Shown one piece after another: positions 1 through 64,000 of a stretch of 64,000 nucleotides of DNA. The stretch is from Patescibacteria group bacterium (GTDB lineage: Bacteria; Patescibacteriota; Patescibacteriia; 2-12-FULL-60-25). The notes beneath the pieces were generated by a model, which had not been told where the DNA came from, did not search any database, and saw only the letters and a program-made list of their open reading frames with translations. Numbering within the stretch: position 1 is the first letter of the stretch; each line of letters opens with the position of its first letter. The translations under genes and the position numbers were made by a program. The stretch is from positions 42,766 through 106,765 of the forward strand of contig JBAZKG010000003.1 in the NCBI GenBank assembly GCA_041650955.1. Direction: 5' to 3'.

Positions 1-353
1 GCGAACAGATCATCCAGCGTCGGAATAACGAGCGGGATATAGCGGGCGGCAAGCGCTGGATTTCCGCGCTCCCAAAAAACATTCAAGCGGTATCGTCCGC
101 CGTCGGGCATGGCAAGAGAGCAGTCCAGTTCGCGTTCCGTTTGAAATCGCTTCCGCTGTTCTTCTGATAAGATTTCATCGATGTTTTTTTGCAATTTCGC
201 TTCCGTAAATACGGGCAAATCATCCTGCGGTATCAGCTCTCCGTTGATCCGAAAGATCGGAGGCCGTCCAACCATGCAGTGCGCATCGGATGCATGCATC
301 TCTGCCGCTTTTTGCAACATCGCATGAAGCTCAGTTTGTTTCGTAATTTGCAT
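1..353 (-). CDS. pilT: Type IV pilus retraction ATPase PilT/PilU family, N-terminal ~117 codons (gene continues beyond the left edge)
   Basis: Not in the ORF track because no stop lies in the window. My translation of the minus strand from ATG at 353-351 gives MQITKQTELHAMLQKAAEMHASDAHCMVGRPPIFRINGELIP...GRYRLNVFWERGNPALAARYIPLVIPTLDDL. This fits the conserved PilT N-domain pattern (ASD.H...G.PP..R..G; RFR.N.F..RG). Confidence 0.75.
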   Translation of the reverse strand, partial: MQITKQTELHAMLQKAAEMHASDAHCMVGRPPIFRINGELIPQDDLPVFTEAKLQKNIDEILSEEQRKRFQTERELDCSLAMPDGGRYRLNVFWERGNPALAARYIPLVIPTLDDLF

Positions 354-375
354 ATCGATAGAGATATGGTAGCAC

Positions 376-486
376 GAAGAAGGTCTGTAGGTCAGTAGGA
401 CAGTATGACTGTAGGTTTCTTTTACTGATGACATCAGGAAGAGCGACCTACAGTCATACAGTCCTACAATCCTACAGACCTTCTTC
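376..486. repeat. Periodic palindromic element (PPE), family A (8-nt unit ~CTGTAGGN)
   Basis: Left arm GAAGAAGGTCTGTAGGTCAGTAGGACAGTATGACTGTAGGT pairs with right arm ACCTACAGTCATACAGTCCTACAATCCTACAGACCTTCTTC. The loop holds the mini-palindrome CTGATGACATCAG. A homologous copy, loop included, is at 28822-28928. Confidence 0.9.
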
Positions 487-585
487 CAAACGCCGCTCAA
501 CCAAGCAAAATGATCCGTAATTGTTGAACATATTTGCATAACGGAGTATCCTGCAAGTGCTTTCTTACGAACCATAGGACGCCCT

Positions 586-906
586 ATGAACAAAGCTGAA
601 CTTATTACGCATATCGCCGACGAAGTCGGCGTCACAAAGAAACAAGCCGAAGACATGGTCGAGGCTTTTGTCAAAATTGTGACAGATTCTCTCTGCAAAG
701 GAGGGGAAGTCACGATCGCCGGTTTTGGTGCATTCATGTCCAAGCAGCGTAAAGGCCGCATGGGCGTTAATCCGCAAAATCCGACAGAGAAGATGCCCAT
801 CCCTTCTGTCGTGGTCGCCAAATTCAAAGCCGGTAAAAATTTAAAAGAAGCGCTGAAGGCGAAAACGCCTGCGCCAGCGCCTGCGCTGGAAGCGCAAGCG
901 GCATAA
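586..906 (+). CDS. hup: HU/IHF-family nucleoid DNA-binding protein with short Ala/Pro-rich C-terminal tail
   Basis: MNKAELITHIADEVGVTKKQAEDMVEAFVKIV...GFGAF..KQRKGRMGVNPQNPTEKMPIPSVVVAKFKAGKNLKEAL is the canonical HU signature. An intrinsic terminator follows. Confidence 0.95.
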   Translation: MNKAELITHIADEVGVTKKQAEDMVEAFVKIVTDSLCKGGEVTIAGFGAFMSKQRKGRMGVNPQNPTEKMPIPSVVVAKFKAGKNLKEALKAKTPAPAPALEAQAA

Positions 907-911
907 AAAAT

Positions 912-940
912 ACCCTCGAGTTGAATCGAGGGTGTTTTTT
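912..940 (+). terminator. Intrinsic terminator of hup
   Basis: ACCCTCGA-GTTGAA-TCGAGGGT stem-loop followed by GTTTTTT. Confidence 0.85.
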
Positions 941-947
941 ATGTTGA

Positions 948-1016
948 AGTCGGTGAGTCGGAAGTCGATGAGTCGGTCAGAGTACTGATCGACTCACCGA
1001 CTTCCGACTCACCGAC
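948..1016. repeat. PPE, family B (8-nt unit ~AGTCGGTG)
   Basis: AGTCGGTGAGTCGGAAGTCGATGAGTCGGTCAG / loop AGTA / CTGATCGACTCACCGACTTCCGACTCACCGACT. It lies between the hup terminator and the rny stop codon. Confidence 0.9.
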
Positions 1017-1020
1017 TCTC

Positions 1021-2544
1021 TTAACGCGCGTATTCCACCACCCTTTTCTCTCGAATAAGCGTGATCCGAATTTCTCCCGGGTATTTCAATTCCTGTTCCA
1101 ATTTTGCGGCAATGTCGCGCGCAAGTTTTTCTGCCTGTAAGTCGTCGATATTCGCTGGATTCACAAAGACGCGAACTTCGCGGCCAGCTTGAATGGCATA
1201 TGAACGTTCAATGCCTTCAAAGCTGTTTACAACTTTTTCCAAATCTTCCAAACGCTTGATGTATTGTTCGTAGGAATCCTTGCGCGCACCCGGACGGGCT
1301 CCGCTGATTGCGTCTGCGGCTTTCACAATGACCGCTTCAATGGTCCGCGGCTTGTCTTCATGATGCCCGATGCTCTGATAGGCGATTTCTTCCGGCAAGC
1401 CGAATTTTTTCATGATTTGATACCCAAGCTCCGGATGCCCACCTTGCATGTCATGATCAACGGCTTTGCCGATATCATGGAACAGTCCGCCAATCTTGCA
1501 GACTTTTACATCTGCACCAAGCTGTTCGCCGAGTGCGATGGATAATCGTGCGACTTCCATGGAATGGAGAAGCGCGTTTTGGCCATAGCTCGTTCGGAAT
1601 TTCATCCGGCCGAGAATCTGAATGAGCTTCGGATCGATTTCCGCTGTTGAAATTCCAATTTCATACAGCGCGTCTTCTCCGGCCTTTTTCATTTCAACGG
1701 CAAGTTCGCGCTTGGATTCGGCAATGGTTTCCTCAATGCGCCCCGGATGGATGCGTCCGTCAGCAATAAGTTTTTCAAGCGAGCGTTTTGCGATCTGGCG
1801 GCGAATCGGACTGAATCCGCTGATGGTAATCATCCCCGGTGTTTCATCAACGATCAACTCACACCCAGTCAGCATTTCGATGGACTTGATATTGCGTCCC
1901 TCGCGACCGATTACGCGTCCCTTCATGTCGTTGCTTGGAAGTTCGACGTAGGATGTCGTCGTCTCGTGCACATGGCTTGCGGCCTGGCGCTGAATGGCGA
2001 CCGCGAGGATATTGCTCGCCTTGCGATCGATTTCATCCTGCGACTGTTCATCTAATTTCCGAATACGCGAAACGATCGTATCGTGATTTTGGTCTTCGAC
2101 CAATTTCATGATACGCGCAGACGCTTCTTCTTTTGTGAGCTGGCTGATTTCCTGAATGCGTGTTAATTCCTCGTTCTTTAAGGCGTCAGTCTCTGCTCGT
2201 GTTTTTTCGATGCGTTTGGCATCTTCATCAAGCTTTTCTTTTTGGGACTCGATATCAAGGAGCTTGTTTGCGAAAAGTTTTTCGCGCTCATTCAGCTCGC
2301 CTCGCTGTCCCTGAAGCTCGTCAAGCATCTTCTTTTGGTCGACTCGCGCTTCCTCCAGAATATGGATGGCTTTGTCCTTTGCGCGAATGAGCACATCCTG
2401 CTCTTTTTCTTCCGCGGCTTTAATAATGTGCACGGCTTTCGCCTCTGCACTGTTTACATTCGACTTGCCTTTCGCGTCACGGATAACCCATGCCACGATG
2501 GCCCCGGCCGTTGCGCCGAGTAATACATAAAAGACGGTAAGCAT
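1021..2544 (-). CDS. rny: Ribonuclease Y (N-terminal TM helix, coiled coil, KH domain, HD domain)
   Basis: 507 aa. KH motif GREGRNIKSIEMLTGCELIVDETPGMITISGFSPIRR. HD domain HSMEVARLSIALGEQLGADVKVCKIGGLFHDIGKA. Confidence 0.95.
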   Translation of the reverse strand: MLTVFYVLLGATAGAIVAWVIRDAKGKSNVNSAEAKAVHIIKAAEEKEQDVLIRAKDKAIHILEEARVDQKKMLDELQGQRGELNEREKLFANKLLDIESQKEKLDEDAKRIEKTRAETDALKNEELTRIQEISQLTKEEASARIMKLVEDQNHDTIVSRIRKLDEQSQDEIDRKASNILAVAIQRQAASHVHETTTSYVELPSNDMKGRVIGREGRNIKSIEMLTGCELIVDETPGMITISGFSPIRRQIAKRSLEKLIADGRIHPGRIEETIAESKRELAVEMKKAGEDALYEIGISTAEIDPKLIQILGRMKFRTSYGQNALLHSMEVARLSIALGEQLGADVKVCKIGGLFHDIGKAVDHDMQGGHPELGYQIMKKFGLPEEIAYQSIGHHEDKPRTIEAVIVKAADAISGARPGARKDSYEQYIKRLEDLEKVVNSFEGIERSYAIQAGREVRVFVNPANIDDLQAEKLARDIAAKLEQELKYPGEIRITLIREKRVVEYAR

Positions 2545-2748
2545 ACAATTCCCGTCTGGTCACAAAAAGGCAAACCGTTAGCGGTTTTTCGGTCTTCAGT
2601 TGAATTCACGTCAATATCCGCACAAAAACCGGTAGAAAGTCAAAAGGCGAAGGCCGATCCTCGATGAGCAAATCCATTTGCAGCCAGTCCGGGATGATCA
2701 AGATTTCTGGCTCAAGGGTACACCGGAACGGGGGAACGGTCAATAAGA

Positions 2749-2823
2749 GGGGCGTGGCGTGTGGCGTGGGGCGTGGTGAGGAAAAATTCTTCACCATGCC
2801 CTACGCCCCACGCCCTACGCCCC
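2749..2823. repeat. PPE, family C (7-nt unit ~GGGGCGT)
   Basis: GGGGCGTGGCGTGTGGCGTGGGGCGTGGTGA / loop GGAAAAATTCT / TCACCATGCCCTACGCCCCACGCCCTACGCCCC. Confidence 0.9.
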
Positions 2824-2876
2824 GTTATTTAAGAAGCCTCCACACGTATGCAGAGGCTTCGGAGGCTAGGTCAGGA

Positions 2877-3140
2877 TTACTCCTGAACGTTGGTGTTGCT
2901 GGCGACAGTGTTGTCGCTCGGACTGTTGGCTTGGCCGATTGGCTGTGCCGGACAGTTTGGCGCGGCGAACTGTTGCCGATGTTGCAGATCCACGTACCGC
3001 TGGGTCAACGTGCGGTAGTCCGTCCGCATTCGGTAGTCAGAAGCGCTGACGACCAGAAGGGTTGCAAGAAGAGCGCCGGCGGCGATGATGAGAAATGGAT
3101 TCGCACTGGTATTTTGTTGCACGGTGTTTTTTACGGACAT
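2877..3140 (-). CDS. Hypothetical small protein with one TM helix
   Basis: 87-aa ORF. Strong SD (AAAAGGAGATACG-ATG) upstream of the ATG at 3140. Hydrophobic stretch FLIIAAGALLATLLVV. No recognisable family. Confidence 0.6.
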   Translation of the reverse strand: MSVKNTVQQNTSANPFLIIAAGALLATLLVVSASDYRMRTDYRTLTQRYVDLQHRQQFAAPNCPAQPIGQANSPSDNTVASNTNVQE

Positions 3141-3264
3141 CGTATCTCCTTTTGTTGTGAGTCGATTGACTCGGTTTCATGAGTATCACGAATGGGATCC
3201 GTGACGGACTGTAGGCGTTTCCACGTTGTACATGTCCGTCGCCGATCCCCATGATGTATGGGAT

Positions 3265-3342
3265 GAGAAGTTAGAAGTTAGAATTTAGAAGTTAGAATAT
3301 GATCTCTTCTTCTAACTTCTAAATTCTAACTTCTAACTTCTC
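3265..3342. repeat. PPE, family D (7-nt unit TAGAAGT/TAGAATT)
   Basis: GAGAAGTTAGAAGTTAGAATTTAGAAGTTAGAA / loop TATGATCTCTTC / TTCTAACTTCTAAATTCTAACTTCTAACTTCTC. Confidence 0.9.
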
Positions 3343-3628
3343 TTACAATACCTCGAATAGATCATGACGTTGGTAAAACAATCGCCGCCGGAAGTGGGAA
3401 GAGGTGACGCATGATGTAATACATTACTCATGAATCCGGGCGTGGATGAGAAGCGACCGAGACCTGCCTACCGTCAGGCAGGCGATCCCAGTTGAATCAT
3501 CAACCCACAAATGCCCCCGAATCGTTTGTCCGACGGTCTGTCAGAGAACGAATGCGGTTTTTTCTCTCTCCTGCCCACGTCTGGCGGCGTTTGCTGTTCT
3601 CCCGTTATATAAGGGGAGGTTGTTGGTA

Positions 3629-3699
3629 TAGAAGTTAGAAGATAGAATTTAGAAGTGAGAGATCTTATTCTCACTTCTAAATTCTAACTTCTAACTTCT
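3629..3699. repeat. PPE, family D
   Basis: TAGAAGTTAGAAGATAGAATTTAGAAGTGAGA / GATCTTAT / TCTCACTTCTAAATTCTAACTTCTAACTTCT. Confidence 0.9.
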
Positions 3700-3798
3700 T
3701 GTTATTGTGAGGTGCAACTCAGACCACCAAGTGATTGATGAGCTGGGGTGCTGGCGGGTCGTAGAATTCGTACCCGCCGAGACGTTGCTGTTAGACGG

Positions 3799-4173
3799 TT
3801 ATTTTAAGGTGGTGAGTGCTAAGACGGTCATACTGCCAGAAAGAATCACGAGGCATACCCATAGATCATTCGCAAATTCTTTTTGCATGCTGACATACGC
3901 CAAGATCGCAATGAGTGCCACCATTGATATCCAATAGATCAATGCACGCAACCTGATGAACATGTATACCATCCAAAAACCTACCGTTTGCCACATGATA
4001 AAATCCTTTCGTGTGACGAAAACACTGCGCGGATCATTGAATGTTCCTGCGTCAGGGATCTGAGAAGGTCCGCGATCAAGACAAGCTTTGAAAGCGGGGT
4101 GGTTTGCGATTGTTTGCCGAAGCAAACGGTGCAAGCCTGGATCGAGATACGAATTGATCGAGATGCATCCCAA
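3799..4173 (-). CDS. Hypothetical membrane protein (start uncertain; a 65-aa version from ATG 3996 has the better SD)
   Basis: The ORF-track start is TTG with no SD. The internal ATG at 3996 is preceded by GAAAGGATTTTATC. The C-terminal 65 aa (MWQTVGFWMVYMFIRLRALIYWISMVALIAILAY...) contain two hydrophobic helices. Confidence 0.45.
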   Translation of the reverse strand: MGCISINSYLDPGLHRLLRQTIANHPAFKACLDRGPSQIPDAGTFNDPRSVFVTRKDFIMWQTVGFWMVYMFIRLRALIYWISMVALIAILAYVSMQKEFANDLWVCLVILSGSMTVLALTTLK

Positions 4174-4288
4174 TCGAAACGTACCCAGTGATCCGTCCGG
4201 ACCGTTCTCCCTAGGGGATGTCGGTCACGGTTTCTCTCTCCTCCTCAGGTCCCTATTCAGGAACGTCCTGTTTTATTGTGAACAAAAG

Positions 4289-4317
4289 AGCATAACACGT
4301 ATGAACGGTTTTGTCAA
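4289..4317 (-). promoter_or_regulatory. Sigma70-type promoter facing the 3799-4173 gene
   Basis: Minus strand reads TTGACA-17 nt-TATGCT (plus-strand TGTCAA at 4312-4317, AGCATA at 4289-4294). Confidence 0.6.
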
Positions 4318-4392
4318 GAGGGGTTTGCGTCAATTTTATCTAAAATGGCTTTGTTGAGGGAAAAAGTGAGAAATTGACAGGAATCCACAGAG

Positions 4393-4462
4393 TCGTAGGG
4401 GCGATCCGGCGGAATAACGAATTACCTTACAGTATCGTAGGGGCGATCCGCCGGATCGCCCT
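4393..4462. repeat. REP elements upstream of RAYT (one truncated, one complete)
   Basis: CGTAGGGGCGATCCGGCGG (truncated), then CGTAGGGGCGATCCGCCGGATCGCCCT. Both carry the conserved GTAG head typical of REPs. Confidence 0.85.
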
Positions 4463-4535
4463 AAAACGTATATATTTTCTTCGTATTTTGATTACTTGAC
4501 AGCACTTCTCATTCCATGAGACTAAATATCTATGG

Positions 4536-5102
4536 ATGAGCAAACACTTCAAGAGAAAATCGCCACGCCTGCCGACGTATACCTATTCTGAAGAAGGTTG
4601 GTATTTCGTCACGCTTTGCGTTAAAAATAGGCGTCCTATTTTTGGTCGGATTGAAAATGAGAAAATGATTTTGAGTCGAGAGGGGTATCTCGCAAAACAA
4701 GAATGGGTGAATACGTTTCACGTTCGAAAAAATCTTCGAAAAGATTCGTTTATCATAATGCCGGATCACATCCATATTATTATTCATTCGGTAGAAAATG
4801 GCGATCCGGCGGAACAGGGCGATCCGCCGGATCGCCCCTACGATACTGTCGAGTATGAGATTGGCAGAGCGCGTCGTATGATTTCTGGTTCAATTTCCGC
4901 TATCATCGGTCAATATAAATCATTGGTTACGAAACGAATCTGGCGAATGAGTAATGACAGAACGCCTATTTGGCAACGGAGTTTTTATGATCACATCATC
5001 CGAACGGAAAATGATCTTGAAAATCTTCGAGAATATATTCAATTGAATCCTGTAAATTGGCAATTGAAATGGGATCAGAGAAACCAGAATTGTTTTTATT
5101 AA
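4536..5102 (+). CDS. REP-associated tyrosine transposase (RAYT; IS200/IS605 Y1 transposase-like)
   Basis: HUH motif PDHIHIIIH. C-terminal WQRSFYDHIIRTENDLENLREYIQLNPVNW is typical of Y1_Tnp/RAYT proteins. An in-frame REP doublet encodes ENGDPAEQGDPPDRPYD between the HUH motif and the Tyr motif. Confidence 0.85.
   Translation: MSKHFKRKSPRLPTYTYSEEGWYFVTLCVKNRRPIFGRIENEKMILSREGYLAKQEWVNTFHVRKNLRKDSFIIMPDHIHIIIHSVENGDPAEQGDPPDRPYDTVEYEIGRARRMISGSISAIIGQYKSLVTKRIWRMSNDRTPIWQRSFYDHIIRTENDLENLREYIQLNPVNWQLKWDQRNQNCFY
4799..4842. repeat. REP doublet inside the RAYT coding sequence
   Basis: GGCGATCCGGCGGAACAGGGCGATCCGCCGGATCGCCCCTACG, read in frame as GDPAEQGDPPDRPY. Confidence 0.85.
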
Positions 5103-5104
5103 AA

Positions 5105-5130
5105 GGGCGATCCGGCGGATCGCCCCTACG
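5105..5130. repeat. REP element immediately after the RAYT stop (inverted orientation)
   Basis: GGGCGATCCGGCGGATCGCCCCTACG. Confidence 0.85.
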
Positions 5131-5225
5131 ATCTTGTCGAATTTTGTGGCTTAACGAAGCGTCTCGCCTCGACCGTACATACTTGATTATTAGAAATAGT
5201 AAAGATTTTTTGATTGCAAAAAACG

Positions 5226-6116
5226 TCAGGAAGCGTAGGGGCGATCCGGCGGATCGCCTTTCTTCACAATCAACTCCTCAATATTTTCAGGGTTTAATTT
5301 CTCCAACCTCTTCGCCTCCTTCACATCAAACTCGCCAATCCTCGTCCGGCGGAGCGCCGTCAAATATGCGCCGACGTGGAGGGCTTCGCCGATATCGCGG
5401 GCAAGGGATCGGATATAGGTTCCGCTGGAGCAGGAGACATCGAACGACAGCATCGGCCATTCGTATGACGTGATATGCAGATCGTAAATTTTTACATCCT
5501 TCGTCGGCAAAACAACTCCTTCCATTTTTCCTTTTCGTGCCAGTTCATACAATTTTTTTCCTCCAACCTTTTTCGCGCTAAACGCTGGCGCTGTTTGCAC
5601 GTATCCGCCGCGAAATAAATCGAGTGCTTGTTCGACGTCATCTCGCATTGGGGGGATTGCTGATTGCTGATTGCTAATTACTGATTTTGATTTTGAGGAA
5701 TGAGCAATTGGCAATTGGCAATTAGTAATTATTCCTTCTACATCATCCGTATCACTCGTTGCCCCTAACATCGCCGTCGTCTGATATGTTTTATCAAGTC
5801 CGACAAGACCCGTGAGCATCTTTGTTCCCTTATTGATCCCGACGATCAGCAATCCTGTCGCAAACGGATCCAGCGTTCCGGCATGTCCCACACGCCGCGT
5901 CTTCGCAATCCTCCGCACGCGGTCAACCACATCATGGCTCGTCATTCCGGCTGGTTTGTCGATCAGGATGAGGCCGTCAAAAGAGGTGGGTGTAGGGGCG
6001 CACGGCTGTGCGCCCATCTTCGAGTTAGGGGCGTGGGAAGACATGGATGAGAGGGTACTGCATCTTGATAAAAACCTCAAAATGGTGTATGTTCGAATTG
6101 ACGGTGAACGCTTCAA
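5226..6116 (-). CDS. truB: tRNA pseudouridine-55 synthase TruB (start probably ATG 6017 or 6044, not the TTG at 6116)
   Basis: LILIDKPAGMTSHDVVDRVRRI...VGHAGTLDPFATGLLIVG is the TruB catalytic-Asp motif. REP sequence encodes the N-terminal MGAQPCAPT and the C-terminal GDPPDRPYAS. A family-K PPE lies in frame mid-gene. Confidence 0.9.
   Translation of the reverse strand: MKRSPSIRTYTILRFLSRCSTLSSMSSHAPNSKMGAQPCAPTPTSFDGLILIDKPAGMTSHDVVDRVRRIAKTRRVGHAGTLDPFATGLLIVGINKGTKMLTGLVGLDKTYQTTAMLGATSDTDDVEGIITNCQLPIAHSSKSKSVISNQQSAIPPMRDDVEQALDLFRGGYVQTAPAFSAKKVGGKKLYELARKGKMEGVVLPTKDVKIYDLHITSYEWPMLSFDVSCSSGTYIRSLARDIGEALHVGAYLTALRRTRIGEFDVKEAKRLEKLNPENIEELIVKKGDPPDRPYAS
5234..5258. repeat. REP element overlapping the truB 3' end
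   Basis: CGTAGGGGCGATCCGGCGGATCGCC. On the minus strand it is translated as the truB C-terminus ...GDPPDRPYAS. Confidence 0.85.
5656..5731. repeat. PPE-like element, family K (ATTGCTG / GCAATTG units), in frame inside truB
   Basis: ATTGCTGATTGCTGATTGCTAATTACTGATT ... GAGCAATTGGCAATTGGCAATTAGTAATTA. The arms are only partly complementary. The element encodes ITNCQLPIAHSSKSKSVISNQQSAI within TruB. Confidence 0.7.
5991..6014. repeat. REP variant at the truB 5' end
   Basis: GTAGGGGCGCACGGCTGTGCGCCC. It has the same GTAGGGGCG head as the RAYT-flanking REPs but a different palindromic stem. Confidence 0.85.
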
Positions 6117-6131
6117 CCTATAGGAGGTTTT

Positions 6132-6701
6132 ATGGGGTCTTTGCTCATTACAAATTCAGTGATTATTGCTTCAGTTGCAATCATTCTTCGGATTCTTTTT
6201 CCGTACACGGCGAATGAAAAACTCGTAACGTATCTCGCTTTTGGATTGATCGGCCTGGTCGTTTTTCTACCACTCGCGATTTCATTTCTGCCAAGACGAT
6301 TGGGAGAGTCAAAGATATGCACGATGATACAGGAAAGGATCCCATACAGAGATTCTTTTCCTTCCGTGATGGTCATTATTGTATCGATCATCACCATTCC
6401 GGGCGTTCCTGCTGATACAGATGCGTGTATTGTCATGAGCCTCCTTGCATTGCTCATCGGACCGACGATCTATTGCATTATCACGTCTCAAAGTTATATC
6501 TGGACGGTATGCATCTTGCTCGTAAGCATTGTGACGATAGATGCGATGCTGTTGTTTCCTTCAGCGTGGTCTTGGTTGATTGCAATCGTCGGTATCCTCG
6601 TTCTCGATGTCGCTGGCAGTTGTGGTTTGTCAGAGTATTGTATCTTCTCGGACGATGATCCAATTGCATCGCTCTATGGCCCGTACGGCCCTGACGAATA
6701 A
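6132..6701 (+). CDS. Hypothetical polytopic membrane protein (first of three tandem membrane-protein genes)
   Basis: 189 aa, strong SD TAGGAGGTTTT-ATG, about 5 hydrophobic helices, no recognisable family. Confidence 0.7.
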   Translation: MGSLLITNSVIIASVAIILRILFPYTANEKLVTYLAFGLIGLVVFLPLAISFLPRRLGESKICTMIQERIPYRDSFPSVMVIIVSIITIPGVPADTDACIVMSLLALLIGPTIYCIITSQSYIWTVCILLVSIVTIDAMLLFPSAWSWLIAIVGILVLDVAGSCGLSEYCIFSDDDPIASLYGPYGPDE

Positions 6702-6841
6702 CGAAGGTTCCGTCTCGTACATACGACCTCTGTTCCCCTTGGAATGGAGGTCGTTTTCGTTTCATATCATATATATATCCTTGATCATATATATAAAATA
6801 GCGTACGCTCCAATTGTCCACGTGACAGATAGGAGGTAATT

Positions 6842-7447
6842 ATGTCGCGCTTGATCTTTCTCAATATTCTGTTTCTGTTCGTCGCAGGCGCTCTATTCAT
6901 GAGAGTGGATGTATTTGAGTTGAAATTGGATCAGATGATGGCTGAAGTCCTTGGAGGAATGGGGATACTCACACTCGTCTGCATTATTGGCGGAGTCATC
7001 TCTTTCTGGTTTTTCAATCCAGATGAAGGGATCATCGTTCCGACGATATCTCTCGCCTTTCTTTCTCTGATAAGCACGATCTTCTGGTTTGTAGCCATTG
7101 GCGATTCGCACTCGGGTTTTTTGAGGGCAATTGTCCTGATTCCATCACTGCCCATTCTTGCTTTCGTGGTAACAAGAGCCGCGACAGGCCTGCAGACGAT
7201 AGAATACAAAACACGATGGTCGTTCATTCCTTTTGCCGTTACGGCATTGGCATTCGGACCCTCCTTCCATCTCCCGTCGTACAAATGGGCTCCTTGCTGT
7301 GCCGGCATTGTTCTTCTCGCGGTCTATCGGATATGTCTTCGATACATTGATTACGAGAACATCGGATCATATTCCGCTTCACCAACGTACGTCGATTCTG
7401 ATGGAGGACCATCAGCAATTGATTACATGTCTTCGCGGGGCAGATGA
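6842..7447 (+). CDS. Hypothetical polytopic membrane protein (second of three)
   Basis: 201 aa, SD GATAGGAGGTAATT-ATG, multiple TM helices. Confidence 0.7.
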   Translation: MSRLIFLNILFLFVAGALFMRVDVFELKLDQMMAEVLGGMGILTLVCIIGGVISFWFFNPDEGIIVPTISLAFLSLISTIFWFVAIGDSHSGFLRAIVLIPSLPILAFVVTRAATGLQTIEYKTRWSFIPFAVTALAFGPSFHLPSYKWAPCCAGIVLLAVYRICLRYIDYENIGSYSASPTYVDSDGGPSAIDYMSSRGR

Positions 7448-7462
7448 TCCTTCTTTCACATA

Positions 7463-7529
7463 CGGCCTTGATTCCAATCGCGTCTAACGCGACAATCGCG
7501 TTCTACGCGACCACTTGGAATCGAGGTCG
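7463..7529 (+). terminator. Conserved 3' hairpin module (CGGCCTTGATTCCAA...TTGGAATCGAGGTCG)
   Basis: 15-bp outer stem enclosing TCGCGT..ACGCGA sub-hairpins. The same module recurs at 8214-8263 and, degenerate, at about 6750. Confidence 0.6.
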
Positions 7530-7536
7530 TTTCAGT

Positions 7537-7579
7537 TTGGCTACTAGCTACTGGCCAGAAGCCAGTAGCTAGTAGCCAA
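7537..7579. repeat. PPE, family E (short copy)
   Basis: TTGGCTACTAGCTACTGGC / CAGAA / GCCAGTAGCTAGTAGCCAA. Confidence 0.9.
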
Positions 7580-7655
7580 AAGCCCGTAATGTAGACATTC
7601 TACAAAGAATTGTGATATACATCCATTATCAGCACTGAATAAAGGGAGGTATTGC

Positions 7656-8186
7656 ATGGACCGTTTCCTCTGGAAATTTTCAATTGGTTTCTTCATGCTC
7701 ATCACGGTACTTTCGACAATCTTCGTTGCATGTTTGCGGCTCGGTTACCTTGATCGAAATGGCATGTTCTGGTTCACAGATCCCGAAGCAGAACAATTGT
7801 TATTTTATGTGATATTTTTCGGGAGCGCGTTTTCCCCCGGGTTTATGTACACGAGTCCACATCTGGGAATTCCCATTGCGACGTGTACGGCTTCAATCAT
7901 CGGATTATTCATCGCTCGCGATGTTTTTTCCGGGGTCAATCCGATCGGAACGATTGTTGTCTACGGGGGAATGTTCCTTTTCTTTTCCGCCGTTGTTGCC
8001 CCAGACGAACTCGGATGGATTATTCTTGGTTCTATTCCATTCGTCTTCCAAGCCGCTGTCATCGGGCTCACGGCAGGTGCGAATCACATCTGGCTTCCGC
8101 TCCTGGTGTATCTCTTGGTGTGTACGCTTCCTATCTTGTTGTTTTCCTACGGCTTACGATGGGATGCGAAGAAAGCGCCCGCGTGA
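7656..8186 (+). CDS. Hypothetical polytopic membrane protein (third of three)
   Basis: 176 aa, SD AAAGGGAGGTATTGC-ATG, 5-6 TM helices. Confidence 0.7.
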   Translation: MDRFLWKFSIGFFMLITVLSTIFVACLRLGYLDRNGMFWFTDPEAEQLLFYVIFFGSAFSPGFMYTSPHLGIPIATCTASIIGLFIARDVFSGVNPIGTIVVYGGMFLFFSAVVAPDELGWIILGSIPFVFQAAVIGLTAGANHIWLPLLVYLLVCTLPILLFSYGLRWDAKKAPA

Positions 8187-8213
8187 ACACGCAACGATAT
8201 TCACTCTGCCTCA

Positions 8214-8270
8214 CGGCCTCGATTCCAATCGCGTCTCACGCGACCACTTGGAATCGAGGTCGTGTTTTTT
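8214..8270 (+). terminator. Intrinsic terminator (second copy of the GATTCCAA hairpin module)
   Basis: CGGCCTCGATTCCAA...TTGGAATCGAGGTCG followed by TGTTTTTT. Confidence 0.8.
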
Positions 8271-8274
8271 ATAC

Positions 8275-8493
8275 CGACCTACCCCCGGCCCCTTCCTTTA
8301 CCCCGCCGTCGGCGGGGCGAGCAGGAAGGGGAGCTCTGACTCATGGTGGTTCCGTATGGGAATATATATTTTGTCATCGAATTAAATTTTTGTTTAAAGT
8401 CTGCGTTAAATCATCTAATAAAGTTTCTTTTAAAAATCAAACCTCGGCAGTATAGCTCCCCTTCCTGCGAAGGAAGGGGCCGGGGGTAGGTCG
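8275..8493. mobile_element. MITE-like element, copy 1 (~219 bp; 40-bp terminal inverted repeats with nested palindromes)
   Basis: Termini CGACCTACCCCCGGCCCCTTCC...AGGAAGGGGAGCT and AGCTCCCCTTCCTGCGAAGGAAGGGGCCGGGGGTAGGTCG. AT-rich core homologous to copy 2. The left terminus carries an extra nested palindrome CCCCGCCGTCGGCGGGG. Confidence 0.85.
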
Positions 8494-8517
8494 ATCTTAT
8501 CGACTCGTCATCTCCGT

Positions 8518-8546
8518 TTGACAGTCTGGCCAAAAAACAGTACTCT
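8518..8546 (+). promoter_or_regulatory. Sigma70-type promoter of infB (very short leader)
   Basis: TTGACA-17 nt-TACTCT. The -10 box ends 12 nt before the ATG at 8559. Confidence 0.7.
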
Positions 8547-8558
8547 ACACGCGATTCT

Positions 8559-10571
8559 ATGAACGTATCAGAACTCGCTCGACAATTGCGTGTCACGCCA
8601 AATGAGCTCCTGGATCGCCTTCCAGGACTTGGTTTTAGTATCGGCCGGCGCGCGATCAAGATCGATGACATGATGGCGAGCCAAATCATCCGAAAGTGGA
8701 ATGAAAACCGCCGCCGCGAGCGCATGCGTTCGTCGCTCATCAAGACATCGACATATCAGGCAGAGCGTCGCCCGGAGGATTTGCGTCCCATCTCGGTTCC
8801 GCCGATTTTGGCTGTGCGTGATTTGGCCGGGCTCATGGGCATGCCGGTGACGCGCGTGATTCAGGAACTCATGCGCAACGGAATTCTTGCGGCGCAGAAT
8901 GAACGGCTTGATTTTGAAACAGCCGCAATCATTGCGGAAGAACTTGGATACAAAGCCACTCTCATCGAGGCTGCGGATGAATCAAAGAGCGAACACGCCG
9001 CATCCGAAGGACGGTTAAAGAAAATGGTAGAAGAACATGGAGCCGAAGGCCGCATTGCGCGTCCGCCGGTGATCGTTGTCATGGGCCACGTGGATCATGG
9101 AAAAACGAAAACGCTCGACGCTATTCGAAAAACAAATGTCGTTGCAAGCGAAGCTGGAGGCATTACCCAGCATATCGGCGCGTATCAGGCAGAAAAGAAC
9201 GGACGCAAAATCACCTTCATCGATACGCCGGGACATGAAGCGTTCACGGTCATGCGTTCGCGTGGAGCCAAGGTCGCGGATATCGCCGTGCTCGTTGTGG
9301 CCGCAGACGACGGCGTTCAGCCGCAAACGAAAGAAGCGATCGACATCATCAAAGCCGCTGGGCTTCCGTTCGTCGTTGCGCTGAACAAGATCGATAAGCC
9401 CGAAGCAGATCCGGATCGCGTACTCGCGCAACTCGCAGATTATGGCGTGCAGGTGGAAGACTGGGGAGGAAAAATTCCGCTCGCAAAAATTTCCGCGCTC
9501 AAAGGCACGGGAATCGACGATTTGCTTGAATTGATTTTGCTCGTCGCTGACATGGAACCGGAACGCATTATGGCAAATCCGGATCGACTCGCGATCGGCA
9601 CAGTTATCGAGTCTCGCGTGGACAAAGGTGAAGGCGCAATTGCGACGATTCTTATCCAAGGCGGAACCTTGCATCGGAATGATTCGCTCGGCATCGCGAA
9701 TGCGCTCTACGGACGCGTGCGCGCTATGCGCGACTGGACCGGAAAAAATCTGGAATCTGCGGGGCCGGGTACGCCGGTAAAAATTCTTGGATTTAAAGTC
9801 GCTCCGGCCGTCGGCGATATCGTGGAAGTGCCGGAAGATCCAAAAAAGCTCGATGCCAAAGTGCGCACTGCGCATCAGGTCGCCGAAGGATTTACCGCAA
9901 AGAGGCAGGTGTCATCCAGTTCCACGGATGAGGACGGAAAGAAAAAACTCTTATTGAATGTCGTACTCAAATCCGATGTGCTCGGATCGCTCGAAGCGAT
10001 TTTGGGAATGCTCGAAAAAATTCATGATGATGACGTGGGCGTCGAAATCATCCGTAAGGGACTTGGATTCGTGACAGACGCGGATGTAAACGAGGCCGCG
10101 ACAGGATCAAAAATCGTCTACGCATTCAATGTTGGCGCAGGCCCGGGCATTGCAGAAAAGGCGCGCGAAAAAGGCGTTGAGATTCGAACGTATAAAATCA
10201 TTTACGAACTTCAGGACAATATCATCGCGGAATTGAACGCCCTGATCAAGCCGAAGGTTGATCTGATGCATACGGGATGGGTCAATGTGCTTGCGATATT
10301 CCGTACAGAAGCGGCTCGCCAGGTTGTCGGCGGCGTGGTGAAAGAAGGAAAAGCCATCACCGGCGAAAAGGCCCGTATTTGGCGCGGGGAAGAACCGATG
10401 GGCGACATGGAACTCGAATCCGTCCAAGCCGGAAAGCAAAAAATGAAAGAAGTTTCGGAAGGAACCGAATGCGGACTCTCGCTCGTGGGCAAACTTAAAG
10501 CCGAAGTCGGCGACCGCCTCGAAATTTTCCGCGAAGTGGTTACGGAGCATAAGGTGAAGATAGACCGGTAA
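8559..10571 (+). CDS. infB: Translation initiation factor IF-2
   Basis: 670 aa. GTPase motifs [21 protein letters not shown]. The IF-2 C-terminal domains are recognisable. Confidence 0.97.
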
Positions 10572-10575
10572 AAAT

Positions 10576-10646
10576 AGTGCGTGGTTAGTCGTTGCGTTGT
10601 TGCGTGGGATTTCCTACGCAACCACGTAACGACGTAACCACGCACT
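10576..10646. repeat. PPE, family F (8-nt unit ~GTTGCGTG)
   Basis: AGTGCGTGGTTAGTCGTTGCGTTGTTGCGTGGGA / TTTCC / TACGCAACCACGTAACGACGTAACCACGCACT. Confidence 0.9.
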
Positions 10647-10655
10647 TTCTTTATA

Positions 10656-10684
10656 TTGACAAATTCCCCATTTTCCACTACATT
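10656..10684 (+). promoter_or_regulatory. Sigma70-type promoter
   Basis: TTGACA-17 nt-TACATT, upstream of the SD-led ATG at 10734. Confidence 0.7.
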
Positions 10685-10733
10685 TTCCCTGCGTTCGCTT
10701 TGAACGTTTCGCACCTACACAAGGAGATTGCAC

Positions 10734-11597
10734 ATGTTGCAGTTTAAACACCCATCAATTGTTCGAATCATCGACCGCGCAGAGCCAGACTTCCAGAAAT
10801 ATGGAATGACGACAAACGGAGAAATTGTCGATGGAATTCTGCTTGTGAGAGTATTCACCGGAATTCCTCAATACACTCTTGGAGGGTTTTCTCTCAAAGA
10901 CATGTTTGGACTGTGGCCCGTTTCAATCAGCCAATATCTCGTGATGGAGAATACATTCGTGGATCCAACGGATCAGTCTCTTGCCTTCTGCACCGTGATG
11001 AATGATGAAATGAAACAAGGGGTGTCTGTTCCAAGTTCCTGGAGCACGCTCATACCAAAAATGGATTCAGTGCCGCTTGAATTGCTCATCGCGCAACACC
11101 TAAATGATACATGCGCACAACTCGCGCTTCAACGATACGATCCAGCCAACCGCGATTGCTGCCGGTTGCTTCCCCTCGTTCATCCGGATCGGCTTCGACA
11201 AGAATGGTTTCTTGGCCGGTTCACGGACGTGAATGCATTGTGGCGGTACTTTTTCGACTGCACGTGGATGGAGCATGAGTATGAGAGCAAGGTATTTCTT
11301 CTCTGGCGGTTGAGAGATATCGCTGAAGAAGAAACAATACAACGCTGTGGTGTCGAAGTCTTGAAACCGGAACATTCAGATACAACTCGATTCGCAATAA
11401 TCGAAGCCATGTCACATCGTATCATTGATGCGATTCATGCTATCGTCATGGACGACACAGAATCCTTGAAAGTAAGAAAGAAAGCTTTTGAAATCATGGA
11501 TGTGAATAATGAATGGCGCTGTAGATTTCAAGGAGAACATACTGAACAGTATCGGCGCATCATGCAACCGAGACTCAAACTTCCTAAAATCTCTTGA
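10734..11597 (+). CDS. Hypothetical cytoplasmic protein
   Basis: ATG at 10734 preceded by AAGGAGA (the track start 10728 is a TTG). 287 aa, no recognisable family. Promoter upstream and terminator downstream. Confidence 0.7.
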   Translation: MLQFKHPSIVRIIDRAEPDFQKYGMTTNGEIVDGILLVRVFTGIPQYTLGGFSLKDMFGLWPVSISQYLVMENTFVDPTDQSLAFCTVMNDEMKQGVSVPSSWSTLIPKMDSVPLELLIAQHLNDTCAQLALQRYDPANRDCCRLLPLVHPDRLRQEWFLGRFTDVNALWRYFFDCTWMEHEYESKVFLLWRLRDIAEEETIQRCGVEVLKPEHSDTTRFAIIEAMSHRIIDAIHAIVMDDTESLKVRKKAFEIMDVNNEWRCRFQGEHTEQYRRIMQPRLKLPKIS

Positions 11598-11604
11598 ATA
11601 CAAC

Positions 11605-11638
11605 GTAGCGGCTCAACGTACCGAGCCGCTACTTTTTT
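11605..11638 (+). terminator. Intrinsic terminator
   Basis: GTAGCGGCTC-AACGTACC-GAGCCGCTAC followed by TTTTTT. Confidence 0.85.
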
Positions 11639-11641
11639 ATC

Positions 11642-11710
11642 TGGTTACTAGCTTCTAGCTTCTGGCTTTCAGCGAATAGCCAGTAGCCAGAAGCTAGAAG
11701 CTAGTAGCCA
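11642..11710. repeat. PPE, family E variant
   Basis: TGGTTACTAGCTTCTAGCTTCTGGCT / TTCAGCGAAT / AGCCAGTAGCCAGAAGCTAGAAGCTAGTAGCCA. Confidence 0.9.
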
Positions 11711-11723
11711 AAACAAAGTTTAA

Positions 11724-11751
11724 GCCGCCGAACGAGAAGGTGTTCGGCGGC
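11724..11751. terminator. Bidirectional hairpin terminator
   Basis: GCCGCCGAAC-GAGAAGGT-GTTCGGCGGC with an A-run before and a T-run after. It lies just 3' of the minus-strand gene ending at 11779. Confidence 0.7.
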
Positions 11752-11778
11752 TTTGTTGTATGAAAGAGCTCCGATGAG

Positions 11779-12255
11779 CTATGCAACAAGAACTTCGGAA
11801 ACTGCAGTCGCAGATCCGGACGATGATCCAGTTACCTGTGAAGGGGGATTGGTCGAGGCTGATTCGAGTCGCGGGAAGATTGCCATGTCTCGAAGCGTTT
11901 GCATCGCGGTTCTGGCCAATGGTTTTCCAAGCTGGTTTTGCAACAGTCGCGCGACTTCTTGCGAGCCTTTCTTCTTGATGGCACCGACCGTCGGCAGGTT
12001 GGTCCTGATCAAGACGTTCTTTGCTTCGCTTCCAAGTTCGGGCAAGCTGTTCACATGCGTCCCTCGACAGATCCTTCGCGCTTCGATTTGTTTCGGCAGC
12101 TCCATCCAAGGAACGTCTTTCTGCGGAGACGCTTCAGGCATCTGTGGGCTCTCGTATTGCGAGAATAATCCCACCGCCCTTGCGAATCCGTCCAGACTTG
12201 CTCTTCCAAGCGGTTTGGTACCTAATTTTCTTCTCTTTTTCAACGTATCCTCCAT
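11779..12255 (-). CDS. Hypothetical protein
   Basis: Chosen among three overlapping ORFs because a TTGACA-17-TATCCT promoter faces it and a terminator follows it. The start is set at ATG 12255 (MEDTLKKRRKLG...), because the track start 12321 lies inside the -35 box. Confidence 0.5.
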   Translation of the reverse strand: MEDTLKKRRKLGTKPLGRASLDGFARAVGLFSQYESPQMPEASPQKDVPWMELPKQIEARRICRGTHVNSLPELGSEAKNVLIRTNLPTVGAIKKKGSQEVARLLQNQLGKPLARTAMQTLRDMAIFPRLESASTNPPSQVTGSSSGSATAVSEVLVA

Positions 12256-12292
12256 TCGTTTCCCCAAAACTATTTTGGGAACGATGGGGGAT

Positions 12293-12321
12293 AGGATAGA
12301 GGATTTTAGGGGAAGTGTCAA
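12293..12321 (-). promoter_or_regulatory. Sigma70-type promoter
   Basis: Minus strand reads TTGACA-17 nt-TATCCT. Confidence 0.65.
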
Positions 12322-12325
12322 TGAG

Positions 12326-12477
12326 TAGTAGCTAGTAGCTAGTAGCTAGTAGCTAGAAGCTAGGAAGATAAAAATCTTCCAAATAATCCCAGATAATCCC
12401 AGCTACTAGATGCTAGCTACCAGCTACTATATTATTTGCATTTTTCCACAGCTTCTAGCTACCAGCTACTAGCTACT
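12326..12477. repeat. PPE, family E, compound copy
   Basis: (GTAGCTA)x4-GAAGCTAGGAAGAT / AAAA / ATCTTCC..., followed by two right-arm blocks AGCTACTAGATGCTAGCTACCAGCTACT and GCTTCTAGCTACCAGCTACTAGCTACT. Confidence 0.85.
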
Positions 12478-12489
12478 CTTGCAAAGGCA

Positions 12490-12518
12490 TTGACTGCTCC
12501 TTGAGCAGTCGTTAAGAT
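12490..12518 (+). promoter_or_regulatory. Sigma70-type promoter of trxA-trxB
   Basis: TTGACT-17 nt-TAAGAT. Confidence 0.7.
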
Positions 12519-12548
12519 GGCTTGACATTACTATATCAATCAAATCCT

Positions 12549-12866
12549 ATGGAAAAAACGTACACTGATGCAAATTTCGAAGCCGAAGTTTTGAAAGCGG
12601 ACAAGCCGGTGCTTGTGGATTTTTGGGCGCCATGGTGCGGGCCGTGCAAAATGATGGCTCCGACCATTGAACAGATCGCGAAAGAGCTGGATGGAAAAGT
12701 TCTTGTTGGAAAAATGAATGTGGATGAAAGCAATACCTACGCACAACAATTCGGCATCATGAGCATTCCCACTTTTCTCATTTTCAAAGACGGTAAAGTC
12801 GTGGAACAGATGATCGGGGTGATGGATAAGGAGGATATGAAAGAGAAAATAGTAAAATATATTTAA
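12549..12866 (+). CDS. trxA: Thioredoxin
   Basis: WCGPCK active site. MEKTYTDANFEAEVLKADKPVLVDFWAPWCGPCKMMAP. The start is set at ATG 12549 rather than the track TTG at 12522. Confidence 0.95.
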   Translation: MEKTYTDANFEAEVLKADKPVLVDFWAPWCGPCKMMAPTIEQIAKELDGKVLVGKMNVDESNTYAQQFGIMSIPTFLIFKDGKVVEQMIGVMDKEDMKEKIVKYI

Positions 12867-12929
12867 GTTGCATAGGACGTGGTTGCGTGGTTACGTAGGA
12901 ATCCCACGCAACCACGTAACAACGCAACT
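12866..12929. repeat. PPE, family F
   Basis: AGTTGCATAGGACGTGGTTGCGTGGTTACGTAGGA / A / TCCCACGCAACCACGTAACAACGCAACT, between trxA and trxB. Confidence 0.85.
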
Positions 12930-12936
12930 ATTTTAT

Positions 12937-13857
12937 ATGAATGACGTTATCATCATTGGTTCCGGCCCGGCCGGATGGACCGCGGCGATTTATGCGGCGC
13001 GGGCGGATTTGCATCCAGTTGTTTTTGAAGGCGATGAACCGGGCGGACAGCTGATTACAACGACGGAAGTTGAAAACTTTCCGGGTTTTGAAAACGGAAT
13101 CATGGGCCCGGAACTGATGGATGTGATGAAAAAACAGGCTGCGCGTTTTGGAACGGAAATTATTACCCAGCGCGTGGACGAGCTTCGTCGGAACGAGGAC
13201 GGGACATTTACTGTCGTCTCGAAAGGAACGGAATACCAGTCCAAAGCGATTATTCTTGCGACCGGCGCAACAGCGCGCCGCATCGGACTCGAGTCCGAAA
13301 AAGCGCTCTACGGCAAAGGCGTTTCCGCGTGCGCAACATGCGACGGATTTTTCTTTAAAGGAAAAGAAGTCATCATTGTCGGCGGGGGAGACTCGGCAAT
13401 GGAAGAAGCGGATTTTTTGACGCGTTTTGCAACCAAGGTCTCTATCGTCCATCGACGCGACGCTTTTCGCGCAAGCAAGGCAATGCAAGATCGCATTTTT
13501 AAGAATTCAAAAATCGAAGTTATCTGGAATTCCGAAGTCACGGAAATTCTCGGCGTTGATGTCGGCCACGTGACAGGCGTCACCTTGAAATCAACCATCG
13601 ACGGATCAACGCGCGAGATGAAGATCGACGGCGTCTTTGCGGCCATCGGCCATGTTCCGAATTCCGATCTTGTCAAAAATCTTCTTGAACTCGACGAAAA
13701 AGGATACGTCAAAACCATCCCTGGCTCATCCAAAACCTCCATTCCCGGCCTCTTCGCCTGCGGCGACCTCCAAGACTCCCGCTACCGCCAAGCCATCACG
13801 GCCGCCGGGACTGGATGCATGGCGGCGCTGGATGCGGAAAAGTATTTAGCGGAATAA
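12937..13857 (+). CDS. trxB: Thioredoxin-disulfide reductase
   Basis: MNDVIIIGSGPAGWTAAIYAARA (FAD GxGxxG) and CATCDG redox-active disulfide. The track start 12868 reads through the PPE and is rejected. Confidence 0.95.
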   Translation: MNDVIIIGSGPAGWTAAIYAARADLHPVVFEGDEPGGQLITTTEVENFPGFENGIMGPELMDVMKKQAARFGTEIITQRVDELRRNEDGTFTVVSKGTEYQSKAIILATGATARRIGLESEKALYGKGVSACATCDGFFFKGKEVIIVGGGDSAMEEADFLTRFATKVSIVHRRDAFRASKAMQDRIFKNSKIEVIWNSEVTEILGVDVGHVTGVTLKSTIDGSTREMKIDGVFAAIGHVPNSDLVKNLLELDEKGYVKTIPGSSKTSIPGLFACGDLQDSRYRQAITAAGTGCMAALDAEKYLAE

Positions 13858-13870
13858 ATTCGTTTTAAAT

Positions 13871-14067
13871 CGACCTTCCCCCGGCCCCTTCCTTCGCAGG
13901 AAGGGGAGCTCTGACTCATGGTGGTTCCGTATGGGGAATGTAAATTTTTTGTGATCGAATCATTTTTATTTAAAGTCCGCGTTGTATCATCTATAAAGTT
14001 CCATAAAAAAATCAACCTCGATAGTATAGCTCCCCTTCCTGCGAAGGAAGGGGCCGGGGGAAGGTCG
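13871..14067. mobile_element. MITE-like element, copy 2 (197 bp)
   Basis: CGACCTTCCCCCGGCCCCTTCCTTCGCAGGAAGGGGAGCT ... AGCTCCCCTTCCTGCGAAGGAAGGGGCCGGGGGAAGGTCG. The core (CTGACTCATGGTGGTTCCGTATGGG...) is homologous to copy 1. Confidence 0.9.
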
Positions 14068-14069
14068 AT

Positions 14070-14208
14070 AAAAAAAGAACCGCACGACCTTGTTTGCAAG
14101 GGGTGCGGTTCGAGTGAAAGCGTCAGAGAAGAACGAGCTTTCCACCATGGACCCGAAGACCTTTCGGTCAACCTTCTGGTTATCATCTTCCGACAAACTC
14201 CATGGCCT
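14070..14208 (-). ncRNA. Candidate small RNA (~135 nt) of unknown class
   Basis: Minus-strand TTGACA-17-TAAAAG promoter (14215-14243). No ORF longer than 6 codons follows an in-frame start with an SD. GNRA hairpin GACC-GAAA-GGUC. Strong terminator GAACCGCAC...GTGCGGTTC plus T8 at 14070-14111. Confidence 0.4.
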
Positions 14209-14214
14209 AAATAT

Positions 14215-14243
14215 CTTTTATCAAAAATAAGGTATTTTGTCAA
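14215..14243 (-). promoter_or_regulatory. Sigma70-type promoter of the candidate sRNA
   Basis: Minus strand reads TTGACA-17 nt-TAAAAG. Confidence 0.55.
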
Positions 14244-14278
14244 GGAATAATTTTAAAAAACCTTTAAAAATAAGGTCT

Positions 14279-14312
14279 TTCCCACGCCCCACGCCCCACG
14301 CCCCACGCCCCC
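14279..14312. repeat. Family C half-element (one arm only)
   Basis: TTCCCACGCCCCACGCCCCACGCCCCACGCCCCC, four CCACGCC units and no complementary arm nearby. Confidence 0.8.
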
Positions 14313-14323
14313 TCTTCTTCCCA

Positions 14324-14352
14324 TTGACAAACCTCCCGTAAAACCGTACTAT
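14324..14352 (+). promoter_or_regulatory. Sigma70-type promoter of rpsP (near-leaderless)
   Basis: TTGACA-17 nt-TACTAT. The ATG is 11 nt after the -10 box. Confidence 0.75.
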
Positions 14353-14363
14353 TTGCCCACACT

Positions 14364-14840
14364 ATGTTGCATATCCGTTTACGCCGAGGCGGGAAGAGAA
14401 AACAACCGATTTACCGGTTGATTGTTTGCGAAAAGACCAAAGATCCCTGGGGAGATTATTTGGAGAATTTGGGCACATTCAATCCGCGATCAACTCCGCC
14501 GGAGGTCAATTTTAATACGGAGCATATCAAGGAATGGATTGCCAAGGGCGCGCAATGCTCGGACACGGTCTGGAATATGTTGCTTGACCAAGGCGTTGTA
14601 ACGGGTGCAAAACGCAAGACCGTCGAACTCTCAAAGAAACGCCACGCCAAGATGGAAAAGGCCGGTGCGGATAAGAAGGCCGCGGCCGAAGCAAAGGAAG
14701 CAAAAGCCGCGGCCGAAGCTGAAGCGAAGCGTCAGGCGGCGGAAGAAGCCAAAGCGGCGGCCGAAGCGGCGAAAGCCGAAGCTGAAGCGGCTCCTGCAGT
14801 AGAGGAAGTTCCTGCATCTGAAGAAGCACCAGCGGAATAA
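14364..14840 (+). CDS. rpsP: 30S ribosomal protein S16 with ~75-aa Ala/Glu/Lys-rich C-terminal extension
   Basis: MLHIRLRRGGKRKQPIYRLIVCEKTKDPWGDYLENLGTFNP matches the S16 core. The tail is AAEAKEAKAAAEAEAKRQAAEEAKAAAEAAKAEAEAA. Confidence 0.93.
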   Translation: MLHIRLRRGGKRKQPIYRLIVCEKTKDPWGDYLENLGTFNPRSTPPEVNFNTEHIKEWIAKGAQCSDTVWNMLLDQGVVTGAKRKTVELSKKRHAKMEKAGADKKAAAEAKEAKAAAEAEAKRQAAEEAKAAAEAAKAEAEAAPAVEEVPASEEAPAE

Positions 14841-14943
14841 TAGTAGCTGGTAGCTGGTAGCTAGGAAGAATTTGAGAGGCGGGTCTGAAAAGGCTCGCTT
14901 TTTTGTTTTTTCCTAGCTACTAGCTACCAGCTACCAGCTACTA
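14841..14943. repeat. PPE, family E; the loop carries a T-rich terminator-like tract
   Basis: TAGTAGCTGGTAGCTGGTAGCTAGGAA ... TTCCTAGCTACTAGCTACCAGCTACCAGCTACTA. The loop contains GGCTCGCTTTTTTGTTTTTT. Confidence 0.9.
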
Positions 14944-15055
14944 ATCTCCCCATCTCGACAACCTACCCTCAAAATGCTATCCTATATCCATCGTTCGGCA
15001 AGTTGCCACAGCCGGGCGCCAAGATTCCTTAACATATTGAAAGAATATAACTACT

Positions 15056-15445
15056 ATGGCTGAACTCCTAAAGGATCAGGCATTCGTGGAAAGCGTTGTA
15101 AAAGCGCTTGTGAACCACCCAGAAGACGTCCATACGGATCGAACCGTGGACGACCGAGGCGTGCTGATCACCCTCCACATTAATCAGGAAGACATGGGCT
15201 ACATCATTGGCCGACAGGGCCAAACGGCGCGTGCGCTTCGCATCCTCCTCAAAACGGTTGGTGCAAAAGATAATGCTCGCGTAAACTTAAAAATTTACGA
15301 GCCGGAAGAACTTCGCCGTGAACACCACGAGCGGAAAGGATTTTCACCTCGACCAGCCGCATCTGGCATGGGCGCATCTGCCCCATCGTCACATGGCGAA
15401 GCAGGAATGGTTACGGATGAAGATTTGGCAGACCTTGGGATATAA
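15056..15445 (+). CDS. KH-domain RNA-binding protein (YlqC/UPF0109-like) with C-terminal extension
   Basis: VKALVNHPEDVHTDRTVDDRGVLITLHINQEDMGYIIGRQGQTARALRILLKTVG. It occupies the conserved position after rpsP. Confidence 0.85.
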   Translation: MAELLKDQAFVESVVKALVNHPEDVHTDRTVDDRGVLITLHINQEDMGYIIGRQGQTARALRILLKTVGAKDNARVNLKIYEPEELRREHHERKGFSPRPAASGMGASAPSSHGEAGMVTDEDLADLGI

Positions 15446-15461
15446 AATTCAATACATACGA

Positions 15462-15496
15462 AACCGCAGGCGCAGGCAACAGCCTGCGGTTTTTGT
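15462..15496 (+). terminator. Intrinsic terminator
   Basis: ACCGCAGGC-GCAGGCAACA-GCCTGCGGT followed by TTTTTG. Confidence 0.85.
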
Positions 15497-15505
15497 TGAT
15501 GAAAT

Positions 15506-15704
15506 CGACCCATCCCCGGCCCTTCCCTTCGCAGGGAAGGGAGCTATACTGCGAAGATTATTTTTTTTGAAATTGAATAGAGAAATGAATCAACGTCAAC
15601 TCTTTATTGTTTGAATATGTCAACTTGAAATTTGGCGCATATAATGAAAGTATTATTGACAGCAAGCTCCCTTCCCTGCGAAGGGAAGGGCCGGGGATGG
15701 GTCG
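15506..15704. mobile_element. MITE-like element, copy 3 (199 bp, inverted relative to copies 1-2, more diverged)
   Basis: CGACCCATCCCCGGCCCTTCCCTTCGCAGGGAAGGGAGCT ... AGCTCCCTTCCCTGCGAAGGGAAGGGCCGGGGATGGGTCG. The substitutions in the two termini are complementary, so pairing is preserved. Confidence 0.85.
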
Positions 15705-15707
15705 ATA

Positions 15708-15742
15708 CAAAAAAAAGCGGTCCGATGTTTGGTCGGACCGCT
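15708..15742 (-). terminator. Intrinsic terminator of the 15762-16007 gene
   Basis: GCGGTCCG-ATGTTTGGT-CGGACCGC, with a T-run on the minus strand. Confidence 0.75.
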
Positions 15743-15761
15743 TTGAGCGATTGGCAGAGAG

Positions 15762-16007
15762 TCAAAGTTTTATTTTTGCACGAGGGATCTTTGGACGATG
15801 GATTGATACTGCGGCCATCCAAACACTGCAGACGATGAGAAGGATATACAGTGCGAGGCCTTCTGTTCCATCAAATCCTTTTTTGTCGCAATCGTAAACG
15901 ATGCACATCGCACAGGAAGTCGGCGATTCTGCGAGGATCATGACGATATCCCATAAGATACTTAGAATGCCAAAAATAGCCCCGACGATTCCGAAAATTA
16001 CACCCAT
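15762..16007 (-). CDS. Hypothetical small membrane protein (Cys-rich loop)
   Basis: 81 aa, strong SD AATAGGAGGCTAGAAAAATC-ATG, two hydrophobic helices, own terminator. Confidence 0.65.
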   Translation of the reverse strand: MGVIFGIVGAIFGILSILWDIVMILAESPTSCAMCIVYDCDKKGFDGTEGLALYILLIVCSVWMAAVSIHRPKIPRAKIKL

Positions 16008-16154
16008 GATTTTTCTAGCCTCCTATTGGCGGTGAAATGTACCAACGTTGTTGACGTCTATGGCTTAGACTAGCAGAAATCAGCATTTTTTTCAAGTCCT
16101 CGCATCCAAGAGCGCAGAGTTGTCATTCCTGCCAATACCACGTAAGCTACTCGT

Positions 16155-16943
16155 ATGAAAAAGCCGCTCAAATTCGAAGCCATCTCTATCTTCCCGGAAT
16201 CATTCGACTCGTACATGAGCGCGTCGATTCTTGGTCGTGCGCAAAAAAAGAAGCTCGTTTCTTTCAAAGCGCATGATCTTCGAAAATGGACGCACGATGT
16301 CCACAAAACCGTAGACGACAAGCCGTTCGGCGGCGGTCCCGGCATGGTCATGAAGCCGGAGCCTTTCTTTGAAGCGTTGGTTGATCTCAAACTTTTTAAA
16401 AAAGATGGCACTCGAAGAAAGGCCCCACGCCCAACGCCCCACGCCCAACGCCCCAGAATCATCATGACTGCGGCGAATGGAAAAATGTTTACGCATGCGG
16501 ATGCGGTGAGGTTATCGAAATGTCAGCGCGTCGTTTTTTTGTGCGGACGATACGAAGGAATCGACCAGCGCGTGATCGACCGCCTCTGCGATGAATCCTT
16601 CTGCATCGGCCCCTACGTGCTCACAGGCGGCGAATTACCCGCCATGGTGATGATGGACGCGATTTCGCGCCACATCCCGGGCGTGCTTGGGAAAGAGGCA
16701 TCGTTAGAGGAAGAGAGTTGGTCTGACAATAGGAGCGAGGAGCGAGGAGCGAGGAGCGAGAAATCCGACCTACGATCGGAGCCTGTCCCGAGTGCATCCG
16801 AGGGAACCTACGATCTACGCCCCGAATACCCCCAGTACACCCGCCCCGAAGTTTGGCTCGGCATGAAGGTGCCGGAGGTGCTGTTGTCCGGGAATCACAA
16901 GAAGATTAAAGAGTGGAGAGAAGGGATGAGAAAGAAGTCTTAA
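16155..16943 (+). CDS. trmD: tRNA (guanine37-N1)-methyltransferase TrmD carrying two in-frame repeat-derived insertions
   Basis: FEAISIFPESFDSYMSASILGRA, VDDKPFGGGPGMVMKPEP, LCGRYEGIDQRVID and PQYTRPEVW..VPEVLLSGNHKKIKEWR are all TrmD hallmarks. The insertions are at 16421-16454 and 16731-16760. Confidence 0.93.
   Translation: MKKPLKFEAISIFPESFDSYMSASILGRAQKKKLVSFKAHDLRKWTHDVHKTVDDKPFGGGPGMVMKPEPFFEALVDLKLFKKDGTRRKAPRPTPHAQRPRIIMTAANGKMFTHADAVRLSKCQRVVFLCGRYEGIDQRVIDRLCDESFCIGPYVLTGGELPAMVMMDAISRHIPGVLGKEASLEEESWSDNRSEERGARSEKSDLRSEPVPSASEGTYDLRPEYPQYTRPEVWLGMKVPEVLLSGNHKKIKEWREGMRKKS
16421..16454. repeat. Family C tract inside trmD
   Basis: GGCCCCACGCCCAACGCCCCACGCCCAACGCCCC, translated in frame as APRPTPHAQRP. 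Confidence 0.85.
16731..16760. repeat. Family L tract (GAGCGAG units) inside trmD
   Basis: AGGAGCGAGGAGCGAGGAGCGAGGAGCGAG, translated as RSEERGARSE in the TrmD interdomain linker. Confidence 0.85.
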
Positions 16944-16955
16944 TGTATTTATTTT

Positions 16956-17786
16956 ATGAAACTAGCACTTGTTGATATATGCGGTGAAGGAGATATCAAG
17001 AATCGAGAAGGGGACGAGTATTGGAAACGTCCTTTGGATCTACTCAAAAATGAAAAGATTTCATTTCTTGATTTTGCATCAGGCGCACGAACGGTCGAAG
17101 ATAAAGTTCAAGGTTTTCATGATGCATTAAAATCAGATGCAGATTTGATTTGGTTAGTCCGAGGTGGATATTCTTGTATTCAAGCGTTTGATAAGATTGA
17201 TTGGAATCTCGTACGTCAAACAGCAAAACCGTTATATGGATTGAGTGATTTTACTCATCTTGCATGGATGGCTGTTCAGCAAGGAGTTCGTTGTTATTAT
17301 GGACAAGGGTTGACGCATTTCGAGAAAACCTTTCCAAATTCTTCGGATGCAGATTTTTTGTTTTCGTTTCTTCGAACCGGAACTCTCCCGCCTTTTATCG
17401 TTCAGCCACTTTCCACGTCTGCCACACAGACGGATCTCTCGTCTGCTCAAATCATTGGCGGGCATTTAGTCGTCGCTCTGCTTATGCTGTTGCAATATCC
17501 AATTGATCTTCACGATCGATATCTCTTTCTCGAATATCATCCAGGTGGCTTGGGAGAAGGGTTGCGTGATATTGGATATTATCTTGAACATCTGATGAAT
17601 ATACTGAAACGTACAAAGAATTTACCAAAAGGATTTATCTTTGGACAAAGTATGTTACCACAGCTCGATGAGACATCTATCCCTTGGAAGGAAATAAATA
17701 CTTTTTGTGCAGAACGAGTATCACGTCTCGATCTTCCTGTGTACGAAATTGATCATTTTAAAACCGTGATTCCATTTCACTTATAA
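16956..17786 (+). CDS. LD-carboxypeptidase-like (peptidase S66) protein
   Basis: ADLIWLVRGGYSCIQ and the nucleophile motif GLSDFTHL (GxSDxT) match S66 muramoyl-tetrapeptide carboxypeptidases. 276 aa. Confidence 0.65.
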   Translation: MKLALVDICGEGDIKNREGDEYWKRPLDLLKNEKISFLDFASGARTVEDKVQGFHDALKSDADLIWLVRGGYSCIQAFDKIDWNLVRQTAKPLYGLSDFTHLAWMAVQQGVRCYYGQGLTHFEKTFPNSSDADFLFSFLRTGTLPPFIVQPLSTSATQTDLSSAQIIGGHLVVALLMLLQYPIDLHDRYLFLEYHPGGLGEGLRDIGYYLEHLMNILKRTKNLPKGFIFGQSMLPQLDETSIPWKEINTFCAERVSRLDLPVYEIDHFKTVIPFHL

Positions 17787-17819
17787 ATCTTAATCCGAAG
17801 ATTTTTTGGTATTGAAAAC

Positions 17820-17846
17820 AGCGCCTTCATCAGGCGCTATTTTTTT
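17820..17846 (+). terminator. Intrinsic terminator
   Basis: AGCGCCT-TCATC-AGGCGCT followed by ATTTTTTT. Confidence 0.85.
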
Positions 17847-17884
17847 GCCGTAAGCTGTCGGCCGTAAGCCATAAGCCGTAAGCC
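17847..17884. repeat. Family I half-element (GCCGTAAGC units, one arm only)
   Basis: GCCGTAAGCTGTCGGCCGTAAGCCATAAGCCGTAAGCC. The complete hairpin member is at 31553-31625. Confidence 0.8.
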
Positions 17885-17886
17885 AA

Positions 17887-18591
17887 CTATGGCTTCATCA
17901 GTCCTTTCTTCTTCGCAAGAACGTATGAGTAGATAATCGGTATAATTGATGCGCTCAAAATCACACTCATAAAGGTCACGAAGAGAACGATGCTGGATGT
18001 GACCGTGAGCGAGAGGATGAGGACGGTGATGCCGCCGAGGACAAAGAGGAGTCCGCCGAAGCGCTGGCTTTTACGCCAGACTTCCGGATCAGACAGCGTC
18101 CACGGCGTGCGCAGGCCAACGAACCAGTTTTGTTCGATCTTTCCCATGGAATTGCCGATCAGAATGAAGAGCACGCCCATGCCGCTCACGATGAGATTTG
18201 GGATATGGGCATTGATCCATGGATGAATCGCGGCAAACGTGGTGATCATGTGAATATAGGCGAAGAAGCTGATAATGCCGACTTGAAGCATGGACCATGT
18301 GTGCTGAAAATTCGCATACGATTCGCGTTTCGGATCCATGCGCTGAACGATCGGAAAAAGAAATGCAATCACGAGCCCGAGAATCGGAGCGAAAAATGCG
18401 CCGAATCCTTTTGGAGAAAATCCATCCGCCGCGCCCGAAGGTCCCCAATGCGTGGGAACGATATCGGGAAGAAACGAATACATGACAATCGAAAACAGGA
18501 ACATACCTGCAACGATCGCAAAAACGGTTTTGCTTGGATACCACGGAGCGGGTTTTTGCTCGGTGGAAGCTTGATTAGGAAGAGTATTCAT
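17887..18591 (-). CDS. SdpI/YhfL-family membrane protein (DUF1648 + SdpI domains)
   Basis: LPDIVPTHWGPSGAADGF (DUF1648-type) and NWFVGLRTPWTLSDPEVWRKSQRFGG (SdpI-type). The start is moved to ATG 18591 because the track start reads through a PPE. Confidence 0.8.
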   Translation of the reverse strand: MNTLPNQASTEQKPAPWYPSKTVFAIVAGMFLFSIVMYSFLPDIVPTHWGPSGAADGFSPKGFGAFFAPILGLVIAFLFPIVQRMDPKRESYANFQHTWSMLQVGIISFFAYIHMITTFAAIHPWINAHIPNLIVSGMGVLFILIGNSMGKIEQNWFVGLRTPWTLSDPEVWRKSQRFGGLLFVLGGITVLILSLTVTSSIVLFVTFMSVILSASIIPIIYSYVLAKKKGLMKP

Positions 18592-18597
18592 ATGGTG

Positions 18598-18675
18598 ATT
18601 GTTTGATTGCTTGATTGCTTGATTGTTGTTGAAGATTGAAAGTAATAGCAATCAAACAATCTAGCAATCAAACAA
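18598..18675. repeat. PPE, family K (8-nt unit TTGATTGC)
   Basis: ATTGTTTGATTGCTTGATTGCTTGATTGTTGTT ... TAGCAATCAAACAATCTAGCAATCAAACAAT, between the ArsR-like and SdpI-like genes. Confidence 0.9.
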
Positions 18676-18696
18676 TTTGTATTGATGATCAGGTCA

Positions 18697-18963
18697 TTAT
18701 TTAGAGAAGAGTTCGTAGATGATTGCCGCCGCCTCTTCGAAGACGGACGTATTAATTTCGTAAAAGATAAACTGCCCCTCGCGTCGGCTGCGGACGAGAT
18801 TGGCTCGTTTCAGAATATCCAAATGATGCGACAGCGAGGCTTGGGTCATCTGGAAGTGCTTCTGGAGGTCGGAAACGCTCATATCCTGCTCTTTAAGAAG
18901 AGCGAGGATCTTGCGCCGGCTTCCGTCAGCCAAGGCCTTAAAAAGTGAGTGTTCCATAGACAT
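18697..18963 (-). CDS. ArsR/SmtB-family transcriptional regulator (SdpR-like)
   Basis: FKALADGSRRKILALLKEQDMSVSDLQKHFQMTQASLSHHLDILKRANLV is a winged-HTH ArsR signature. Confidence 0.9.
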   Translation of the reverse strand: MSMEHSLFKALADGSRRKILALLKEQDMSVSDLQKHFQMTQASLSHHLDILKRANLVRSRREGQFIFYEINTSVFEEAAAIIYELFSK

Positions 18964-18981
18964 ATAGATGGATGTCTATAT
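18962..18981. promoter_or_regulatory. Candidate ArsR operator palindrome
   Basis: ATATAGA-TGGATG-TCTATAT, a perfect 7-bp inverted repeat between the -10 box and the start codon of the ArsR gene. Confidence 0.5.
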
Positions 18982-19008
18982 CTTAACAAAGGCTTTAGTA
19001 ACTGTCAA
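18980..19008 (-). promoter_or_regulatory. Sigma70-type promoter of the ArsR-SdpI operon
   Basis: Minus strand reads TTGACA-17 nt-TAAGAT. Confidence 0.7.
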
Positions 19009-19022
19009 GACGCATTTTAAAA

Positions 19023-19103
19023 GGCCATTAGGGAACTAGGCCACTACGCCACTAGGGGAAATTGAATTCCCTTAGTGGCGTAATGGCTTAGCCCCCTAGT
19101 GGC
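19023..19103. repeat. PPE, family G (8-nt unit ~CCACTAGG)
   Basis: GGCCATTAGGGAACTAGGCCACTACGCCACTAGGGG ... TTCCCTTAGTGGCGTAATGGCTTAGCCCCCTAGTGGC. Confidence 0.9.
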
Positions 19104-19135
19104 TCACTCTCTCTACAGGTATACTGCCCTCAACA

Positions 19136-20581
19136 ATGAACATTCGGGTTCTTTCGAGCATTCTCTTCCTTGCCTCACTCGGGGTCTTTTTCGCGTCTGG
19201 ATCGGCACTTGCCGCAACGCCGCCGACGCGTCCGGTTCCGGTTCATCCGGAATATGCACGGACATCGGATGTTTCGCTGTGGACGAAGGGCTTTGCATCA
19301 AGCACGTCTTTTCCGACATTTGAAAAAACATATCTTCGCGGCGGGTATCTTGCGTCCGGAGATGTGAATGGAGATGGGAAAGATGAAATCATCGTCGGAT
19401 CTGGAATCGGACGGATAAACGAAGTGCGCGTCTATTCAACGGATGGAAAACAACTTTCATCTTTTCAACCTTATCCAACGTGGTTTTCCGGCGGGGTTCG
19501 CGTTGCAGTCATTGATATGAATGGCGACGGGAATGCGGATATCGTTACAGCGCCCGGTCCGGGTATTGAGTCGCGAATAGAAATATTTGACGCGGCAGGA
19601 AAAAAATCCGTGAATGAAGCGCTTGCGTATCCGAAAACATTTTTAGGCGGAGTTCATATTGCGTCCGGTGATGTCAATCGTGACAGCAAGCCGGATATTA
19701 TCGTTGCTCCTGGGTCCGGAGGCGGTCCGCATGTGCGCGTATTTGATGCGAATCTGCAGGATGAAAACATGGATACGTTTGTGTTTGACGCGAAGATGAC
19801 GGATGGCGTGAATATTGCCGTTATTCATACGCCTTGGGGAGATCAGCTGGTCGCGGGTCCTGAAAGCTGGTCCGAACCGCTTGTTCGCCGCTTTTCGTTT
19901 GATCAAAATGGCGGACGTTTGGATCAGGAGTTTTACGCTTTCGCCTCTTCGTCCCATTCCGGCGTTACGCTTGGAGCACATGATCTTGACGGAGACGGGA
20001 ATGATGAAATCGTCACCGCGCAAAACGGGGGAACTGTGCCGGAAGTGCGTTTTTATGACGCGTATGGAAGTTTGTTTGCGAAAGCGATGTTAAAAGATCC
20101 TCCGTATCGGGGTGCGCTCTCTTTCGCATCCGTGCATGCGGAAAAAAATGCGCATCCGGTTCTCGCAACCATGATTCTCGCGCCAACGGTATATGATCTT
20201 TCCGGACAAGAGAAACGCATAGAGGTGAATATTGCCGAACAGCGTCTGTACGCATACGAGCACGGACGCATTGCGCGGACATTTTTGGTCTCCACTGGCG
20301 TCGCGCGACATCCGACGCCGATTGTTGAAACAAAAGTTCTCGCAAAGATTCTATCAAAACGATACAAGTGGACATACAGTCCCGGCAATCCGGATAATTA
20401 CGATCTTCCGAACGTGAAATGGAATCTGCGGGTTTACGGCCCCGTCTTCATCCATGGCGCATATTGGCACAATAATTTCGGGAATCGCATGAGCCATGGA
20501 TGCATCAACGTCGACTACGGGAATGCCGAGTGGATCTATAATTGGGCGGATGTGGGAGTGCCGGTGAGCATTCATCAGTAA
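19136..20581 (+). CDS. Secreted FG-GAP/VCBS-repeat protein with C-terminal L,D-transpeptidase (YkuD) domain
   Basis: Signal peptide MNIRVLSSILFLASLGVFFASGSALA. Repeats DVNGDGKDEIIVG, DMNGDGNADIVTA, DLDGDGNDEIVTA. YkuD catalytic motif SHGCINV. Confidence 0.85.
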   Translation: MNIRVLSSILFLASLGVFFASGSALAATPPTRPVPVHPEYARTSDVSLWTKGFASSTSFPTFEKTYLRGGYLASGDVNGDGKDEIIVGSGIGRINEVRVYSTDGKQLSSFQPYPTWFSGGVRVAVIDMNGDGNADIVTAPGPGIESRIEIFDAAGKKSVNEALAYPKTFLGGVHIASGDVNRDSKPDIIVAPGSGGGPHVRVFDANLQDENMDTFVFDAKMTDGVNIAVIHTPWGDQLVAGPESWSEPLVRRFSFDQNGGRLDQEFYAFASSSHSGVTLGAHDLDGDGNDEIVTAQNGGTVPEVRFYDAYGSLFAKAMLKDPPYRGALSFASVHAEKNAHPVLATMILAPTVYDLSGQEKRIEVNIAEQRLYAYEHGRIARTFLVSTGVARHPTPIVETKVLAKILSKRYKWTYSPGNPDNYDLPNVKWNLRVYGPVFIHGAYWHNNFGNRMSHGCINVDYGNAEWIYNWADVGVPVSIHQ

Positions 20582-20660
20582 GCCATTAAGGAACTAGGCC
20601 ACTACGCCACTAGGGAATTGCATTTTCCCTAGTGGCGTAGTGGCCTAGTTCCCTAGTGGC
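20582..20660. repeat. PPE, family G
   Basis: GCCATTAAGGAACTAGGCCACTACGCCACTAGGGA / ATTGCATTT / TCCCTAGTGGCGTAGTGGCCTAGTTCCCTAGTGGC. Confidence 0.9.
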
Positions 20661-21269
20661 CTATTTCACCATCACCTTCACCGTCTTCCCCTCAACTACG
20701 TATCCAAGCAGAGTCTCGATGTCCTGTTTTGCCTGATCAGTCGCGCGATTGATCGTTTCGTCGGTCTGCGCGGCTTTTTCGGCTGTTTGGGAAAGGAGAG
20801 AAAGGGATTCATTGTATCCGTCGTCCGAATTCAAAAGCTGTTTCAGCACGCCTTGGTTATTTTTGAGTTCAATCGGCCCGACGAGGCGGGAATTGAATAG
20901 TCTGGCTTTTGGAATTGTGACCGTGATCGTATTCGTCGCTGGATCAATCACAACGTCTTGCTGTGTCATGCTCGCGAGGTCTACGCCCAAATTTACCTCC
21001 ATGGTTCCGCGCGCTTCAATCGTCTGGCCGAAGAAAAAGTCTTTGAACGCATTGCCGGAGTTTCGATCAATCGTGACCGGCGTATCAAAAACGTATGTCT
21101 GGCTCACAAGAAAGCCTCGATTATGCAGAGCCGTTAGAATCGCTTGCGCGCTGACTGTCTGCGAGGCTTTCGGTTTTGGCGAAAAGAGTTTATATCCGGT
21201 ATAGACTCCGGCAGAGTAGAAGATAGCAATGCCGATCAGCGTCCAGAGGAGAATGATGCGAGATTTCAT
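20661..21269 (-). CDS. Membrane-anchored hypothetical protein (DUF4230-like)
   Basis: 202 aa with an N-terminal TM helix. My recollection of DUF4230 proteins matches its size and architecture. No catalytic motif. Confidence 0.6.
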   Translation of the reverse strand: MKSRIILLWTLIGIAIFYSAGVYTGYKLFSPKPKASQTVSAQAILTALHNRGFLVSQTYVFDTPVTIDRNSGNAFKDFFFGQTIEARGTMEVNLGVDLASMTQQDVVIDPATNTITVTIPKARLFNSRLVGPIELKNNQGVLKQLLNSDDGYNESLSLLSQTAEKAAQTDETINRATDQAKQDIETLLGYVVEGKTVKVMVK

Positions 21270-21273
21270 ATAT

Positions 21274-21349
21274 AGTTGCGTAGTTGCGCGGTTGCATGGT
21301 TGCGTAGGGTGAAATTCGACGCAACCACGTAACCACGCAACGACGTACT
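21274..21349. repeat. PPE, family F
   Basis: AGTTGCGTAGTTGCGCGGTTGCATGGTTGCGTAGGG / TGAAATT / CGACGCAACCACGTAACCACGCAACGACGTACT. Confidence 0.9.
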
Positions 21350-21375
21350 AAATATGGTACAGGATATGGAACTTT

Positions 21376-21403
21376 TTGCGAAAGGACGGTTTAACGATAT
21401 ACT
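21376..21403 (+). promoter_or_regulatory. Promoter giving a leaderless mRNA
   Basis: TTGCGA-16 nt-TATACT. The ATG at 21410 begins 6 nt after the -10 box. Confidence 0.55.
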
Positions 21404-21409
21404 ACAGGC

Positions 21410-23335
21410 ATGTTTTTCAAGCGTTCTTCATCCGTCTTTCATGCGTGGGAGTCTTTGATGATTCATCTTGTTACGATCGCGGGTTTTTCGGTGCTAAGTC
21501 TCTCGATTATATACTATTTCTATCAGATTACTCCTTTGATCGTCGGGATCGTTTTAAGCATTGTATTCGTCGCCGGCTTCTTGACGTCTCCAGTCTTTCG
21601 AAAGATGAAGGAACGAAAAAAATCGCTCCCACCGTATGCCGTCTGTTGGATGCTCGGATCAATTCTTACCTCGTTTCTTATCATCATTCTTCTTTGGATA
21701 TCACAAACTGATGAAGCCATTGCTTCGCCATGGCAGGCGGTCACGCCCATTATTTTTTTATTGTATGCATTCGCATCTACCTGTACGGTTTGCGTTGCGC
21801 GCATGGCGCCAAGCCGATGGTCTCTGCCTATCTTGATGGTCTTTGGCGTTGCGACATTCGGGGTTTCGCTCATCATATATAAACTCGGATTTGGATATGA
21901 TCCATTCGTCCATCAGGCGACCGAACAGCATATTTTGGAGCATGGTTTTATTTTTCCGAAACAGCCGATGTACATTGGGCAGTATGTCTCTGTCGTTTTG
22001 CTCTCATGGCTGACAGCACTTTCCATTCATCTGGTTGATCGGATACTTGTTCCGTTTCTTTCCACACTTGTGATGATTCCAATGATTTTTACGGCATTTC
22101 GATATGGATGGATGAAGAAAATCAAACAGCCTGCGCTCGCGCTCCTTGCGCTCTTTTTGATTCCAGTCGGGTATTTCGCTTTTTCCGTCCCATTTAATCT
22201 CGCGCTCCTTGCGCTCGTGCTTATTATCGGATTTTTTCCGCTCGCAGATGAACCGCGCGTCAAATGGCTGATCGCATCGCTTGGATGCGTGTCGATCGCC
22301 ATACATCCGCTCATCGGGATTCCAACAATTTTGCTTGCGATAATTGCGATCTGTAAAAAATTTCCGGCATGGCTGCTTGCGATCTGTATTCCAATTTTTT
22401 TATTCATCGCTTTCTCAATCTATTTCCATTTGCAAGGCGCTTCTATCATCTGGCCTTCAATGAATCAGGCAATGAATGCGTTCACCGCGCTCTTTGGAAA
22501 TCCGTACGAGCTCGCACGAGGCCCATTGTATCTCGCAATTCTCTATGCGCTCTTATATCTTTCGCCTCCCATACTGATCGGTACTGCGATGTATGGGTAT
22601 GCATCCGCCTTGCCAAAAGATCAGGCGCTTCGGAGATCGGTGTGGGCACTGGGGTATGCATCAATCGGCGTTATCGCAAGCGCCATCGTTATCCCGCTGT
22701 TCTTCAGTTTTCCAAATATTATCGCGAGCGAACAGTTTGAATTCTCTCTGCGCCTTCTACTCATCCTTCCGCTTCTTTGGCTGCCCGGACTTGCATACGC
22801 AATTCATGCCGGTTTGAATCAAACGTCTTCCGTAAAAAAGATATGCGTGCTGATCGTTATCGCGCTTGCCATGACTGGCGCATGGGCCGCTTCATATCCC
22901 CAATATAATGCCATTTCATACGCACCAGCTCCGGGTCTTTCGCAAGGGGATATTGATGCCGTGAGATTTATCGAGTCGAATGCACAAGACGCTCCGTATG
23001 CCGTTCTCTCCTCCCAGATGATGGGAGCGGCGGCATTGACGGAGTTTGGATTTGAAAAACAGATTTCAACGCATAACGGACCGCTCTATGCCTATGCTAT
23101 TCCGACAGGCGGGAAACTCTATCAATACTATCTGCGTTTTATTTCCAGCGACGAGGATCCGCAAAATGTCGCATTCGAGTTGTATCAATTCACGGATGCC
23201 CCGCTCATCTATATCTCCATTCCGGATTCGTGGGATCCACAAGGCCAAGCGATCAAAAAATTGGCACCGATCACGCTCAATCATTTTGAAGTCGGTGGCA
23301 ATCGCATTTTCAAGTTGAAAGTCGTTCGCCGCTAG
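21410..23335 (+). CDS. Large polytopic membrane protein with C-terminal extracytoplasmic domain (function unknown)
   Basis: 641 aa, at least 12 predicted TM helices followed by a ~150-aa soluble domain. The architecture resembles polyprenyl-dependent glycosyltransferases, but I cannot point to a motif. Confidence 0.75.
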   Translation: MFFKRSSSVFHAWESLMIHLVTIAGFSVLSLSIIYYFYQITPLIVGIVLSIVFVAGFLTSPVFRKMKERKKSLPPYAVCWMLGSILTSFLIIILLWISQTDEAIASPWQAVTPIIFLLYAFASTCTVCVARMAPSRWSLPILMVFGVATFGVSLIIYKLGFGYDPFVHQATEQHILEHGFIFPKQPMYIGQYVSVVLLSWLTALSIHLVDRILVPFLSTLVMIPMIFTAFRYGWMKKIKQPALALLALFLIPVGYFAFSVPFNLALLALVLIIGFFPLADEPRVKWLIASLGCVSIAIHPLIGIPTILLAIIAICKKFPAWLLAICIPIFLFIAFSIYFHLQGASIIWPSMNQAMNAFTALFGNPYELARGPLYLAILYALLYLSPPILIGTAMYGYASALPKDQALRRSVWALGYASIGVIASAIVIPLFFSFPNIIASEQFEFSLRLLLILPLLWLPGLAYAIHAGLNQTSSVKKICVLIVIALAMTGAWAASYPQYNAISYAPAPGLSQGDIDAVRFIESNAQDAPYAVLSSQMMGAAALTEFGFEKQISTHNGPLYAYAIPTGGKLYQYYLRFISSDEDPQNVAFELYQFTDAPLIYISIPDSWDPQGQAIKKLAPITLNHFEVGGNRIFKLKVVRR

Positions 23336-23373
23336 CCGTCGCGTTAAACGCGATTCGAACCTTAAATTTAAAA

Positions 23374-23401
23374 CAGGGACAACTCGAGTGAGTTGTCCCT
23401 G
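23374..23401. terminator. Bidirectional terminator between convergent genes
   Basis: CAGGGACAACT-CGAGTG-AGTTGTCCCTG. Confidence 0.8.
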
Positions 23402-23411
23402 CTGTGAGTAG

Positions 23412-24418
23412 TTATGAAGGATGGTAATACCTGCAGTAAATGTCATCTTCCGGCGTAACAGCATCCTTGAATTGTTGATCAAGGTTGTAGTCTGATGCTT
23501 GAGTGATGACGAGTCCGACGACATAATAAACGAAGAATGCGTCTGGAACGTCTATGACGTATGCGGCCCAATTAGAGCTGTACAGTTGAGCTATAACGGC
23601 TTCCGTTTGAATCCAGTGAAGGACTCCGCCGCATGTGACCGCGTAGACCTTTGGATCTGTCGTGATCTTGACGAGTTGCGATCCAGGTCGAATGGTCAAA
23701 TTGCCGCCGACTTTTATTGCAAATAGATCAGCATCGCTGACTTGATAAATCGTCGGGCAATCTTCGCTCGTCGTGAACCATGAGTGGTAGACGGCTTCGT
23801 CTGGAAAAACGTAACGCTTTCCATCTTGATTGGAATACCAGTACATCGCCGGACCGCTTCCTTTGATGATGGAAGATTTCGGGACGAGATTGATGGGAAG
23901 CTGGTCGCAGAAGACCCATCCTCCAGCGCATTGTGCCGCTGGAGTTGTCTTTGGACAGATGCGGTCATCGGTTGGATCGCATGCATCGCCGATTCCATCT
24001 CCATCAACATCACTTTGATTAGTGTTCGCGACAAACGGACAATTGTCCGCGCTATCCATAACGCTGTCGCCGTCTCCGTCGTGGAATGGAGCAGATCCTC
24101 CCGTTCCCGCTACAGAACTTGATCCACCAGTATCCATAGAAGATCCGCCTGTTGCAGACGATCCTCCAGTAGAAGAATCTCCGCCAGTTGCACTGGACGC
24201 GATGGTTGAGCTTCGCCTGTTGGATCTTGGCCTCCGGTTGATGGGTTTGTTGATCCGCCAGTCGTTGGCACCGATGACCCGCCTGTCGAAGTCATACCAG
24301 CAATGGAAGAAGTTCCACCGATATTTTTGCAATTATCCGATGTCGTTAGGGAGTTTCCGCCACAGGAAGGAATGAATGAAACGAACAAAATGGCTAAACA
24401 GAGCGATTTGATTGACAT
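23412..24418 (-). pseudogene. Lipoprotein with Ser/Thr/Gly linker, thrombospondin type-3 Ca-binding repeats and C-terminal beta-rich domain; reading frame broken once
   Basis: Frame A (from ATG 24418, SD AAAAGGAGACAGAA) gives MSIKSLCLAILFVSFIPSCGG...STGG. Frame B continues ...STIASSATGGDSSTGG...DGDGDSVMDSADNCPFVANTNQSDVDGDGIGDACDP to the stop at 23412. The frame switch lies at about 24212-24230. Confidence 0.6.
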
Positions 24419-24435
24419 TTCTGTCTCCTTTTCTC

Positions 24436-24464
24436 TTGACAAATTGTGTAAGGTATGGTATACA
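24436..24464 (+). promoter_or_regulatory. Sigma70-type promoter of the 24555 gene
   Basis: TTGACA-17 nt-TATACA. Confidence 0.7.
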
Positions 24465-24485
24465 ACCATGAAATCCGAACTGTCA

Positions 24486-24514
24486 TGTATACCATTATTT
24501 ACAGGTTATGTCAA
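24486..24514 (-). promoter_or_regulatory. Sigma70-type promoter of the lipoprotein gene (face-to-face with the plus-strand promoter)
   Basis: Minus strand reads TTGACA-17 nt-TATACA. The two -10 boxes sit in a 10-bp inverted repeat ATGGTATACA / TGTATACCAT. Confidence 0.7.
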
Positions 24515-24554
24515 TAATCTGTGATGGGCCTGACACCGGTTTCACCATATATCT

Positions 24555-24833
24555 ATGAAAAAGAACGTTCTGAAGAAGATTGCGGCAGGTTTTGTCGCTT
24601 CTGTCACCGTTGCCGCATTCGCTCTTGCGCTTGCACCGATGGCTGCACAAGCGAAAATCGTCTCGCCGTTTATCAAAATCGTCCCAGGCTACGCGGCTCC
24701 GGGATATGTCTATCGCCCGACCGTGGCGGTCGCTTATCGACCGACGCCGTTCATGCGCATTGTCCCGGGCTACACAGCCCCGGGATATCGTCCGAAGATA
24801 GGATATGTCATGACATACCGTCCGTGGCGCTAA
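24555..24833 (+). CDS. Small secreted protein with IVPGY.APGY repeats
   Basis: Signal peptide MKKNVLKKIAAGFVASVTVAAFALALAPMAAQA, then KIVPGYAAPGYVYRP ... RIVPGYTAPGYRPK. Own promoter and terminator. Confidence 0.6.
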   Translation: MKKNVLKKIAAGFVASVTVAAFALALAPMAAQAKIVSPFIKIVPGYAAPGYVYRPTVAVAYRPTPFMRIVPGYTAPGYRPKIGYVMTYRPWR

Positions 24834-24853
24834 GCGTCTCTGACGAATTAAAG

Positions 24854-24885
24854 CATCCCGATGAACTCGGGATGTTTTGTTTTTA
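24854..24885 (+). terminator. Intrinsic terminator
   Basis: CATCCCGA-TGAAC-TCGGGATG followed by TTTTGTTTTT. Confidence 0.85.
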
Positions 24886-24894
24886 TCAATTATA

Positions 24895-24933
24895 TAAAAC
24901 GAAAACGCCCTGCTATGTCGCAATAACAGGGCG
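24895..24933 (-). terminator. Intrinsic terminator of the 24952-25785 gene
   Basis: Minus strand reads CGCCCTG-TTATTGCGACATAG-CAGGGCG followed by TTTTCGTTTT. Confidence 0.75.
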
Positions 24934-24951
24934 GTGTGAGTGTGTGGCGGT

Positions 24952-25785
24952 TTATCCGTGAACGAGTTTTCGAAGATCCTCTTGGAAATAAACTCGAGGT
25001 TGAATTTTCCTCCAAGGTCTATTGATGTCGAGCGCTGTGTCCAAATCTGTTCTTGGAAATTTGATCATTTTGACAAACACAAAGCGATTAAGAATGGTTT
25101 GTGGATGCCGGACATCCTGCCGCGTGTACCATATCGCATCTAAATGTCCAGGATAGAAGGAGGGATCGGGATACATCTGTTTGAATTGAAACGGATCAAT
25201 ATCCTCTATATACGATTGGCAGGCAAGCATCCAATCGACATGTGTGACCGCGACGGCAATATCGTCTAATTTGCAATCGCGCTCTAGTTGATGCATGAAC
25301 GGAATCGCTCGCAGATTTCGTACATCGAGAATCGATTCAGCTCCCACGAACGGCGGACGGAAACAAAACGGGTCGCGCAGACATTTTTGGAACGCTTTCG
25401 GATACGTTTCTTGGAACTGTCTCCAAGACATATCTTGTTCACCCCATGACCGTTCATGAAGATTTGGATCAATGATCCAAGGATCCCACGGATTACGTCC
25501 CGAAGTTTTATCCATCAAAAATGAACATGCTGTTTGGAAAGCGCGCGCAGCTGGTGATGCGTATCTTCGCACGCTTTTGTAATAAAGATCCAGCAATGCT
25601 TCATAGAATAATCCGGCCTGTCCTGCCCATTTCAATTCCGTATCAATGAGCGGCCAATCATCCTTGTGTCTCGAGGCGAGTTCTTGTTGCGCTTCTGCAT
25701 CATCCGGATTTTCATTCAGACGACTCATAAGAATCTTGCTCTGATCTTTTCCATGGCGAATCATCAGGAAATGCATTGGTAGCAT
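24952..25785 (-). CDS. Histidine-phosphatase-superfamily (PGAM-like) protein
   Basis: N-terminal LMIRHGK (RHG catalytic motif), later ERSWGE and VAVTHVDWM. SD AGGGAGGTTTGC-ATG. Confidence 0.6.
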   Translation of the reverse strand: MLPMHFLMIRHGKDQSKILMSRLNENPDDAEAQQELASRHKDDWPLIDTELKWAGQAGLFYEALLDLYYKSVRRYASPAARAFQTACSFLMDKTSGRNPWDPWIIDPNLHERSWGEQDMSWRQFQETYPKAFQKCLRDPFCFRPPFVGAESILDVRNLRAIPFMHQLERDCKLDDIAVAVTHVDWMLACQSYIEDIDPFQFKQMYPDPSFYPGHLDAIWYTRQDVRHPQTILNRFVFVKMIKFPRTDLDTALDINRPWRKIQPRVYFQEDLRKLVHG

Positions 25786-25824
25786 GCAAACCTCCCTTTC
25801 TTATAAGTGAAAATGTGCGGTGTT

Positions 25825-25853
25825 ATTGCACCAAAAAAGAGGGAAAATGTCAA
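25825..25853 (-). promoter_or_regulatory. Sigma70-type promoter
   Basis: Minus strand reads TTGACA-17 nt-TGCAAT. Confidence 0.6.
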
Positions 25854-25861
25854 TCGAAATA

Positions 25862-25934
25862 AGCCAGTAGGGTTGAGCAAGTAGCCAGTAGGAAGATGCA
25901 ATTCCTACTGGCTACTGGCTCAACCCTACTGGCT
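25862..25934. repeat. PPE, family E variant (GCCAGTAG units)
   Basis: AGCCAGTAGGGTTGAGCAAGTAGCCAGTAGGAA / GATGCAA / TTCCTACTGGCTACTGGCTCAACCCTACTGGCT. Confidence 0.9.
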
Positions 25935-25958
25935 GATCTCATGCTATCATATCCCTAT

Positions 25959-26858
25959 ATGAAGTCCTTCTTTTCTTTACTGCTACTGTTACTGATAACT
26001 GCTACTCTCTTCACTCCGACGCCTACCGTCCGAGCTGGCGCATGCTATTCCGACATTGTTTATATCCACGACTGGACTGGGGTCATGAATACGTCGGCAT
26101 ACGGACGGGATCAGGCCTGCATGGAAGGGAGTAAGGTATTGGAAGTCATTCCAAAAGGGACGTCGGTCCATATCATCGCAGACACGGACGGTTGGTACCG
26201 CGTGGAATGGAATGGGTATCGTTTATGGGTTGGCGCGACGCTCATCGACATAACGCAAAAAAGATTTGAAGGGGATTCGGCCGCTTACGATCTGTACATG
26301 AGCAAATTCTCGAATACCATTACAACGCCGGCGGCGGATGTGCCTGCAGAACCGGCGGCTCCATCATCCTCATCAACTCCCTCAACCCCATCAACTCCTC
26401 AAACGCCTTCATCTGTTGCGCCAGCATCGAATGTATCGTCTCCAGCCGCGTCTAACGCGGCCGATCCGGCTCTTCTGAATCGCTTGAAAGGATATATCTT
26501 GTTGCAAGTTCAGAGCCATGGCGAGGCATGGTATGTGGATCCGATCACAGGAAAGCGATATTACATGAAAGACGGTCCAACCGCGTATCAGATGATGCGC
26601 AGTTTCGGACTCGGAGTTACCGAATCGGATTACCAAAAAATTGCCAGCGGAAATACATCCATGAAAAGTCGCTTGAGCGGGCGGATTATTTTGCGCGCAC
26701 AAGCGCATGGCGAAGCGTATTACATCCACCCGGGTGATCTCAAAGTCTACTATCTTCAAAATGGCGACGAAGCCTATCGCGTCATGAGGCTATATAGCCT
26801 TGGAATTACGAACACAGATCTGGGCAAGCTTGCGGCGGGGGAAATAACGATAAAATAG
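25959..26858 (+). CDS. Secreted SH3b-domain protein with two C-terminal GEAWY..P..G..YY repeats
   Basis: Signal peptide MKSFFSLLLLLLITATLFTPTPTVRA, SH3b-like GTSVHIIADTDGWYRVEWNGYRLWV, Pro/Ser linker, and a duplicated ~50-aa module. The track start 25896 reads through a PPE. Confidence 0.75.
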   Translation: MKSFFSLLLLLLITATLFTPTPTVRAGACYSDIVYIHDWTGVMNTSAYGRDQACMEGSKVLEVIPKGTSVHIIADTDGWYRVEWNGYRLWVGATLIDITQKRFEGDSAAYDLYMSKFSNTITTPAADVPAEPAAPSSSSTPSTPSTPQTPSSVAPASNVSSPAASNAADPALLNRLKGYILLQVQSHGEAWYVDPITGKRYYMKDGPTAYQMMRSFGLGVTESDYQKIASGNTSMKSRLSGRIILRAQAHGEAYYIHPGDLKVYYLQNGDEAYRVMRLYSLGITNTDLGKLAAGEITIK

Positions 26859-26928
26859 AAGTTAGAATTCAGAAGTTAGAAGTTAGAATCGGATCTCTAA
26901 CTTCTAACTTCTGAATTCTAACTTCTAT
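26855..26928. repeat. PPE, family D, subfamily TAGAAGTTAGAATTCAGAAGTTAGAAGTTAGAAT (copy 1 of 3)
   Basis: About 97 percent identical to 27855-27927 and near-identical to 31052-31123. It contains the stop of the SH3b gene and the last 3 codons plus stop of the TerC-like gene. Confidence 0.92.
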
Positions 26929-27832
26929 TTTTTATTGACTTCCATCCAAAATATCCAACGATGATAAAGGTGGCGATCGGGGAGACCCAGCTTGGGATGA
27001 TGATATTGAACGCGTCGAGCATCATAATCATACCGAGCGCAAAAATAGAGTACATTGCTCCATTTTTAAGGAAAACAAATTTTTTGATGCGATCAATATT
27101 ACCGACGGTTATTTGACGCAAAATGTAGGCGCCAATGCCATTTCCAAGAAGAATAAGCGGAACGGAAAGGGTAAACGCGAAGGCTCCCAGAACACCGTCG
27201 ATCGAAAATGTCGCATCAATGACTTCGAGATAGAGAATTTTGCTCATGTCGGATAATCCGCTTGAGCCATGCGTAAGTTTTGACTCTGCGAGTTCGGCAT
27301 TTTGTTTGAATCCGTGCGTAATAAAGAACGCCGTTGATCCGATCACGGCGCCAAAGGCCATGGTCGGATTCACTTTGAGCGCGAGCCAAACGATGACGGA
27401 TAATATGATCGAGACAACGGCATAGAACCAGATTCCCTGCTTGTGAAAGAATTTTTCTCCGATCAGTCCGTACTCTTTCGGTTCAAGAAACAGCCAGTGG
27501 AAAAAAAGAAAGATGAGAAAAATGCCTCCGCCGGCCATCAGAATCGGCGCGGATTTTTCCACGGCTTCGAGGACATGCGGATCTCCGCTAAAAGACGCGG
27601 TAAATGCCTGAATCGGGCCGAGTCCGGGCGTTGCGAACCACACAATAAGCCATGGAAGCAGGCCGCGAACGGCAAAGACGGCGATCAAAAGTCCCCAGAA
27701 CAAAAACCATTTTCGTCCGCGCTTTGACATGGTCGAAAGCACTTCGGCGTTGACGATGGCATTGTCGATACTGCTGATGATTTCAAACAAGCAAAGGCCG
27801 GAGACGGTAATCAAAATGGAAAAGATATTCAT
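26918..27832 (-). CDS. TerC/DUF475-family integral membrane protein
   Basis: MNIFSILITVSGLCLFEIISSIDNAIVNAEVL... with a second DATFSIDGVLGAF repeat. 304 aa, polytopic. Confidence 0.8.
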   Translation of the reverse strand: MNIFSILITVSGLCLFEIISSIDNAIVNAEVLSTMSKRGRKWFLFWGLLIAVFAVRGLLPWLIVWFATPGLGPIQAFTASFSGDPHVLEAVEKSAPILMAGGGIFLIFLFFHWLFLEPKEYGLIGEKFFHKQGIWFYAVVSIILSVIVWLALKVNPTMAFGAVIGSTAFFITHGFKQNAELAESKLTHGSSGLSDMSKILYLEVIDATFSIDGVLGAFAFTLSVPLILLGNGIGAYILRQITVGNIDRIKKFVFLKNGAMYSIFALGMIMMLDAFNIIIPSWVSPIATFIIVGYFGWKSIKNRS

Positions 27833-27854
27833 GGGGAAAGGGTAGCATGGAATA

Positions 27855-27927
27855 TTAGAAGTTAGAATTCAGAAGTTAGAAGTTAGAATCGGATTTCTAA
27901 CTTTTAACTTCTGAATTCTAACTTCTC
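27855..27927. repeat. PPE, family D, same subfamily (copy 2 of 3)
   Basis: TAGAAGTTAGAATTCAGAAGTTAGAAGTTAGAATCGGATTTCTAACTTTTAACTTCTGAATTCTAACTTCT, in direct orientation with copy 1 and exactly 1000 bp away. Confidence 0.92.
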
Positions 27928-27978
27928 ATATTCCAATTTTAATGCCCGCTGATCCAGTATGGTTCAGCGGGCGAGTTG

Positions 27979-28164
27979 CTATTGTCGTTTCGCCAAAGGC
28001 AATCTCGGTATGATGACAAAGAAGAGGACGATGATGGCGTCAAACGACAACGGATAGAAGATTGGTATGGGTTTCACGCTGACAAAACGTGTCGCGTGAA
28101 GTAAAAGTGCAATGAGCAAGACGGGAAATAGGAAACAGACATCTGCAAACCTTAGATTTTTCAT
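27979..28164 (-). CDS. Hypothetical small membrane protein
   Basis: 61 aa, SD CAGGAGGAATTC-ATG, promoter at 28194-28222, two hydrophobic helices. Confidence 0.5.
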   Translation of the reverse strand: MKNLRFADVCFLFPVLLIALLLHATRFVSVKPIPIFYPLSFDAIIVLFFVIIPRLPLAKRQ

Positions 28165-28193
28165 GAATTCCTCCTGAACTTCCTAAACAGAGG

Positions 28194-28222
28194 AGGATAG
28201 CATATTTTGAAGAAAATGTCAA
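28194..28222 (-). promoter_or_regulatory. Sigma70-type promoter
   Basis: Minus strand reads TTGACA-17 nt-TATCCT. Confidence 0.6.
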
Positions 28223-28317
28223 GTCTGGTAGCTATTTTATGTGTATAGAAAGGCCTATCTATTGTTGTGTTAAAAATGCCACTGTGATATCCTTTTTCCA
28301 GTTCTTTCTCGTTATTT

Positions 28318-28532
28318 CCGTGTTGAGGTTCGACCCCGCGTATTTACATGCAAGACATGCAAATACACGGGGTCGAGACGTGCGCGGAGTGGATCGAAAA
28401 AATAGAGGCGTGGAATTCGAAGCTATAACGTCTCAAGACAAGGGTCAGTGAAACCGGAACTGCATGAGGCAATCGCATGTCTTCAATTCGTGCGGGTCTC
28501 GACCCCGTTCTTCCAAAAGGCGTTGCTTGCAG
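28318..28532 (+). ncRNA. Candidate structured RNA of unknown class (strand tentative)
   Basis: 20-bp hairpin 28321-28365. GGGGTCGAGAC (28359-28369) can alternatively pair with GTCTCGACCCC (28486-28496), enclosing a ~115-nt rod. Terminator AGGCGTTGC..GCAGCGCCT plus T6 at 28508-28532. No credible ORF. Confidence 0.3.
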
Positions 28533-28696
28533 CGCCTTTTTTCTTTAAGAAAAATCAATGTAATATACGTACTCCTTCGCCACATCAGAATGTGGCTACG
28601 GAGCACCATCCTTCACCTTGCCTTCGTGAGACGTTGTGCTTGTTATGGTTGGCCGCGCCATCCGAAACCCCCCGCTTCTTAGCGGGGGGTGAAGGA

Positions 28697-28771
28697 TGGT
28701 AGCTCCAAGGGGAATTGAACCCCTATTAACGGCTTGAAAAGCCGCTGTCCTAACCATTAGACGATGGAGCC
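28697..28771 (-). tRNA. tRNA-Glu (anticodon UUC), CCA encoded
   Basis: Minus strand reads GGCTCCATCGTCTAATGGTTAGGACAGCGGCTTTTCAAGCCGTTAATAGGGGTTCAATTCCCCTTGGAGCTACCA. It folds as a cloverleaf with a 7-bp acceptor stem, anticodon loop TTTTCAA and T-loop GGTTCAATTCC. Confidence 0.9.
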
Positions 28772-28791
28772 TTGTTCAGTTGTGCGGGGCA

Positions 28792-28820
28792 ATGGTAAGG
28801 GAAAATGAGAGGAAAGTCAA
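28792..28820 (-). promoter_or_regulatory. Sigma70-type promoter of tRNA-Glu
   Basis: Minus strand reads TTGACT-17 nt-TACCAT, about 20 nt upstream of the tRNA 5' end. Confidence 0.65.
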
Positions 28821-28821
28821 G

Positions 28822-28928
28822 AATAGGTCTGTATGTCTGTAGGACTGTAGGACTGTAGGTTGCTATTTCTGATGACTTCAGGCAGAGCGACCTACTGTCC
28901 TACAGTCCTACAGACATACAGACCTATT
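28822..28928. repeat. PPE, family A
   Basis: AATAGGTCTGTATGTCTGTAGGACTGTAGGACTGTAGGT ... ACCTACTGTCCTACAGTCCTACAGACATACAGACCTATT. The loop CTGATGACTTCAGGCAGAGCG is homologous to the loop of 376-486. Confidence 0.9.
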
Positions 28929-29388
28929 CTTCATCCCTCACCTTCCTCCGTAACTGCTTGATTTTCGACGTTCTCTCTTTTGCGTCTAGACGGCGCAATT
29001 TTGACGCGCGCGTTGGCTTTGTATCGATACGTTGGATTTCTGGTTTGAGCGCATCACGAACGAATTGGCGAAGCTTGTGGATCGCTTCAATTTTATTTTG
29101 AGCTTGAGACCGTTGATCTTCCGAATCGACAACAAGATAACCGTTTTTATTCGTCGTGAGCTTTGTCATCAATGTCTGCTTTTGCTCATCATCAAAAACA
29201 GACGAGGACATAATTGGCCATTTGACGACGACTTTCGTCTCGCGCTTGTTTACATTCTGTCCGCCCGGACCGGATGATCGGGCGGTTGAAATCTCCAATT
29301 CATTTTCAGGAACTTCGGGAACGGTATGCGGCATATCAAACAATGCATATTTTACGTGAGTATTGATAAAAAGGCGAATATGAGGCAC
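28924..29388 (-). CDS. arfB: Peptidyl-tRNA hydrolase ArfB (class-I release-factor GGQ domain; ribosome rescue)
   Basis: ELEISTARSSGPGGQNVNKRETKVVVKW plus a basic C-terminal tail KPTRASKLRRLDAKERTSKIKQLRRKVR. The start may be ATG 29334 rather than GTG 29388. Confidence 0.85.
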   Translation of the reverse strand: MPHIRLFINTHVKYALFDMPHTVPEVPENELEISTARSSGPGGQNVNKRETKVVVKWPIMSSSVFDDEQKQTLMTKLTTNKNGYLVVDSEDQRSQAQNKIEAIHKLRQFVRDALKPEIQRIDTKPTRASKLRRLDAKERTSKIKQLRRKVRDEE

Positions 29389-29389
29389 A

Positions 29390-29468
29390 GTAAGTTGGTA
29401 AGTCGGTGAGTCGATAAGTCGGTCAGTAGAGAACTCACCGACTCACCGACTTATCGACTCACCGACTT
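29390..29468. repeat. PPE, family B
   Basis: AGTAAGTTGGTAAGTCGGTGAGTCGATAAGTCGGTCAGT / AGAGA / ACTCACCGACTCACCGACTTATCGACTCACCGACTT. Confidence 0.9.
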
Positions 29469-29472
29469 TTCA

Positions 29473-30558
29473 ATGAAATTCACCATCCTCGGTATTGAAA
29501 CCAGCTGCGACGAAACATCCGTCGCTCTTTTGGATGTGGATACGGCGACAAGCGTTCCGACGGTGCGATTGCGCAAGCATTATATTTCAAGCCAGATTAA
29601 GATTCATGCCAAGTTCGGGGGAGTTGTTCCAGAAGTCGCGGCGCGAAGTCATGTGCCGGAAACCGTTGCACTTATTACAAAAGCGCTTGGACGAAAGGGG
29701 TTTGATGCGTTTGACGCAATCGCCGTCACGCGTGGTCCAGGTCTTGCCACAGCACTCCGAGTCGGTATTCATGCCGCGCAAACCATTGCTTGGACGAGTG
29801 GAAAGCCCATTGTCGGCGTGAATCATCTTATGGGGCATTTGGCGAGCGCATGGTTGCTCGCGGAAAATCGCAAGCACTGGGCATACCCGTCGCTTGCCTT
29901 GCTTGTTTCCGGCGGACATACGGAACTCGTTTTGCTCGAGGGGTTGAATTTTGCACGCGTGATCGGCTCGACGCGCGATGATGCGGCCGGAGAAGCGTTT
30001 GATAAAAGCGCAAAACTTCTCGGCCTTGGATATCCCGGCGGACCCAAGCTTTCAAAACTCGCCGTCGGCGGAAACGATCAAGCCTATCATTTTCCGCGTC
30101 CCATGTTGCACGACCCGTCGCTCGACTTCAGCTTTTCAGGTTTGAAAACATCAATCAGACAGGAAGTAGAGAGTCGGTCAGTCGGTGAGTCGGTAAGTCG
30201 GTCAGCACGAAATTCACCGACTCACCGACTCACCGACTTACCGACTTTGTCGGATCTCTGCGCCTCGATTCAACGCGCCATCATCGACGTCCTCATCGCG
30301 AAGACGATACGCGCGGCAAAGGAGTATCCGGTCAAAAATATTCTTCTTGTCGGCGGCGTATCGGCGAATCAACAGCTTCGCGAAGATTTGGCGTCAGCTG
30401 TAAAAAAAGAATTGCCGTCCGTCCGTTTCTTAAAACCCGCTCTCCCATTTTGCACGGATAATGGCGCAATGATTGCCGCGGCCGGCGCATGGCGTATCAT
30501 GAAAGGGGAGAAGGATGACTGGCGGTCTTTAGAAGTTGATCCAGAGTTGGATATATAA
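29473..30558 (+). CDS. tsaD: tRNA N6-adenosine threonylcarbamoyltransferase TsaD (Kae1/Qri7 family) with in-frame PPE insertion
   Basis: ILGIETSCDETSVALL, VNHLMGHL, LLVSGGHTEL and GYPGGPKL are all TsaD hallmarks. 26 extra residues ESRSVGESVSRSARNSPTHRLTDLPT are encoded by a family-B hairpin. Confidence 0.95.
   Translation: MKFTILGIETSCDETSVALLDVDTATSVPTVRLRKHYISSQIKIHAKFGGVVPEVAARSHVPETVALITKALGRKGFDAFDAIAVTRGPGLATALRVGIHAAQTIAWTSGKPIVGVNHLMGHLASAWLLAENRKHWAYPSLALLVSGGHTELVLLEGLNFARVIGSTRDDAAGEAFDKSAKLLGLGYPGGPKLSKLAVGGNDQAYHFPRPMLHDPSLDFSFSGLKTSIRQEVESRSVGESVSRSARNSPTHRLTDLPTLSDLCASIQRAIIDVLIAKTIRAAKEYPVKNILLVGGVSANQQLREDLASAVKKELPSVRFLKPALPFCTDNGAMIAAAGAWRIMKGEKDDWRSLEVDPELDI
30171..30246. 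repeat. PPE, family B, inside tsaD
   Basis: GAGTCGGTCAGTCGGTGAGTCGGTAAGTCGGTCA / GCACGAAATT / CACCGACTCACCGACTCACCGACTTACCGACT. It is in frame with no stop codon. Confidence 0.92.
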
Positions 30559-30617
30559 GTCCACAGTCCACAGACTGCAGTCGTAAGTTATCGGACTGTA
30601 GTCTATGGACTGTGGAC
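30559..30617. repeat. PPE, family A variant (GTCCACAG units)
   Basis: GTCCACAGTCCACAGACTGCAGTC / GTAAGTTATC / GGACTGTAGTCTATGGACTGTGGAC, between tsaD and tsaE. Confidence 0.9.
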
Positions 30618-30630
30618 CCCTCTTTAACCT

Positions 30631-31062
30631 ATGAACTGGTTCATCCCCACCACCACCGATTGGAATTCCGTCGCGCGCGAAATCGTCGCAAAGTTAAACG
30701 ACGGTGATATTTTGACATTGAGCGGTCCGCTTGGCGCGGGAAAGACGACCTTTGTCCAGGCGTTGGCGCAGGCGCTCGGTTCGGAGAAGCTTCCAAAAAG
30801 TCCGACGTTTTCCATGTTGCGAACCTATTCGATTTCTGGAAACGGACTTTCGCGACTTCTGCATGTGGATGCGTATCGCATTGAAAATGAAATTGATTTG
30901 ATCACGCTTGATCTTGATGAAGAATTGCTTATCCCCGGAACCATTCTCGTCATCGAGTGGCCGGAGCATATCCCGGCGTGGCTCGAAACGCGCCCGCATC
31001 TTGCGCTGACGATTGAGATTGATGGTGATGGGCGGCGCGCAAGCATGGAAAATAGAAGTTAG
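30631..31062 (+). CDS. tsaE: tRNA threonylcarbamoyladenosine biosynthesis ATPase TsaE
   Basis: LSGPLGAGKTTFVQALAQALG (P-loop), SPTFSMLRTY, HVDAYR. Confidence 0.9.
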   Translation: MNWFIPTTTDWNSVAREIVAKLNDGDILTLSGPLGAGKTTFVQALAQALGSEKLPKSPTFSMLRTYSISGNGLSRLLHVDAYRIENEIDLITLDLDEELLIPGTILVIEWPEHIPAWLETRPHLALTIEIDGDGRRASMENRS

Positions 31063-31123
31063 AATTCAGAAGTTAGAAGTTAGAATATGATTTCTAACTT
31101 CTAACTTCTGAATTCTAACTTCT
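31052..31123. repeat. PPE, family D, same subfamily (copy 3 of 3)
   Basis: TAGAAGTTAGAATTCAGAAGTTAGAAGTTAGAAT / ATGA / TTTCTAACTTCTAACTTCTGAATTCTAACTTCT. It supplies the last 3 codons and the stop of tsaE (ENRS*). Confidence 0.92.
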
Positions 31124-31130
31124 TTCTTAA

Positions 31131-31165
31131 ATGGCAAAACGCTTCGTTCACTGAACGAAGCGTTT
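31131..31165 (-). terminator. Intrinsic terminator of the 31195-31494 gene
   Basis: Minus strand reads AAACGCTTCGTTCA-G-TGAACGAAGCGTTT followed by TGCCATTT. Confidence 0.7.
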
Positions 31166-31194
31166 AGCTGTTGAGGTTAAGGTGAAAGGGCGTG

Positions 31195-31494
31195 TTAGAG
31201 GGAGTGTTGTATCCCTGATTTTGGTTCATCTGTCTTTTCATCTGAACTGCTCTCTGACTCTGATTTGGTTTTCCCCCACTCAATACGTCGTAGTGCGGTC
31301 ACATAATCTTCACGATCATCATGAGACATTGCCAAAAGAAATTGTTTGATTTCTCCTGGGTTGTCTGGGACCATCGGATCGAGCATAACGCTTCCATCTC
31401 GCCTTTGGAGATAGGAACGGCCTCGTTGACGTATAATGCAAGGGAAGGGACTGTGTTCAAAGTCAAAGGATGGTTCTTGTGCCAATGCGGTCAT
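31195..31494 (-). CDS. Hypothetical acidic protein
   Basis: ATG 31494 preceded by CAAAGGAGGTGCTC, TTGACA-17-TACAGT promoter upstream. 99 aa (MTALAQEPSFDFEHSPFP...). Confidence 0.6.
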   Translation of the reverse strand: MTALAQEPSFDFEHSPFPCIIRQRGRSYLQRRDGSVMLDPMVPDNPGEIKQFLLAMSHDDREDYVTALRRIEWGKTKSESESSSDEKTDEPKSGIQHSL

Positions 31495-31514
31495 GAGCAC
31501 CTCCTTTGAGCGGG

Positions 31515-31543
31515 ACTGTACGCGATTTTGCAAATTTTGTCAA
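31515..31543 (-). promoter_or_regulatory. Sigma70-type promoter
   Basis: Minus strand reads TTGACA-17 nt-TACAGT. Confidence 0.7.
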
Positions 31544-31552
31544 TACAAAAAA

Positions 31553-31625
31553 AGCTTACGGCTGACAGCTTACGGCTGACGGCAAGATGTAATTGCCGTC
31601 AGCCGTAAGCTGTCAGCCGTAAGCT
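31553..31625. repeat. PPE, family I (14-nt unit AGCTTACGGCTGAC)
   Basis: AGCTTACGGCTGACAGCTTACGGCTGACGGCAA / GATGTAA / TTGCCGTCAGCCGTAAGCTGTCAGCCGTAAGCT. The 33-nt arms are perfectly complementary. Confidence 0.92.
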
Positions 31626-31627
31626 AA

Positions 31628-33445
31628 TTACGCCCCTGGTTGGGAAATGTCTTCGTTTTCCACCGCAATGGCGGCGACGCGGAGGACTTCTTCTACGGAA
31701 GTGAGCCCTTCAGTCGCCTTTAATAATCCGTCTTGTACCATGGTAATCATGCCCTGCTTAAAGGCGAGTTCATCGATGTGTGATGCGCTCACTTGTTCTG
31801 CCAGAATGGCCTCTTCCACTTCTTTATTCATGATAAATATTTCATAAATGCCGACGCGTCCTTTGTATCCAAGCCCATTGCACGCCTTACAATTCGCGGC
31901 TGGATTTGGGGGAGCGAAGAAGGACATCTTAGAGAGGTCTGCTTTGATGCCAGCGTTCGGCGGAATGTGATTCAACTCTTCTTTGACTTGCTCCATCAGC
32001 CCGGGATCAAGAGTGACTGGTACGCGGCATTCGGGACAGAGCTTGCGCACAAGGCGCTGGCCGATAATGGCATTCAAGGACGGTGCAAGCAGGAATGGTT
32101 TGACGCCCATGGAAATAAAGCGCGGAATTGCGCCGGAGGCGGAGTTTGTGTGAATCGTCGAAATGACAAGATGTCCGGTGAGCGCGGCTTGAATGGAAAT
32201 TTCCGCCGTTTCAAGATCGCGGATTTCTCCGACCATTACGATGTCCGGGTCCTGGCGAAGAATGGAGCGCAAACCAAGCGCGAACGTGTATCCTTTATCG
32301 TGCTGGATCTGGCTCTGATTGATTCCCTGAAGTTTATACTCCACCGGATCTTCAAGCGTAATGATTTTAACTTCCGGCGTATTCAGTTTATTGAGAATCG
32401 CGTAGAGCGTTGTTGTTTTTCCGGATCCGGTCGGACCGGTTGTAACAATCATGCCGTTCGGCTTTTCAATTTCACGCCGCAAATCTTCGAGTGCTTTGCC
32501 GCGCAGTCCGAGATTTTCAAATTCAAGTGCAATGGATTTCGGGCGAAGCAGGCGCATGACAACCGATTCTCCGTATGCCGTCGGTAAAAATGAAACGCGG
32601 ATATCCAGCTTTTCATCCGTGAGATAAATGGTGATGCGTCCGTCTTGCGGCACATCGGTGATATTGATTTTGACGCCGGAGAGCAGTTTGAGGCGGCTGA
32701 TAATTTGTTTCCATGACTCGCGCGCGAGCGAAGCGACATCTTGGAGAATCCCGTCGAGGCGAAACCGGATTTTAACGTCTTCCTCTTCCGCTTCCACGTG
32801 AATATCCGAGGCATTGCTGGTGAGCGCGGCTCCGAGTATGAGCGTGACAACATCCGTGGTTGAGACTTCAGTGATTCGCTTTTGCAAATCGCGGAAATTG
32901 CTGATCTCTTTGGCGTATTTTTCCAAATCTTTTTCTTCAATCCGGTAGCCATATGTCACTTCTCGTATTTCCGGAAGGGCGTCGTACAGCCGTTCTGCGC
33001 TGGCGAATGACGCATCGGAAACGAGATAGAGCGTTCCATGTCCGTATTGCTGTTTTGAGATGCGAGTCATGACCTCGTCGACGTCCGGCGACGGTTTTGT
33101 TGTTGCAAAGCGGAGCTCGTCTCCAAGGTGGAGGAAGCACATGACATGTTTTGCGCTTGCTTCTTCGTGCGGGATAAGTGAAAGAGCTTCCGGAGCAATT
33201 GGAAAACCGGAAAGATTCACATAAGGGAGTCCGGTCTTTTCCGCCTGCTTTTTTGCAAGTTCTTCGAGTTCGTTCAGCTTGATCTGCTGCATTTTTTCTT
33301 CCAGCTTTTCCTGCGAGCTTTTTTTCGAATCTGATTTTGACGTTTTTGCAACGATTTTTTTCACCGGCGTACTCGAAACATCCGAGGCGGGAGCCGCTCC
33401 GGATTTTTTCATCAAGTCTTCTATGGAAGTTGCGCGATTCGGCAT
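31628..33445 (-). CDS. pilB: Type IV pilus assembly / type II secretion ATPase (PilB/GspE family)
   Basis: 605 aa. T2SSE N-domain, Walker A GPTGSGKTTT, Asp box LRQDPDIVMVGEIRD, His box, and a C-terminal tetracysteine CPECR...CKACNGLGYKGR. Confidence 0.93.
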   Translation of the reverse strand: MPNRATSIEDLMKKSGAAPASDVSSTPVKKIVAKTSKSDSKKSSQEKLEEKMQQIKLNELEELAKKQAEKTGLPYVNLSGFPIAPEALSLIPHEEASAKHVMCFLHLGDELRFATTKPSPDVDEVMTRISKQQYGHGTLYLVSDASFASAERLYDALPEIREVTYGYRIEEKDLEKYAKEISNFRDLQKRITEVSTTDVVTLILGAALTSNASDIHVEAEEEDVKIRFRLDGILQDVASLARESWKQIISRLKLLSGVKINITDVPQDGRITIYLTDEKLDIRVSFLPTAYGESVVMRLLRPKSIALEFENLGLRGKALEDLRREIEKPNGMIVTTGPTGSGKTTTLYAILNKLNTPEVKIITLEDPVEYKLQGINQSQIQHDKGYTFALGLRSILRQDPDIVMVGEIRDLETAEISIQAALTGHLVISTIHTNSASGAIPRFISMGVKPFLLAPSLNAIIGQRLVRKLCPECRVPVTLDPGLMEQVKEELNHIPPNAGIKADLSKMSFFAPPNPAANCKACNGLGYKGRVGIYEIFIMNKEVEEAILAEQVSASHIDELAFKQGMITMVQDGLLKATEGLTSVEEVLRVAAIAVENEDISQPGA

Positions 33446-33451
33446 GGTGAG

Positions 33452-33545
33452 GAAGTCGATAAGTCGGTTAGTCGGTGAGTCGATGAGTGCTCCGACCGAC
33501 GGTATGAATACTTACCGACTCACCGACTTATCGACTGACCGACTC
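33452..33545. repeat. PPE, family B
   Basis: GAAGTCGATAAGTCGGTTAGTCGGTGAGTCGATGAGT ... CTTACCGACTCACCGACTTATCGACTGACCGACTC. Confidence 0.9.
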
Positions 33546-33550
33546 TATTT

Positions 33551-34561
33551 TTAAGCGCCGGGTACCTTGGTTTGATGCGTGAACGAACGAACGAGGCGAT
33601 GGAGCTTGGGAACAACGCCCCCTTCGCCAAAGCGACGAAACAAATATGTCCACGAGGCGTAGTTCAGGAGAACAATAAAGCCGAAAATTGCAATCGTGAG
33701 AACGAGAAACAGGGCAAGGAAGACAACAGTAACTGCGGCGAAGATGAATCCGGATTTTATGAGAGCGGCGGTGAAGAGAAGAATGCCGTAGGGGATTGCG
33801 AGCAGAAGGCCGCCGATGATGATGGCGATATATCCGGCGACGGAAATGAGAAAGAGTATCGCCCCGGTTTCCGTGGCAACGAGCCAGTGGCGCGAAAGAA
33901 GTGTGATCCCTCGTTCAATGCTTTGTGCCAGCGTAGCGCCCTGCAAGATCATGGCATTCAGAGCGAAGATATGGACGATAACAACGGCGATGGCTACGGC
34001 CGTAAAGAAGACAAAGGCAAAGATGTAGGCATAGAACGAACCGGATCCCGGGTTGGTCGAAACAAAGGCAAGAATAATCGCAACAAGCGACCGCAAAGCC
34101 ATGAGAACCGCAGAGGCGATGATATTCAACGCAAAGACCGGCCACATGGCTCGTGCGCCGACCATGAGCGCTTCGCGGATTGGAGGAGCTTCATTTTTCT
34201 TCGAGCCGACAGAATACACAAGGGCGGACTGCGCAATAACCGAAGCGGAATAGACTGCGAAGATAAGGATAAGAAGGAAAGCAGTCAGAAGAAAAACGTT
34301 CAGTGAACCAAAGATGAGCTGGGTGACGGAAAGATGCGACCACGTATTCTGGGCTTGCGCCAAAAACGGAGCAAAGGTCGTAACAATTGAACCCTGCGCG
34401 CCAAGGGCATTCAGCTTGCTCCAGACGACGTCATACAAGCTCCCTGTAAGAAGAAATCCGGCGATTGTGGCAAAGATCCACAATTTTTTCTCACGCCATG
34501 TAAATACAAACGCGTCTTTGAGAACCACGCGATACACGGGTTCGTTAAAAGGAGTAGCCAT
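33551..34561 (-). CDS. Hypothetical polytopic membrane protein
   Basis: 336 aa with 6-7 TM helices. No family recognised from sequence. Confidence 0.7.
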   Translation of the reverse strand: MATPFNEPVYRVVLKDAFVFTWREKKLWIFATIAGFLLTGSLYDVVWSKLNALGAQGSIVTTFAPFLAQAQNTWSHLSVTQLIFGSLNVFLLTAFLLILIFAVYSASVIAQSALVYSVGSKKNEAPPIREALMVGARAMWPVFALNIIASAVLMALRSLVAIILAFVSTNPGSGSFYAYIFAFVFFTAVAIAVVIVHIFALNAMILQGATLAQSIERGITLLSRHWLVATETGAILFLISVAGYIAIIIGGLLLAIPYGILLFTAALIKSGFIFAAVTVVFLALFLVLTIAIFGFIVLLNYASWTYLFRRFGEGGVVPKLHRLVRSFTHQTKVPGA

Positions 34562-34585
34562 ACGGGGATAGTATAGCAGGAGGTG

Positions 34586-34750
34586 GTAGCTAGGAGCTAG
34601 TAGCTGGTAGCTAGGGCTATTTAGATGGGATTATTTTTAATATGAAGTTTAGACGATGAATATTTTGAATCCAAATCAAAATCCGACCCTTTTACAGGTC
34701 AGATTTGAATTCTTTCTTCCCAGCTTCTAGCTACCAGCTACTAGATGCTA
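34586..34750. repeat. PPE, family E, with ~100-nt AT-rich loop containing the probable ftsH terminator
   Basis: GGTAGCTAGGAGCTAGTAGCTGGTAGCTAGGG ... CCCAGCTTCTAGCTACCAGCTACTAGATGCTA. The right arm provides the ftsH stop codon (..AENSI-TAG). Confidence 0.85.
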
Positions 34751-36573
34751 TTTTCCGCATTCGCCGGCGGGATTCCCAAGGCATCGTAGAACGCCTTGCG
34801 TTCCAGGGTTTCCTTTTCAAGAAGGATGTCGGTAACACGGTCGATGTCCGCCTTGTGCTCTTCGATGATGTTTGTCGCCACCACGAGCGCTTCATCAATC
34901 AAGCGGTCAACTTCGTTGTCGATGATCTCGGCCGTGTGTTCGGAGTAGTTGCGGTTTTCGTGGATTTCGCGACCAAGAAAGATCATGTCTTCCTGCTCGC
35001 CGAATACGCGCGGTCCGAGTTTGTCGGACATGCCCCACTGCGTAACCATTTTGCGCGCGAGTTTGGTCGCTTCCCGCATGTCGCTCGACGGGCCGGTTGT
35101 GGTTTGTTTGTAATACGCGCGTTCTGCGGCAAATCCGCCCAGCATCATCGCGAGTTCTTCTTCGTACTCCTCGCGCGTTTTCATGTTGCGGTCTTCGAGC
35201 GGCATTTTGAGCGTGTATCCAGCCGCATGCCCGCGCGAAATGATGGAAACTTTTTGAATCGGATCCGCGTGAGGCAAAAGGTGTCCGACAATCGCATGGC
35301 CAAGCTCGTGAATCGCAGTCTTCCGCTTTTCAAACGCATTCATGATATGGCTTTTTCGTTCCGGCCCGAGTAAAACTTTTTCAATGGAATCGAGCAAGGT
35401 CTGCATGGAAATTTTCGGTTCATTCGCCCGCGCCGTTGCGATCGCTCCTTCGTTCAGAATATTCGCCAAGTCCGCGCCGCTAAATCCAGGCGTTCGCTCG
35501 GCAATTTTGCGCATATTCACATCATCGGCAAGTGGCTTGTCTTTTGCGTGAACCGTCAAAATCGCTTCGCGGTCATTAATATCCGGCATGTCCAAAATTA
35601 CGCGGCGGTCGAATCGTCCGGGCCGAAGCAAAGCCGGGTCAAGCACATCCGGACGGTTGGTTGCCGCAAGAACGATGACGCCCAAATTCGGCTCAAACCC
35701 GTCCATTTCCGTCAGGATCTGGTTCAAAGTCTGTTCGCGTTCATCATGCGACCCGCCAAGTCCGGATCCGCGCTGACGGCCGACCGCATCAATTTCATCA
35801 ATGAACACGATGCAGGGCTTTGCCTTTTTTGCGCGCGCAAACAAATCGCGCACGCGGCTTGCGCCGACGCCCACGAACATTTCCACGAATTCAGATCCGC
35901 TCATGTGAAAGAACGGAACATTCGCTTCGCCGGCAACAGCTCGCGCGAGAAGCGTCTTGCCGATTCCCGGCGCGCCCATAAGCAGAACGCCTTTTGGAAT
36001 TTTCGCGCCGACTTTTTTGAATGATTCCGGCTCTTTTAAGAACTCGACAATTTCCAAGAGTTCGCTTTTTGCTTCTTTTGCGCCTGCAACGTCTTCGAAC
36101 GTGACGCGTCCGGTATCGCCCTTTTGAATTTCACGAGCCGTTGACTGGCCAAAACTCATCGCGCGGTTATTCTGTCCCTGGATCATCCGGAAGAACAACC
36201 ACATGAGCACGCCAATAAGGATAATCGGAAGGATGTTCTGAATCACAAGGCTTGTCCAATACGCGGCTCCGGTCATTTCCTGAATGTCGGTTTTGACTTC
36301 GCGCGCTTTGTCCGGCGACACGCCATAATCCGAAAGCACTGAACTGAAGGACTGTGTTGATTCTTTCGTAGCGACAGCGGTTGACCCGTCTTTCATCGTG
36401 GCTGTGACTTTTGGTCCATTCACGATTACGGATGCCACTTGCTCTTGCTGGATGTCATTTGCAAGCGTTGCGATATCGACCGTTTTCGGCTTCTGGATAT
36501 TCACGCTCGCCAAAAGAATGCCCACAAGGACAAGGGCTCCGAAAAAGAAGAGGATGGTTCGGAGATGCTTCAT
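34741..36573 (-). CDS. ftsH: ATP-dependent zinc metalloprotease FtsH
   Basis: 610 aa. Walker [32 protein letters not shown], zinc site HELGHAIV. Confidence 0.97.
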
Positions 36574-36576
36574 ATT

Positions 36577-36663
36577 TTGTTGCGTGGTTACGCGGTTGCG
36601 TCGTTGCGTAGTATCTCACTGCGTAGCGATCCTACGCAACCACGCAACGACGTCCAACGCAAC
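36577..36663. repeat. PPE, family F
   Basis: TTGTTGCGTGGTTACGCGGTTGCGTCGTTGCGTAG ... CTACGCAACCACGCAACGACGTCCAACGCAAC. Confidence 0.9.
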
Positions 36664-36669
36664 TGCTAC

Positions 36670-37755
36670 TTATTCCGCCTTATCGCGACGGAGCGAGAGT
36701 CCGAGGCGATGATTTTCCGGATCGATGGAAACGATCGTAAAGTCGAATTCGTCTCCGATGCGCGCAAATTCATTTACGTCGCGAACTGGCTTGTTTGAGA
36801 GTTCAGAGATATGGGCGAGTCCGTGGATTTCCGGATCAAGTTCCACAAAGAGTCCGAACGGATTGATCTTCAAGACTTTGCCGGAGATCTTTTGTCCGAG
36901 CTTGTACTTCGCCGTTACGCGCCGCCACGGGTCTTCGATCAAGCGCTTCATGGAGAGGAAAATTTTCGCTCCTTCGATATTGATGATTTCCGCGCGCACA
37001 CGGTCGCCGAGTTTCAGGATTTCTCGCGGATCTTCGATGCGCTGCCATGCGATTTCCGAAATATGCACGAGCCCTTCCAGATTTTCGTCAAAGCGTACGA
37101 ATGCGCCAAAGTCCGTCACAGCCGTCACATCGCCTTCGACCGCATCGCCGACTTTATACTTCGAGACCACGGTTTCCTGTTTTGTTTCCCAGAGCGCTTT
37201 TTCGCTCACAATCAATTTATCTTCTTCCTCATTCACGTCGATAATTTTGACATCCATTGTCTTGCCGACAAGGTCGCGAAGCTTTTCAAGAATCTTCGTC
37301 TTTTCTCCGCCGGTCACGCGCGGATAATTTTCCGGAGAAAGCTGGGAGACCGGAAGAAACGCCGTCGATGCATCAAGGCGAACCATCAAACCGCCTTTGT
37401 TCGCTTCGATGATCTTTGCCGGAATCGGATTGCCAGCGGTGAAGAGTTCGCGCAAAACATCCCATGAGCGCTTTCGGCCTGCGCCGCGGAGCGAGAGTTC
37501 GATTTCGCCGACTTCGTTATCAAGTTCAATGACCGTGGCTTCGACTTCGTCGCCAACATGAAGAACGACGCCGGATTCAAGTTCCGGGCCGCGGACGATG
37601 CCGATGGCAACGCCGTTCACGTCAATGCGAACTTCGTTTCTGCCGACGGCGATGACAACTCCTTTTATAACATCTCCGGCTTTCGGAAATGCCACGAGTT
37701 CGTTATGGTCGGCAATAAGCTTGCCGAATTCGGTTGTTGCTACTGGTTGAGACAT
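36670..37755 (-). CDS. rpsA: 30S ribosomal protein S1-like protein (four S1 domains)
   Basis: 361 aa. Repeated S1/OB modules (GDVIKGVVIAV.., GNPIPAKIIEA.., GDAVEGDVTAVTDFGAFVRF.., GQKISGKVLKINPFGLFVEL..GLAHISE). Confidence 0.9.
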   Translation of the reverse strand: MSQPVATTEFGKLIADHNELVAFPKAGDVIKGVVIAVGRNEVRIDVNGVAIGIVRGPELESGVVLHVGDEVEATVIELDNEVGEIELSLRGAGRKRSWDVLRELFTAGNPIPAKIIEANKGGLMVRLDASTAFLPVSQLSPENYPRVTGGEKTKILEKLRDLVGKTMDVKIIDVNEEEDKLIVSEKALWETKQETVVSKYKVGDAVEGDVTAVTDFGAFVRFDENLEGLVHISEIAWQRIEDPREILKLGDRVRAEIINIEGAKIFLSMKRLIEDPWRRVTAKYKLGQKISGKVLKINPFGLFVELDPEIHGLAHISELSNKPVRDVNEFARIGDEFDFTIVSIDPENHRLGLSLRRDKAE

Positions 37756-37790
37756 AGGTTTGTGAGGAAACGCGCGGTGGATCGATGTGA

Positions 37791-37873
37791 GAAGAAGAGA
37801 AGTTAGAAGATAGAAGTTAGAAGTTAGAGATGAATAATCTCTTCACATTCTATCTTCTAACTTCTATCTTCTA
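37791..37873. repeat. PPE, family D (imperfect)
   Basis: GAAGAAGAGAAGTTAGAAGATAGAAGTTAGAAGTTAGAGA ... TCTCTTCACATTCTATCTTCTAACTTCTATCTTCTA. Confidence 0.85.
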
Positions 37874-38045
37874 TTTCAACATCCAGTCCTACCGAGTGCC
37901 CTCTTATATTAGCCGTTCCCATCAACCTTCACAGGGAATCAGCCGCGGGCCTCCGTATTAAGGAGATAGAGCCTAGGGCTCGCACCGCATGAGTTAATAA
38001 TAATGAAGGTAAAAGGAGGGTACAGGAAATCGTGTATTTTGGCAA

Positions 38046-38127
38046 GTAGGGGCACGCCGCTGGCGTGCCCTTCTTGAGGATTGTGTAGGGGCGTCCGCCG
38101 CGGCGGACTGTGCGCCCTTGGGGAAGT
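38046..38127. repeat. Two REP variants in tandem
   Basis: GTAGGGGCACGCCGCTGGCGTGCCC and GTAGGGGCGTCCGCCGCGGCGGACTGTGCGCCC. Both have the same GTAGGGGC head with different palindromic stems. Confidence 0.85.
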
Positions 38128-38235
38128 CAACAACGCTTTTTATTAAATGATTTGATTGCTATCATGGGTGCAATGTGAATCATGGAATGAACGGTTTTCC
38201 TCCCCACTCCCTTCTACCCACTCCTCACTTTTTCT

Positions 38236-39633
38236 ATGGCAGACACGAAACCGTATGATCCGTCGTTTGGCGGCGACAAGCGCGTCGTCTCGATTGATCG
38301 ATATCGACGGCAGAAAGAGCCGACGCCGGAAGCCGCGCTGAAACAACAGGAATTAGAGACGAATCGTGAACGGCTGGAAAAACAATTTAATGCATTGGAA
38401 TTGAAGACGAGAATGATTTCCGGCGTTGCGGATGTCCTTGCTTTATATCCGCTGGATGCGTCGGAAGAACAGCGTCGCGAGGCTTTGCTCGAAGCTGTTC
38501 GCACTTCGTTCGAAGCATTGCCCCCGCACATACAGGCTCTTGCCGAAGGCATGGTCCCTCGAATCGAACAGTCATTCACGCATGAGAATCCGGAATCGAT
38601 GCAATCCGTTGAATCAAAAGAAGATCTTCTTTCACACGCTTCTTCGGAAACGATACAAATGATTTCCTCTTTTTGGGATCGCGTGAATTCGGAAGAAGAG
38701 CTTCCGTTTGACGAGTCGGAAGGATTAAGCGCTGACATTTTGGAAGAGAAGCGCGCGCATATTCTTGAATTGCTCACGACTCCGGAATCGAAAGAGCCGT
38801 CAAAAGTGGATGCATGCATTCGTGTGATTGATGAAGCCATCCATACCGTGCGGCGTTATACGAGTCCGGGCTCTCTCTCGCTCTTAAAAAGAATTCGCGA
38901 GGATGCGATCAAGACGATTTCGAAAGATATTGCCTCTGGCCGTCTATTCGATGGCGAGCGCGCTTTTTTTTCGTATCTCGTTCGATATTCCGACCTCATT
39001 GAAGAGCATCCTGTATTAAAAGACAATGTTGCAAATACGTACGCGGTACGCGAAGTCTTGCCGATACGAGTCGTCAAATCTCCTGAAAAAAACACAGACA
39101 CCCTTACGGATGAATCCTTTGAAACAGAAGAATATTCGCGAAGTTTTCCATTCATTAACGAACAAATCACTGCAGTTCAGCTCCCGCAAGAATTGATAGC
39201 GGGATTCATGGAAACGCATGCATTATCTTCGCGTGCAGAAATTGCACTCGAAAAAATTGTCCGTCTTATCAAAGATCTGCGCTTGCTCGCTTCGTATAAC
39301 GCTTCTGAAGATCCAAACGATGAAGTTGATGCTTCTTCGGAACAGGCATTTCGTGACGCGAATGAAATTGAGCGTCAGATTCTGCGCGTCTTTCAAATGA
39401 TACGGCGCATTCGAAGCTTGGAAGAAGTTGGAACAGAGGATGAGGATCGTTTTATCGAAACAATATGCTATTGCGTTCCGCCGTCGGAATATGCAGACGT
39501 TGTCCTCTTCGCAAGACAGCGGATGCGATTGGATCCGCCAATGGATTTATTGCAAAAACAGGAAGAACAAGAACGAAAAGACGCTCTAGCCGAATATGAA
39601 AACGTCGCCGGATTCACCGCTTTAACATCTTGA
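38236..39633 (+). CDS. Hypothetical acidic, helix-rich cytoplasmic protein
   Basis: 465-aa uninterrupted ORF with protein-like composition and no recognisable domain. Confidence 0.7.
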   Translation: MADTKPYDPSFGGDKRVVSIDRYRRQKEPTPEAALKQQELETNRERLEKQFNALELKTRMISGVADVLALYPLDASEEQRREALLEAVRTSFEALPPHIQALAEGMVPRIEQSFTHENPESMQSVESKEDLLSHASSETIQMISSFWDRVNSEEELPFDESEGLSADILEEKRAHILELLTTPESKEPSKVDACIRVIDEAIHTVRRYTSPGSLSLLKRIREDAIKTISKDIASGRLFDGERAFFSYLVRYSDLIEEHPVLKDNVANTYAVREVLPIRVVKSPEKNTDTLTDESFETEEYSRSFPFINEQITAVQLPQELIAGFMETHALSSRAEIALEKIVRLIKDLRLLASYNASEDPNDEVDASSEQAFRDANEIERQILRVFQMIRRIRSLEEVGTEDEDRFIETICYCVPPSEYADVVLFARQRMRLDPPMDLLQKQEEQERKDALAEYENVAGFTALTS

Positions 39634-39653
39634 TCATCCGACTTGCTATACTT

Positions 39654-39729
39654 ATGGTAGGTGGTAGGTCGTAGGTGGTAGGTGGAAAATTTCCTCTTAC
39701 CACCTACCACCTACCACCTACCACCTACT
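39654..39729. repeat. PPE, family J (7-nt unit GGTAGGT)
   Basis: ATGGTAGGTGGTAGGTCGTAGGTGGTAGGTGG / AAAATTTCCTCTTA / CCACCTACCACCTACCACCTACCACCTACT. Confidence 0.9.
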
Positions 39730-39735
39730 AATTTT

Positions 39736-40416
39736 ATGTCCGACCTCTATCTCAACCTCCACGACCGACTCGCACTCACGGACTTCATGCTCGAAGCCGT
39801 GGAGTATTTGGAGCCGAATGATCCATTGCGGGAACGCGTGGACCACGTGGCAGATGCGGCGATTCATGGCGGGGACGTATCCATCGAAACCTTAAATGAG
39901 ATCGCGCGCGAAACCGCACGGGCGTCATGGCCTGCGCGGATCGCCGTGGTACGGTATCTCAAGACCCCGGAAGGAAAGCAAGAAGAATGGCGGCGGGTGC
40001 TTGCGGCCGTGAGCAATTCTACCGAACATTTACTCGAACGGTTCCGCGGAAGCATTAAAAAAGAAACATTGCAGGAGGTTTTGGACCATGAGGAATCGCA
40101 AACCGTATTGCACGAAGCCGAGCGCATTGAAATTCAGGAAGTGCTCCGCCACATTCTGCCTTCGATTTGGAAGGATAAGAAAAAAGAGCTTCTCGCGTCT
40201 GCGAAATCAGCAAAGGATGAATTAGGAAAGCTCGAAGAGCTTTTGACTGCACTCCGCCGGGTCGCATCCCAGGAAGGGACCCTGAACCCAGACGAAATCG
40301 AATCCAAAGTCGTCCACTACGAAGATCGCATTTACTACGAAGGCGAGGAAGTGCCAGCAGAGATTCTGGAGCAGGAAGTCGGGTTTTATTTGGATGAAAG
40401 GGAGATCACACAGTAG
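39736..40416 (+). CDS. Hypothetical helical protein
   Basis: ATG 39736 (MSDLYLNLHDRL...). The track start 39682 reads through the PPE. 226 aa, no recognised family. The TAG stop lies inside the next PPE. Confidence 0.7.
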   Translation: MSDLYLNLHDRLALTDFMLEAVEYLEPNDPLRERVDHVADAAIHGGDVSIETLNEIARETARASWPARIAVVRYLKTPEGKQEEWRRVLAAVSNSTEHLLERFRGSIKKETLQEVLDHEESQTVLHEAERIEIQEVLRHILPSIWKDKKKELLASAKSAKDELGKLEELLTALRRVASQEGTLNPDEIESKVVHYEDRIYYEGEEVPAEILEQEVGFYLDEREITQ

Positions 40417-40495
40417 CTAGTAGCTGGTAGCTGGTAGCTGGGAAGATCCGGAAGAAATTTTCTTCCCAGCTTCTAGCTTCTAGCTACTAGCTACT
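40412..40495. repeat. PPE, family E
   Basis: AGTAGCTAGTAGCTGGTAGCTGGTAGCTGGGAAGA / TCCGGAAGAAATTT / TCTTCCCAGCTTCTAGCTTCTAGCTACTAGCTACT. Confidence 0.9.
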
Positions 40496-40508
40496 TTTTC
40501 ATAAAAAC

Positions 40509-40538
40509 AAAAACCGTTCGCTTGCGTGGACGGTTTTT
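40509..40538. terminator. Bidirectional terminator between convergent genes
   Basis: AAAACCGT..ACGGTTTT hairpin flanked by A5/T5 runs. Confidence 0.7.
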
Positions 40539-40554
40539 GATGGCAATGACGCGG

Positions 40555-43500
40555 TTACTTTTTATAGATCGTCTTATACCCCGTTGTAATCGAATTTCCT
40601 GTTTTGTCAGTCATGACAGCCGCATAGCTGAACGATGTGTCGTAGAAGTTCGTGCTGACGACCGTACTGCAAGAGATGGCATTCGTACAGGTTTTGACGC
40701 GCGAGCCGTTTGCAAGAATGTCGATGCGCGCCACGCCGTCCGGATCGTATGCCGCGGCCGCGAGCGTGATGGCGTTGTTTGCGGTGTAACCAGATTCATG
40801 ATCCGAGTTCACCGAAACCCAGCCGTTTGTGACATCGCTTCCGCTCGTCGTTCCATTGCCAGTCGTGTTCGACGCGGTGCAGGCCGTTCCAGAACAAGAC
40901 GTCCCGCTGATAGAAATCGTCTTTCCCGTGGTCCATGCCGTTGCTCCGCCATTGCTCTTAGCAACGCCGTTGACGAATATGGATGTACCAGTTTGATACG
41001 AGGATCCGTTCAATGTGACCGAGCAGTCCTGATTTCCTGTTCCACTCGAATAACACGTCTTTGCAACATTTCCGTTCACGTAGATGACAACGGATGAAAT
41101 GCCTCGCGATGCCCATGAACCGATGTGGTAGGCCGTTGTCGCGTTCGGTCCGAGCGCATCAACTGTCGGTTCAATCCAGTCCCACACGTTAACCGTATCG
41201 GGATTTGTTGTGTTAGAAGTCGTTGTATTTGACGAAGTATTATTTGATGTCGCCGCCGCATTCATCGCAATCGTATGGCTGTCCGTCCATGTGGCATTGC
41301 CGTTTGCATCTGTCACTTTTGCGTTGAGATATACGCTCGTTCCGGCGCTGTATCCATTTGCAGAGATTGTTACCGCACATGACTGATTCCCCGTTCCGCT
41401 GACCCAGCAGGTTTTGATCGTGTTGCCATTTGCCATCATGTCGATTTTGCTCAAGCCGTCGCTATCCTGCGCGCCAACATTGAACGTTGTTGAATCTCCG
41501 CGATTCATCGACGTCACGTCTGGATCGAGCCAGGTCCATGCATTCGTTGTCCCGTTATTTGTCGAGTTTGACGTGTTTGAGTTCGAAGTATCTGTCCCGC
41601 GATAGAGTGTTCGGCTGTCCGTCCATGTGATGTTTCCGTTTGCATCCGTCACTTTGGCGTTCACGAAAATGCCAGTATTTTGGGAATAGCTGTTGCCGTA
41701 AATGGTTGCCGCGCATGTCTGGTTTCCGGTTCCGCTTACCCAGCAGGTTTTGATGATGTTGTCGTTTGCAATGATTTCAATTTTGCTCAATCCGTCATTA
41801 TCCTGTGCTCCCACATTGAATGTAATCGAATCGGTCGAAGCGAGCGTTGTCTGATTCGAACTCAACCAGATCCATGTATTTGCCGTGGTTCCAGAATTCG
41901 AAGAGGTATTAGAAGCGTCGCTATTCGTATTCCGATAGATATTTGTTACGGGGATCCATTCCTCCGCTCCAGAAATTTTCACAATGCGGGCATTCAGTGC
42001 AATCGTCGTTCCTTGGGAGAAATTGTTCGCTACAATGTCTGCGATGCAGGTTTGACCCTGGGAGTATGTTGGGCACGTTTTGATGATATTTCCGTTTGCA
42101 TATATATCGACCCGCTTTACATTATTCGGATCGGAAGCGACGCTGGTGTAAGCCGCATTAACGATATAGGCCGTTGATTCGCCAGCATTCAGCGTTGTAA
42201 CATTCGGACTCAGTCGGCTGGAAAAGCCCGAAGAAGAATAAACATACGCAGAATTCGTCGATCCTGTATCTGAATTGCGATGAATAGTGGTCGTCTGCGT
42301 CCATGAATCCAATCCCGAACCATCAATGATATGCGCGTTCACGGCAATACCCGTTCCCTGCGTGTAATTGCCGGCATAAAGCGATGCGGTGCAGGTTTGA
42401 TTTCCGGTTGCATTATAGAGGTTGCAGGTTTTTACGATGTTGCCGTTCACGTAGATATCGACTTTATTGATACCGTTCGCGTCGTACGCACCAACGTTGA
42501 AGGATGCGGTGTCTCCGCTGTTCAATGCCGTCGTATTCGGATCAAACCAAGTCCAGCTGGTAATGCCGGAACCGGATGTGGTTTGCGTATTCGTCGTATT
42601 CGAGGTGACGGTTCCGTCTGCCGTAGCTGAACTGTTCGTATCAACCGTCAATACATCCGGCGTTCCGCTGGTGTCCGTAGAATATCCATTTTTATCCGTC
42701 GCACGCGTGTAGAAGGAAATCGTTCGTGTTGCGGCATTTTTGGTGTAATACGTATTGCGGAATTCGCACACGCTGTCATTACATGTCTTGATAAGCGCGC
42801 CGTTTACGTAGATGTCGATGCGATCAATGCCATTCGTATCCGATGCGGAAACGCGGTATGCGAATTCCTTTCCGTTTCCAATGCGGAATCCGGACGGATT
42901 TCCCTGAATCGTCACGCGCGGCCCATTGCTCGATGTGTATACGCGATCCCCGCCAAAACTGCCGTTTGATGTGACTGCGGTTTCATTCGCATTAGTTGTT
43001 TGGTTATTTTCCCGGACTTCTACGAGTTTTGCCGTGAGCGGATATGTCGGCTGATCGTTATCTACCGTTGAAACAGCTCCGCCAAGATAGAAGTGCCCAT
43101 TGTCATCTCCCGCGACGGTTGTGAAATAGTCGCGCATAATTCCAAGATAACTTACGGAAGCCGTATTATTATCATCTGTAAAACGATAGACATGTTTATT
43201 ATTTACAATAACCATCCATGACACGCCATTCCATGCCATGTTTACGTTTTGCATGTCTGTATTATTGAAGACATCCGTCCACGCAGGTGCATTTACTGTA
43301 TAACCATCGGTAGATCTGTAGATGCGCGGAGATGGGCCGGAAGAAGAGGCGGCTCCGCCAAAAATGTATGCTTTGTTTCCATTCGAGACGATTTTGGAAA
43401 GAGAAGTAAAGTCCGCGTTCGACGAAGAGATGATAGTAAAATTGCTTCCGTCGAAGCGGTAAACGAGCACTTGCGGAATTCCGTAAGTGGCATTGGTCAC

Positions 43501-44199
43501 TTGCGCGGCTACGACCCATTGATTATTTGTAACTGGAGCAATCCCTAAATTCATAGACCCACCATTCACGGATCCGTGCATCAGATTATATGTTTGGTTG
43601 TCGAGTGAGTGATCGAGAGAGTCTGTGACAGTGCTCGGAAGACTGACGACGGTCGGATTGGTTGAAAGATTCGTCCATTTTAAGAGTCGTCCTTTTGTGG
43701 TTACGATATACCAGGTACCGTTTCGTCCAACGATTTGATTGATTCCTTCATTGGATGCAAGGACGTTTTGAATATATGGAGTCACAAGTTTGTATTCTCC
43801 ATTTTGATACGCAACAATACGAATAGAATCATCTGTGCGGACGACATTTTGCAAAAACAATACGGTACTTCCATCGCTCACCATGTCATCGATACGATCA
43901 ACGCCCGCATTACGGACATCGCTTGCAATATCGAATTGCGTGGCACGAAACTTCTCGTATCGAGATGCTATCCCGCCGTTCCATAGATCTTGGCCATCCG
44001 TATATAAAAATGTATCTGTGTCGATATGTGCGACAGCCCAAATTGGACGATTGCTTCGTGTTTTAATGAAGTCGGAAATATCCGTCCATGTCCATGCGCC
44101 TGTTACGGCCGTTGTATCGGCTTGAACGGGCTGAATAAAGCTCATCATCGGCGAGAGCGTCGAGATGGCTATGGTGAGTATTGTGAGGAGACGTTTCAT
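40555..44199 (-). CDS. Large secreted surface protein: ~430-aa N-terminal beta-rich domain plus seven ~95-aa Ig-like repeats, each with a conserved Cys pair
   Basis: Signal peptide MKRLLTILTIAISTLSPMMSFIQPVQA (ATG 44199). Repeats share W.W..P......G....F.VGA.D.DG..K.D...NG..IKTC...GTGNQ.C. 1214 aa. Confidence 0.85.
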   Translation of the reverse strand: MKRLLTILTIAISTLSPMMSFIQPVQADTTAVTGAWTWTDISDFIKTRSNRPIWAVAHIDTDTFLYTDGQDLWNGGIASRYEKFRATQFDIASDVRNAGVDRIDDMVSDGSTVLFLQNVVRTDDSIRIVAYQNGEYKLVTPYIQNVLASNEGINQIVGRNGTWYIVTTKGRLLKWTNLSTNPTVVSLPSTVTDSLDHSLDNQTYNLMHGSVNGGSMNLGIAPVTNNQWVVAAQVTNATYGIPQVLVYRFDGSNFTIISSSNADFTSLSKIVSNGNKAYIFGGAASSSGPSPRIYRSTDGYTVNAPAWTDVFNNTDMQNVNMAWNGVSWMVIVNNKHVYRFTDDNNTASVSYLGIMRDYFTTVAGDDNGHFYLGGAVSTVDNDQPTYPLTAKLVEVRENNQTTNANETAVTSNGSFGGDRVYTSSNGPRVTIQGNPSGFRIGNGKEFAYRVSASDTNGIDRIDIYVNGALIKTCNDSVCEFRNTYYTKNAATRTISFYTRATDKNGYSTDTSGTPDVLTVDTNSSATADGTVTSNTTNTQTTSGSGITSWTWFDPNTTALNSGDTASFNVGAYDANGINKVDIYVNGNIVKTCNLYNATGNQTCTASLYAGNYTQGTGIAVNAHIIDGSGLDSWTQTTTIHRNSDTGSTNSAYVYSSSGFSSRLSPNVTTLNAGESTAYIVNAAYTSVASDPNNVKRVDIYANGNIIKTCPTYSQGQTCIADIVANNFSQGTTIALNARIVKISGAEEWIPVTNIYRNTNSDASNTSSNSGTTANTWIWLSSNQTTLASTDSITFNVGAQDNDGLSKIEIIANDNIIKTCWVSGTGNQTCAATIYGNSYSQNTGIFVNAKVTDANGNITWTDSRTLYRGTDTSNSNTSNSTNNGTTNAWTWLDPDVTSMNRGDSTTFNVGAQDSDGLSKIDMMANGNTIKTCWVSGTGNQSCAVTISANGYSAGTSVYLNAKVTDANGNATWTDSHTIAMNAAATSNNTSSNTTTSNTTNPDTVNVWDWIEPTVDALGPNATTAYHIGSWASRGISSVVIYVNGNVAKTCYSSGTGNQDCSVTLNGSSYQTGTSIFVNGVAKSNGGATAWTTGKTISISGTSCSGTACTASNTTGNGTTSGSDVTNGWVSVNSDHESGYTANNAITLAAAAYDPDGVARIDILANGSRVKTCTNAISCSTVVSTNFYDTSFSYAAVMTDKTGNSITTGYKTIYKK

Positions 44200-44203
44200 A
44201 GTT

Positions 44204-44325
44204 GGTAAATAAGTCTGTAAGTCTGTAGGACTGTATGTCTGTAGGTCTCTAGACCTGTATGTTTTATCCAAGAATAGCTTCCAGAATAAAACCTACAGTC
44301 CTACAGACGTACAAACCCACAGACC
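44204..44325. repeat. PPE, family A, in the 5' leader of the adhesin gene
   Basis: GGTAAATAAGTCTGTAAGTCTGTAGGACTGTATGTCTGTAGGTCT ... ACCTACAGTCCTACAGACGTACAAACCCACAGACC. Confidence 0.85.
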
Positions 44326-44400
44326 TTCCCCTGTTATCCCTCATCTCAAAAGCTTTGTCAATGAAATTGGCAGTTTTGAGGAGAGTACGACGAACTTGGC

Positions 44401-44429
44401 AATATACCAGAAAATGGTGGAAATGTCAA
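44401..44429 (-). promoter_or_regulatory. Sigma70-type promoter (distal promoter of the adhesin gene)
   Basis: Minus strand reads TTGACA-17 nt-TATATT. A second, weaker TTGACA-17-GATAAC lies at 44333-44361. Confidence 0.65.
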
Positions 44430-44433
44430 GTCT

Positions 44434-44496
44434 AGTTGCGTTGTTGCGCCTGTCCTCCGTAGCTTTGGCGGAGGGGGATGGTTACGTGGTTGCGTA
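44434..44496. repeat. Atypical family F element: two same-sense arms flanking a small palindrome
   Basis: AGTTGCGTTGTTGCG ... CCTCCGTAGCTTTGGCGGAGG ... GGTTACGTGGTTGCGTA. The arms are direct repeats, not inverted. Confidence 0.7.
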
Positions 44497-44510
44497 CGAA
44501 AGAATACTTT

Positions 44511-44542
44511 AAAAAAACAGGGGCCTTCGAATTGAAGACCCC
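44511..44542 (-). terminator. Intrinsic terminator of the 44567-45166 gene
   Basis: Minus strand reads GGGGTCTTC-AATTC-GAAGGCCCC followed by TGTTTTTTT. Confidence 0.8.
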
Positions 44543-44566
44543 ATAGGTGTTTTTTGAGAAAGGTGA

Positions 44567-45166
44567 TCAGTGGCCGCAGTCGCAACAGCCGTGCTCTTCG
44601 CAACCACAGTGATCATGAGCATCTTTGTCGGAGCCGCGGACGACTCGCTCCAATTGTTCCCGAAGCAGGTTGCTTCGTGCAAACTTGGTTTGGGCGATAA
44701 GAATTCGAACCAAGAACGGTCGATGCTCGGGACGTATTTCTTCCCGTGTATTTTTCGGAGTAGCGGTGACAAAGAGTCGTCGATCCAATTCGTCCATCTT
44801 GATTTGTTCAGCCATGATTTCCGCATGTTCTTCTATCATTGGCCAAACTTTATTCCACGTTTTCAATCCTTGCACAACGATTGATCCGAATTCTTTGTCG
44901 TTGCACATATAATTTCCGCTATTGGACTGATAGCAATGGATGACCGCATCCCGCAGTCGATCAATCTGATGAAATCGGAAGAACACGGTCATGCTTGGCT
45001 CAAGCGTACGAATGCACAAAAACATGAGATCGATCCATTGCTCAAGATCGTCTGCCATATCGTGCGTTTTGGCCGGATCGTCAGTCTCAACCACTTCCTT
45101 CACATTGACGGTCTGCGGTGTTTTTTGAAAAGCGGCTCTGACGAGTTTGAGAATGTTAAAGTTCAT
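44567..45166 (-). CDS. Hypothetical protein with C-terminal His/Cys-rich metal-binding-like tail
   Basis: 199 aa, SD GGAAGGAGAGCCC-ATG, promoter at 45187-45215. The C-terminus is DKDAHDHCGCEEHGCCDCGH. Confidence 0.7.
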   Translation of the reverse strand: MNFNILKLVRAAFQKTPQTVNVKEVVETDDPAKTHDMADDLEQWIDLMFLCIRTLEPSMTVFFRFHQIDRLRDAVIHCYQSNSGNYMCNDKEFGSIVVQGLKTWNKVWPMIEEHAEIMAEQIKMDELDRRLFVTATPKNTREEIRPEHRPFLVRILIAQTKFARSNLLREQLERVVRGSDKDAHDHCGCEEHGCCDCGH

Positions 45167-45186
45167 GGGCTCTCCTTCCGGGATGA

Positions 45187-45215
45187 AGGGTACGTACTAT
45201 TGGAAGAAACGTCAA
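45187..45215 (-). promoter_or_regulatory. Sigma70-type promoter
   Basis: Minus strand reads TTGACG-17 nt-TACCCT. Confidence 0.55.
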
Positions 45216-45271
45216 TCTAGGGACAATAAGCAAACAAAAAAATAAAAAAATAAAATTAGCCGCGTCTTTTT

Positions 45272-46819
45272 TTATTTTTTGCCTTCCTCCAACCTCGGAA
45301 ACAACGCCGTCGCTGTTCCAAGTTTTGTCCCGGCGGGTAATCCTCCCCACGTTTTTATCTTCTCGAATGATATTTCATTCACGTTTTGACCAAGAAGAGT
45401 CAAAATTGCATCCGACGTTTGCGGCATGAAGGGACGGATCATCCAGCCGATGTGGCGGATGGCTTCGGCGAGCGCAAAGAGCACGCGATCAAGATCCGCG
45501 TCTTTATTTTCTTTTGCAAGCGCCCACGGCTTTTCATCATCAATATATTTATTCGCATCGCGAATAAGCGTCCATGCGGTTTCGAGCGCTTGATCAAAAC
45601 GCCAGTCGTTCATAAAGGTTTGATACGTCGCCCAGAGCGCGTCCACGTCCCACGGTGCGGTCGGAGAAACTCCCACAACGCCTGTGCGATATTTTTCGAT
45701 CATGCTTGCGACGCGAAGAACAAGATTGCCGAGATTGTTCGAGAGATCGGCTTCAAAGCGGGCAACAAAACGATCCTGATCGTATTCACCGTCGCCGTTA
45801 AACGGAATTTCTCGAAGAAGAAGATAGCGAGTCGCTTCAACGCCGAATGTCGTCAAAAGCATATCAGGCTCAAGCACATTGCCAAGCGTTTTGCTCATCT
45901 TGCCACCGCCTTTTGCAAGAATCCATCCATGAACCGCAACTTGTTTCGGAACATCCACGCCAGCGGCCATTAACATTGCCGGCCAAAGCACGGTATGAAA
46001 ACGATTGATCTCTTTACCGATGACATGATGAACCGTGGGCCAGTATGTTGCGACTTTTTTTTCATCTTTCGGAAACCCGAGCGCGCTCAAATAGTTTACA
46101 AGCGCATCGAACCACACATAGATATTCTGCGAGTCATCACCCGGAACCGGAATGCCCCATGGCACGTGCTTGGAAGAGCGCGATACGCTGATATCCTCGA
46201 GTCCGCCTTTCACAAGCTGGATCGCTTCATTGAATTTTGTTTCCGGCGTTGCAAAATTCGGATTCTTTTCGTAGATTGCGAGCAAGTCTTTTTCAAATGC
46301 CGTGAGCTTAAAGAAATAATTCTCTTCTTCGATTTGTTCCGGCGTCAAATTCGGATGATCCAGACATTTTCCGTCAACAAGATCTTTTTCCGTCTTGAAC
46401 GATTCGCATCCGACGCAGTACAAGCCGGTATATTTTTTCGTATACAAGAACGGCCCGCGCGGATCTTTCTTTCCGTTCTCGATGACGCGGTTCCAAAATG
46501 CCGTGACTGTTTCTTTATGCCGGTCTTCGGTGGTTCGAATAAAGTCCGTATAGGAAATCGAAAGTCTCGAAGCGAGGTCTTGATACTGCTTCGCAATACC
46601 GTCAACAAACGCTTTTGGTTCAAGCTTTGCTTCCGCGGCCTTGCGCGCAATCTTTTGTCCGTGCTCATCCATGCCCGTCACAAACACAACATCATTTCCC
46701 AGCAAACGCTGATACCGCGCCATGGCATCGGTATAGATGTATTCAAGGGCAAACCCGATATGCGGCGCTCCGTTCGCATACGCAATCGCGGTCGTGATGT
46801 AGTACGGCTGTTTGGACAT
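45272..46819 (-). CDS. metG: Methionine--tRNA ligase (short form, no C-terminal tRNA-binding domain)
   Basis: ITTAIAYANGAPHIGF (HIGH), KMSKTLGN (KMSKS), MetRS connective-peptide and anticodon-binding regions. 515 aa. Confidence 0.96.
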   Translation of the reverse strand: MSKQPYYITTAIAYANGAPHIGFALEYIYTDAMARYQRLLGNDVVFVTGMDEHGQKIARKAAEAKLEPKAFVDGIAKQYQDLASRLSISYTDFIRTTEDRHKETVTAFWNRVIENGKKDPRGPFLYTKKYTGLYCVGCESFKTEKDLVDGKCLDHPNLTPEQIEEENYFFKLTAFEKDLLAIYEKNPNFATPETKFNEAIQLVKGGLEDISVSRSSKHVPWGIPVPGDDSQNIYVWFDALVNYLSALGFPKDEKKVATYWPTVHHVIGKEINRFHTVLWPAMLMAAGVDVPKQVAVHGWILAKGGGKMSKTLGNVLEPDMLLTTFGVEATRYLLLREIPFNGDGEYDQDRFVARFEADLSNNLGNLVLRVASMIEKYRTGVVGVSPTAPWDVDALWATYQTFMNDWRFDQALETAWTLIRDANKYIDDEKPWALAKENKDADLDRVLFALAEAIRHIGWMIRPFMPQTSDAILTLLGQNVNEISFEKIKTWGGLPAGTKLGTATALFPRLEEGKK

Positions 46820-46878
46820 AACAGGGAAACGTTAGCAGGAAATGGGGGAGGATTCAATGTTGGATCTATCAAGCAATC

Positions 46879-46907
46879 TTGACAACATAACCATTTTCTG
46901 ATAATAA
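46879..46907 (+). promoter_or_regulatory. Sigma70-type promoter
   Basis: TTGACA-17 nt-TAATAA. Confidence 0.65.
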
Positions 46908-46985
46908 GGAAGCTGGATTTGTTACAACAGAGGGAGATATAAATGAACATTCGACAACAAAGAGGAAAAGAGGAGAAGAAATTAT

Positions 46986-47264
46986 ATGGGAATATTCGTA
47001 GATGATTCAGAAGTTCGGGTATACATATTGAAGTTTCCCGGTGGAACCTGGACGCGCGAAGATCGAACTGTTTTGTATTGCGTTTCAACAGAAAGTCCTC
47101 GCGACATGATGGTTATTCCGGGTAAGCCTGAGTTTCTCGTGATGGTTGGAGAGTGGAAAGAGGCACATATCCGATCGGGACTTGGAAAAGGATATGAAAC
47201 CGTTGAAATCCATATACACACTTTGGATGAAGCAAAGAGCGGCTACGATAAACTCTTTTGGTAA
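46986..47264 (+). CDS. Hypothetical small protein
   Basis: 92 aa, SD AAGAGGAGAAGAAATTAT-ATG, own promoter and terminator. Confidence 0.6.
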   Translation: MGIFVDDSEVRVYILKFPGGTWTREDRTVLYCVSTESPRDMMVIPGKPEFLVMVGEWKEAHIRSGLGKGYETVEIHIHTLDEAKSGYDKLFW

Positions 47265-47292
47265 TCCTCTCCTAAGAAATGATATGACACTT

Positions 47293-47327
47293 CCAGCCGA
47301 TCTCTTCTCGATATCGGCTGGTTTTTA
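47293..47327 (+). terminator. Intrinsic terminator
   Basis: CCAGCCGAT-CTCTTCTCGAT-ATCGGCTGG followed by TTTTTA. Confidence 0.85.
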
Positions 47328-47342
47328 ATTTATGTCAGGAGA

Positions 47343-47366
47343 GGGCGCACAGCTGTGCGCCCCTAC
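47343..47366. repeat. REP variant
   Basis: GGGCGCACAGCTGTGCGCCCCTAC (reverse orientation). It overlaps the stop codon of the GT4 gene. Confidence 0.85.
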
Positions 47367-48577
47367 AAATGCTGTTCCTCCAACACATCTCTCAACGCAC
47401 CAACCCATAGTTGCGGTTTTGACGGGGGAACGAATAATGTCCCGGTCGGTGCGGTTTCGGGGAGCGCGCCAGTGCTGGATGCGATGCAGGGGCATCCGAA
47501 GCGCGCGGCTTCATGAAGTGGCAGGCCATAGCCTTCGTACCAGGAAGGATAGAGGAAGCAGGAAGCGGTGGCGTAGAGGGTGTCGAGGTCGAGGTCGGTG
47601 ATGTGGGAAAAAGGAGCGAGGAGCGACCTGCCCGCCACGCAAGCCGAGATGAGCGAGGCGTTGCAGGCGGGGGAGCGAGGAGCGAGAAGAGAATGTATAA
47701 AATCGCGCGCATCAAAAATAAACTCGCTCCTCGCTCCTTCCCCCTTCGCTGACTCCTTCGCTGAAGCTACGGAGTCCAGGGAAGCTACGGGGGACACACG
47801 CTCCTCGCTCCTACATTCTCTTTTCGGCGCGCCAACAATTACAAGCTTCAAATTCGCGTACTTCGTTTCTTTTCGAAGTTGTTCAACGGCGAGGATGGCA
47901 GTGCGGATGTTTTTACGCGTGTTGCCGCCGCCCATGGCCAGAATAAAAGGGGCGTGGGGCGTGGGGCGTGGGGCGTGGTGAAGAAATTCTGAATCTAAAA
48001 GTTCAGTTGGGCGGATGCGAGGAGTGAATATCCTAATTTTTTTTTCTTCCCACGCCCCACGCCCCACGCCCCACGCCCTTATCATTCGTTTGACGTCTCG
48101 TTTTGTCACCTCACTCACACATATCAACGTATCCGCGCGGCAGATCAAACGCTTGCAATGAACGGCGCGATGCCAGAGGCGGCTTTTGAAGGAAAACCAC
48201 GAGGGCTCGATCAAAAAAGAGAGGTCGTGAAGGAATAGGGTGTATGGGATGGTGATGCGCCCGGTAAAACCGAGATTGCCGATGAGGAGCTTGTCGAACG
48301 CGAGCCCGGTCTTCTTTGTTGTCACACGGTCAAGCGATACAAGATTCAGCATCGATAAACCGCTCCATAATTTATTCGGCATGCGGATATGCGCGTGCGT
48401 GACGCGCGGATGCGTCCGGAACGGATCGGGGAGTTTTGGAATATTCCACCCGGTTGTAACAAAAACAAAATTTACTTCCGTTTGATCAACGATTCTTTGC
48501 AACCAATCAAAAACAACCGCCGCAACGCCGCGGCTGTCTGCATCGACCAAAGGTCGTGCATCGACAAGTACGTTCAT
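47363..48577 (-). CDS. Glycosyltransferase family 4 (GT-B) carrying two large in-frame palindromic insertions
   Basis: GT4 C-terminal core LYATASCFLYPSWYEGYGLPLHEAARFGCPCIASSTGALPE. The ORF stays open through a family-C hairpin (47949-48079) and family-L tracts (47612-47811). Confidence 0.8.
   Translation of the reverse strand: MNVLVDARPLVDADSRGVAAVVFDWLQRIVDQTEVNFVFVTTGWNIPKLPDPFRTHPRVTHAHIRMPNKLWSGLSMLNLVSLDRVTTKKTGLAFDKLLIGNLGFTGRITIPYTLFLHDLSFLIEPSWFSFKSRLWHRAVHCKRLICRADTLICVSEVTKRDVKRMIRAWGVGRGAWEEKKIRIFTPRIRPTELLDSEFLHHAPRPTPHAPFILAMGGGNTRKNIRTAILAVEQLRKETKYANLKLVIVGAPKRECRSEERVSPVASLDSVASAKESAKGEGARSEFIFDARDFIHSLLAPRSPACNASLISACVAGRSLLAPFSHITDLDLDTLYATASCFLYPSWYEGYGLPLHEAARFGCPCIASSTGALPETAPTGTLFVPPSKPQLWVGALRDVLEEQHL
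47671..47737. repeat. PPE, family L (GAGCGAG units), inside the GT4 gene
   Basis: GGGAGCGAGGAGCGAGAAGAG ... AAACTCGCTCCTCGCTCC. Additional half-tracts lie at 47612-47626 and 47799-47811. Confidence 0.85.
47949..48079. repeat. PPE, family C, inside the GT4 gene (131 nt)
   Basis: GGGGCGTGGGGCGTGGGGCGTGGGGCGTGGTGAAGAA ... TTCTTCCCACGCCCCACGCCCCACGCCCCACGCCC. Translated on the minus strand as GVGRGAWEEKK...HHAPRPTPHAP. Confidence 0.9.
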
Positions 48578-48578
48578 A

Positions 48579-48670
48579 TTGGTCTACGAATGTACGAATG
48601 ATACGAATCGGCGAATAACTCGCTATGTGACCATTCGCCGATTCGTATCATTCGTACATTCGTAGACCAA
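48579..48670. repeat. PPE, family H (8-nt unit ~TACGAATG), perfect 38-bp arms
   Basis: TTGGTCTACGAATGTACGAATGATACGAATCGGCGAAT / 16-nt loop / ATTCGCCGATTCGTATCATTCGTACATTCGTAGACCAA. Confidence 0.93.
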
Positions 48671-48675
48671 CAGAA

Positions 48676-49815
48676 CTAACGTTGATATTTCTGTATGACT
48701 TCATTTAGAAATCCACCAAATCGTTGTTTGAACAGCTGATCCGAAAAAGATTCCGCGTGCGCGTGAATGCGAATCGGATCGTATTTTGACGGATCAAAAC
48801 GGATGATCGCATCTCCGATGTCTTCCCATGTCTGTGCCTCAATATATTCTCCGGTGACGCCGGGCACAACCGTTTCCGCCGCGCCGCCTTGGCCGTAGGC
48901 GATGATTGGTTTGCCGGCGGCCATTGCCTCGACGGCGGTGATGCCGAAGTCCTCGACATGCGGATGAATAAATCCGATGGCATTCGAAAAAAGTTCGCGC
49001 TTGGCATCTTCCGAAATCCATCCCAAGAATTCGGTTTTTGATCCGGCGATGCGCTTGAGCCGCTTTAATTCCGGCCCAACGCCGAACACTTTGAGCGGCA
49101 TATTCAGTTTTGCAAACGCCCGCACCGTGAGATCAAAACGTTTGTACCCGACGAGACGGCCGCCAGTGACCCACCCCCCTTCGCCCATCGAAGACTCTGG
49201 GCTTCGGGGGGCAGGTGACGCGTGAAAATCTAGGACATCAACGGGTGGGTGGATGACCATGGCGTCGCGGCCGTAGTAGCGGCGGATGCGCGCGCGGCTT
49301 GTTTGGGAGTTGGTGACAACGATATCCGGTCGTTCCGCGGCAATGCGATCCCATAAGCGAAGGCGGTGGAGGATCGGCGGCAGAAGACGTTTAATAAGTC
49401 GAGGTTGCGAAAGATCATTCACATACGACTGGCGATCTTCCCACAAAAAACGTGTGGGCGTGTGTAAATAGCAAATATGAAGCGCATTCGGAGCGGCGAT
49501 TGCGCCTTTTGCGAACGTGCTTGAACTTGAGATCACAATATCGTAGCCGGATAAATCAAAATGCTCGATGGCCATGGGCATGAACGGCAATGTCCATTCT
49601 TCGCGTCCGCGAATAAATGGAAGGCGCTGTAAATCGCTCACGCGAATATCTTTTCCGCGGAAGGACGCATGCGTTCGATTCGGATTATAAAAAAGCGTGT
49701 AGGTGGGCGCGGCCGGAAACATTTCCTGCAATGCCCGAACGACGCGTTCGCCTCCGCCATCTTGGATAAGATAGTCATGCACAATCGCAATGCGCAATCC
49801 GTTCGTCCCACTCAT
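48676..49815 (-). CDS. Glycosyltransferase family 4
   Basis: LRIAIVHDYLIQDGGGERVV N-terminus and FIHPHVEDFGITAVEAMAAGKPIIAYGQGGAAETV (E-x7-E region). 379 aa. Confidence 0.9.
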   Translation of the reverse strand: MSGTNGLRIAIVHDYLIQDGGGERVVRALQEMFPAAPTYTLFYNPNRTHASFRGKDIRVSDLQRLPFIRGREEWTLPFMPMAIEHFDLSGYDIVISSSSTFAKGAIAAPNALHICYLHTPTRFLWEDRQSYVNDLSQPRLIKRLLPPILHRLRLWDRIAAERPDIVVTNSQTSRARIRRYYGRDAMVIHPPVDVLDFHASPAPRSPESSMGEGGWVTGGRLVGYKRFDLTVRAFAKLNMPLKVFGVGPELKRLKRIAGSKTEFLGWISEDAKRELFSNAIGFIHPHVEDFGITAVEAMAAGKPIIAYGQGGAAETVVPGVTGEYIEAQTWEDIGDAIIRFDPSKYDPIRIHAHAESFSDQLFKQRFGGFLNEVIQKYQR

Positions 49816-49863
49816 GCGGCTATCCTAGCGGATGGGGAGGGGAGAGGCGAGGATGGGTCAAGG

Positions 49864-49954
49864 TAGCCAGTAGGCCATCATCAGCCAGTAGGCCATAGCC
49901 AGTAGCCAGTAGGAATTGCTCTTACTACTGGCTACTGGCTCAACCCTACTGGCT
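49864..49954. repeat. PPE, family E variant (GCCAGTAG units)
   Basis: GTAGCCAGTAGGCCATCATCAGCCAGTAGGCCATAGCCAGTAGCCAGTAGG ... ACTACTGGCTACTGGCTCAACCCTACTGGCT. The right arm is identical to that of 25862-25934. Confidence 0.85.
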
Positions 49955-50005
49955 ATCAAAATCCCCGCCGGTCGACATCACTGTCAAACGGCGGGGGAGT
50001 TGTTG

Positions 50006-50029
50006 TAGGGGCGCACAGCTGTGCGCCCT
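50006..50029. repeat. REP variant
   Basis: GTAGGGGCGCACAGCTGTGCGCCC, the same sequence in reverse complement as 47343-47366. Confidence 0.85.
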
Positions 50030-50081
50030 TGAGAGATAAACCATCGCGTCCGTGAGAGATCAACCTGCGCCCTTGAAGGAG

Positions 50082-50528
50082 CTACCTGGTGAGATCGATC
50101 CAAATGCGTTCGCGTTGTCTGCGCACGATCCTTGTTTCTCCAATTTGAATGAGCGATTCAGCGTAGAGCGTCTCCATTTCAAGAAGCTTTGCTTTCGCTA
50201 TGAGAACATCCATGAGTTGTTGCTGAATGTCACGACGTTTGTCAGGAGCAACTCGTTGTTCGGTCACAACAAAGTCATGAATCATTCCTTCAAATCCGGT
50301 GAGTTTTCGAATCGGGACAAGCGTTGCCATTCCGACGACACCAAGAAGATCTTCGTCCAATGCAAGTACAACATGGCCGCTCGTACACGCTGCTGCAAAA
50401 AAGAATTCCAGTAGCGCTCTAGGGACATCGCACGTTTTGACATTTTTGAGTTGAGCCGCGAGCGCCTGAATTTGTCCCATATACTTCATGACTGAAAGTG
50501 GATCTTGTATCCAGTCGAATGTGATCAT
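50082..50528 (-). CDS. Hypothetical protein, possibly GNAT-fold acetyltransferase-like (weak)
   Basis: 148 aa. Its start overlaps the def stop (ATGA). The beta-alpha pattern ..VVLALDEDLLGVVGMATLVPI..GMIHDFVVTEQ.. is GNAT-like, but the Q/RxxGxG/A motif is absent. Confidence 0.5.
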   Translation of the reverse strand: MITFDWIQDPLSVMKYMGQIQALAAQLKNVKTCDVPRALLEFFFAAACTSGHVVLALDEDLLGVVGMATLVPIRKLTGFEGMIHDFVVTEQRVAPDKRRDIQQQLMDVLIAKAKLLEMETLYAESLIQIGETRIVRRQRERIWIDLTR

Positions 50529-51136
50529 ACTTCCTCCTTTGCGCCAAAAGCGCGGGCGATTTCACTCGAGGTTTTCAGGCCCCACTGTTTCGCGAAGAAC
50601 GTTCGCGACGGCATCACGGATCCCTTGAGCGCGATATCTGTAAAGACAATGCCTTCCAGATGATTGATTTCGTGCTGAAGAATGAGCGAATACCAGCCGA
50701 TCGCATTGATGAGAATTTCTTTCCCTTCTTCGTTATACGCTGTGACGCGTATGGACCAATGATAGGGAACGGCACCCCATACGCCGGGAACGCTCGCGCA
50801 CGAAACGAATGCATGACATACATCGTTTCCACGCGGCTCCATTGTTGGAGAAAAGAGCGCATGGAAAGGGATTGGCGTGTCTCGTAAAAATGGCCGCCGA
50901 CGTTCCATGGGAACCTGGTCGATATACGCCTGCAGGTCTTCGATAACGATCATCGGCGGATAATCCAACCCGACTTGATTGATCGCGAGTCCGACGCTAC
51001 TTGTTTTGCGCAGAAGCTCTTGCATTTCAAAGATGAGAGCTTGTGTCACTGGATGGTTAATTTGTTCCGGTGTGATCGGTCGAACCAAGGTATGAAGCAT
51101 GGGATGATCCGGGCCGACGATATTGAGTGACGACAT
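50525..51136 (-). CDS. def: Peptide deformylase (divergent motifs)
   Basis: SVGLAINQVG (motif 1), VSCASVPG (motif 2; the usual EGCLS, Cys kept), QHEINHLEG (motif 3, HExxH). SD AAAGGAGGTGAC-ATG. Confidence 0.8.
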   Translation of the reverse strand: MSSLNIVGPDHPMLHTLVRPITPEQINHPVTQALIFEMQELLRKTSSVGLAINQVGLDYPPMIVIEDLQAYIDQVPMERRRPFLRDTPIPFHALFSPTMEPRGNDVCHAFVSCASVPGVWGAVPYHWSIRVTAYNEEGKEILINAIGWYSLILQHEINHLEGIVFTDIALKGSVMPSRTFFAKQWGLKTSSEIARAFGAKEEV

Positions 51137-51200
51137 GTCACCTCCTTTATTGTGAATGTTCAGTTTGCACCGAGGTCAAACGCGGCCTCGTATGATGGAG

Positions 51201-51229
51201 GGTGTATCAGAAAATGGGGGGAATGTCAA
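51201..51229 (-). promoter_or_regulatory. Sigma70-type promoter of def
   Basis: Minus strand reads TTGACA-17 nt-TACACC. Confidence 0.55.
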
Positions 51230-51236
51230 AGAAGAG

Positions 51237-51309
51237 GGGCGTGGGGCGTAGCGTATGGGGCGTGGTGAAAGATCTTTCACCACGCCCCGCACGCTACGCC
51301 CCACGCCCC
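51237..51309. repeat. PPE, family C
   Basis: GGGGCGTGGGGCGTAGCGTATGGGGCGTGGTGAAAG / AT / CTTTCACCACGCCCCGCACGCTACGCCCCACGCCCC. Confidence 0.9.
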
Positions 51310-51604
51310 AAATGAAATGCCGCCGGTATCCTACTTATTTCGGATACTCGGCGGCACGATAGGGTGTAGTTGGTTGCTCTTGCAAACGGGTCAGGGACAT
51401 GTCCCGTCTTTTGTCGTTTACGCGAGGCGTTTGACTACTATTGCGGGCCGAAGGGCGACGGTCACTTGGTATTTAGATTAAAGAGATTGCTTCTTCGCAT
51501 GCAGGATTTCCCTTTCTGCGTTGCTTGTTTTTCGACTTTTGGCCAAATCATTGGCCGACGGTACGGTACGAACCATCTGTCCTATACGTTCAGGACTTCA
51601 GGAT
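51310..51604 (-). ncRNA. Candidate ~295-nt non-coding (or micro-ORF) transcript of unknown class
   Basis: Near-consensus promoter TTGACA-17-TAGAGT (51611-51639), whose -35 box contains the sugar-transferase stop codon. Several local hairpins. Strong terminator TGCCGCCGAGTATCC..GGATACCGGCGGCA plus U-rich tail (51318-51356). Only a 31-codon ORF (MVRTVPSANDLAKSRKTSNAEREILHAKKQSL). Confidence 0.4.
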
Positions 51605-51610
51605 GGCGAG

Positions 51611-51639
51611 ACTCTAACAGAGAACGGCCAACTTGTCAA
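51611..51639 (-). promoter_or_regulatory. Sigma70-type promoter of the candidate transcript
   Basis: Minus strand reads TTGACA-17 nt-TAGAGT. Confidence 0.7.
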
Positions 51640-53057
51640 TAGGCGCCTCTTCGTGTCGCCACCACGAACGGCGTTTTTAATAAAATCCAGATATCGAGCC
51701 CGGGCGACCAGTGCTCGATATACCATGTGTCGAGTTTGACCTCGTCTTCGAAATCCAAATCCGCGCGGCCGGAAATTTGCGCCATGCCGGTGATGCCCGG
51801 CTTGATGCTTAACACTCGGCGATGATGCGGCTTGTAGAGTTTTACTTCTTCGGGCAGATGCGGTCGCGGACCGACCAAGCTGACATCGCCTTTCAAAACT
51901 AGAAACAGTTCCGGCAATTCGTCGAGTGACCACGCGCGCAGAAATCGTCCAACGGATGTGACGCGCGGATCACGTCGAATTTTCATAAGAGGTCCGGCGC
52001 GGTGGCTTCCATATTCTTTCATGAACGCCGGATCAAGATGGAGTTTATCTGCGCCGACTTTCATTGTCCGAAATTTAAAATAATTGAATGGGACGCCGTC
52101 TTCACCGATGCGTTGAAGCGGCGTTCCATCCGACCGTTTTGAGTAGAAGACAGGGCCTTTCGAAGTGAATTTGATGGCAAGCGCGATCAAAATCATCACA
52201 GGAGAAAGAAGGATAATCAAAATCAGCGAGACGATAAAATCAAACAGGCGTTTAAAAATACGCCCCCATCCTTCGAGCGGCGTGCGCTTGACTTCGATGA
52301 TCGGAATGCCGCCATTCGTCGTCACAGAGATATTCGTAAAGCTCGCGGCAAACAAATCAGCGAGATACTTGAATGTGACGTTTCGCGCTTCGGTGATTGC
52401 GATGAGTTCCACGGCGTCTTCTTTTGAAATCATCGGATCGGCAAGCAGGACTTCATCAATGGCCCGATCTTTCAGAAGTTTTTCCAGATCGGTTTTTGAC
52501 GCTTCATTCCACGAAGGAAAACGACGGGCGACCGTATAGCCGAGGACCGGATTGGATGCAAACAGATCTGCAAGAGCGATTGCGGCTTTACCTTTTCCGA
52601 TAATGGCAATTGTTCGATGGCCGAGGCGCGCGCGGAGAAGCGAGTGGCGGATGACGCGCAGAAGCAAGCGGACGATTTCCACGAACAGAATCGAGAGCGA
52701 CCAGAGCGCGAGAATGATAAAACGCGACGTCGTGAAATCGCGCTGAAAGAACACGGTCGCGATTAATATCATGACTCCAGCCGTACAGCTCACGATCACG
52801 CGGCCGAATTCTTCCCATGCGCGTCGTTCGCGTCGCTGATAAAGTCCGGCGATTGCAAAGATGCCCACGAAGATCGCAGAGAAAATAATGGACGTCGTTA
52901 GATACCTCGCGAACGGGATCGCAGTCAAAATCGGACGGATTTCAATAAATGCCGCGGAAAAACGAAGCGTGTATGCCGCGAGCGCGGCAAGCATAAGCGC
53001 GGCAAAATCAAGCGGAACTTGAAGCGCAAGGAAAGTGAGGTCAAAGCTTCGGCGCAT
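51636..53057 (-). CDS. Polyprenyl-phosphate sugar-1-phosphate transferase (WbaP/EpsL-type bacterial sugar transferase)
   Basis: 473 aa. N-terminal TM block plus C-terminal KRLFDFIVSLILIILLSPV...KFRTM...LDELPELFLVLKGDVSLVGPRP. Confidence 0.92.
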   Translation of the reverse strand: MRRSFDLTFLALQVPLDFAALMLAALAAYTLRFSAAFIEIRPILTAIPFARYLTTSIIFSAIFVGIFAIAGLYQRRERRAWEEFGRVIVSCTAGVMILIATVFFQRDFTTSRFIILALWSLSILFVEIVRLLLRVIRHSLLRARLGHRTIAIIGKGKAAIALADLFASNPVLGYTVARRFPSWNEASKTDLEKLLKDRAIDEVLLADPMISKEDAVELIAITEARNVTFKYLADLFAASFTNISVTTNGGIPIIEVKRTPLEGWGRIFKRLFDFIVSLILIILLSPVMILIALAIKFTSKGPVFYSKRSDGTPLQRIGEDGVPFNYFKFRTMKVGADKLHLDPAFMKEYGSHRAGPLMKIRRDPRVTSVGRFLRAWSLDELPELFLVLKGDVSLVGPRPHLPEEVKLYKPHHRRVLSIKPGITGMAQISGRADLDFEDEVKLDTWYIEHWSPGLDIWILLKTPFVVATRRGAY

Positions 53058-53089
53058 ACATTCAAGATACTATGATAGCACGTGATTGG

Positions 53090-53202
53090 GGTTCTACGAA
53101 TATACGAATGATACGAATCGGCGAATGACGTGCTACGAAAGCATTCGTAAATTCGTACCATTCGTAATTCGCTGATTCGTATCATTCGTATATTCGTAGA
53201 CC
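53090..53202. repeat. PPE, family H (long loop with extra TTCGTA units)
   Basis: GGTTCTACGAATATACGAATGATACGAATCGGCGAAT ... ATTCGCTGATTCGTATCATTCGTATATTCGTAGACC. Confidence 0.9.
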
Positions 53203-53235
53203 AAAAAATAAAAAACTCGACATCGCTGTCGAGTT
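53203..53235 (-). terminator. Intrinsic terminator of rnpB
   Basis: Minus strand reads AACTCGACA-GCGA-TGTCGAGTT followed by TTTTTATTTTTT. Confidence 0.85.
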
Positions 53236-53240
53236 GTTTG

Positions 53241-53701
53241 ATGCCAAGACCGAACGATAAGCCGAATTTTGTCCCCCGTCGTCCCCCCGTAGCTTTACGC
53301 GAAGGGGGGGTCTGGGAGGGCAATCATCTATCTGGGATGATCATTGCTGATCACCTCGTTGCGAGCGACCAGTCTCCCGACGTACGTCGGGATCTTGCTC
53401 TTGCACCGGAGAGGGCTTGCCGCGCTACGTTGTTACCAACGCATGAGAGATGTAACAGATGTCTTTCGACACCCATACCATCTCACTTTTCACTTTTCCC
53501 CCGATGGACATCGGGGTAGTATTGTCTCTGTGGCGCTTTCCCTGGGTTTATAGTGAACGTCGGGTACGTATCCTTTCGTTCTCTACCATATCCCGGCCGT
53601 CGTTAACGGCTCTCCATGAACCCCGATGGACATCGGGGAACGGTGTTCGGACTTTCCTCCCCGATGGACATCGGGGCGATTGCCTGTTCGACCTTGGCTT
53701 C
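53241..53701 (-). ncRNA. rnpB: RNase P RNA, bacterial type A (~460 nt)
   Basis: Minus strand starts GAAGCCAAGGTCGAACAGGCAATCGCC...GAGGAAAGTCCGAACAC (P1-P4) and contains GCCACAGAGACAA, GAAAAGTGAAAAGTG and GGTAACAACG...GGTGCAAGAGCAAG. It ends ...GACAAAATTCGGCTTATCGTTCGGTCTTGGC, which pairs back to the 5' end. Compare E. coli GAGGAAAGUCCGGGCUCC and ACAGAACCCGGCUUAUCGGUCAG. Confidence 0.92.
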
Positions 53702-53704
53702 GCG

Positions 53705-53733
53705 ATTGTAATGTATGTTTGGCAGAATGTCAA
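53705..53733 (-). promoter_or_regulatory. Sigma70-type promoter of rnpB
   Basis: Minus strand reads TTGACA-17 nt-TACAAT, with the mature 5' end GAAGCC 4 nt downstream of the -10 box. Confidence 0.8.
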
Positions 53734-53743
53734 GGATTGAAGA

Positions 53744-53836
53744 AAGTCAATAAGTCAACGAGTCGATAAGTCAACAAGTGCACTGACTGACGGTTTGAGA
53801 ACTCGTTGACTTGTTGACTATTTGACTTGTTGACTT
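53744..53836. repeat. PPE, family B variant (AGTCAACA units)
   Basis: AAGTCAATAAGTCAACGAGTCGATAAGTCAACAAGT ... ACTCGTTGACTTGTTGACTATTTGACTTGTTGACTT. Confidence 0.9.
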
Positions 53837-53918
53837 GTGTTTGAAAGGCTTGATCTCTTTCAAGAATCTTGATACAACCTGTACCTGACGGTTTTCACAT
53901 ATTCAAGGAGGTGCCGTC

Positions 53919-54341
53919 ATGATGAGTTTGAACATTACAACTCTTATTGCCTTTGCGTGCGTGGCGCTCTCTGCCGTGATTGGCCTCATGTTCGCAATTG
54001 CCACAACGTATCATGCGAATCATACGAGTCATGCAACAAATTACTTCACATGCACAGATCCATACATGTCAGTTGTGCATTGGAGTGTCTGTACAGGGAT
54101 CGTTGGCATGTTTTCCACGGCTGTCTGTCAGTTTGCCATTGCGGTTCGAAGCTTCCATACCGTCCCGTTAATACGCGAGGAAGAATTCGTGCTTATCGTG
54201 CGTAACGAACAGGGAGTTTTTCAGTGGATTATGTTGGTTGTAGCGTTTTCCCTTCTCAACTTTGTGATCGTAAAAGCAATATCTGCTCCAAAAAAGTGCA
54301 GGCAGATGCATCTCGTCCAGTCTTCGCGCAGTTCCACTTGA
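53919..54341 (+). CDS. Hypothetical membrane protein
   Basis: 140 aa, SD CAAGGAGGTGCCGTC-ATG, 4 TM helices. Confidence 0.65.
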   Translation: MMSLNITTLIAFACVALSAVIGLMFAIATTYHANHTSHATNYFTCTDPYMSVVHWSVCTGIVGMFSTAVCQFAIAVRSFHTVPLIREEEFVLIVRNEQGVFQWIMLVVAFSLLNFVIVKAISAPKKCRQMHLVQSSRSST

Positions 54342-54378
54342 TACAAAGAAGAAATCAACGACGTTCTTTCTCGAAATC

Positions 54379-54411
54379 AAAAAGCCAGTCCGCATTCGCA
54401 GGCTGGCTTTT
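54379..54411. terminator. Bidirectional terminator between convergent genes
   Basis: AAAAAGCCAG..CTGGCTTTT hairpin. Confidence 0.8.
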
Positions 54412-54424
54412 ATGAACCGATATT

Positions 54425-55222
54425 CTATTTTTTATTTTCTAATGTCGCGACATGTTTCGCCGCCCCTTCCGCATACATCTTATGAATTTCTTTGCTCGTG
54501 AGTGAGCGGTTAAAAATGCGAACGTCGTTCATATACCCATTGAAGGAAAACGGTCCGCCTCCGCCGTAGTTTCCTAACCGGATGGTTGCGGTTGGAGCCA
54601 CAGCCGTAACAACCTGCTTCTTATCCAGACTCCCATCGACATACAAGTATTCCGTTGTTCCGTCATACGCGACAGCGAGGAAATACCACTTCCCCATTAC
54701 AGGAGAAGCATTGCTGACGATGCAATTTCCCGAGGCATTCGTACAGGCAGCAAAATGGCCGGCATTCACGGATACATAATTGTTATTTACTCCTTCATCA
54801 AATATATATTGATTGCCGCTTACGGTTCCATTGATATATACCCATAAGGTTTTTGAATGTTGAAGGTTGATTGTCGGTATCGTGTCAGATAAAAAATTCA
54901 AGTCTCCTCCTGGAAAATTCAGAGAACAGCCCTGGCCATTCGGGCTCGAAGCAATAAAAGTGATGGCCGTGCTTCCAAACGTTAAATTATTATTATATCC
55001 GCTTGAATCATTCGCCGTTGTTCCATTGCATTCGTCAAAATCCCAACGGGCAATCAGATCGTCTCCAACAGATCGAAGAATCTGCGCAGAATGCGCCGAT
55101 CCTTTTGCCAGACGTGCTTTTTCGCGTGCGCCGTTTAGCTGGACGACTCCAAGCGTTGCCAACAACCCGATGATCGCAATAACGACAAGGAGCTCGATGA
55201 GGGTAAAGCCTCGTGGTTTCAT
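54425..55222 (-). CDS. Type IV pilin-like protein fused to a LamG/concanavalin-like domain (paralog 1)
   Basis: ATG 55222. Prepilin signal MKPRGFTLIELLVVIAIIGLLAT, and a C-terminal NDVRIFNRSLTSKEIHKMYAEG typical of LamG-type laminin-G domains. The track start reads through a PPE. Confidence 0.85.
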   Translation of the reverse strand: MKPRGFTLIELLVVIAIIGLLATLGVVQLNGAREKARLAKGSAHSAQILRSVGDDLIARWDFDECNGTTANDSSGYNNNLTFGSTAITFIASSPNGQGCSLNFPGGDLNFLSDTIPTINLQHSKTLWVYINGTVSGNQYIFDEGVNNNYVSVNAGHFAACTNASGNCIVSNASPVMGKWYFLAVAYDGTTEYLYVDGSLDKKQVVTAVAPTATIRLGNYGGGGPFSFNGYMNDVRIFNRSLTSKEIHKMYAEGAAKHVATLENKK

Positions 55223-55247
55223 ATTAATAGGGAGTATATCAAGAAAA

Positions 55248-55304
55248 GAAGCGAGAAGCGAGCACGAGAAGATGATCTTCTCGTGCTCGCTTCTCGCTTC
55301 TCGC
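55248..55304. repeat. PPE, family L
   Basis: GAAGCGAGAAGCGAGCACGAGAAGA / TGA / TCTTCTCGTGCTCGCTTCTCGCTTCTCGC, between the two pilin genes. Confidence 0.9.
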
Positions 55305-55309
55305 ATCTA

Positions 55310-56083
55310 TTATCTTTGAGCGACATGCCTTGCCACCCCTTCCGCGTACATTCGGTGGACTTCCTCGCTTGTGAGCGAGCGGTTATAAATACGCAAATCG
55401 TTGATATTGCCATTGACGCGTTGACCGCCGCTGCCGGAATTTCCGATCGTCACGGACGTTGTTGGATTTACTGAAGCTGCTGTCGCGCTTTTATCTAAGC
55501 TACCGTCGATATACAAAGATAATCTTGATCCGTCATAAGTTGTAGCAACGAAATACCACTTATTCGTCACTGGCTGTAGGAAACTATCAAAATAATACGT
55601 AGTATTTAGTCCTACTCGGATATGTCCGAGATACACTTGAACGAAATGATTAATTACCCCCTCATCCAAGAATGTTTGCGGTCCCGCAACCGGTCCAATG
55701 ATATATATCCACATTGTTTGCGTCTGCTGAGCACTCCACGAGGGTACGGTGGCCGTGACCTGATTCGTCCCGTCAAACGTCAGTGAACATCCTTGTCCGT
55801 TTGGCGAAATTGCTGTTTCCGTCACTCCGCTCCCAAGCGTAAGATTATTTCCATATCCGCTTGAATCAATCGCGGGACCGGCTGTCACGCATTCGTCAAA
55901 ATCCCAACGCGCGACAAGATCATCTCCGACGCTGCGGAGGATTTGTCCGGACTGCGCCAATCCTTTTGATACTCTTGCTTTGTCTCTTGCACTCGAAAGC
56001 TGCACGAGCGCGAATGTTGCCAGGAGTCCGATGATCGCAATGACGACGAGAAGTTCGATGAGGGTAAAGCCGCGGGGTTTCAT
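55310..56083 (-). CDS. Type IV pilin-like protein fused to a LamG/concanavalin-like domain (paralog 2)
   Basis: MKPRGFTLIELLVVIAIIGLLAT ... NDLRIYNRSLTSEEVHRMYAEG. TATACT lies 6 nt upstream of the ATG with no SD, so the mRNA is possibly leaderless. Confidence 0.85.
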   Translation of the reverse strand: MKPRGFTLIELLVVIAIIGLLATFALVQLSSARDKARVSKGLAQSGQILRSVGDDLVARWDFDECVTAGPAIDSSGYGNNLTLGSGVTETAISPNGQGCSLTFDGTNQVTATVPSWSAQQTQTMWIYIIGPVAGPQTFLDEGVINHFVQVYLGHIRVGLNTTYYFDSFLQPVTNKWYFVATTYDGSRLSLYIDGSLDKSATAASVNPTTSVTIGNSGSGGQRVNGNINDLRIYNRSLTSEEVHRMYAEGVARHVAQR

Positions 56084-56103
56084 GGAGAGAGTATAGCAAA
56101 ATC

Positions 56104-56171
56104 AGTAGCTGGTAGCTAGTAGCTGGGGCTATTTGGAAGTTTTTTCTTCCAAGCTTCCAGCTACTATCTAC
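56104..56171. repeat. PPE, family E (imperfect)
   Basis: AGTAGCTGGTAGCTAGTAGCTGGGG ... CCAAGCTTCCAGCTACTATCTAC. Confidence 0.8.
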
Positions 56172-56210
56172 GATCTGCTTCCCCGTGCTACAATCCTACA
56201 GGTTTATTGT

Positions 56211-58223
56211 ATGAAAAAGCTCCTCGTTTTTCTTATCCTCATTCTTGCGATACTGGCAGGAGGTGGATATTGGTTCTGGTCGCTCGGGCGCATTCCGGCT
56301 GAAGTTCCCCGAACCGCAGCATTGAACATCGAATCCCAGGGCGTGCAGATTCGAAGAACGCGCGATGCGGGCTGGGAACAGGCAAATAGCGGAATGCAAA
56401 TCTATGAAGGATGGTCGGTCAAAACGGATGAAAACGGGCGGGCAACGATTCGTTTTTATGATCAGGGCGAAACGCGCCTGTCGCAGAACACGGAGATTGT
56501 CGTTGACAAAGCGTCATTTGAAATGAGTGGAGCCGGACGCATGATTGTTTCCGTTAAATTGCAAACCGGACGCGTCTGGAGCCGAATATTGAAACTTCTT
56601 GATATCGGAAGCTCGTATGACGTCCGCACGACCAATATTGTAGCGACGGTTCGAGGAACGTCGTTTGATCTTTCAAAGAACGCAGACGGATCATCGGACA
56701 TCCTTGTCGGAGAGTCGGCCGTAACGGTTGCGAATCTCGGAGGAAAAACCGTGACATCGGTCGCCGAAGGAATTGTGGCAAGTTTTAACGCTTCTGGCGC
56801 GCTCGTCCATCAAGAGTTCGCATCAAGCGCCACCCAAAATCAATGGATCATGAGCAACGAACTTGCGGATTCGGCATTCGTCGATACGGAGAAAAAAATC
56901 CAGCGCGACCAATTGCAGGCGCTTGGCGGTCCGGGCCCTGACAGCAATCTCTATGCCATAACCCAGTTGTCCGAACGCGTTCATCTGGCGCTTGCAAAGG
57001 GAGCGGAAAAAGATGCGCTTGCGGAACAGTACGCCGCGCGAAAGATTTTTCATCTCATCGAACTCGTTGAATCCGGAAAAACGGGTCTGGCGGCGCAGGA
57101 ATTTTCCAAACTTGATGCATCCGTCAAAGCGTTGCCGACAGGCTCGGCGGGGGAAGCTGAACGCGTGCATCTTGCGAACGCGTTATCGCGAATACATTTC
57201 CTTGTTCAAGACGCGAATCCATCCGATGCCATGTATCCGTTCAAACAGCGCGTTGAAAATCTTGTGAGCGAGCTTGCCGCCTCGGATCCAGCCTCATCTT
57301 TCTATGTGCGCATGCTCGCCTTCGATGCGCGTCTTGATGAAGCGTCGAATGCCATCACGAATCGGTCATTCGACGAAGCGCGCATCGGCTTAGATGGCGT
57401 CCGGGACGGAATCGAGAATATCCGCCGCGAGTCCGCTCCGATTTTTCCATCATTGCCTGAAGAACGCCGAAGCGCGCTGGAAGACAAGCTCGCGGCGCTT
57501 GATGCGCGCACGGTTATGATGCGCATGCGGCTTGATCTTGCCATGCGCGAGCCGCAGGGAGGTTCGAGCACGTCGACCATGCCGGGCATTACGAATCCGC
57601 CGGACGGCGCGCTCACGCCTGATGCGCCGAATGCATCCAGTTCCGCGCTGTCGGGCTTTTCGAATGCGCAGACAGGCAATACGCCCGCATTTACGTCGAT
57701 CGAAATATCGCTCGCATCGCATACGCTTGATATTGGGAAATTGGTTTCCATCAAAGCAAAAGGCATTTTAGCCGATGGGACAAAAACCGATATCACGAAT
57801 CTCACGCAATTCGCCATCGACCATCCGGATATTGCGGTCGTGAACGGACCGACGGTCAAAGGATTGCGCATCGGGAACGGCGTGATCACGGCAACGTATA
57901 ATGACGGAGGAACGCAGAGAACAGCGACGTCGAATGTTGTGGTGCAGGGAAAAATCGTTCCGGTTGAACTCATTCTTAAATCCATGTCCGGATCGACGAT
58001 CGCAACGTCGACAACCTCTTTGCTCTCCGCAACCTTGAGATATAACACGGATGAATTAAAGAATGTGACGGCGAATACGAATTTCACTATCGTCGAAGGG
58101 GGAGGATCCATTTCGAATGGGGCGTTCACGGCATCAAACGAACCGGGAGCCACCTCCATCACCGGTTCAACGGTTGAAAACGGCGTCACGATTATCGGAA
58201 CAATGAAAATCATCGTTAAGTAG
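56211..58223 (+). CDS. Membrane-anchored FecR-domain protein with C-terminal bacterial Ig-like (Big_2) domains
   Basis: ATG 56211 (MKKLLVFLILILAILAGGGYWFW). FecR-like RATIRFYDQGETRLSQNTEIVV. Big_2-like LADGTKTDITNLTQFAIDHPDIAVVNGPTVKGLRIGNGVITATY. Confidence 0.8.
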   Translation: MKKLLVFLILILAILAGGGYWFWSLGRIPAEVPRTAALNIESQGVQIRRTRDAGWEQANSGMQIYEGWSVKTDENGRATIRFYDQGETRLSQNTEIVVDKASFEMSGAGRMIVSVKLQTGRVWSRILKLLDIGSSYDVRTTNIVATVRGTSFDLSKNADGSSDILVGESAVTVANLGGKTVTSVAEGIVASFNASGALVHQEFASSATQNQWIMSNELADSAFVDTEKKIQRDQLQALGGPGPDSNLYAITQLSERVHLALAKGAEKDALAEQYAARKIFHLIELVESGKTGLAAQEFSKLDASVKALPTGSAGEAERVHLANALSRIHFLVQDANPSDAMYPFKQRVENLVSELAASDPASSFYVRMLAFDARLDEASNAITNRSFDEARIGLDGVRDGIENIRRESAPIFPSLPEERRSALEDKLAALDARTVMMRMRLDLAMREPQGGSSTSTMPGITNPPDGALTPDAPNASSSALSGFSNAQTGNTPAFTSIEISLASHTLDIGKLVSIKAKGILADGTKTDITNLTQFAIDHPDIAVVNGPTVKGLRIGNGVITATYNDGGTQRTATSNVVVQGKIVPVELILKSMSGSTIATSTTSLLSATLRYNTDELKNVTANTNFTIVEGGGSISNGAFTASNEPGATSITGSTVENGVTIIGTMKIIVK

Positions 58224-58309
58224 CTAGGAGCTAGTAGCTAGTAGCTGGGGTGGATGAAGGGATTTCTTATATTTATCTTCCCAGCTACCAGCTACTAGCT
58301 CCTAGCTAC
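58221..58309. repeat. PPE, family E
   Basis: GTAGCTAGGAGCTAGTAGCTAGTAGCTGGGG ... CCCAGCTACCAGCTACTAGCTCCTAGCTAC. Its first TAG is the stop codon of the FecR-like gene. Confidence 0.9.
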
Positions 58310-58315
58310 CTCTTC

Positions 58316-60304
58316 ATGAAGCCATTCCAGTCCAAACACCTCCCAACCATCATCGGAGCGGCGATCGGACTGCTCTGCGCTCTTTTCTGGTCTCTTGGCG
58401 TATTTCAAACGCTCACGGCACGGGCTGGAGATCAATTATTTACCTCGCGCCATCCGAATCCGCATATCGTGATCATCGCGATTGACGATGCGTCGATTTC
58501 ATCCGTAGGACGCTGGCCTTGGGATCGGTCCGTGCATGCAAAATTGATTCGCTCCCTGTCCAAAGCAGGCGCGCGGCTGATCGCGTATGATGTGAACATT
58601 TCGGAACCGCAAGACGGAAAACAGGATGCGGATCTTGCTTCCGCAGTTGCACAGGCGGGGAATGTTCTTCTTCCCGTTGAGCTCGATCTGCAGAAAACAT
58701 TCGGGACATACGCCTACGATCCGGATCATGTGATTGCGCCCATCGCATCGCTTGCGGCCGCAGTCGAGGGGACCGGATTTTCAAACATGATGCCGGATTC
58801 GGACGGCGTGGTCCGCCGCATTGCATTATCCGCAAAGAATGCGCGGGGATCGGATGTTGTTTTTTCATTCGGCTATGAAGCGGCGCGAGCATCGGATCCA
58901 TCGCTCGCAACCGAACGCGTTCCGCTGGATGCGCAAAACCAGCTCATTATTTCTTTCCCCGGAAAACCGTCAGCTTCATTCCCGATGATTTCCGCCGAAG
59001 ACGTGCTGGCGGAAAACATGCAGACGAATTCGCTCCGCGATGCGATTGTTTTTGTCGGAAGCACGGCATCGGATTTGCATGACGAGCAGTTCGTTCCGAC
59101 ATCGCAGGGAGTCCCGATGTCCGGCGTGGAAATCCATGCGTCGATCGCCGATACGCTCGTACAGCGCGCATGGCTCCGTCCCGTTCCCAAGTTGATCAGC
59201 GCCATCATTATTATTCTGTTCGCCGCGCTGGTCGGTTTTGCCGTTGGAAAATGGAAAGGGCGATTCAGCGCCCTCTTTGCCGTTCTTCTTTGGGGGTCGT
59301 CTCTTCTTGCGGCAATTCTTCTGTTTGATCAGGGCATCATGTTCGATATTGTGTGGCCGACCATCGCAATCGTTCTTGCCTACGCGGGAGCGACGGCCGA
59401 ACGGCGCATTGCCGCCGAACTGGAACGGCGGTCCGTTGAACGGTTATTCTCGCGCTACGTGAGCCCGAAAGTCGTTGAAGCGATCGTGAAAGATCCAAAC
59501 AGCATTTCGCTCGTCGGCGAACGGCGAAACATGAGCGTTCTCTTTTCCGACATTCGCGGATTTACGTCGCTCACGGAACGGCTACAGCCGGAAGCGCTTG
59601 TTCGCATGCTGAATGCCTATTTTGATGCAATGACGCATGTCGTCTTTGATCACCAAGGCGTGCTGGACAAATATATCGGCGACGCGGTCATGGCATTTTG
59701 GAATGCGCCGTTTCATCAGGACGATCACGCTGTCCTTGCCGTGTCATGCGCCTTGCGCATGAAAGAGATTTTGCGCGACATGAATGAATCCGGCCTTCTC
59801 GGCAAATCGGCATGGCGCATCGGCATCGGCGTGAGCACCGGGGACATGATTGTCGGCAACATCGGCGGAGGCGCGCATACGGACTATACGGTGATCGGCG
59901 ATGCTGTGAATATTGCCAGCCGACTCGAAGAACTGACGAAAGAATACCGCGTGGGAATTCTGATTTCCGAGCCGACGGCAAAAGCCGTGAGCGAAACGAT
60001 TTTGACGCGCCGCCTTTCGCGCGTTCGCGTATTCGGCAAGCACATTTCCGTGAATATGTACGAAGCCGTCGCACACCTCGGTCAGGCGACGGAAAAACAA
60101 TTGTCTCTGCGCGAAACATACGAGCGCGCGCTCGAAGCATACGAAGCGCGGTCATTTGACTCGGCGATAAAAATCCTTCAAGCTCTTTTAGTTGATGTTC
60201 CTGATGACCAGCCATCGCATATCCTTTTGGAACGCGCGAAAAATTTCCTCACCTCCCCTCCGCCGGAAGATTGGGACGGGACGTGGATTTACACGAAGAA
60301 GTAG
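58316..60304 (+). CDS. CHASE2-domain class III adenylate/guanylate cyclase
   Basis: ATG 58316. CHASE2 (WPWDRSVHAKLIRSLSKAGARLIAYDV), 3 TM helices, cyclase core VLFSDIRGFTSL..GDAVMAFWNAP..RIGIGVSTGDMIVGNIG..YTVIGDAVNIASRLE. Confidence 0.9.
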   Translation: MKPFQSKHLPTIIGAAIGLLCALFWSLGVFQTLTARAGDQLFTSRHPNPHIVIIAIDDASISSVGRWPWDRSVHAKLIRSLSKAGARLIAYDVNISEPQDGKQDADLASAVAQAGNVLLPVELDLQKTFGTYAYDPDHVIAPIASLAAAVEGTGFSNMMPDSDGVVRRIALSAKNARGSDVVFSFGYEAARASDPSLATERVPLDAQNQLIISFPGKPSASFPMISAEDVLAENMQTNSLRDAIVFVGSTASDLHDEQFVPTSQGVPMSGVEIHASIADTLVQRAWLRPVPKLISAIIIILFAALVGFAVGKWKGRFSALFAVLLWGSSLLAAILLFDQGIMFDIVWPTIAIVLAYAGATAERRIAAELERRSVERLFSRYVSPKVVEAIVKDPNSISLVGERRNMSVLFSDIRGFTSLTERLQPEALVRMLNAYFDAMTHVVFDHQGVLDKYIGDAVMAFWNAPFHQDDHAVLAVSCALRMKEILRDMNESGLLGKSAWRIGIGVSTGDMIVGNIGGGAHTDYTVIGDAVNIASRLEELTKEYRVGILISEPTAKAVSETILTRRLSRVRVFGKHISVNMYEAVAHLGQATEKQLSLRETYERALEAYEARSFDSAIKILQALLVDVPDDQPSHILLERAKNFLTSPPPEDWDGTWIYTKK

Positions 60305-60387
60305 CTAGGTGCTGGTAGCTAGTAGCTGGGGCATCGGATGGGCTTCCAGTATCTTCTTATCTTCCTAGCTACCAGCTACTAGCTACT
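60301..60387. repeat. PPE, family E
   Basis: GTAGCTAGGTGCTGGTAGCTAGTAGCTGGGG ... CCTAGCTACCAGCTACTAGCTACT. Its first TAG is the stop codon of the cyclase gene. Confidence 0.9.
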
Positions 60388-60391
60388 AATT

Positions 60392-60943
60392 ATGATCAAA
60401 CCTCGACTTCTCCTCCATGTCTGTTGCGGCGTCTGTTCCGCTTATATCCCGGAGCTTTTGGCTCCGGATTTTGACGTAACCATGTATTACGATAATCCGA
60501 ATATTTATCCGGCAGAGGAATTTCGAAAGCGAGCCGATGCGGCGAAAGAAATGGCAAAACGGTATGGCATGGCCTTTGTCGAAGTTCCGCAAAATGTTGA
60601 ATCATGGAATCTGGCAGTCGTAGGACATGCGACGGATCGGGAAAACGGCGAGCGATGCCGCTTATGCATGGTTCATCGCTTGGACAGCGCATTCGCATAC
60701 GCAAAAGAACATCAATTCGACGCCGTTGCGTGCACGCTCGGCGTCAGTCGTCGCAAGCATATCGACATGGTGAACGCGATCGGCAAACAATTGTCAGACG
60801 CGTACGGCATTCCATTCCTCGATCGCGATTGGAGAAAAAACGGCGGAGAAGATGAATCCCAGCGCCGCGCCCGCGAGTACGGCATCTACCGGCAGGAGTA
60901 TTGCGGGTGCATTTATTCGATGAAGAAGTCGGTTAGTCGATAA
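60392..60943 (+). CDS. queH: Epoxyqueuosine reductase QueH (DUF208)
   Basis: LLLHVCCGVCSAY, ERCRLCMVHRL and QEYCGC form the Cys pattern of QueH. 183 aa. The last 6 codons (KKSVSR) and the stop lie in a PPE. Confidence 0.88.
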   Translation: MIKPRLLLHVCCGVCSAYIPELLAPDFDVTMYYDNPNIYPAEEFRKRADAAKEMAKRYGMAFVEVPQNVESWNLAVVGHATDRENGERCRLCMVHRLDSAFAYAKEHQFDAVACTLGVSRRKHIDMVNAIGKQLSDAYGIPFLDRDWRKNGGEDESQRRAREYGIYRQEYCGCIYSMKKSVSR

Positions 60944-61006
60944 GTCGGTGAGTCGGTTAGTAAATGCAATTACTCACCGACTCACCGACTTATCGACTTC
61001 CCGACT
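60925..61006. repeat. PPE, family B
   Basis: GAAGTCGGTTAGTCGATAAGTCGGTGAGTCGGTTAGTAA / ATGCAA / TTACTCACCGACTCACCGACTTATCGACTTCCCGACT. Confidence 0.9.
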
Positions 61007-61029
61007 GTTCTTCCTGTATCATCCCTCCC

Positions 61030-61863
61030 ATGAAACGCATTGCCACGCCTCTCCTCATCGTGACCGTCCTCTTCATGGGCTGGGGTTGCGTTCGCGGCGG
61101 AGCGACCCAACCCGTCGTTTCTTCTCGCTCCTCGCTCCTCGCTCCTCGCTCCTCATCTACGACGACCGCCGAAGCCGCAATACCTTTCACGTGGTCATCC
61201 ATCGGCGATGGCGCGGAACGCGGAGAAAAGACGATTCCGAACGGCGAATATACGGCGCATCTTATTGCGTACCGTTTTGATCCGAAGAAGTATGATTTTC
61301 ATTTTGCGCAAACAGATCAGCCAAAACTTGTGAGCGCATGGATGCAGGAAAATTCAACAGCTTCGTTTATCATCAACGGCGTGTATTTTCAGGAGGATCA
61401 TTCTCCGGCTGGGATGTTGAGGATTGATAATACAAATGTCGGTTCACGGAGTTTTGATGCAAAAAAATCAGGGTTGATTATATTCGGTTCTGACGGGAAT
61501 CGGATTATGGATACGTCCGTCAACAACGTGAAAGATCCAAAAGCTTCAAACGAAGCGCAGAGCTATCCGTTCTTGATCAAGAATGGGTCTCCAGCGATAC
61601 AGGATGACAGCGGTCTTGTCGCGCGCCGTTCATTTATCGGAATAGATATAGACGGAAAAATTATTTTCGGCGCCTATGTCGGCGGAGAAATCAGTTTATC
61701 GTCTCTGTCTCAACTCCTCGCGACGCTTCCCGTCACATGGACGAACGCAATCAATCTGGACGGGGGAGCATCAACGGGATTTTCGGCAAATATCAGCGGT
61801 TATCAAGAACTTGAGGATTCGTACGTCGATATTCCGAATGTAATTGAAGTAGAGAAGCGCTAA
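61030..61863 (+). CDS. Phosphodiester glycosidase-family (DUF2233) lipoprotein
   Basis: ATG 61030. MKRIATPLLIVTVLFMGWGC lipobox-like signal, and NLDGGASTG near the C-terminus. It contains a family-L tract encoding SSRSSLLAPRSSS. Confidence 0.78.
   Translation: MKRIATPLLIVTVLFMGWGCVRGGATQPVVSSRSSLLAPRSSSTTTAEAAIPFTWSSIGDGAERGEKTIPNGEYTAHLIAYRFDPKKYDFHFAQTDQPKLVSAWMQENSTASFIINGVYFQEDHSPAGMLRIDNTNVGSRSFDAKKSGLIIFGSDGNRIMDTSVNNVKDPKASNEAQSYPFLIKNGSPAIQDDSGLVARRSFIGIDIDGKIIFGAYVGGEISLSSLSQLLATLPVTWTNAINLDGGASTGFSANISGYQELEDSYVDIPNVIEVEKR
61125..61154. repeat. Family L tract (CTCGCTC units) inside the DUF2233 gene
   Basis: CTCGCTCCTCGCTCCTCGCTCCTCGCTCCTC, one arm only, in the linker after the signal peptide. 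Confidence 0.85.
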
Positions 61864-61868
61864 GCGTG

Positions 61869-61958
61869 TTGGTCTACGAATGTACGAATAATACGAATCG
61901 GCGAATACTCACAAAGGAAGTATTCGCCGATTCGTATTATTCGTACATTCGTAGACCA
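61869..61958. repeat. PPE, family H, perfect 41-bp arms
   Basis: TTGGTCTACGAATGTACGAATAATACGAATCGGCGAATACT / CACAAAGGA / AGTATTCGCCGATTCGTATTATTCGTACATTCGTAGACCA. Confidence 0.93.
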
Positions 61959-62948
61959 CTATCTTCCCAACCCCACCTTTTCTCTCACTTCCTTCATCTT
62001 CGGCTCCGCGATCTGCTTCGCGGCCAAACGTCCTTCGTCGAGTATATGATTCAATTCCCCGCGGTCATTCATGTAGTTCGCGATTTTCGCACGGATCGGG
62101 GAGATCATGCCGATTACAGCTTCGGTCAAGTCTTTCTTAAAATCACCGTAGCCTTTTCCAAGATACTGTTTTTCCAAATCCTTCATCGTGATTCCGGTCG
62201 CATGATGATAAATCGTCATCAAGTTCGAAATTGCCGGGCGCTTTTCCGTATCATACGCAATCACTCCGTCCGAATCCGTGACCGCTTTTTTAATCTTCTT
62301 CGCAATTTCATCATCCGTATCCGTAAGCGCGAGATAATTGAGCGATGACTTTGCGCTCTTGCTCATCTTCACCGTCGGATCATCCAAGCCCATAATGCGT
62401 GCTCCGAATTCCTGCACGAGCGATTTCGGGACGACGAATGTTTCGCCGAACTGCGTATTAAACCGCCGCGCAATCGTCCGGGTCAGCTCCACATGCTGTA
62501 ATTGATCCTCGCCAACCGGCACATCCGTCGTGTCATAGAGCAGAATATCCGCCGCCATAAGCGCAGGGTAGGTGAAGAGTCCGACGCCGACGTTTTCTCC
62601 TTTTGATTTTGCCTTGTCTTTGAATTGCGTCATCCTTTCGAGCTCGGCAATTTTGACAACCGTAGACAAAATCCATGCGAGCTCCGAATGCTCCGGCACT
62701 TCGCTTTGAATAAAAATGCGCGATCGTTTTGGATCAAGTCCGCACGCAAGATAGGTCGCGGCGGCGCGGACATTGTTGTCTCTCAAGATTTTTGGATCTT
62801 GCGGAATCGTGATGGCATGCAAATCAACGATGCAGAAAAAACACGGATAACGATGCTGAATCTGTGCCCACTGCTTAAGCGCGCCGATATAATTTCCGAT
62901 ATGGACGGTATTCGTCGGCTGTATGCCGGAAAAGCAGAGTTCTTTCAT
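61959..62948 (-). CDS. trpS: Tryptophan--tRNA ligase
   Basis: FSGIQPTNTVHIGNYIGAL (HIGH-type), KMSKSAKS (KMSKS), 329 aa, typical TrpRS size. Confidence 0.96.
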   Translation of the reverse strand: MKELCFSGIQPTNTVHIGNYIGALKQWAQIQHRYPCFFCIVDLHAITIPQDPKILRDNNVRAAATYLACGLDPKRSRIFIQSEVPEHSELAWILSTVVKIAELERMTQFKDKAKSKGENVGVGLFTYPALMAADILLYDTTDVPVGEDQLQHVELTRTIARRFNTQFGETFVVPKSLVQEFGARIMGLDDPTVKMSKSAKSSLNYLALTDTDDEIAKKIKKAVTDSDGVIAYDTEKRPAISNLMTIYHHATGITMKDLEKQYLGKGYGDFKKDLTEAVIGMISPIRAKIANYMNDRGELNHILDEGRLAAKQIAEPKMKEVREKVGLGR

Positions 62949-63006
62949 ATAGGCGAAAGTGTACGGGTTTTGGATACAATTGGGAATAGGAGGCGTTTTC
63001 TTCGTA

Positions 63007-63035
63007 TTGACATATCAGCTAAAAATCGGTATATT
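63007..63035 (+). promoter_or_regulatory. Sigma70-type promoter
   Basis: TTGACA-17 nt-TATATT. Confidence 0.75.
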
Positions 63036-63088
63036 GCGCTGTGCACTTTTCTTGACTTGTCCTTTGCCATTCTAAAGAGAGGTTGTTC

Positions 63089-63685
63089 ATGCAAACAGAA
63101 AATCCATTGCCAGAAAACGTTTTGCCGCCTGCGAGTGCGAGGGTGATATCCAGCATTCCCCAGCCGCCGATCGTCAAAACCGTGATCGAAGCGGTCGTGG
63201 CTTTGCGACAGAAGATTGATGCGATTCACGGCGGCTTGCGATGCCTGACCGTGATCACGAATGGATCGTTCCCGGTCCACCAGGATGAGGATTCGATGCA
63301 TGTGTGGTTTGTCGAGGCTACGGGTGCAAAAAGAACTCTCGATGCTTATGGGTATATTGAACGCATGTTTCCATGGCTGTTCGGCCAAGATCAGCGTCCA
63401 GCCGGTGACTGCTATTTTTTCACCTATTGGCACGAACGCGACCGATTGCAACTCCGCGTTTGGGTCTCTACTCCAGCATATTTGATCAATATTCCCTGGC
63501 TCGAGGCGCTTGATACATGGATCGTGAATGGGGTTCGTAAGCTCGCAGAACAAAAGGAGATATTGGACGCCGATGCCTATCAGCAATTGGAGCGCATCAC
63601 GCAGTTGTTCGCAGAACAATGTCGCGAACTTCTTTCGCCAAGCAATCTCCTTGCGGCTTCCGATTCACCTACGCCAGCCGCCTAA
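63089..63685 (+). CDS. Hypothetical protein
   Basis: ATG 63089 preceded by AAAGAGAGGTTGTTC, with a promoter upstream and a terminator downstream. Preferred over the antisense ORF 62945-63619. Confidence 0.65.
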   Translation: MQTENPLPENVLPPASARVISSIPQPPIVKTVIEAVVALRQKIDAIHGGLRCLTVITNGSFPVHQDEDSMHVWFVEATGAKRTLDAYGYIERMFPWLFGQDQRPAGDCYFFTYWHERDRLQLRVWVSTPAYLINIPWLEALDTWIVNGVRKLAEQKEILDADAYQQLERITQLFAEQCRELLSPSNLLAASDSPTPAA

Positions 63686-63716
63686 CCTCGACTTTCAGAT
63701 TTCATCATACTCACGC

Positions 63717-63753
63717 GCCCCCGTTCGGTTCATCCGTTCGGGGGCTTCTGTTT
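63717..63753 (+). terminator. Intrinsic terminator
   Basis: GCCCCCG-TTCGGTTCATCCGTT-CGGGGGC followed by TTCTGTTT. Confidence 0.75.
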
Positions 63754-63754
63754 G

Positions 63755-63832
63755 GGCCACTAGGGAACGAAGCCATTAAGCCACTAGGGAAATGCAATTT
63801 CTTACTGGCCTAATCCCTTAATAGCATGGTGG
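63755..63832. repeat. PPE, family G (right arm degenerate)
   Basis: GGCCACTAGGGAACGAAGCCATTAAGCCACTAGGGA ... TCTTACTGGCCTAATCCCTTAATAGCATGGTGG. Confidence 0.75.
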
Positions 63833-63834
63833 AC

Positions 63835-63863
63835 TTGACAAAATTTCGGTTTTGTGATATGCT
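63835..63863 (+). promoter_or_regulatory. Sigma70-type promoter driving a structured leader that runs to the window edge
   Basis: TTGACA-17 nt-TATGCT. Confidence 0.7.
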
Positions 63864-64000
63864 GGAATCATCGTTTTTCATTGAGAAACGGTATCTCCAA
63901 AGACTGATCAGGTCCGCCGGTGCGGATGAAAAGCTTATAACCTGGCATAGGAGATCGAAACATAAACGTCCTCATCACATGAGGAGAAAGAAAGGGATAT

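Follow-up and report, generated by a model that had tools for sequence, protein, structure and literature searches.

What are the periodic hairpins that recur throughout this stretch of a candidate phyla radiation (CPR) genome, and how are they made and maintained? The window (the whole 64,000-nt stretch analyzed) lies on a metagenomic contig from a Patescibacteria (Uhrbacteria-like) bacterium, and our curated list holds 50 elements of approximately 15 unit types covering 4,017 nt, or 6.3%, in good agreement with the roughly 52 elements and 6 to 7% estimated in an earlier note. Of these, about 40 are hairpins and the other 10 or so single arms, with an arm period of 7 or 8 nt, about two to five unit copies per arm (TRF), and lengths from 22 nt (the single arm GTAGCTG x3, family W, 56105-56126) to 171 nt; coordinates are those of the window, without strand. 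TRF recovered paired arrays with reverse-complement units across the entire window, and an inverted-repeat scan (arms of at least 18 nt, complementarity of at least 78%, span of at most 260 nt) returned 50 inverted repeats, of which 35 had arms with a clear period (7, 8, 14, or 16). Thirty dinucleotide shuffles of the window yielded 0 to 5 inverted repeats each and, against the 35 to 40 periodic hairpins of the window, no periodic ones. The loops are AT rich, as first described (62% versus 51% in the window), the exclusion of a CRISPR reading is supported, and the one-armed loci first placed at 14279, 16421, 17847, and 61125 are real: CCCACGC x4.4 (G; 14281-14311), GCCCCAC/GCCCAAC (16422-16455), GCCGTAAGC (K; 17847-17885, preceded by a canonical terminator at 17820-17838), and CTCGCTC x4.4 (E; 61124-61154, within ORF 61030-61863). 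The description of the families as unrelated was overstated, as several unit pairs are only 1 to 2 bases apart (AAGTCGGT/AAGTCTGT, AGGAGCG/AGAAGCG, GCCACTAG/GCCAGTAG, and GGTAGGT/GGTAGCT); chance alone would be expected to give roughly one or two pairs this similar. Nor is the tetranucleotide GTAG/CTAC, to which attention had been drawn, a common denominator (20 of 40 hairpins; absent from families T, S, G, E, and A), although TAG-containing words in general are enriched.

Copies of one family lie dispersed in the window and can match in detail. The TAGAAGT (T) hairpins (3265-3342, arms 33/33 complementary; 3628-3699; 26852-26931, 36/36; 27848-27935; 31053-31123, 32/32; and 37798-37874, in a divergent gap) include three, those starting at 26852, 27848, and 31053, that share identical arms and unit-variant order, the variant TAGAATTCAGAAGT included; outer palindromic extensions vary among copies (AAAA/TTTT versus the additional 8-bp TGGAATAT/ATATTCCA of the hairpin at 27848). 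Two pairs are near-identical, namely the CCACTAGG (P) hairpins at 19022-19103 (HTH|YkuD divergent gap) and 20582-20663 and the TACGAATG (M) hairpins at 48579-48670 (38/38) and 61870-61958 (40/40, filling a convergent gap). Dispersed family copies thus share the order of their imperfect units, and therefore sequence passes between loci instead of originating independently at each. The remaining hairpins include those of units GCTACTA/GCCAGTA (W/Q; 7536-7588), GTTGCGTG (R; 10588-10642, 16 nt after the infB stop, and 21273-21345, in a divergent gap), GCCAGTAGG (Q; 25862-25934), GTAGCTG (W; 40412-40495), GGGGCGT (G; 51236-51310), AGAAGCG (F; 55247-55308, 27/27), and AGTCGGTN (S; 60926-61006), and one of two copies of a 14-nt unit, AGCTTACGGCTGAC (K; 31553-31625, 33/33). 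Others are more elaborate or less regular: a complex W element (12326-12477) with a left arm of TAGTAGC x5.4 (12326-12363) and right arms at 12399-12427 and 12449-12477; GTAGCTA (W) arrays arranged as an inverted repeat around a 112-nt loop (34574-34744); GCCAGTAG/CTACTGG (Q) arrays (49864-49940); and a degenerate hairpin (32/41) of unit CTGTAGGA/TAAGTCTG (C; 44210-44326). Several adjoin RNA genes, with CTGTAGGA (C; 28819-28931) beside tRNA-Glu and TACGAATG (M; 53093-53200) and AAGTCAAC (S-like; 53744-53838) on opposite sides of the RNase P RNA.

Arm-to-arm complementarity is 93% in register versus 76% when shifted by one unit (Wilcoxon p = 6.5e-6), and hence unit variants are mirrored between arms; identity between units is 75%. 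Six elements folded as DNA had energies between -31 and -46 kcal/mol and z-scores between -10 and -16. The register-slipped hairpins that tandem arms had been predicted to allow are competitive, the minimum-energy structure being slipped by one unit in two of the six (the GGTAGGT [Y] hairpin at 39655-39728 folds in this way).

Copies inside genes had been reported, and that report was right but understated, given that elements lie in frame in tsaD, trmD (two), truB, a glycosyltransferase gene, and two or three further ORFs. Specifically, tsaD carries a 25-codon AGTCGGTN (S) hairpin (30172-30247), orthologous in a relative (L013); trmD contains the single arm at 16422 and a second, AGGAGCG x4.3 (E; 16731-16760), that begins a 31-aa insert; truB has an imperfect hairpin of units GATTGCT/GCAATTG (A; 5655-5730, aa 105-130); the glycosyltransferase ORF (47363-48577) holds scattered GGAGCGA/CTCGCTC arrays (E; 47582-47738) and reads in frame through a GGGGCGT x4.3 hairpin (G; 47949-48078, 29/29, loop of 71 nt); and another GGGGCGT (G) hairpin (2751-2823) lies within ORF 2664-3182. 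The tsaD, trmD, and truB inserts are alignment gaps relative to the solved TsaD, TrmD, and TruB structures, and the insert site in TsaD homologues is one of hypervariable length. Further, the tsaD|tsaE and pilB|next-gene gaps, 0 to 27 nt in most relatives, are 72 to 105 nt here and hairpin filled, by GTCCACA (H; 30558-30617; 0 to 5 nt in most relatives) and by AGTCGGTG (S; 33453-33545, PilB|hyp336; 3 to 27 nt in most relatives), respectively. The SdpI|HTH gap, with an TTGATTGC (A) hairpin (18596-18676), is 37 nt long without a hairpin in L014. The relatives' shorter junctions and the in-frame inserts indicate that several hairpins are gains.

Settled hairpins can persist while their sequence turns over at a fixed site. 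The GGTTGCGT (R) hairpin of the Trx|TrxR gap (12877-12924) keeps its position and unit in a relative (L003) with 75% identical TrxR. In an 88%-identical relative, the tsaD insert shows G>A in the same phase in four of four left-arm units and the complementary C>T in two of four right-arm units. Between orthologous copies, unit number varies and substitutions fall in unit phase and are partly compensated, which fits slippage plus template switching; of the two generative mechanisms suggested in the earlier note, template switching is the one in line with this pattern.

The design is neither confined to the window nor general among CPR bacteria. Two further hairpins lie just outside the window on the same contig, and a few closer relatives share the periodic-arm design, while the same scan of 80 related CPR loci (978 kb) gave 0.013 hairpins per kb versus about 0.6 in the window. 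Families recur in another genus, and those of TAGAAGT and GGGGCGT recur in uncultivated phage contigs of differing G+C content, between structural genes; in two of these contigs (L111 and L123), arrays alternate between CAGTTAG and AAGTTAG.

On balance, we favor the view that these are probably lineage-specific, non-coding, non-autonomous dispersed palindromes of the REPIN/RPE kind, remodeled by slippage and arm-to-arm template switching. First, new copies enter intergenic gaps whatever their orientation, in many cases next to or surrounding an ordinary terminator, and also operon junctions and, without breaking the frame, tolerant loops in essential proteins, as the gains described above show. 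Second, a settled element persists for long while its sequence keeps being remade, a pattern visible at the orthologous sites. Replication slippage among the 7- to 8-nt units would alter how many there are and let variants spread from unit to unit, and intramolecular template switching (quasi-palindrome correction) would carry a change in either arm over to its partner. As a result, the hairpin would stay near-perfect, with "families" drifting and replacing each other at a fixed site. Third, the copying agent may work in trans on whatever DNA the cell contains, which would account for same-family hairpins in phage contigs. Against this proposal, a RAYT is the sole transposase-like gene, the REP on its flanks is a different, classical one, and no mobilizing enzyme is linked to the hairpins; further, slippage alone does not explain the narrow 7- to 8-nt period.

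One alternative, which we regard as unlikely, is that the hairpins have a function as RNA or DNA structures, such as factor-independent or bidirectional terminators, mRNA 3'-end protectors, or RNase processing sites, that the lineage selected instead of classical terminators, with periodicity as a by-product. The folds are very stable, and a periodic hairpin stands alone where relatives have canonical GC-stem and T-run terminators, in the YkuD|DUF4230 gap (fully occupied by the hairpin at 20582; canonical terminator in L014) and the FtsH|S1 gap (GTTGCGTG, R; 36579-36652). These two replacements, together with the hairpin design kept at orthologous sites despite sequence change, could also mean selection for function and so count against the favored reading as well. 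However, divergent gaps are occupied as often (9 of 15) as convergent (8 to 10 of 14) and tandem ones (about 20 of 30), an example being the 8-nt-unit CTGTAGGA/AGGTCAGT (C) hairpin of the divergent PilT-like|HU gap (376-485). T-runs are absent from the periodic hairpins of the window, and canonical terminators coexist with them: beside many (e.g., at 912-933, adjoining the AGTCGGTG [S] hairpin of the convergent HU|RNase Y gap, 946-1018), on both sides of one (11605-11632 and 11722-11753, around the CTAGCTT/AGCCAGT [W] hairpin at 11642-11710), and inside the loop of another (the S16 terminator, 14874-14903, within the GTAGCTG [W] hairpin at 14841-14943, arms 24/24). A G-U wobble bias was not seen, sense-strand G-U mismatches numbering 10 versus 8 for A-C, and hairpins also occur in coding regions and, for AAGTCGGT (S; 29390-29468), 4 nt upstream of the tsaD start codon. 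Hence, the earlier judgment that the elements are not simply terminators holds.

A second alternative, also improbable, is that they are REPIN-like elements moved by HUH tyrosine transposases of the RAYT type, which would act on single-stranded hairpins and recognize or cleave the GTAG/CTAC repeated in many units. The window does contain a RAYT-like gene (Pfam Y1_Tnp, E = 3.9e-6; NCBIfam REP_Tyr_transpos, 74 bits; best PDB match 4er8) in which the HUH motif and the catalytic Tyr both align, the arms hold one third of the window's GTAG/CTAC occurrences, target-site duplications are absent, as expected for HUH transposition, and REPINs are long-lived hairpin replicators (PMC3116915, PMC3337134). 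Against this, the RAYT has its own non-periodic REP, GTAGGGGCGATCCGSCGGATCGCC, which flanks it and is found nowhere else in the window; the gene has a REP within its coding sequence and scores below the NCBIfam cut-off; and no homologue was found in roughly 1.9 Mb of other loci, hairpin neighborhoods included. Half of the hairpins lack GTAG, and approximately 15 unit types would demand many RAYTs. The transposase half of the earlier suggestion is thus not borne out.

It is less probable still, indeed quite improbable, that each hairpin arose in place, through recurrent slipped template switching on local sequence (a terminator stem, for example), with no transfer between loci and similar units by convergence. 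The hairpin that surrounds a terminator, the variable outer extensions, the small plain hairpins of some related gaps, and a period close to the arm length of small terminator stems would all suit such an origin. The dispersed copies with common ordered unit variants and similar loops do not, and shared variants already suggest a phylogeny of shared derived variants (star-like or nested) across loci. Further, families recur across genera and in phage, and hairpins occupy operon junctions and protein loops where relatives offer no starting hairpin.

That the arrays are regulatory sites for a sequence-specific protein or for non-B DNA is very improbable: precedents have been proposed for GGGAATC and TAACTGA heptamers (PMC4692102, PMC4679880), the GGGGCGT family has four G4 runs that could form G-quadruplexes, and some hairpins lie directly upstream of start codons, but approximately 15 units would need equally many binders, only one family is G4 capable, paired reverse-complement arms favor duplex hairpins, and no pattern was found in flanking gene functions. 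An assembly or amplification artefact, conceivable for a short-read metagenome contig, has a negligible probability, given that a second assembler and run (the independent Logan assembly SRR8542065) matches the two GTAGCTA (W) hairpins at 58219-58310 and 60300-60388 base for base, that in-gene copies preserve reading frames, and that independent MAGs from other studies carry the same design.

For the favored reading, a dispersed palindrome remodeled in place, Rickettsia palindromic elements offer one parallel. According to Ogata and colleagues in 2000, these reportedly insert in frame into protein-coding genes, essential ones included, as well as intergenically. They are likewise palindromic repeats of a reduced genome, but are 100 to 150 nt long, with non-periodic arms, other sequence families, and a host from another phylum, and they decay over time, whereas the tsaD insert retains its palindrome across lineages. 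Intergenic tandem heptamers, the cyanobacterial STRR, were reportedly described by Mazel in 1990. STRR and TAACTGA-type repeats, known from several phyla, are likewise built of tandem heptamers, and the T unit GAAGTTA is one base off TCAGTTA, the complement of TAACTGA, but these arrays are not hairpins. The TAACTGA repeats of Beggiatoaceae and Bacteroidetes are intergenic and almost always direct, with indirect repeats 1/170 in Beggiatoa (PMC4679880); Rickettsia palindromic elements are mentioned in PMC1779305.

The nearest known counterpart is the inverted GGGAATC heptamer array of Xanthomonas, so that the design is not, as it had seemed, without precedent. There, intergenic tandem 7-nt units, mostly about four copies, include 70 to 75 close opposite-strand pairs per genome that form inverted repeats, with positions kept between species and unit number variable (Rehm et al. 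2015, PMC4692102). Both systems thus pair tandem 7-nt units, although Xanthomonas has one G-rich family, discussed as G-quadruplexes, versus approximately 15 unit types and both 7- and 8-nt periods here, and in-frame copies within genes, copies in phages, and occurrence in a CPR host have not been described there. REP/REPIN-RAYT systems (PMC3116915, PMC3337134, PMC3733652) are likewise short extragenic palindromes forming long hairpins in many dispersed, persistent copies without target-site duplications, and a RAYT gene is present here too; each of their arms, however, is one imperfect palindrome with GTAG or CGTC at its head instead of a run of tandem 7- to 8-mers, each RAYT has one REP family, and the RAYT of the window has a classical REP of its own. 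Finally, quasi-palindrome template switching is an established process by which the arms of imperfect inverted repeats become uniform and grow longer (PMC8604942, PMC13100816, PMC7202029), in keeping with the mirrored variants and the compensated changes of these hairpins; it is a mechanism of mutation and not an element family, and it is not known to sustain periodic hairpins in numbers across a genome. In their behavior, the hairpins of this bacterium resemble selfish palindromic repeats that renew themselves. They are not required for termination, although some may now provide it at sites whose canonical terminator has been lost.

Tandem-repeat finding (TRF) recovered arrays throughout the window, with periods of 7 or 8 nt (or 14/16), and for most of them a partner array built of the reverse-complement unit lies 0-120 nt away. 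An inverted-repeat scan returned 50 hits, and in 35 of these the arms are clearly periodic. Periodic inverted repeats were absent from 30 dinucleotide-preserving shuffles of the window, in which inverted repeats of any kind numbered 0-5 each. These three analyses bear out what the earlier note had seen in the sequence alone, namely hairpins whose arms are themselves built of short tandem units, and the design can be read directly in, for example, GAGAAGTTAGAAGTTAGAATTTAGAAGTTAGAA-loop-TTCTAACTTCTAAATTCTAACTTCTAACTTCTC. Our curated list holds 50 elements of ~15 unit types covering 4,017 nt, or 6.3% of the window; hence, the count of about 52 and the share of 6-7 percent first put forward both hold. 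Specifically, the arms consist of 3-5 tandem 7-8-mers, ~40 of the 50 elements are two nearby opposite-strand arrays that make an inverted repeat, and the loops are richer in AT than the window as a whole (62% versus 51%). Folded as ssDNA, the hairpins reach -31 to -46 kcal/mol (z-scores of -10 to -16), and of the six elements examined in this way, two have a best structure slipped by one unit.

The feature is real, is no artefact, and extends past the window. Another pipeline, applied to run SRR8542065, gave an independent assembly that matches the window without a single difference over 2,170 nt, two hairpins included. This Logan contig (L096) corresponds to window positions 58220-60389, and its termini coincide exactly with the outer edges of two W-family (GTAGCTA/GTAGCTG) hairpins; such repeats break short-read assemblies. 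The window sequence is also contained in the ENA metagenome contig ERZ27247363:k141_2008197. Confinement to the window would have weakened the original claim, and two further hairpins were found just outside it on the same 121-kb contig.

The host's gene content, with RNase Y, type IV pilus ATPases, pilin-like proteins, and many unannotated ORFs, is consistent with Patescibacteria. Its IF-2 is 70-71% identical to those of MAGs labelled Candidatus Uhrbacteria, which are part of the Parcubacteria group within Patescibacteria, and of one MAG mislabelled "Gammaproteobacteria", versus 61-62% for other Patescibacteria MAGs. A cyanobacterial affinity, suggested by the heptamers, is ruled out by the single HIP1 site, the RNase Y, and these closest relatives. 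When 80 loci (978 kb) from relatives at 41-74% PilB identity were scanned as the window was, they yielded 13 periodic hairpins, of which many are AT-rich, low-complexity sequence, and the density seen here (~0.55-0.6 per kb) was approached neither in these loci (0.013 per kb) nor in the shuffles. Closer relatives carry the same hairpin design with mostly different units (GGAATAC, TGCGCAT, and GGCGTTT in L002; GGAGTAA and GGTTGCGT in L003; CGTACCG in L006), and L013, whose TsaD is 88% identical, has three hairpins in 1.25 kb, while hairpins are nearly absent from the related loci L004, L005, and L014. The trait is lineage-specific and patchy.

The elements are not a CRISPR array, a reading already set aside in the earlier note: the units follow one another directly with no spacers, each array is matched with one in reverse complement, and the window has no cas genes. 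Nor does a MITE reading fit, given that the palindrome is the whole element, no parent IS lies in the window, and target-site duplications are lacking at the elements, where the best flanking direct repeat averages 2.0 nt versus 2.6 nt at random sites. Separately, the window holds three ~220-bp MITE-like elements (8275-8493, 13859-14079, and 15504-15706) with terminal inverted repeats of 24-52 nt (…CCCCGGCCCCTTCCTTCGCAGGAAGGGGAGCT), two of which have internal sequence in common; the called ORF 13918-14250 may be spurious, since one of the three overlaps it. Two more repeats, neither of them periodic, are a plain 21-bp palindrome (28330-28376) in the long gap between TerC and tRNA-Glu and an inverted repeat of 20 nt whose loop spans 175 nt (3379-3593), between two T-family (TAGAAGT) hairpins. 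A 21/27-nt coding repeat (GCGGCCGAAGCG…, 14682-14791) in the C-terminal extension of ribosomal protein S16 is a low-complexity tail and unrelated to the hairpins.

A further reading is that the hairpins are intrinsic terminators, that is, GC-rich stems followed by T-runs where transcription units end. According to the contig's own gene calls, coding sequence takes up 82% of the window; most elements sit in intergenic gaps, and their distance to a start or stop codon is often just 0-20 nt. In the gaps YkuD|DUF4230 and FtsH|S1, relatives have canonical terminators, and the window has a periodic hairpin alone. Hairpins or single arrays are, however, equally frequent in divergent gaps (9 of 15), convergent gaps (8-10 of 14), and tandem gaps (~20 of 30), and few hairpins have a T-run. 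A consensus scan of the first 20 kb placed an ordinary GC stem with a T-run at many gene ends, separate from the periodic hairpins. Specifically, the canonical terminators 912-933 and 17820-17838 directly adjoin periodic hairpins, the hairpin 11642-11710 lies between the terminators 11605-11632 and 11722-11753 of a convergent gene pair, and the terminator 14874-14903 sits inside the loop of the hairpin 14841-14943. As a test of RNA-level selection, mismatched arm positions on the transcribed strand showed no G-U-compatible excess (10 versus 8, small numbers). Together, the equal gap occupancy, the few T-runs, the separate terminators, and the lack of G-U excess argue that the elements are not simply terminators or RNA elements acting in one direction. 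Orientation relative to the strand is uninformative, since a palindrome is its own reverse complement, and five loop-sharing pairs are the only orientable elements.

Several arrangements along the window can be set beside these results. At gathering thresholds, Rfam matched RNase P RNA and tRNA-Glu in the window and no family at the elements. Periodic hairpins lie on either side of the RNase P RNA (53242-53695), at 53093-53200 and 53744-53838, and tRNA-Glu (28697-28771) is followed by the hairpin 28819-28931. Near-identical copies of one family bracket single genes, with starts at 26852 and 27848 (TerC), 19022 and 20582 (YkuD), and 58219 and 60300 (CHASE2 cyclase). Window-wide, same-family neighbours number 7 versus 3.8 expected (p = 0.07).

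Another alternative is a REP or REPIN system mobilized by a RAYT. The elements resemble REPINs in hairpin shape, dispersal, absence of duplications, and long persistence (PMC3116915, PMC3337134), and the lack of target-site duplications is also what a RAYT-driven system would show. The window itself encodes a candidate: ORF 4536-5102 matches IS200-like Y1 transposases (with Pfam above threshold), reaches 74 bits with the NCBIfam REP-associated tyrosine transposase model (cut-off 80), and has E. coli TnpA-REP as its best solved relative, with the HUH motif and the catalytic tyrosine aligned. It is, however, flanked by classical, non-periodic GTAG-headed REPs, GTAGGGGCGATCCGSCGGATCGCC, at 4396, 4437, 5105, and 5235; four full copies were found, all at the RAYT locus (4380-5260), with none elsewhere in the window, and one REP is read in frame inside the RAYT gene (4800-4850, peptide NGDPAEQGDPPDRPYD). 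The periodic hairpins, in contrast, lack RAYT linkage and differ from REPs, which are 20-40-nt imperfect palindromes headed by GTAG or CGTC, in that GTAG/CTAC occurs in 20 of 40 hairpins, where it recurs in every unit and does not head the element. No RAYT homologue was found near hairpins in the other loci fetched. With its own REPs, GTAG missing from half of the periodic hairpins, and no homologue in those loci, the RAYT is a lead and not a demonstrated driver. As a compositional observation, the arms make up 4.6% of bases and hold 66% of the window's CTAG and 33% of its GTAG/CTAC tetranucleotides.

What the arms record points to a generative process acting on DNA, the part of the earlier interpretation that stands. 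The two arms of an element match in register at 93%, versus 76% after a one-unit shift and 75% between units within an arm (p = 6.5e-6); with the in-register match so far above the shifted one, unit variants are mirrored between arms. Dispersed copies of a family also have a common variant order, as in TAGAATTCAGAAGT at 26852, 27848, and 31054, and likewise in the TACGAATG family, which implies that sequence was copied between loci. In the tsaD insert of the relative with 88% identical TsaD, every one of the four left-arm units has a G>A change at the same phase, the complementary C>T is present in two of four right-arm units, and the variable eighth base is homogenised too. Over longer divergence, the hairpin between Trx and TrxR keeps its position and its unit GGTTGCGT in L003 (3144-3202), where TrxR is 75% identical; the same gap has a different GT-rich unit in L002 and only a small plain hairpin in L004 and L005. 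At tsaD|tsaE and at pilB|next gene, the design is maintained and the unit differs between species. Upstream of tsaD, an apparent conversion from the S to the C family in L013 may instead be a replacement or rearrangement; the loop of this C element matches that of the window C element at 28819. From these patterns we infer a mechanism of within-arm slippage and arm-to-arm template switching, which they fit. Template switching is a known way for inverted repeats to be homogenised and extended (PMC7202029, PMC8604942, PMC13100816). The claim of unrelated families goes too far.

Element borders are enriched 4-9-fold in GAAGA and GGAA motifs relative to a background that is the whole window and not intergenic composition. 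GAAGA is the MboII site. Many hairpins, from different unit families, also have an apical loop-closing motif, GGAA(GA)…(TC)TTCC (for example, 12360-12385, 25888-25908, 40440-40470, and 51262-51283), likewise enriched 4-9-fold against that whole-window background.

Elements have also been gained within genes. When the proteins are aligned to solved structures, the alignment is interrupted precisely where an element lies, and all inserts are in frame: ~25 extra residues in TsaD (aa 231-258, nt 30172-30246), two inserts in TrmD (aa ~79-95 and aa 193-223), and one in TruB (within aa ~106-133). A glycosyltransferase ORF reads through two further elements in frame, and other ORFs through one each. 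Across 60 TsaD homologues, the same loop ranges from ~9 to >35 residues, with some inserts being peptides that reveal palindromic DNA. The in-gene copies are without TAG-containing units and belong to families S, G (GGGGCGT), E (AGGAGCG/CTCGCTC), and A. Between genes, a survey of orthologous gaps gave 0-5 nt for tsaD|tsaE and 3-27 nt for pilB|next gene in most relatives, versus a range of 72-105 nt in the window, where both gaps are made up of a hairpin.

The design has precedents, and to call it unprecedented goes too far. The nearest described case is the GGGAATC arrays of Xanthomonas, a single G-rich unit in 70-75 convergent pairs that make inverted repeats; these keep their positions from species to species, and the unit number varies (PMC4692102). 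Both systems have tandem 7-nt units in intergenic DNA, as do STRRs (TRF periods here being 7, and also 8, 14, and 16), and, as in Xanthomonas, paired opposite-strand arrays make up ~40 of the 50 window elements. In contrast, Xanthomonas-type and STRR systems have one unit per genome (GGGAATC; CCCCAGT and others), and the window has ~15 unit types and no GGGAATC. Rickettsia RPEs insert in frame into the genes of a reduced genome, a likeness to the in-frame palindromes in tsaD, trmD (two), truB, and the glycosyltransferase gene; the host here is a Patescibacterium, and Rfam gave no match. Literature searches for such repeats in CPR bacteria returned nothing. We file the elements among the small dispersed palindromic or heptamer repeats, with unusual traits in the many unit types, the strict 7-8-nt period, the in-frame copies in essential genes, the palindromy across long divergence, and the presence on phage contigs.

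With respect to the last of these, searching IMG/VR for exact patterns located the T, G, W, and R units on dozens of contigs. Several of these uncultivated phage contigs have two to four intergenic periodic hairpins that belong to families T (TAGAAGT/TAGGAGT) and G, namely L110 (1596-3491), L106 (15-3313), L112 (1036-2450), L128, and L135. L110 encodes a portal protein and L106 encodes minor-head and tape-measure proteins; the L110 capsid protein had no match among cultured phages. On two other IMG/VR contigs (L111 and L123), heptamer arrays shift unit along the array from CAGTTAG to AAGTTAG (TTATTCA, then CTAACTT, then CTAACTG/ATAACTG), so that the T unit is a single base away from the complement of TAACTGA, a heptamer described in Beggiatoaceae, cyanobacteria, and Bacteroidetes (PMC4679880). 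One speculative reading, which we consider unlikely, is that periodic-arm hairpins would be a distinct, wider class of self-renewing DNA replicators, made and kept by an activity working in 7-8-nt steps (replication-linked or enzymatic), common to CPR bacteria and their phages, and related to the heptamers of Xanthomonas, cyanobacteria, and Beggiatoaceae; here, they would have spread into essential genes and taken the place of some canonical terminators.

For the biology of these organisms, the streamlined-genome view of CPR/Patescibacteria is set against 6% repeat DNA in this 64-kb stretch, lying in most intergenic gaps and inside tRNA-modification genes (four inserts: one in tsaD, two in trmD, and one in truB). 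The unit families common to phage contigs hint at a marker that ties phages to such hosts, and the link to the heptamer repeats of other phyla bears on a long-standing puzzle, the over-representation of 7-nt tandem repeats. The elements lend themselves, as a natural system, to the study of palindrome survival and co-evolution in a cell whose repair repertoire is reduced, of the concerted evolution that gives rise to repeat "families", and of new protein loops made by selfish DNA.

Follow-up and report, generated by a model that had tools for sequence, protein, structure and literature searches.

The window analyzed here is a stretch of DNA 64,000 nucleotides (64 kb) in length. It contains tsaD, whose single continuous open reading frame holds a near-perfect hairpin element in frame, and downstream of it the partner gene tsaE. 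The features of this locus are the following:

29390..29470, + strand: sibling copy of the element (AGTCGGTN family), between the divergent genes arfB and tsaD, ending 2 nt before the tsaD ATG
29473..30558, + strand: tsaD, open reading frame of 361 aa, host of the in-frame element
30169..30246, + strand: in-frame segment of 78 nt, residues 233–258, ESRSVGESVSRSARNSPTHRLTDLPT, between ...FSGLKTSIRQEV and LSDLCASIQRAIIDVL
30172..30246, + strand: hairpin element, 75 nt
30172..30202, + strand: left arm, four 8-nt units, AGTCGGTC AGTCGGTG AGTCGGTA AGTCGGT
30203..30215, + strand: apical loop, CAGCACGAAATTC
30216..30246, + strand: right arm, ACCGACTC ACCGACTC ACCGACTT ACCGACT, pairing with the left arm at 29/31 positions
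30631..31062, + strand: tsaE; a hairpin of another family (30559–30617) lies between tsaD and tsaE

The identity of the host gene was examined by profile and structure comparisons. Its product matched the equivalog model TIGR03723 over residues 5–341 with 364 bits, above the cut-off of 296.1, and had homologues in the PDB at an E value of about 1e-76. The AlphaFold2 model of the protein (mean pLDDT 90.9) was compared using Foldseek with known structures, and gave TM-scores of 0.85 (query-normalized) and 0.91–0.93 (target-normalized) to 3zet_B and 4wq5_A (TsaD of E. coli and Salmonella); the fold is therefore of the ASKHA-type TsaD/Kae1 kind. Residues His118 and His122 (the metal His-x3-His) and Asp329 fell in invariant columns among 48 relatives. 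The FSFSGLK motif (F221-S-G-L-K225), which has a role at the tRNA D-stem (PMC13276492), was likewise invariant among the same relatives.

A sequence-only reading of this DNA had proposed that a hairpin element lies in frame inside tsaD and is read through without a stop, and had quoted the letters at 30171–30246 and the conserved TsaD segments on either side. The quoted letters matched the window sequence exactly, the bracketing segments were as quoted, and the open reading frame was continuous and matched TIGR03723; the observation is confirmed, and the interpretation placed on it is supported by what follows. The hairpin is an inverted repeat with arms of 31 nt each, 94% complementary and separated by 13 nt, and both arms consist of four 8-nt units of AGTCGGTN or its complement. 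When the 88-nt stretch spanning the hairpin was folded as RNA, the energy was −55 kcal/mol (z = −9.9), a value equaled by 0 of 200 shuffles; folded as DNA, the same stretch gave −32.5 kcal/mol (z = −8.2). The pattern AGTCGGTNAGTCGGT, with at most one mismatch allowed, occurred 27 times in the 64-kb window versus 0.03 expected from shuffles.

Searches for known signals gave negative results. With Rfam 15 at the gathering threshold, the sole matches in the whole window were RNase P RNA and a single tRNA, and the element was unmatched. A scan of 28700–31700 reported no intrinsic terminator at the hairpin, whose loop is 13 nt and whose tail, TTTGTCGG, is not a T-run, and we therefore rejected the terminator reading of the tsaD copy; such a reading also cannot cover those copies of the element that sit between divergent genes. 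There was no target-site duplication, the flanks ...GGAAGTAGAG and TTGTCGGATC... being without a direct repeat. GTAG and CTAC had 0 occurrences in the hairpin (30172–30246), and no CGTC or GACG was found in the element by reading; its foot is AGTC...GACT.

Members of the same family had been noted earlier at 29390, 33452, and 60925. All three were found, together with two more, one of which is diverged. Besides the sibling immediately upstream of tsaD, they are as follows:

946..1019, + strand: AGTCGGTN-family sibling, intergenic, between an HU-like gene and the RNase Y gene
33452..33546, + strand: AGTCGGTN-family sibling, intergenic
53744..53836, + strand: diverged relative of the family with AAGTCAAY units, intergenic
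60925..61008, + strand: AGTCGGTN-family sibling, at a gene boundary

The family thus has six copies in 64 kb, including the copy in tsaD, and no target-site duplication was seen at the siblings. It belongs to a larger class of hairpins in the window, about 45 copies in ~14 sequence families, that follow a common design: about four tandem 7–8-nt units, a short loop, and the complementary units. There were 37 inverted repeats, nearly all of them lying between genes, whether these were convergent, divergent, or in tandem, and TRF added further arrays. Within a family the copies kept one + strand orientation whatever the direction of the genes, as judged by eye. Irregular units were shared within a family, for example TAGAAGTTAGAATTCAGAAGTTAGAAGTTAGAA at 26852, 27848, and 31054; such sharing favors a master sequence from which the copies were made. 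Viral contigs scanned for three AGTCGGTN units contained plain tandem arrays and no hairpins of the AGTCGGTN family, and a phage origin is therefore unsupported. The tetramer GTAG was enriched 6.6-fold in the window hairpins overall, but other TAG-containing tetramers were equally enriched; because the enrichment was not specific, we rejected it as evidence connecting the elements with the RAYT-like gene in the window (4536–5102).

The 78-nt segment encodes 26 residues, as the sequence-only reading had it, but the number of residues added is smaller. The uninterrupted loop of relatives, counted between SGLKT and DLCAS, is 13–18 aa, so the net gain here is about 15 aa. Because the gain is about 15 aa and not 26, the element-encoded peptide takes the place of part of the ancestral basic loop; the uninterrupted loops of relatives are strongly basic (e.g., PSVKKGKKR). 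In the TsaD tree the loop was 13–18 aa in many clades and 20–39 aa in others. The many orthologues with a 13–18-aa loop had no homologous segment; the 26 residues are lineage-specific, and the outcome named by the sequence-only reading as refuting its proposal, a homologous segment in such orthologues, did not arise.

In the AlphaFold2 model, the residues encoded by the left arm (SRSVGESVSR) extend helix α7; a disordered loop comes next, and residues 242–251 have a pLDDT below 50. In the T. maritima enzyme, helix α7 touches the tRNA D-stem (PMC13276492). The insert is thus predicted to lengthen the D-stem-contacting helix before passing into disorder, and the case for its exposure at the surface draws on pLDDT, secondary structure, and the published T. 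maritima complex. The earlier description of the site as a variable surface loop holds with the qualification that the loop is not functionally remote, since it lies directly after helix α7. Because the loop follows the D-stem helix and the uninterrupted loops of relatives are strongly basic, the insert may change tRNA binding instead of being neutral.

The tsaD gene is not the only gene in the window affected. In-frame elements were also found in truB, trmD, a GT1 glycosyltransferase gene, and an ORF of the phosphodiester glycosidase (Pfam NAGPA) family; the copies in trmD and the NAGPA-family ORF were half-elements without a fold (z about 0). Elsewhere, a PriA-like protein from a different organism has two in-frame copies of the AGTCGGTN family. 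An exhaustive HMMER search with a 30-aa segment from the window gave one significant match, to the PriA-like protein P0121, and a protein search with a 41-aa idealized insert peptide gave no candidates, probably because of its low complexity. It was also observed that the elements split the matches to TruB_N and to the TrmD methyltransferase domain.

Stop codons appear to act as a filter. Only one of the six frames of the tsaD element is open, and it is the frame used by tsaD; in the five intergenic siblings about 6/30 frames were open. Families whose units contain stops were intragenic in 0 of about 26 cases and stop-free families in 8 of about 20 (Fisher p = 5e-4, from tallies made by hand), and the genes thus hold only stop-free families. 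Because the frame is open and stops are avoided, the insert is probably translated, and the predicted peptide LTDLPTLSDLCASIQR spans the element junction in TsaD.

Orthologues were compared to follow the inheritance of the element. In L001, an independent assembly (SRR22388087) with 88% amino acid identity, the element was found at identical codons, in frame and with no indel, in diverged form. L002 contained a shortened remnant, GAGTCGGGA...TCCCGACTTCCCGAC. The P0012 peptide RSADQPISRSANSSTDRLIDSST belongs to the AGTCGGTN family, the element families of both P0012 and P0023 being assigned from peptides only. We conclude that the common ancestor of the window genome and the L001 lineage already had the tsaD copy; the decayed copy in L002 suggests a still earlier presence. 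Among the relatives compared, there was no pair of empty and filled sites with exact boundaries. Genome contigs scanned with the TsaD alignment gave, among the matches listed, mostly distant Proteobacteria, and metagenome contigs scanned with the TsaD protein gave distant or partial matches only. Because there was neither such a pair nor a target-site duplication, the case for insertion, as opposed to growth in situ, rests on family membership.

The element and the remainder of the gene have diverged differently from L001. Over the rest of tsaD, dN/dS was 0.049, which indicates strong purifying selection outside the element, and with a continuous reading frame and the catalytic residues His118, His122, and Asp329 and the FSFSGLK motif retained, the gene is neither split nor inactive. 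Within the element, dS was five-fold lower (0.34 vs. 1.68 in the rest), and third-position identity was 77% vs. 48% (Fisher p = 0.007), whereas amino acid identity was 69% vs. 90% (p = 0.006). The two copies of the element differed by two compensatory G-C to A-T pair changes. The four units of the L001 left arm were identical (AGTCGATC) and shared one G-to-A difference. Because synonymous divergence was low, the peptide was less conserved, and pair changes were compensatory, the element appears to be kept as nucleic acid and not as protein. Such conservation is unexpected for a purely passive passenger, and the five-fold synonymous deficit could also mark selection for a functional hairpin.

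The same TsaD loop is occupied by other repeats in other relatives. It contained a GCTTACGG/CTGACGG hairpin in L104 (−54 kcal/mol, z −6.0), a CGTCGTC-type hairpin in L093 (−81, z −8.2), a different palindrome in L095 (−66, z −7.5), and a single-arm ACGCTCT array in L090. In L002, L089, and L092 the hairpin was decayed or absent (z 0 to −2.7), and L091 had none. At least four other repeat families sit in this loop among the relatives. The sampled L093 locus had only two other hairpins, and hairpins at the TsaD loop in such hairpin-poor loci could also mean selection for a functional hairpin.

The explanation that we consider highly probable is that a dispersed non-coding hairpin repeat has become lodged in the tsaD coding sequence and that the ribosome reads through it. 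The repeat would have spread through some process of copying and insertion or of conversion, with purifying selection leaving only stop-free, in-frame copies in permissive loops. Persistence in tsaD would be favored by a length of 78 nt, which keeps the frame. As the 8-nt unit does not divide into whole codons, each arm would be read in all three phases, and the AGTCGGTN unit would be stop-free in every phase given a suitable eighth base, as is the case here. The site would be the tip of the α7-loop-α8 helical hairpin, which seems to tolerate 13–39 residues in relatives. The expected product would be a hydrophilic segment, a longer α7 followed by a disordered loop, on a core under strong purifying selection, and the peptide would be made and tolerated rather than useful. 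The hairpin itself would be kept by concerted evolution (unit slippage and arm-to-arm or copy-to-copy conversion) and not by a function in tsaD expression.

Several other explanations were weighed against this one. The hairpin might be a selected cis-acting element of tsaD expression (a translational pause separating the parts of the enzyme, an RNase III-type processing site, or a DNA structure) that regulates tsaD-tsaE output, with the peptide as a by-product. Its 31-bp stem of −55 kcal/mol, its conservation as nucleotides and not as protein with two compensatory pair changes, and the stable hairpins that at least three unrelated families, including that of L093, form at the same loop would fit such a role. 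We consider it unlikely, however, because the same families are scattered intergenically in all gene orientations, the close relatives L002, L089, L092, and L091 have a decayed hairpin or none, and the in-frame copies in trmD and the NAGPA-family ORF are half-elements that do not fold; conversion from other genomic copies would account equally for the low dS. Growth in place, in which a motif in a hypervariable loop was extended by replication slippage and made palindromic by template switching (a palindromic microsatellite), would explain why the arms are tandem arrays, why genes hold single-arm arrays, and why no target-site duplication is seen, and the four identical L001 units point to homogenization of the slippage type. 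Yet five more AGTCGGTN copies with four-unit arms lie in the same 64 kb, the family occurs twice in frame in the PriA-like protein of another organism, and irregular units are common to distant loci within families. Because many loci have the same sequence, independent births in situ are improbable, and we regard this origin as quite unlikely.

The elements might also be unusual REP/REPIN-type repeats that the RAYT-like Y1 transposase moves in single-stranded form, the tsaD copy being RAYT-mediated. This would be compatible with lodging of a dispersed repeat in tsaD, but we think it improbable. The product of the 4536–5102 ORF has an HUH-type H-I-H motif, is similar to E. coli TnpA-REP (4er8), and matches PF01797 (27 bits) and NF047646 (74 bits, E 1e-20, below the NCBIfam cut-off of 80), and a single + strand orientation per family fits a mechanism linked to the replication strand. 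However, the repeats on either side of the gene belong to a different palindrome, GTAGGGGCGATCCGSCGGATCGCCCCTAC, which is non-periodic and GTAG-tagged and in the window is confined to the vicinity of this gene; the foot of the tsaD element is without GTAG or CGTC, the GTAG enrichment is matched by other TAG-containing tetramers, and ~14 unrelated unit sequences are hard to fit to one sequence-specific enzyme. Removal of the segment from the mRNA, or its bypass by the ribosome as in the mitochondrial 'byp' elements and T4 gene 60, would leave it absent from the mature protein. A very stable hairpin inside an ORF is in keeping with that, but the frame is open in the window, in L001, and (by peptide) in P0012, although bypass would lift that need, the variable eighth bases avoid stops, and genes hold only stop-free families. 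Splicing and ribosomal bypass were rejected on the conserved open frame and absence of stops, and we consider them very unlikely indeed. Finally, an assembly artefact or a decaying tsaD pseudogene is extremely unlikely. The source organism appears to be uncultured, as the sources of its relatives indicate, and repeats can mislead assemblers, but independent assemblies from other samples have the same family at the same site (in L001 at the same codons and in frame), and the dN/dS of 0.049 with a dS of 1.68, the conserved catalytic residues, and the confidently predicted fold argue against decay.

The element was compared with known systems of palindromic repeats. Rickettsia palindromic elements (RPEs; Ogata et al. 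2000, 2002) are, according to the summary in PMC10969869, about 100–150 bp and said to encode a conserved peptide, and palindromic repeats lying in frame in housekeeping genes have been treated as a feature whose frequency is unusually high in Rickettsia (PMC10969869). As in that account, the palindromic repeats here are dispersed in several families within one small genome, a sizeable fraction lie in frame in unrelated housekeeping genes at fold-compatible positions and would be read through, and copies are inherited by orthologues; the tsaD element is a dispersed multi-copy palindrome, in frame with the ORF open. It differs in being about 76 bp of 7–8-nt tandem units (short tandem-unit arms are absent from that RPE account), in a peptide with an 8-residue period that reflects the reading of all three phases, in a host from the Parcubacteria/CPR, and in the replacement of one family by another at the same codons in relatives. 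The RPE precedent invoked by the sequence-only reading is therefore apt as a description of behavior; the element would be RPE-like in behavior only and is set apart from RPEs by size, periodic arms, and lineage.

REPs are 20–40-nt imperfect palindromes with a GTAG or CGTC foot and are extragenic by definition (PMC3116915, PMC3733652). The elements here resemble REPs and REPINs as short hairpin-forming repeats abundant in intergenic DNA, and the window also contains a RAYT-like gene and classic GTAG-tagged palindromes. The tsaD element, however, is twice as long, has 31-nt periodic arms, is intragenic, and has no tag; it has neither the 20–40-nt size nor the GTAG/CGTC foot, and it is not the repeat that flanks the RAYT gene. 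Two of the GTAG-tagged palindromes also lie within coding sequence and keep its frame, one in the RAYT-like ORF and the other at the 3′ end of truB. MITEs (intragenic ERIC, BOX, and others; PMC10969869) are likewise small and non-autonomous and may become joined in frame to host ORFs, but their core is non-palindromic and lies between terminal inverted repeats, and they come with target-site duplications and a related insertion sequence (IS); none of these features was seen here. Pfam analysis of 54 window ORFs, with four ORFs near the window 3′ end left out, found the Y1 (RAYT-like) gene as the sole transposase.

Hairpin repeats also multiply in the compact genomes of organelles, as described for sponge mitochondrial elements (PMC2800124) and the Fusarium 'palindromic microsatellite' (PMC7218506), the latter by its name combining microsatellite-like repetition and palindromy. 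In-frame protein insertion is unmentioned in the Fusarium paper ('in-frame' occurs 0 times; PMC7218506). Such repeats differ in belonging to eukaryotic organelles and in unit length and composition. Yeast mitochondrial GC clusters and the double-hairpin elements of Allomyces are further organelle hairpin repeats, and some organelle hairpin repeats sit inside coding or rRNA genes. Among bacteria, the cyanobacterial short tandemly repeated heptamers (STRR) and the small dispersed repeats of Nostoc have 7-nt tandem units and are intergenic, with several families per genome, and very small elements of Nostoc insert into hairpins and into one another. To our knowledge, these repeats have not been described as four-unit inverted arrays in one long hairpin or as frequent in-frame inserts in housekeeping genes. 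A literature search for such elements in CPR/Patescibacteria returned only unrelated TIGR-Tas papers, and the element type appears to be undescribed, as the earlier reading had supposed.

The tsaD element and its relatives provide a second, structurally different case, from the Candidate Phyla Radiation, of palindromic repeats that lie in frame in housekeeping genes, and one in which the sequence, though probably translated, appears to be preserved as a hairpin of nucleic acid. Such elements could yield spurious ORFs and confuse assemblers and CPR annotation. It is possible, and we advance it only tentatively, that the periodic-arm hairpins of CPR bacteria form a class of DNA, so far undescribed, that propagates itself, is kept intact by its own concerted evolution, repeatedly colonizes or overwrites the same permissive sites (among them the α7 tip of TsaD and loops in TruB, TrmD, and a PriA-like protein), and is a steady source of new surface segments in core proteins. 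On this tentative reading, the stop-laden families may also serve as intergenic insulators of translation or transcription. The TsaD loop, hit by at least five repeat families, is a natural experiment on loops that tolerate 15–25 extra residues. CPR bacteria have very small genomes, and lineage-specific inserts that lack an explanation are a known feature of their proteins; the element would be a concrete DNA-level source for some of them.

Our analysis showed that the hairpin repeat within tsaD belongs to a dispersed family, lies in frame in a functional gene, is inherited by orthologues and conserved as nucleic acid, and is one of several intragenic cases. Re-reading of 30171-30246 matched exactly the sequence quoted in the sequence-only reading. 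This 76-nt element is an inverted repeat with 31-nt arms (30172-30202 and 30216-30246) that are 94% complementary and separated by a 13-nt spacer. Four 8-nt units arranged head to tail make up each arm, AGTCGGTN in the left one and its complement in the right; the two-unit AGTCGGTN pattern, with at most one mismatch, occurred 27 times in the window versus 0.03 expected. Folding energies were −55 kcal/mol as RNA (z = −9.9) and −32.5 kcal/mol as DNA (z = −8.2), equaled by no shuffled sequence. The tsaD copy had no terminator-like character when examined. The claim that it sits in frame was borne out, since it lies within the single uninterrupted ORF 29473-30558, where 30169-30246 (78 nt) translates to ESRSVGESVSRSARNSPTHRLTDLPT. 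Only one of its six frames is open, and that is the frame in use.

The host ORF was identified as TsaD on three grounds: a score of 364 bits with the NCBIfam equivalog model (cut-off 296), sequence matches to solved TsaD structures (E about 1e-76), and a predicted fold (pLDDT 90.9) that resembles TsaD of E. coli and Salmonella at a TM of 0.85. Its neighbors are:
30631-31062, tsaE, 3' of tsaD
upstream of tsaD, opposite strand, arfB

The AGTCGGTN hairpin upstream of tsaD stops 2 nt short of the ATG (29468-29475), with no Shine-Dalgarno-like sequence visible between them; several further hairpins in the window also adjoin start codons. The tsaD-tsaE spacer (30559-30617) contains a GTCCACA-family hairpin. 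In the locus of the 88%-identical relative (L001 1181-1243) that spacer holds a hairpin of another family, AGTTAGTAGTTTGTAG..., and in more distant relatives (loci L002 and L089) the hairpin is absent and the two genes abut or overlap. Hairpin families thus turn over at orthologous intergenic sites.

Scanning the window for inverted repeats returned 37 whose arms were 18 nt or longer, and Tandem Repeats Finder (TRF) added 7- and 8-nt arrays; a hand count from both lists gave roughly 45 elements in the 64 kb. They fall into about 14 unit-defined families, including AGAAGTT, GTAGCTA, CTGTAGGA, ACGAATNN, GGGGCGT, AGGAGCG, GCCACTAG, GATTGCT, GTTGCGT, and AGTCGGTN; none of the hairpins matched an Rfam family. 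The intergenic hairpins occupy convergent, divergent, and tandem gene spacers, often abutting start or stop codons. Because they occur in all gene orientations, not all can be terminators. Irregular units recur in copies of one family at distant loci, an argument that the copies derive from a master sequence. The AGTCGGTN siblings reported at 29390, 33452, and 60925 were all present, and two more were found at 946 and, diverged, at 53744, making six copies with that at 30171. Relatives of the host protein carry the names Parcubacteria or Patescibacteria, so the window comes from a CPR genome.

Several other features of the class were seen. Hairpins at 19024, 20582, 25862, 27848, 31054, 31553, 60927, and elsewhere have a similar apex across unit families (...GAA / GATGCAA, GATGTAA, ATTGAA, TATGAT or TCGGAT / TTC...), which may point to common descent or to a recognition feature that the families share. 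By eye, copies of one family have a single plus-strand orientation regardless of neighboring gene direction (six AGTCGGTN, six AGAAGTT, and three ACGAAT copies), and the purine-rich arm comes first in most hairpins. The RNase P RNA (class A, 163 bits; 53242-53695, minus strand) spans 454 nt against a 367-position model and may hold extra sequence; an ACGAAT-family hairpin (53093-53200) directly adjoins it.

The closest TsaD relative, P0002 (88% identity), is encoded in an independent assembly (L001) and has the element at the same codons with zero indels, which excludes an assembly artefact. Divergence of the two genes is given below.

Divergence between the window and L001, rest of tsaD versus element
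dN: 0.082 versus 0.158
dS: 1.68 versus 0.34
dN/dS: 0.049 versus 0.46
Third-codon-position identity: 48% versus 77% (p = 0.007)
Amino-acid identity: 90% versus 69% (p = 0.006)

Outside the element tsaD is clearly functional and the divergence old; the uninterrupted ORF and the low dN/dS of that part show that the gene is neither split nor inactive. In the element itself it is the nucleotide sequence that is kept constant, and the peptide drifts. Two inner stem pairs were altered on both sides, from G-C to A-T, and in L001 a single G-to-A difference and a single eighth base recur in all four left-arm units. Such common changes are a signature of homogenization between units, not of independent mutation. 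At the same site L002 (71% identity) retains a AGTCGGTN-family copy that is shorter and has decayed in part, and the loop peptide of the relative P0012 also appears to belong to this family.

In an alignment of 48 close TsaD relatives (56-88% identity), the SGLKT-to-DLCAS loop had 13-18, typically basic, residues in many proteins (e.g., ...VEAQPSVTRGKKRS) and 20-39 residues of unrelated sequence in others. On a neighbor-joining tree built with the loop excluded, the short state was scattered across many clades and the long states formed separate groups; the tsaD segment is therefore lineage-specific. Of the proposed 26-residue insertion, the lineage specificity stood and the added length did not: the peptide encoded by the element substitutes for a portion of the ancestral loop, leaving a net gain of about 15 residues. 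In the AlphaFold2 model a helix at 224-240 is followed by disorder (pLDDT below 50 at 242-251) and then by a helix at 256-284, so that the left arm is predicted to lengthen a helix and the remainder to form a floppy loop. In T. maritima TsaD the equivalent helix is α7 (A210-E223), whose first turn, F207SFSGLK213, touches the tRNA D-stem (PMC13276492). Aligned to solved structures, the insert starts roughly two residues short of where the α7 equivalent ends. The site had been taken for a variable surface loop; it is variable and, by these indications, exposed, and it is not far from the tRNA substrate. Five other CPR relatives (P0009, P0041, P0099, P0105, and P0038) have lineage-specific inserts in two other TsaD loops, near residues 25 (e.g., APLRPSGFGGQAGK) and 77 (e.g., LRPPYQGGQKLPPDKGDRGG), that look repeat-derived.

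The same loop holds other sequences in further relatives.

Content of the TsaD loop at relatives' loci
L104 (P0006, 73% identity): GCTTACGG/CTGACGG hairpin, −54 kcal/mol, z −6.0; family also intergenic in the window at 31553
L093 (P0026): CGTCGTC-type periodic hairpin, −81 kcal/mol, z −8.2
L095 (P0080): different long palindrome, −66 kcal/mol, z −7.5
L090 (P0007): single-arm ACGCTCT array, fold not significant
L094 (P0101): short REP-like hairpin, fold not significant, z −1.8
L091: uninterrupted, fold not significant

The P0023 loop peptide, MPDARCPMPGHKGIGHRASADA, would be the expected product of (ATGCCCG)n and its complement. At least five repeat families have so occupied this single loop; either it is a permissive spot for random insertions, or hairpins already present there attract new ones or are replaced by them.

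Further intragenic cases were traced from TRF arrays within ORFs.
5226-6116, minus strand, truB; degraded GATTGCT/GCAATTG hairpin at 5652-5730
16155-16943, plus strand, trmD; arrays at 16420-16455 and 16731-16760
47363-48577, minus strand, GT1 glycosyltransferase ORF; two complete in-frame hairpins at 47949-48078 and 47612-47738
60964-61863, plus strand, phosphodiester glycosidase (Pfam NAGPA) family ORF; (CTCGCTC)4 at 61121-61154

The truB element encodes about 25 residues (ITNCQLPIAHSSKSKSVISNQQSAI) that M. tuberculosis TruB largely or entirely lacks, and the Pfam TruB_N match falls in two pieces. In TrmD the GCCCCAC/GCCCAAC array is a 16-residue insert, and (AGGAGCG)4 is part of a roughly 30-residue insertion that the interdomain linker shows when compared with the solved TrmD 3ky7; both are single arms that fold no better than shuffles. 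One GT1 hairpin, (GGGGCGT)4 ...70 nt... (ACGCCCC)4, has −90 kcal/mol (z −13) and the second, AGGAGCG/CTCGCTC, −68 kcal/mol. The NAGPA-family array is in frame in an N-terminal linker (SRSSLLAPRSS). With the 30-residue tsaD segment as query, exhaustive HMMER searching recovered P0121, a 623-aa PriA-like protein of another organism that scores below NCBIfam's cut-offs, with two in-frame AGTCGGTN-family copies (TLVGESVSRS...PTYRLTDLPT and SRLVGKSVSRSVEITHRLTDLPTNRLPT). Methionyl-tRNA synthetase (45272-46819, minus strand), matched by its Pfam model in two stretches, may also carry an insert.

A Y1 (IS200-type) transposase resembling RAYTs is encoded in the window.
4536-5102, plus strand, RAYT-like ORF; NF047646 74 bits (cut-off 80), PF01797 27 bits
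4395-4413, 4437-4462, 4795-4813, 4816-4842, 5104-5130, 5234-5261, copies of the REP palindrome GTAGGGGCGATCCGSCGGATCGCCCCTAC

The ORF has an H-I-H motif, weakly resembles E. coli TnpA-REP, and is flanked by this classic GTAG-tagged palindrome. Its four full and two half copies all lie within about 900 bp of the gene, and none was found elsewhere in the window; one is in frame inside the ORF (GDPPDRPY), and another provides the final codons and stop of truB (KKGDPPDRPYAS*). The palindrome lacks the periodic hairpin design, GTAG is missing from the foot of the tsaD element, and GTAG enrichment in the window's hairpins is not specific, so the protein is only a lead as a candidate mobilizing enzyme for the periodic hairpins.

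Among known repeats, REP identity was rejected on length, the GTAG/CGTC tag, and extragenic location, and MITE identity on the lack of a target duplication; among 54 window ORFs scanned against Pfam, the RAYT-like gene was the sole transposase. Cyanobacterial heptamer repeats are a looser parallel to the periodic hairpins. So are the hairpin repeats of organelle genomes (PMC2800124, PMC7218506). The precedent named in the sequence-only reading, the Rickettsia palindromic element (RPE), agreed in behavior (PMC10969869); because size, periodic construction, and lineage differ, the likeness claimed is one of behavior, and the tsaD element is not classed as an RPE. No description of such elements in CPR/Patescibacteria was found in the full-text literature, a search with most subscription journals outside its scope whose silence is no proof. 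The periodic CPR element is apparently undescribed.

The main alternative has selection acting on the hairpin itself, whether as a pause site, processing site, or DNA structure. It would account equally well for the low dS and the recurrence at the TsaD loop; however, the hairpin has decayed in close relatives, half-elements survive in other genes, and the same sequences are scattered through non-coding DNA, and we consider it improbable. Origin of the element in situ is unlikely given its sibling copies in the window and the PriA-like protein.

Excision or ribosomal bypass of the segment is argued against by the kinds of unit found in genes. In a hand tally of the window, unit families containing a stop codon were intragenic in 0 of about 26 cases, whereas stop-free families were intragenic in 8 of about 20 (Fisher p = 5e-4). 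Neither 7 nor 8 is a multiple of 3, so stop-bearing units run into a stop whichever frame is read; of the reading frames of intergenic AGTCGGTN copies, about 1 in 5 is open. Purifying selection on translated insertions would produce this exclusion. In our preferred reading, the tsaD element would have arrived by a copy-and-insert or conversion process, would be translated into a tolerated hydrophilic extension of α7 and a loop, and would be kept intact by concerted evolution.
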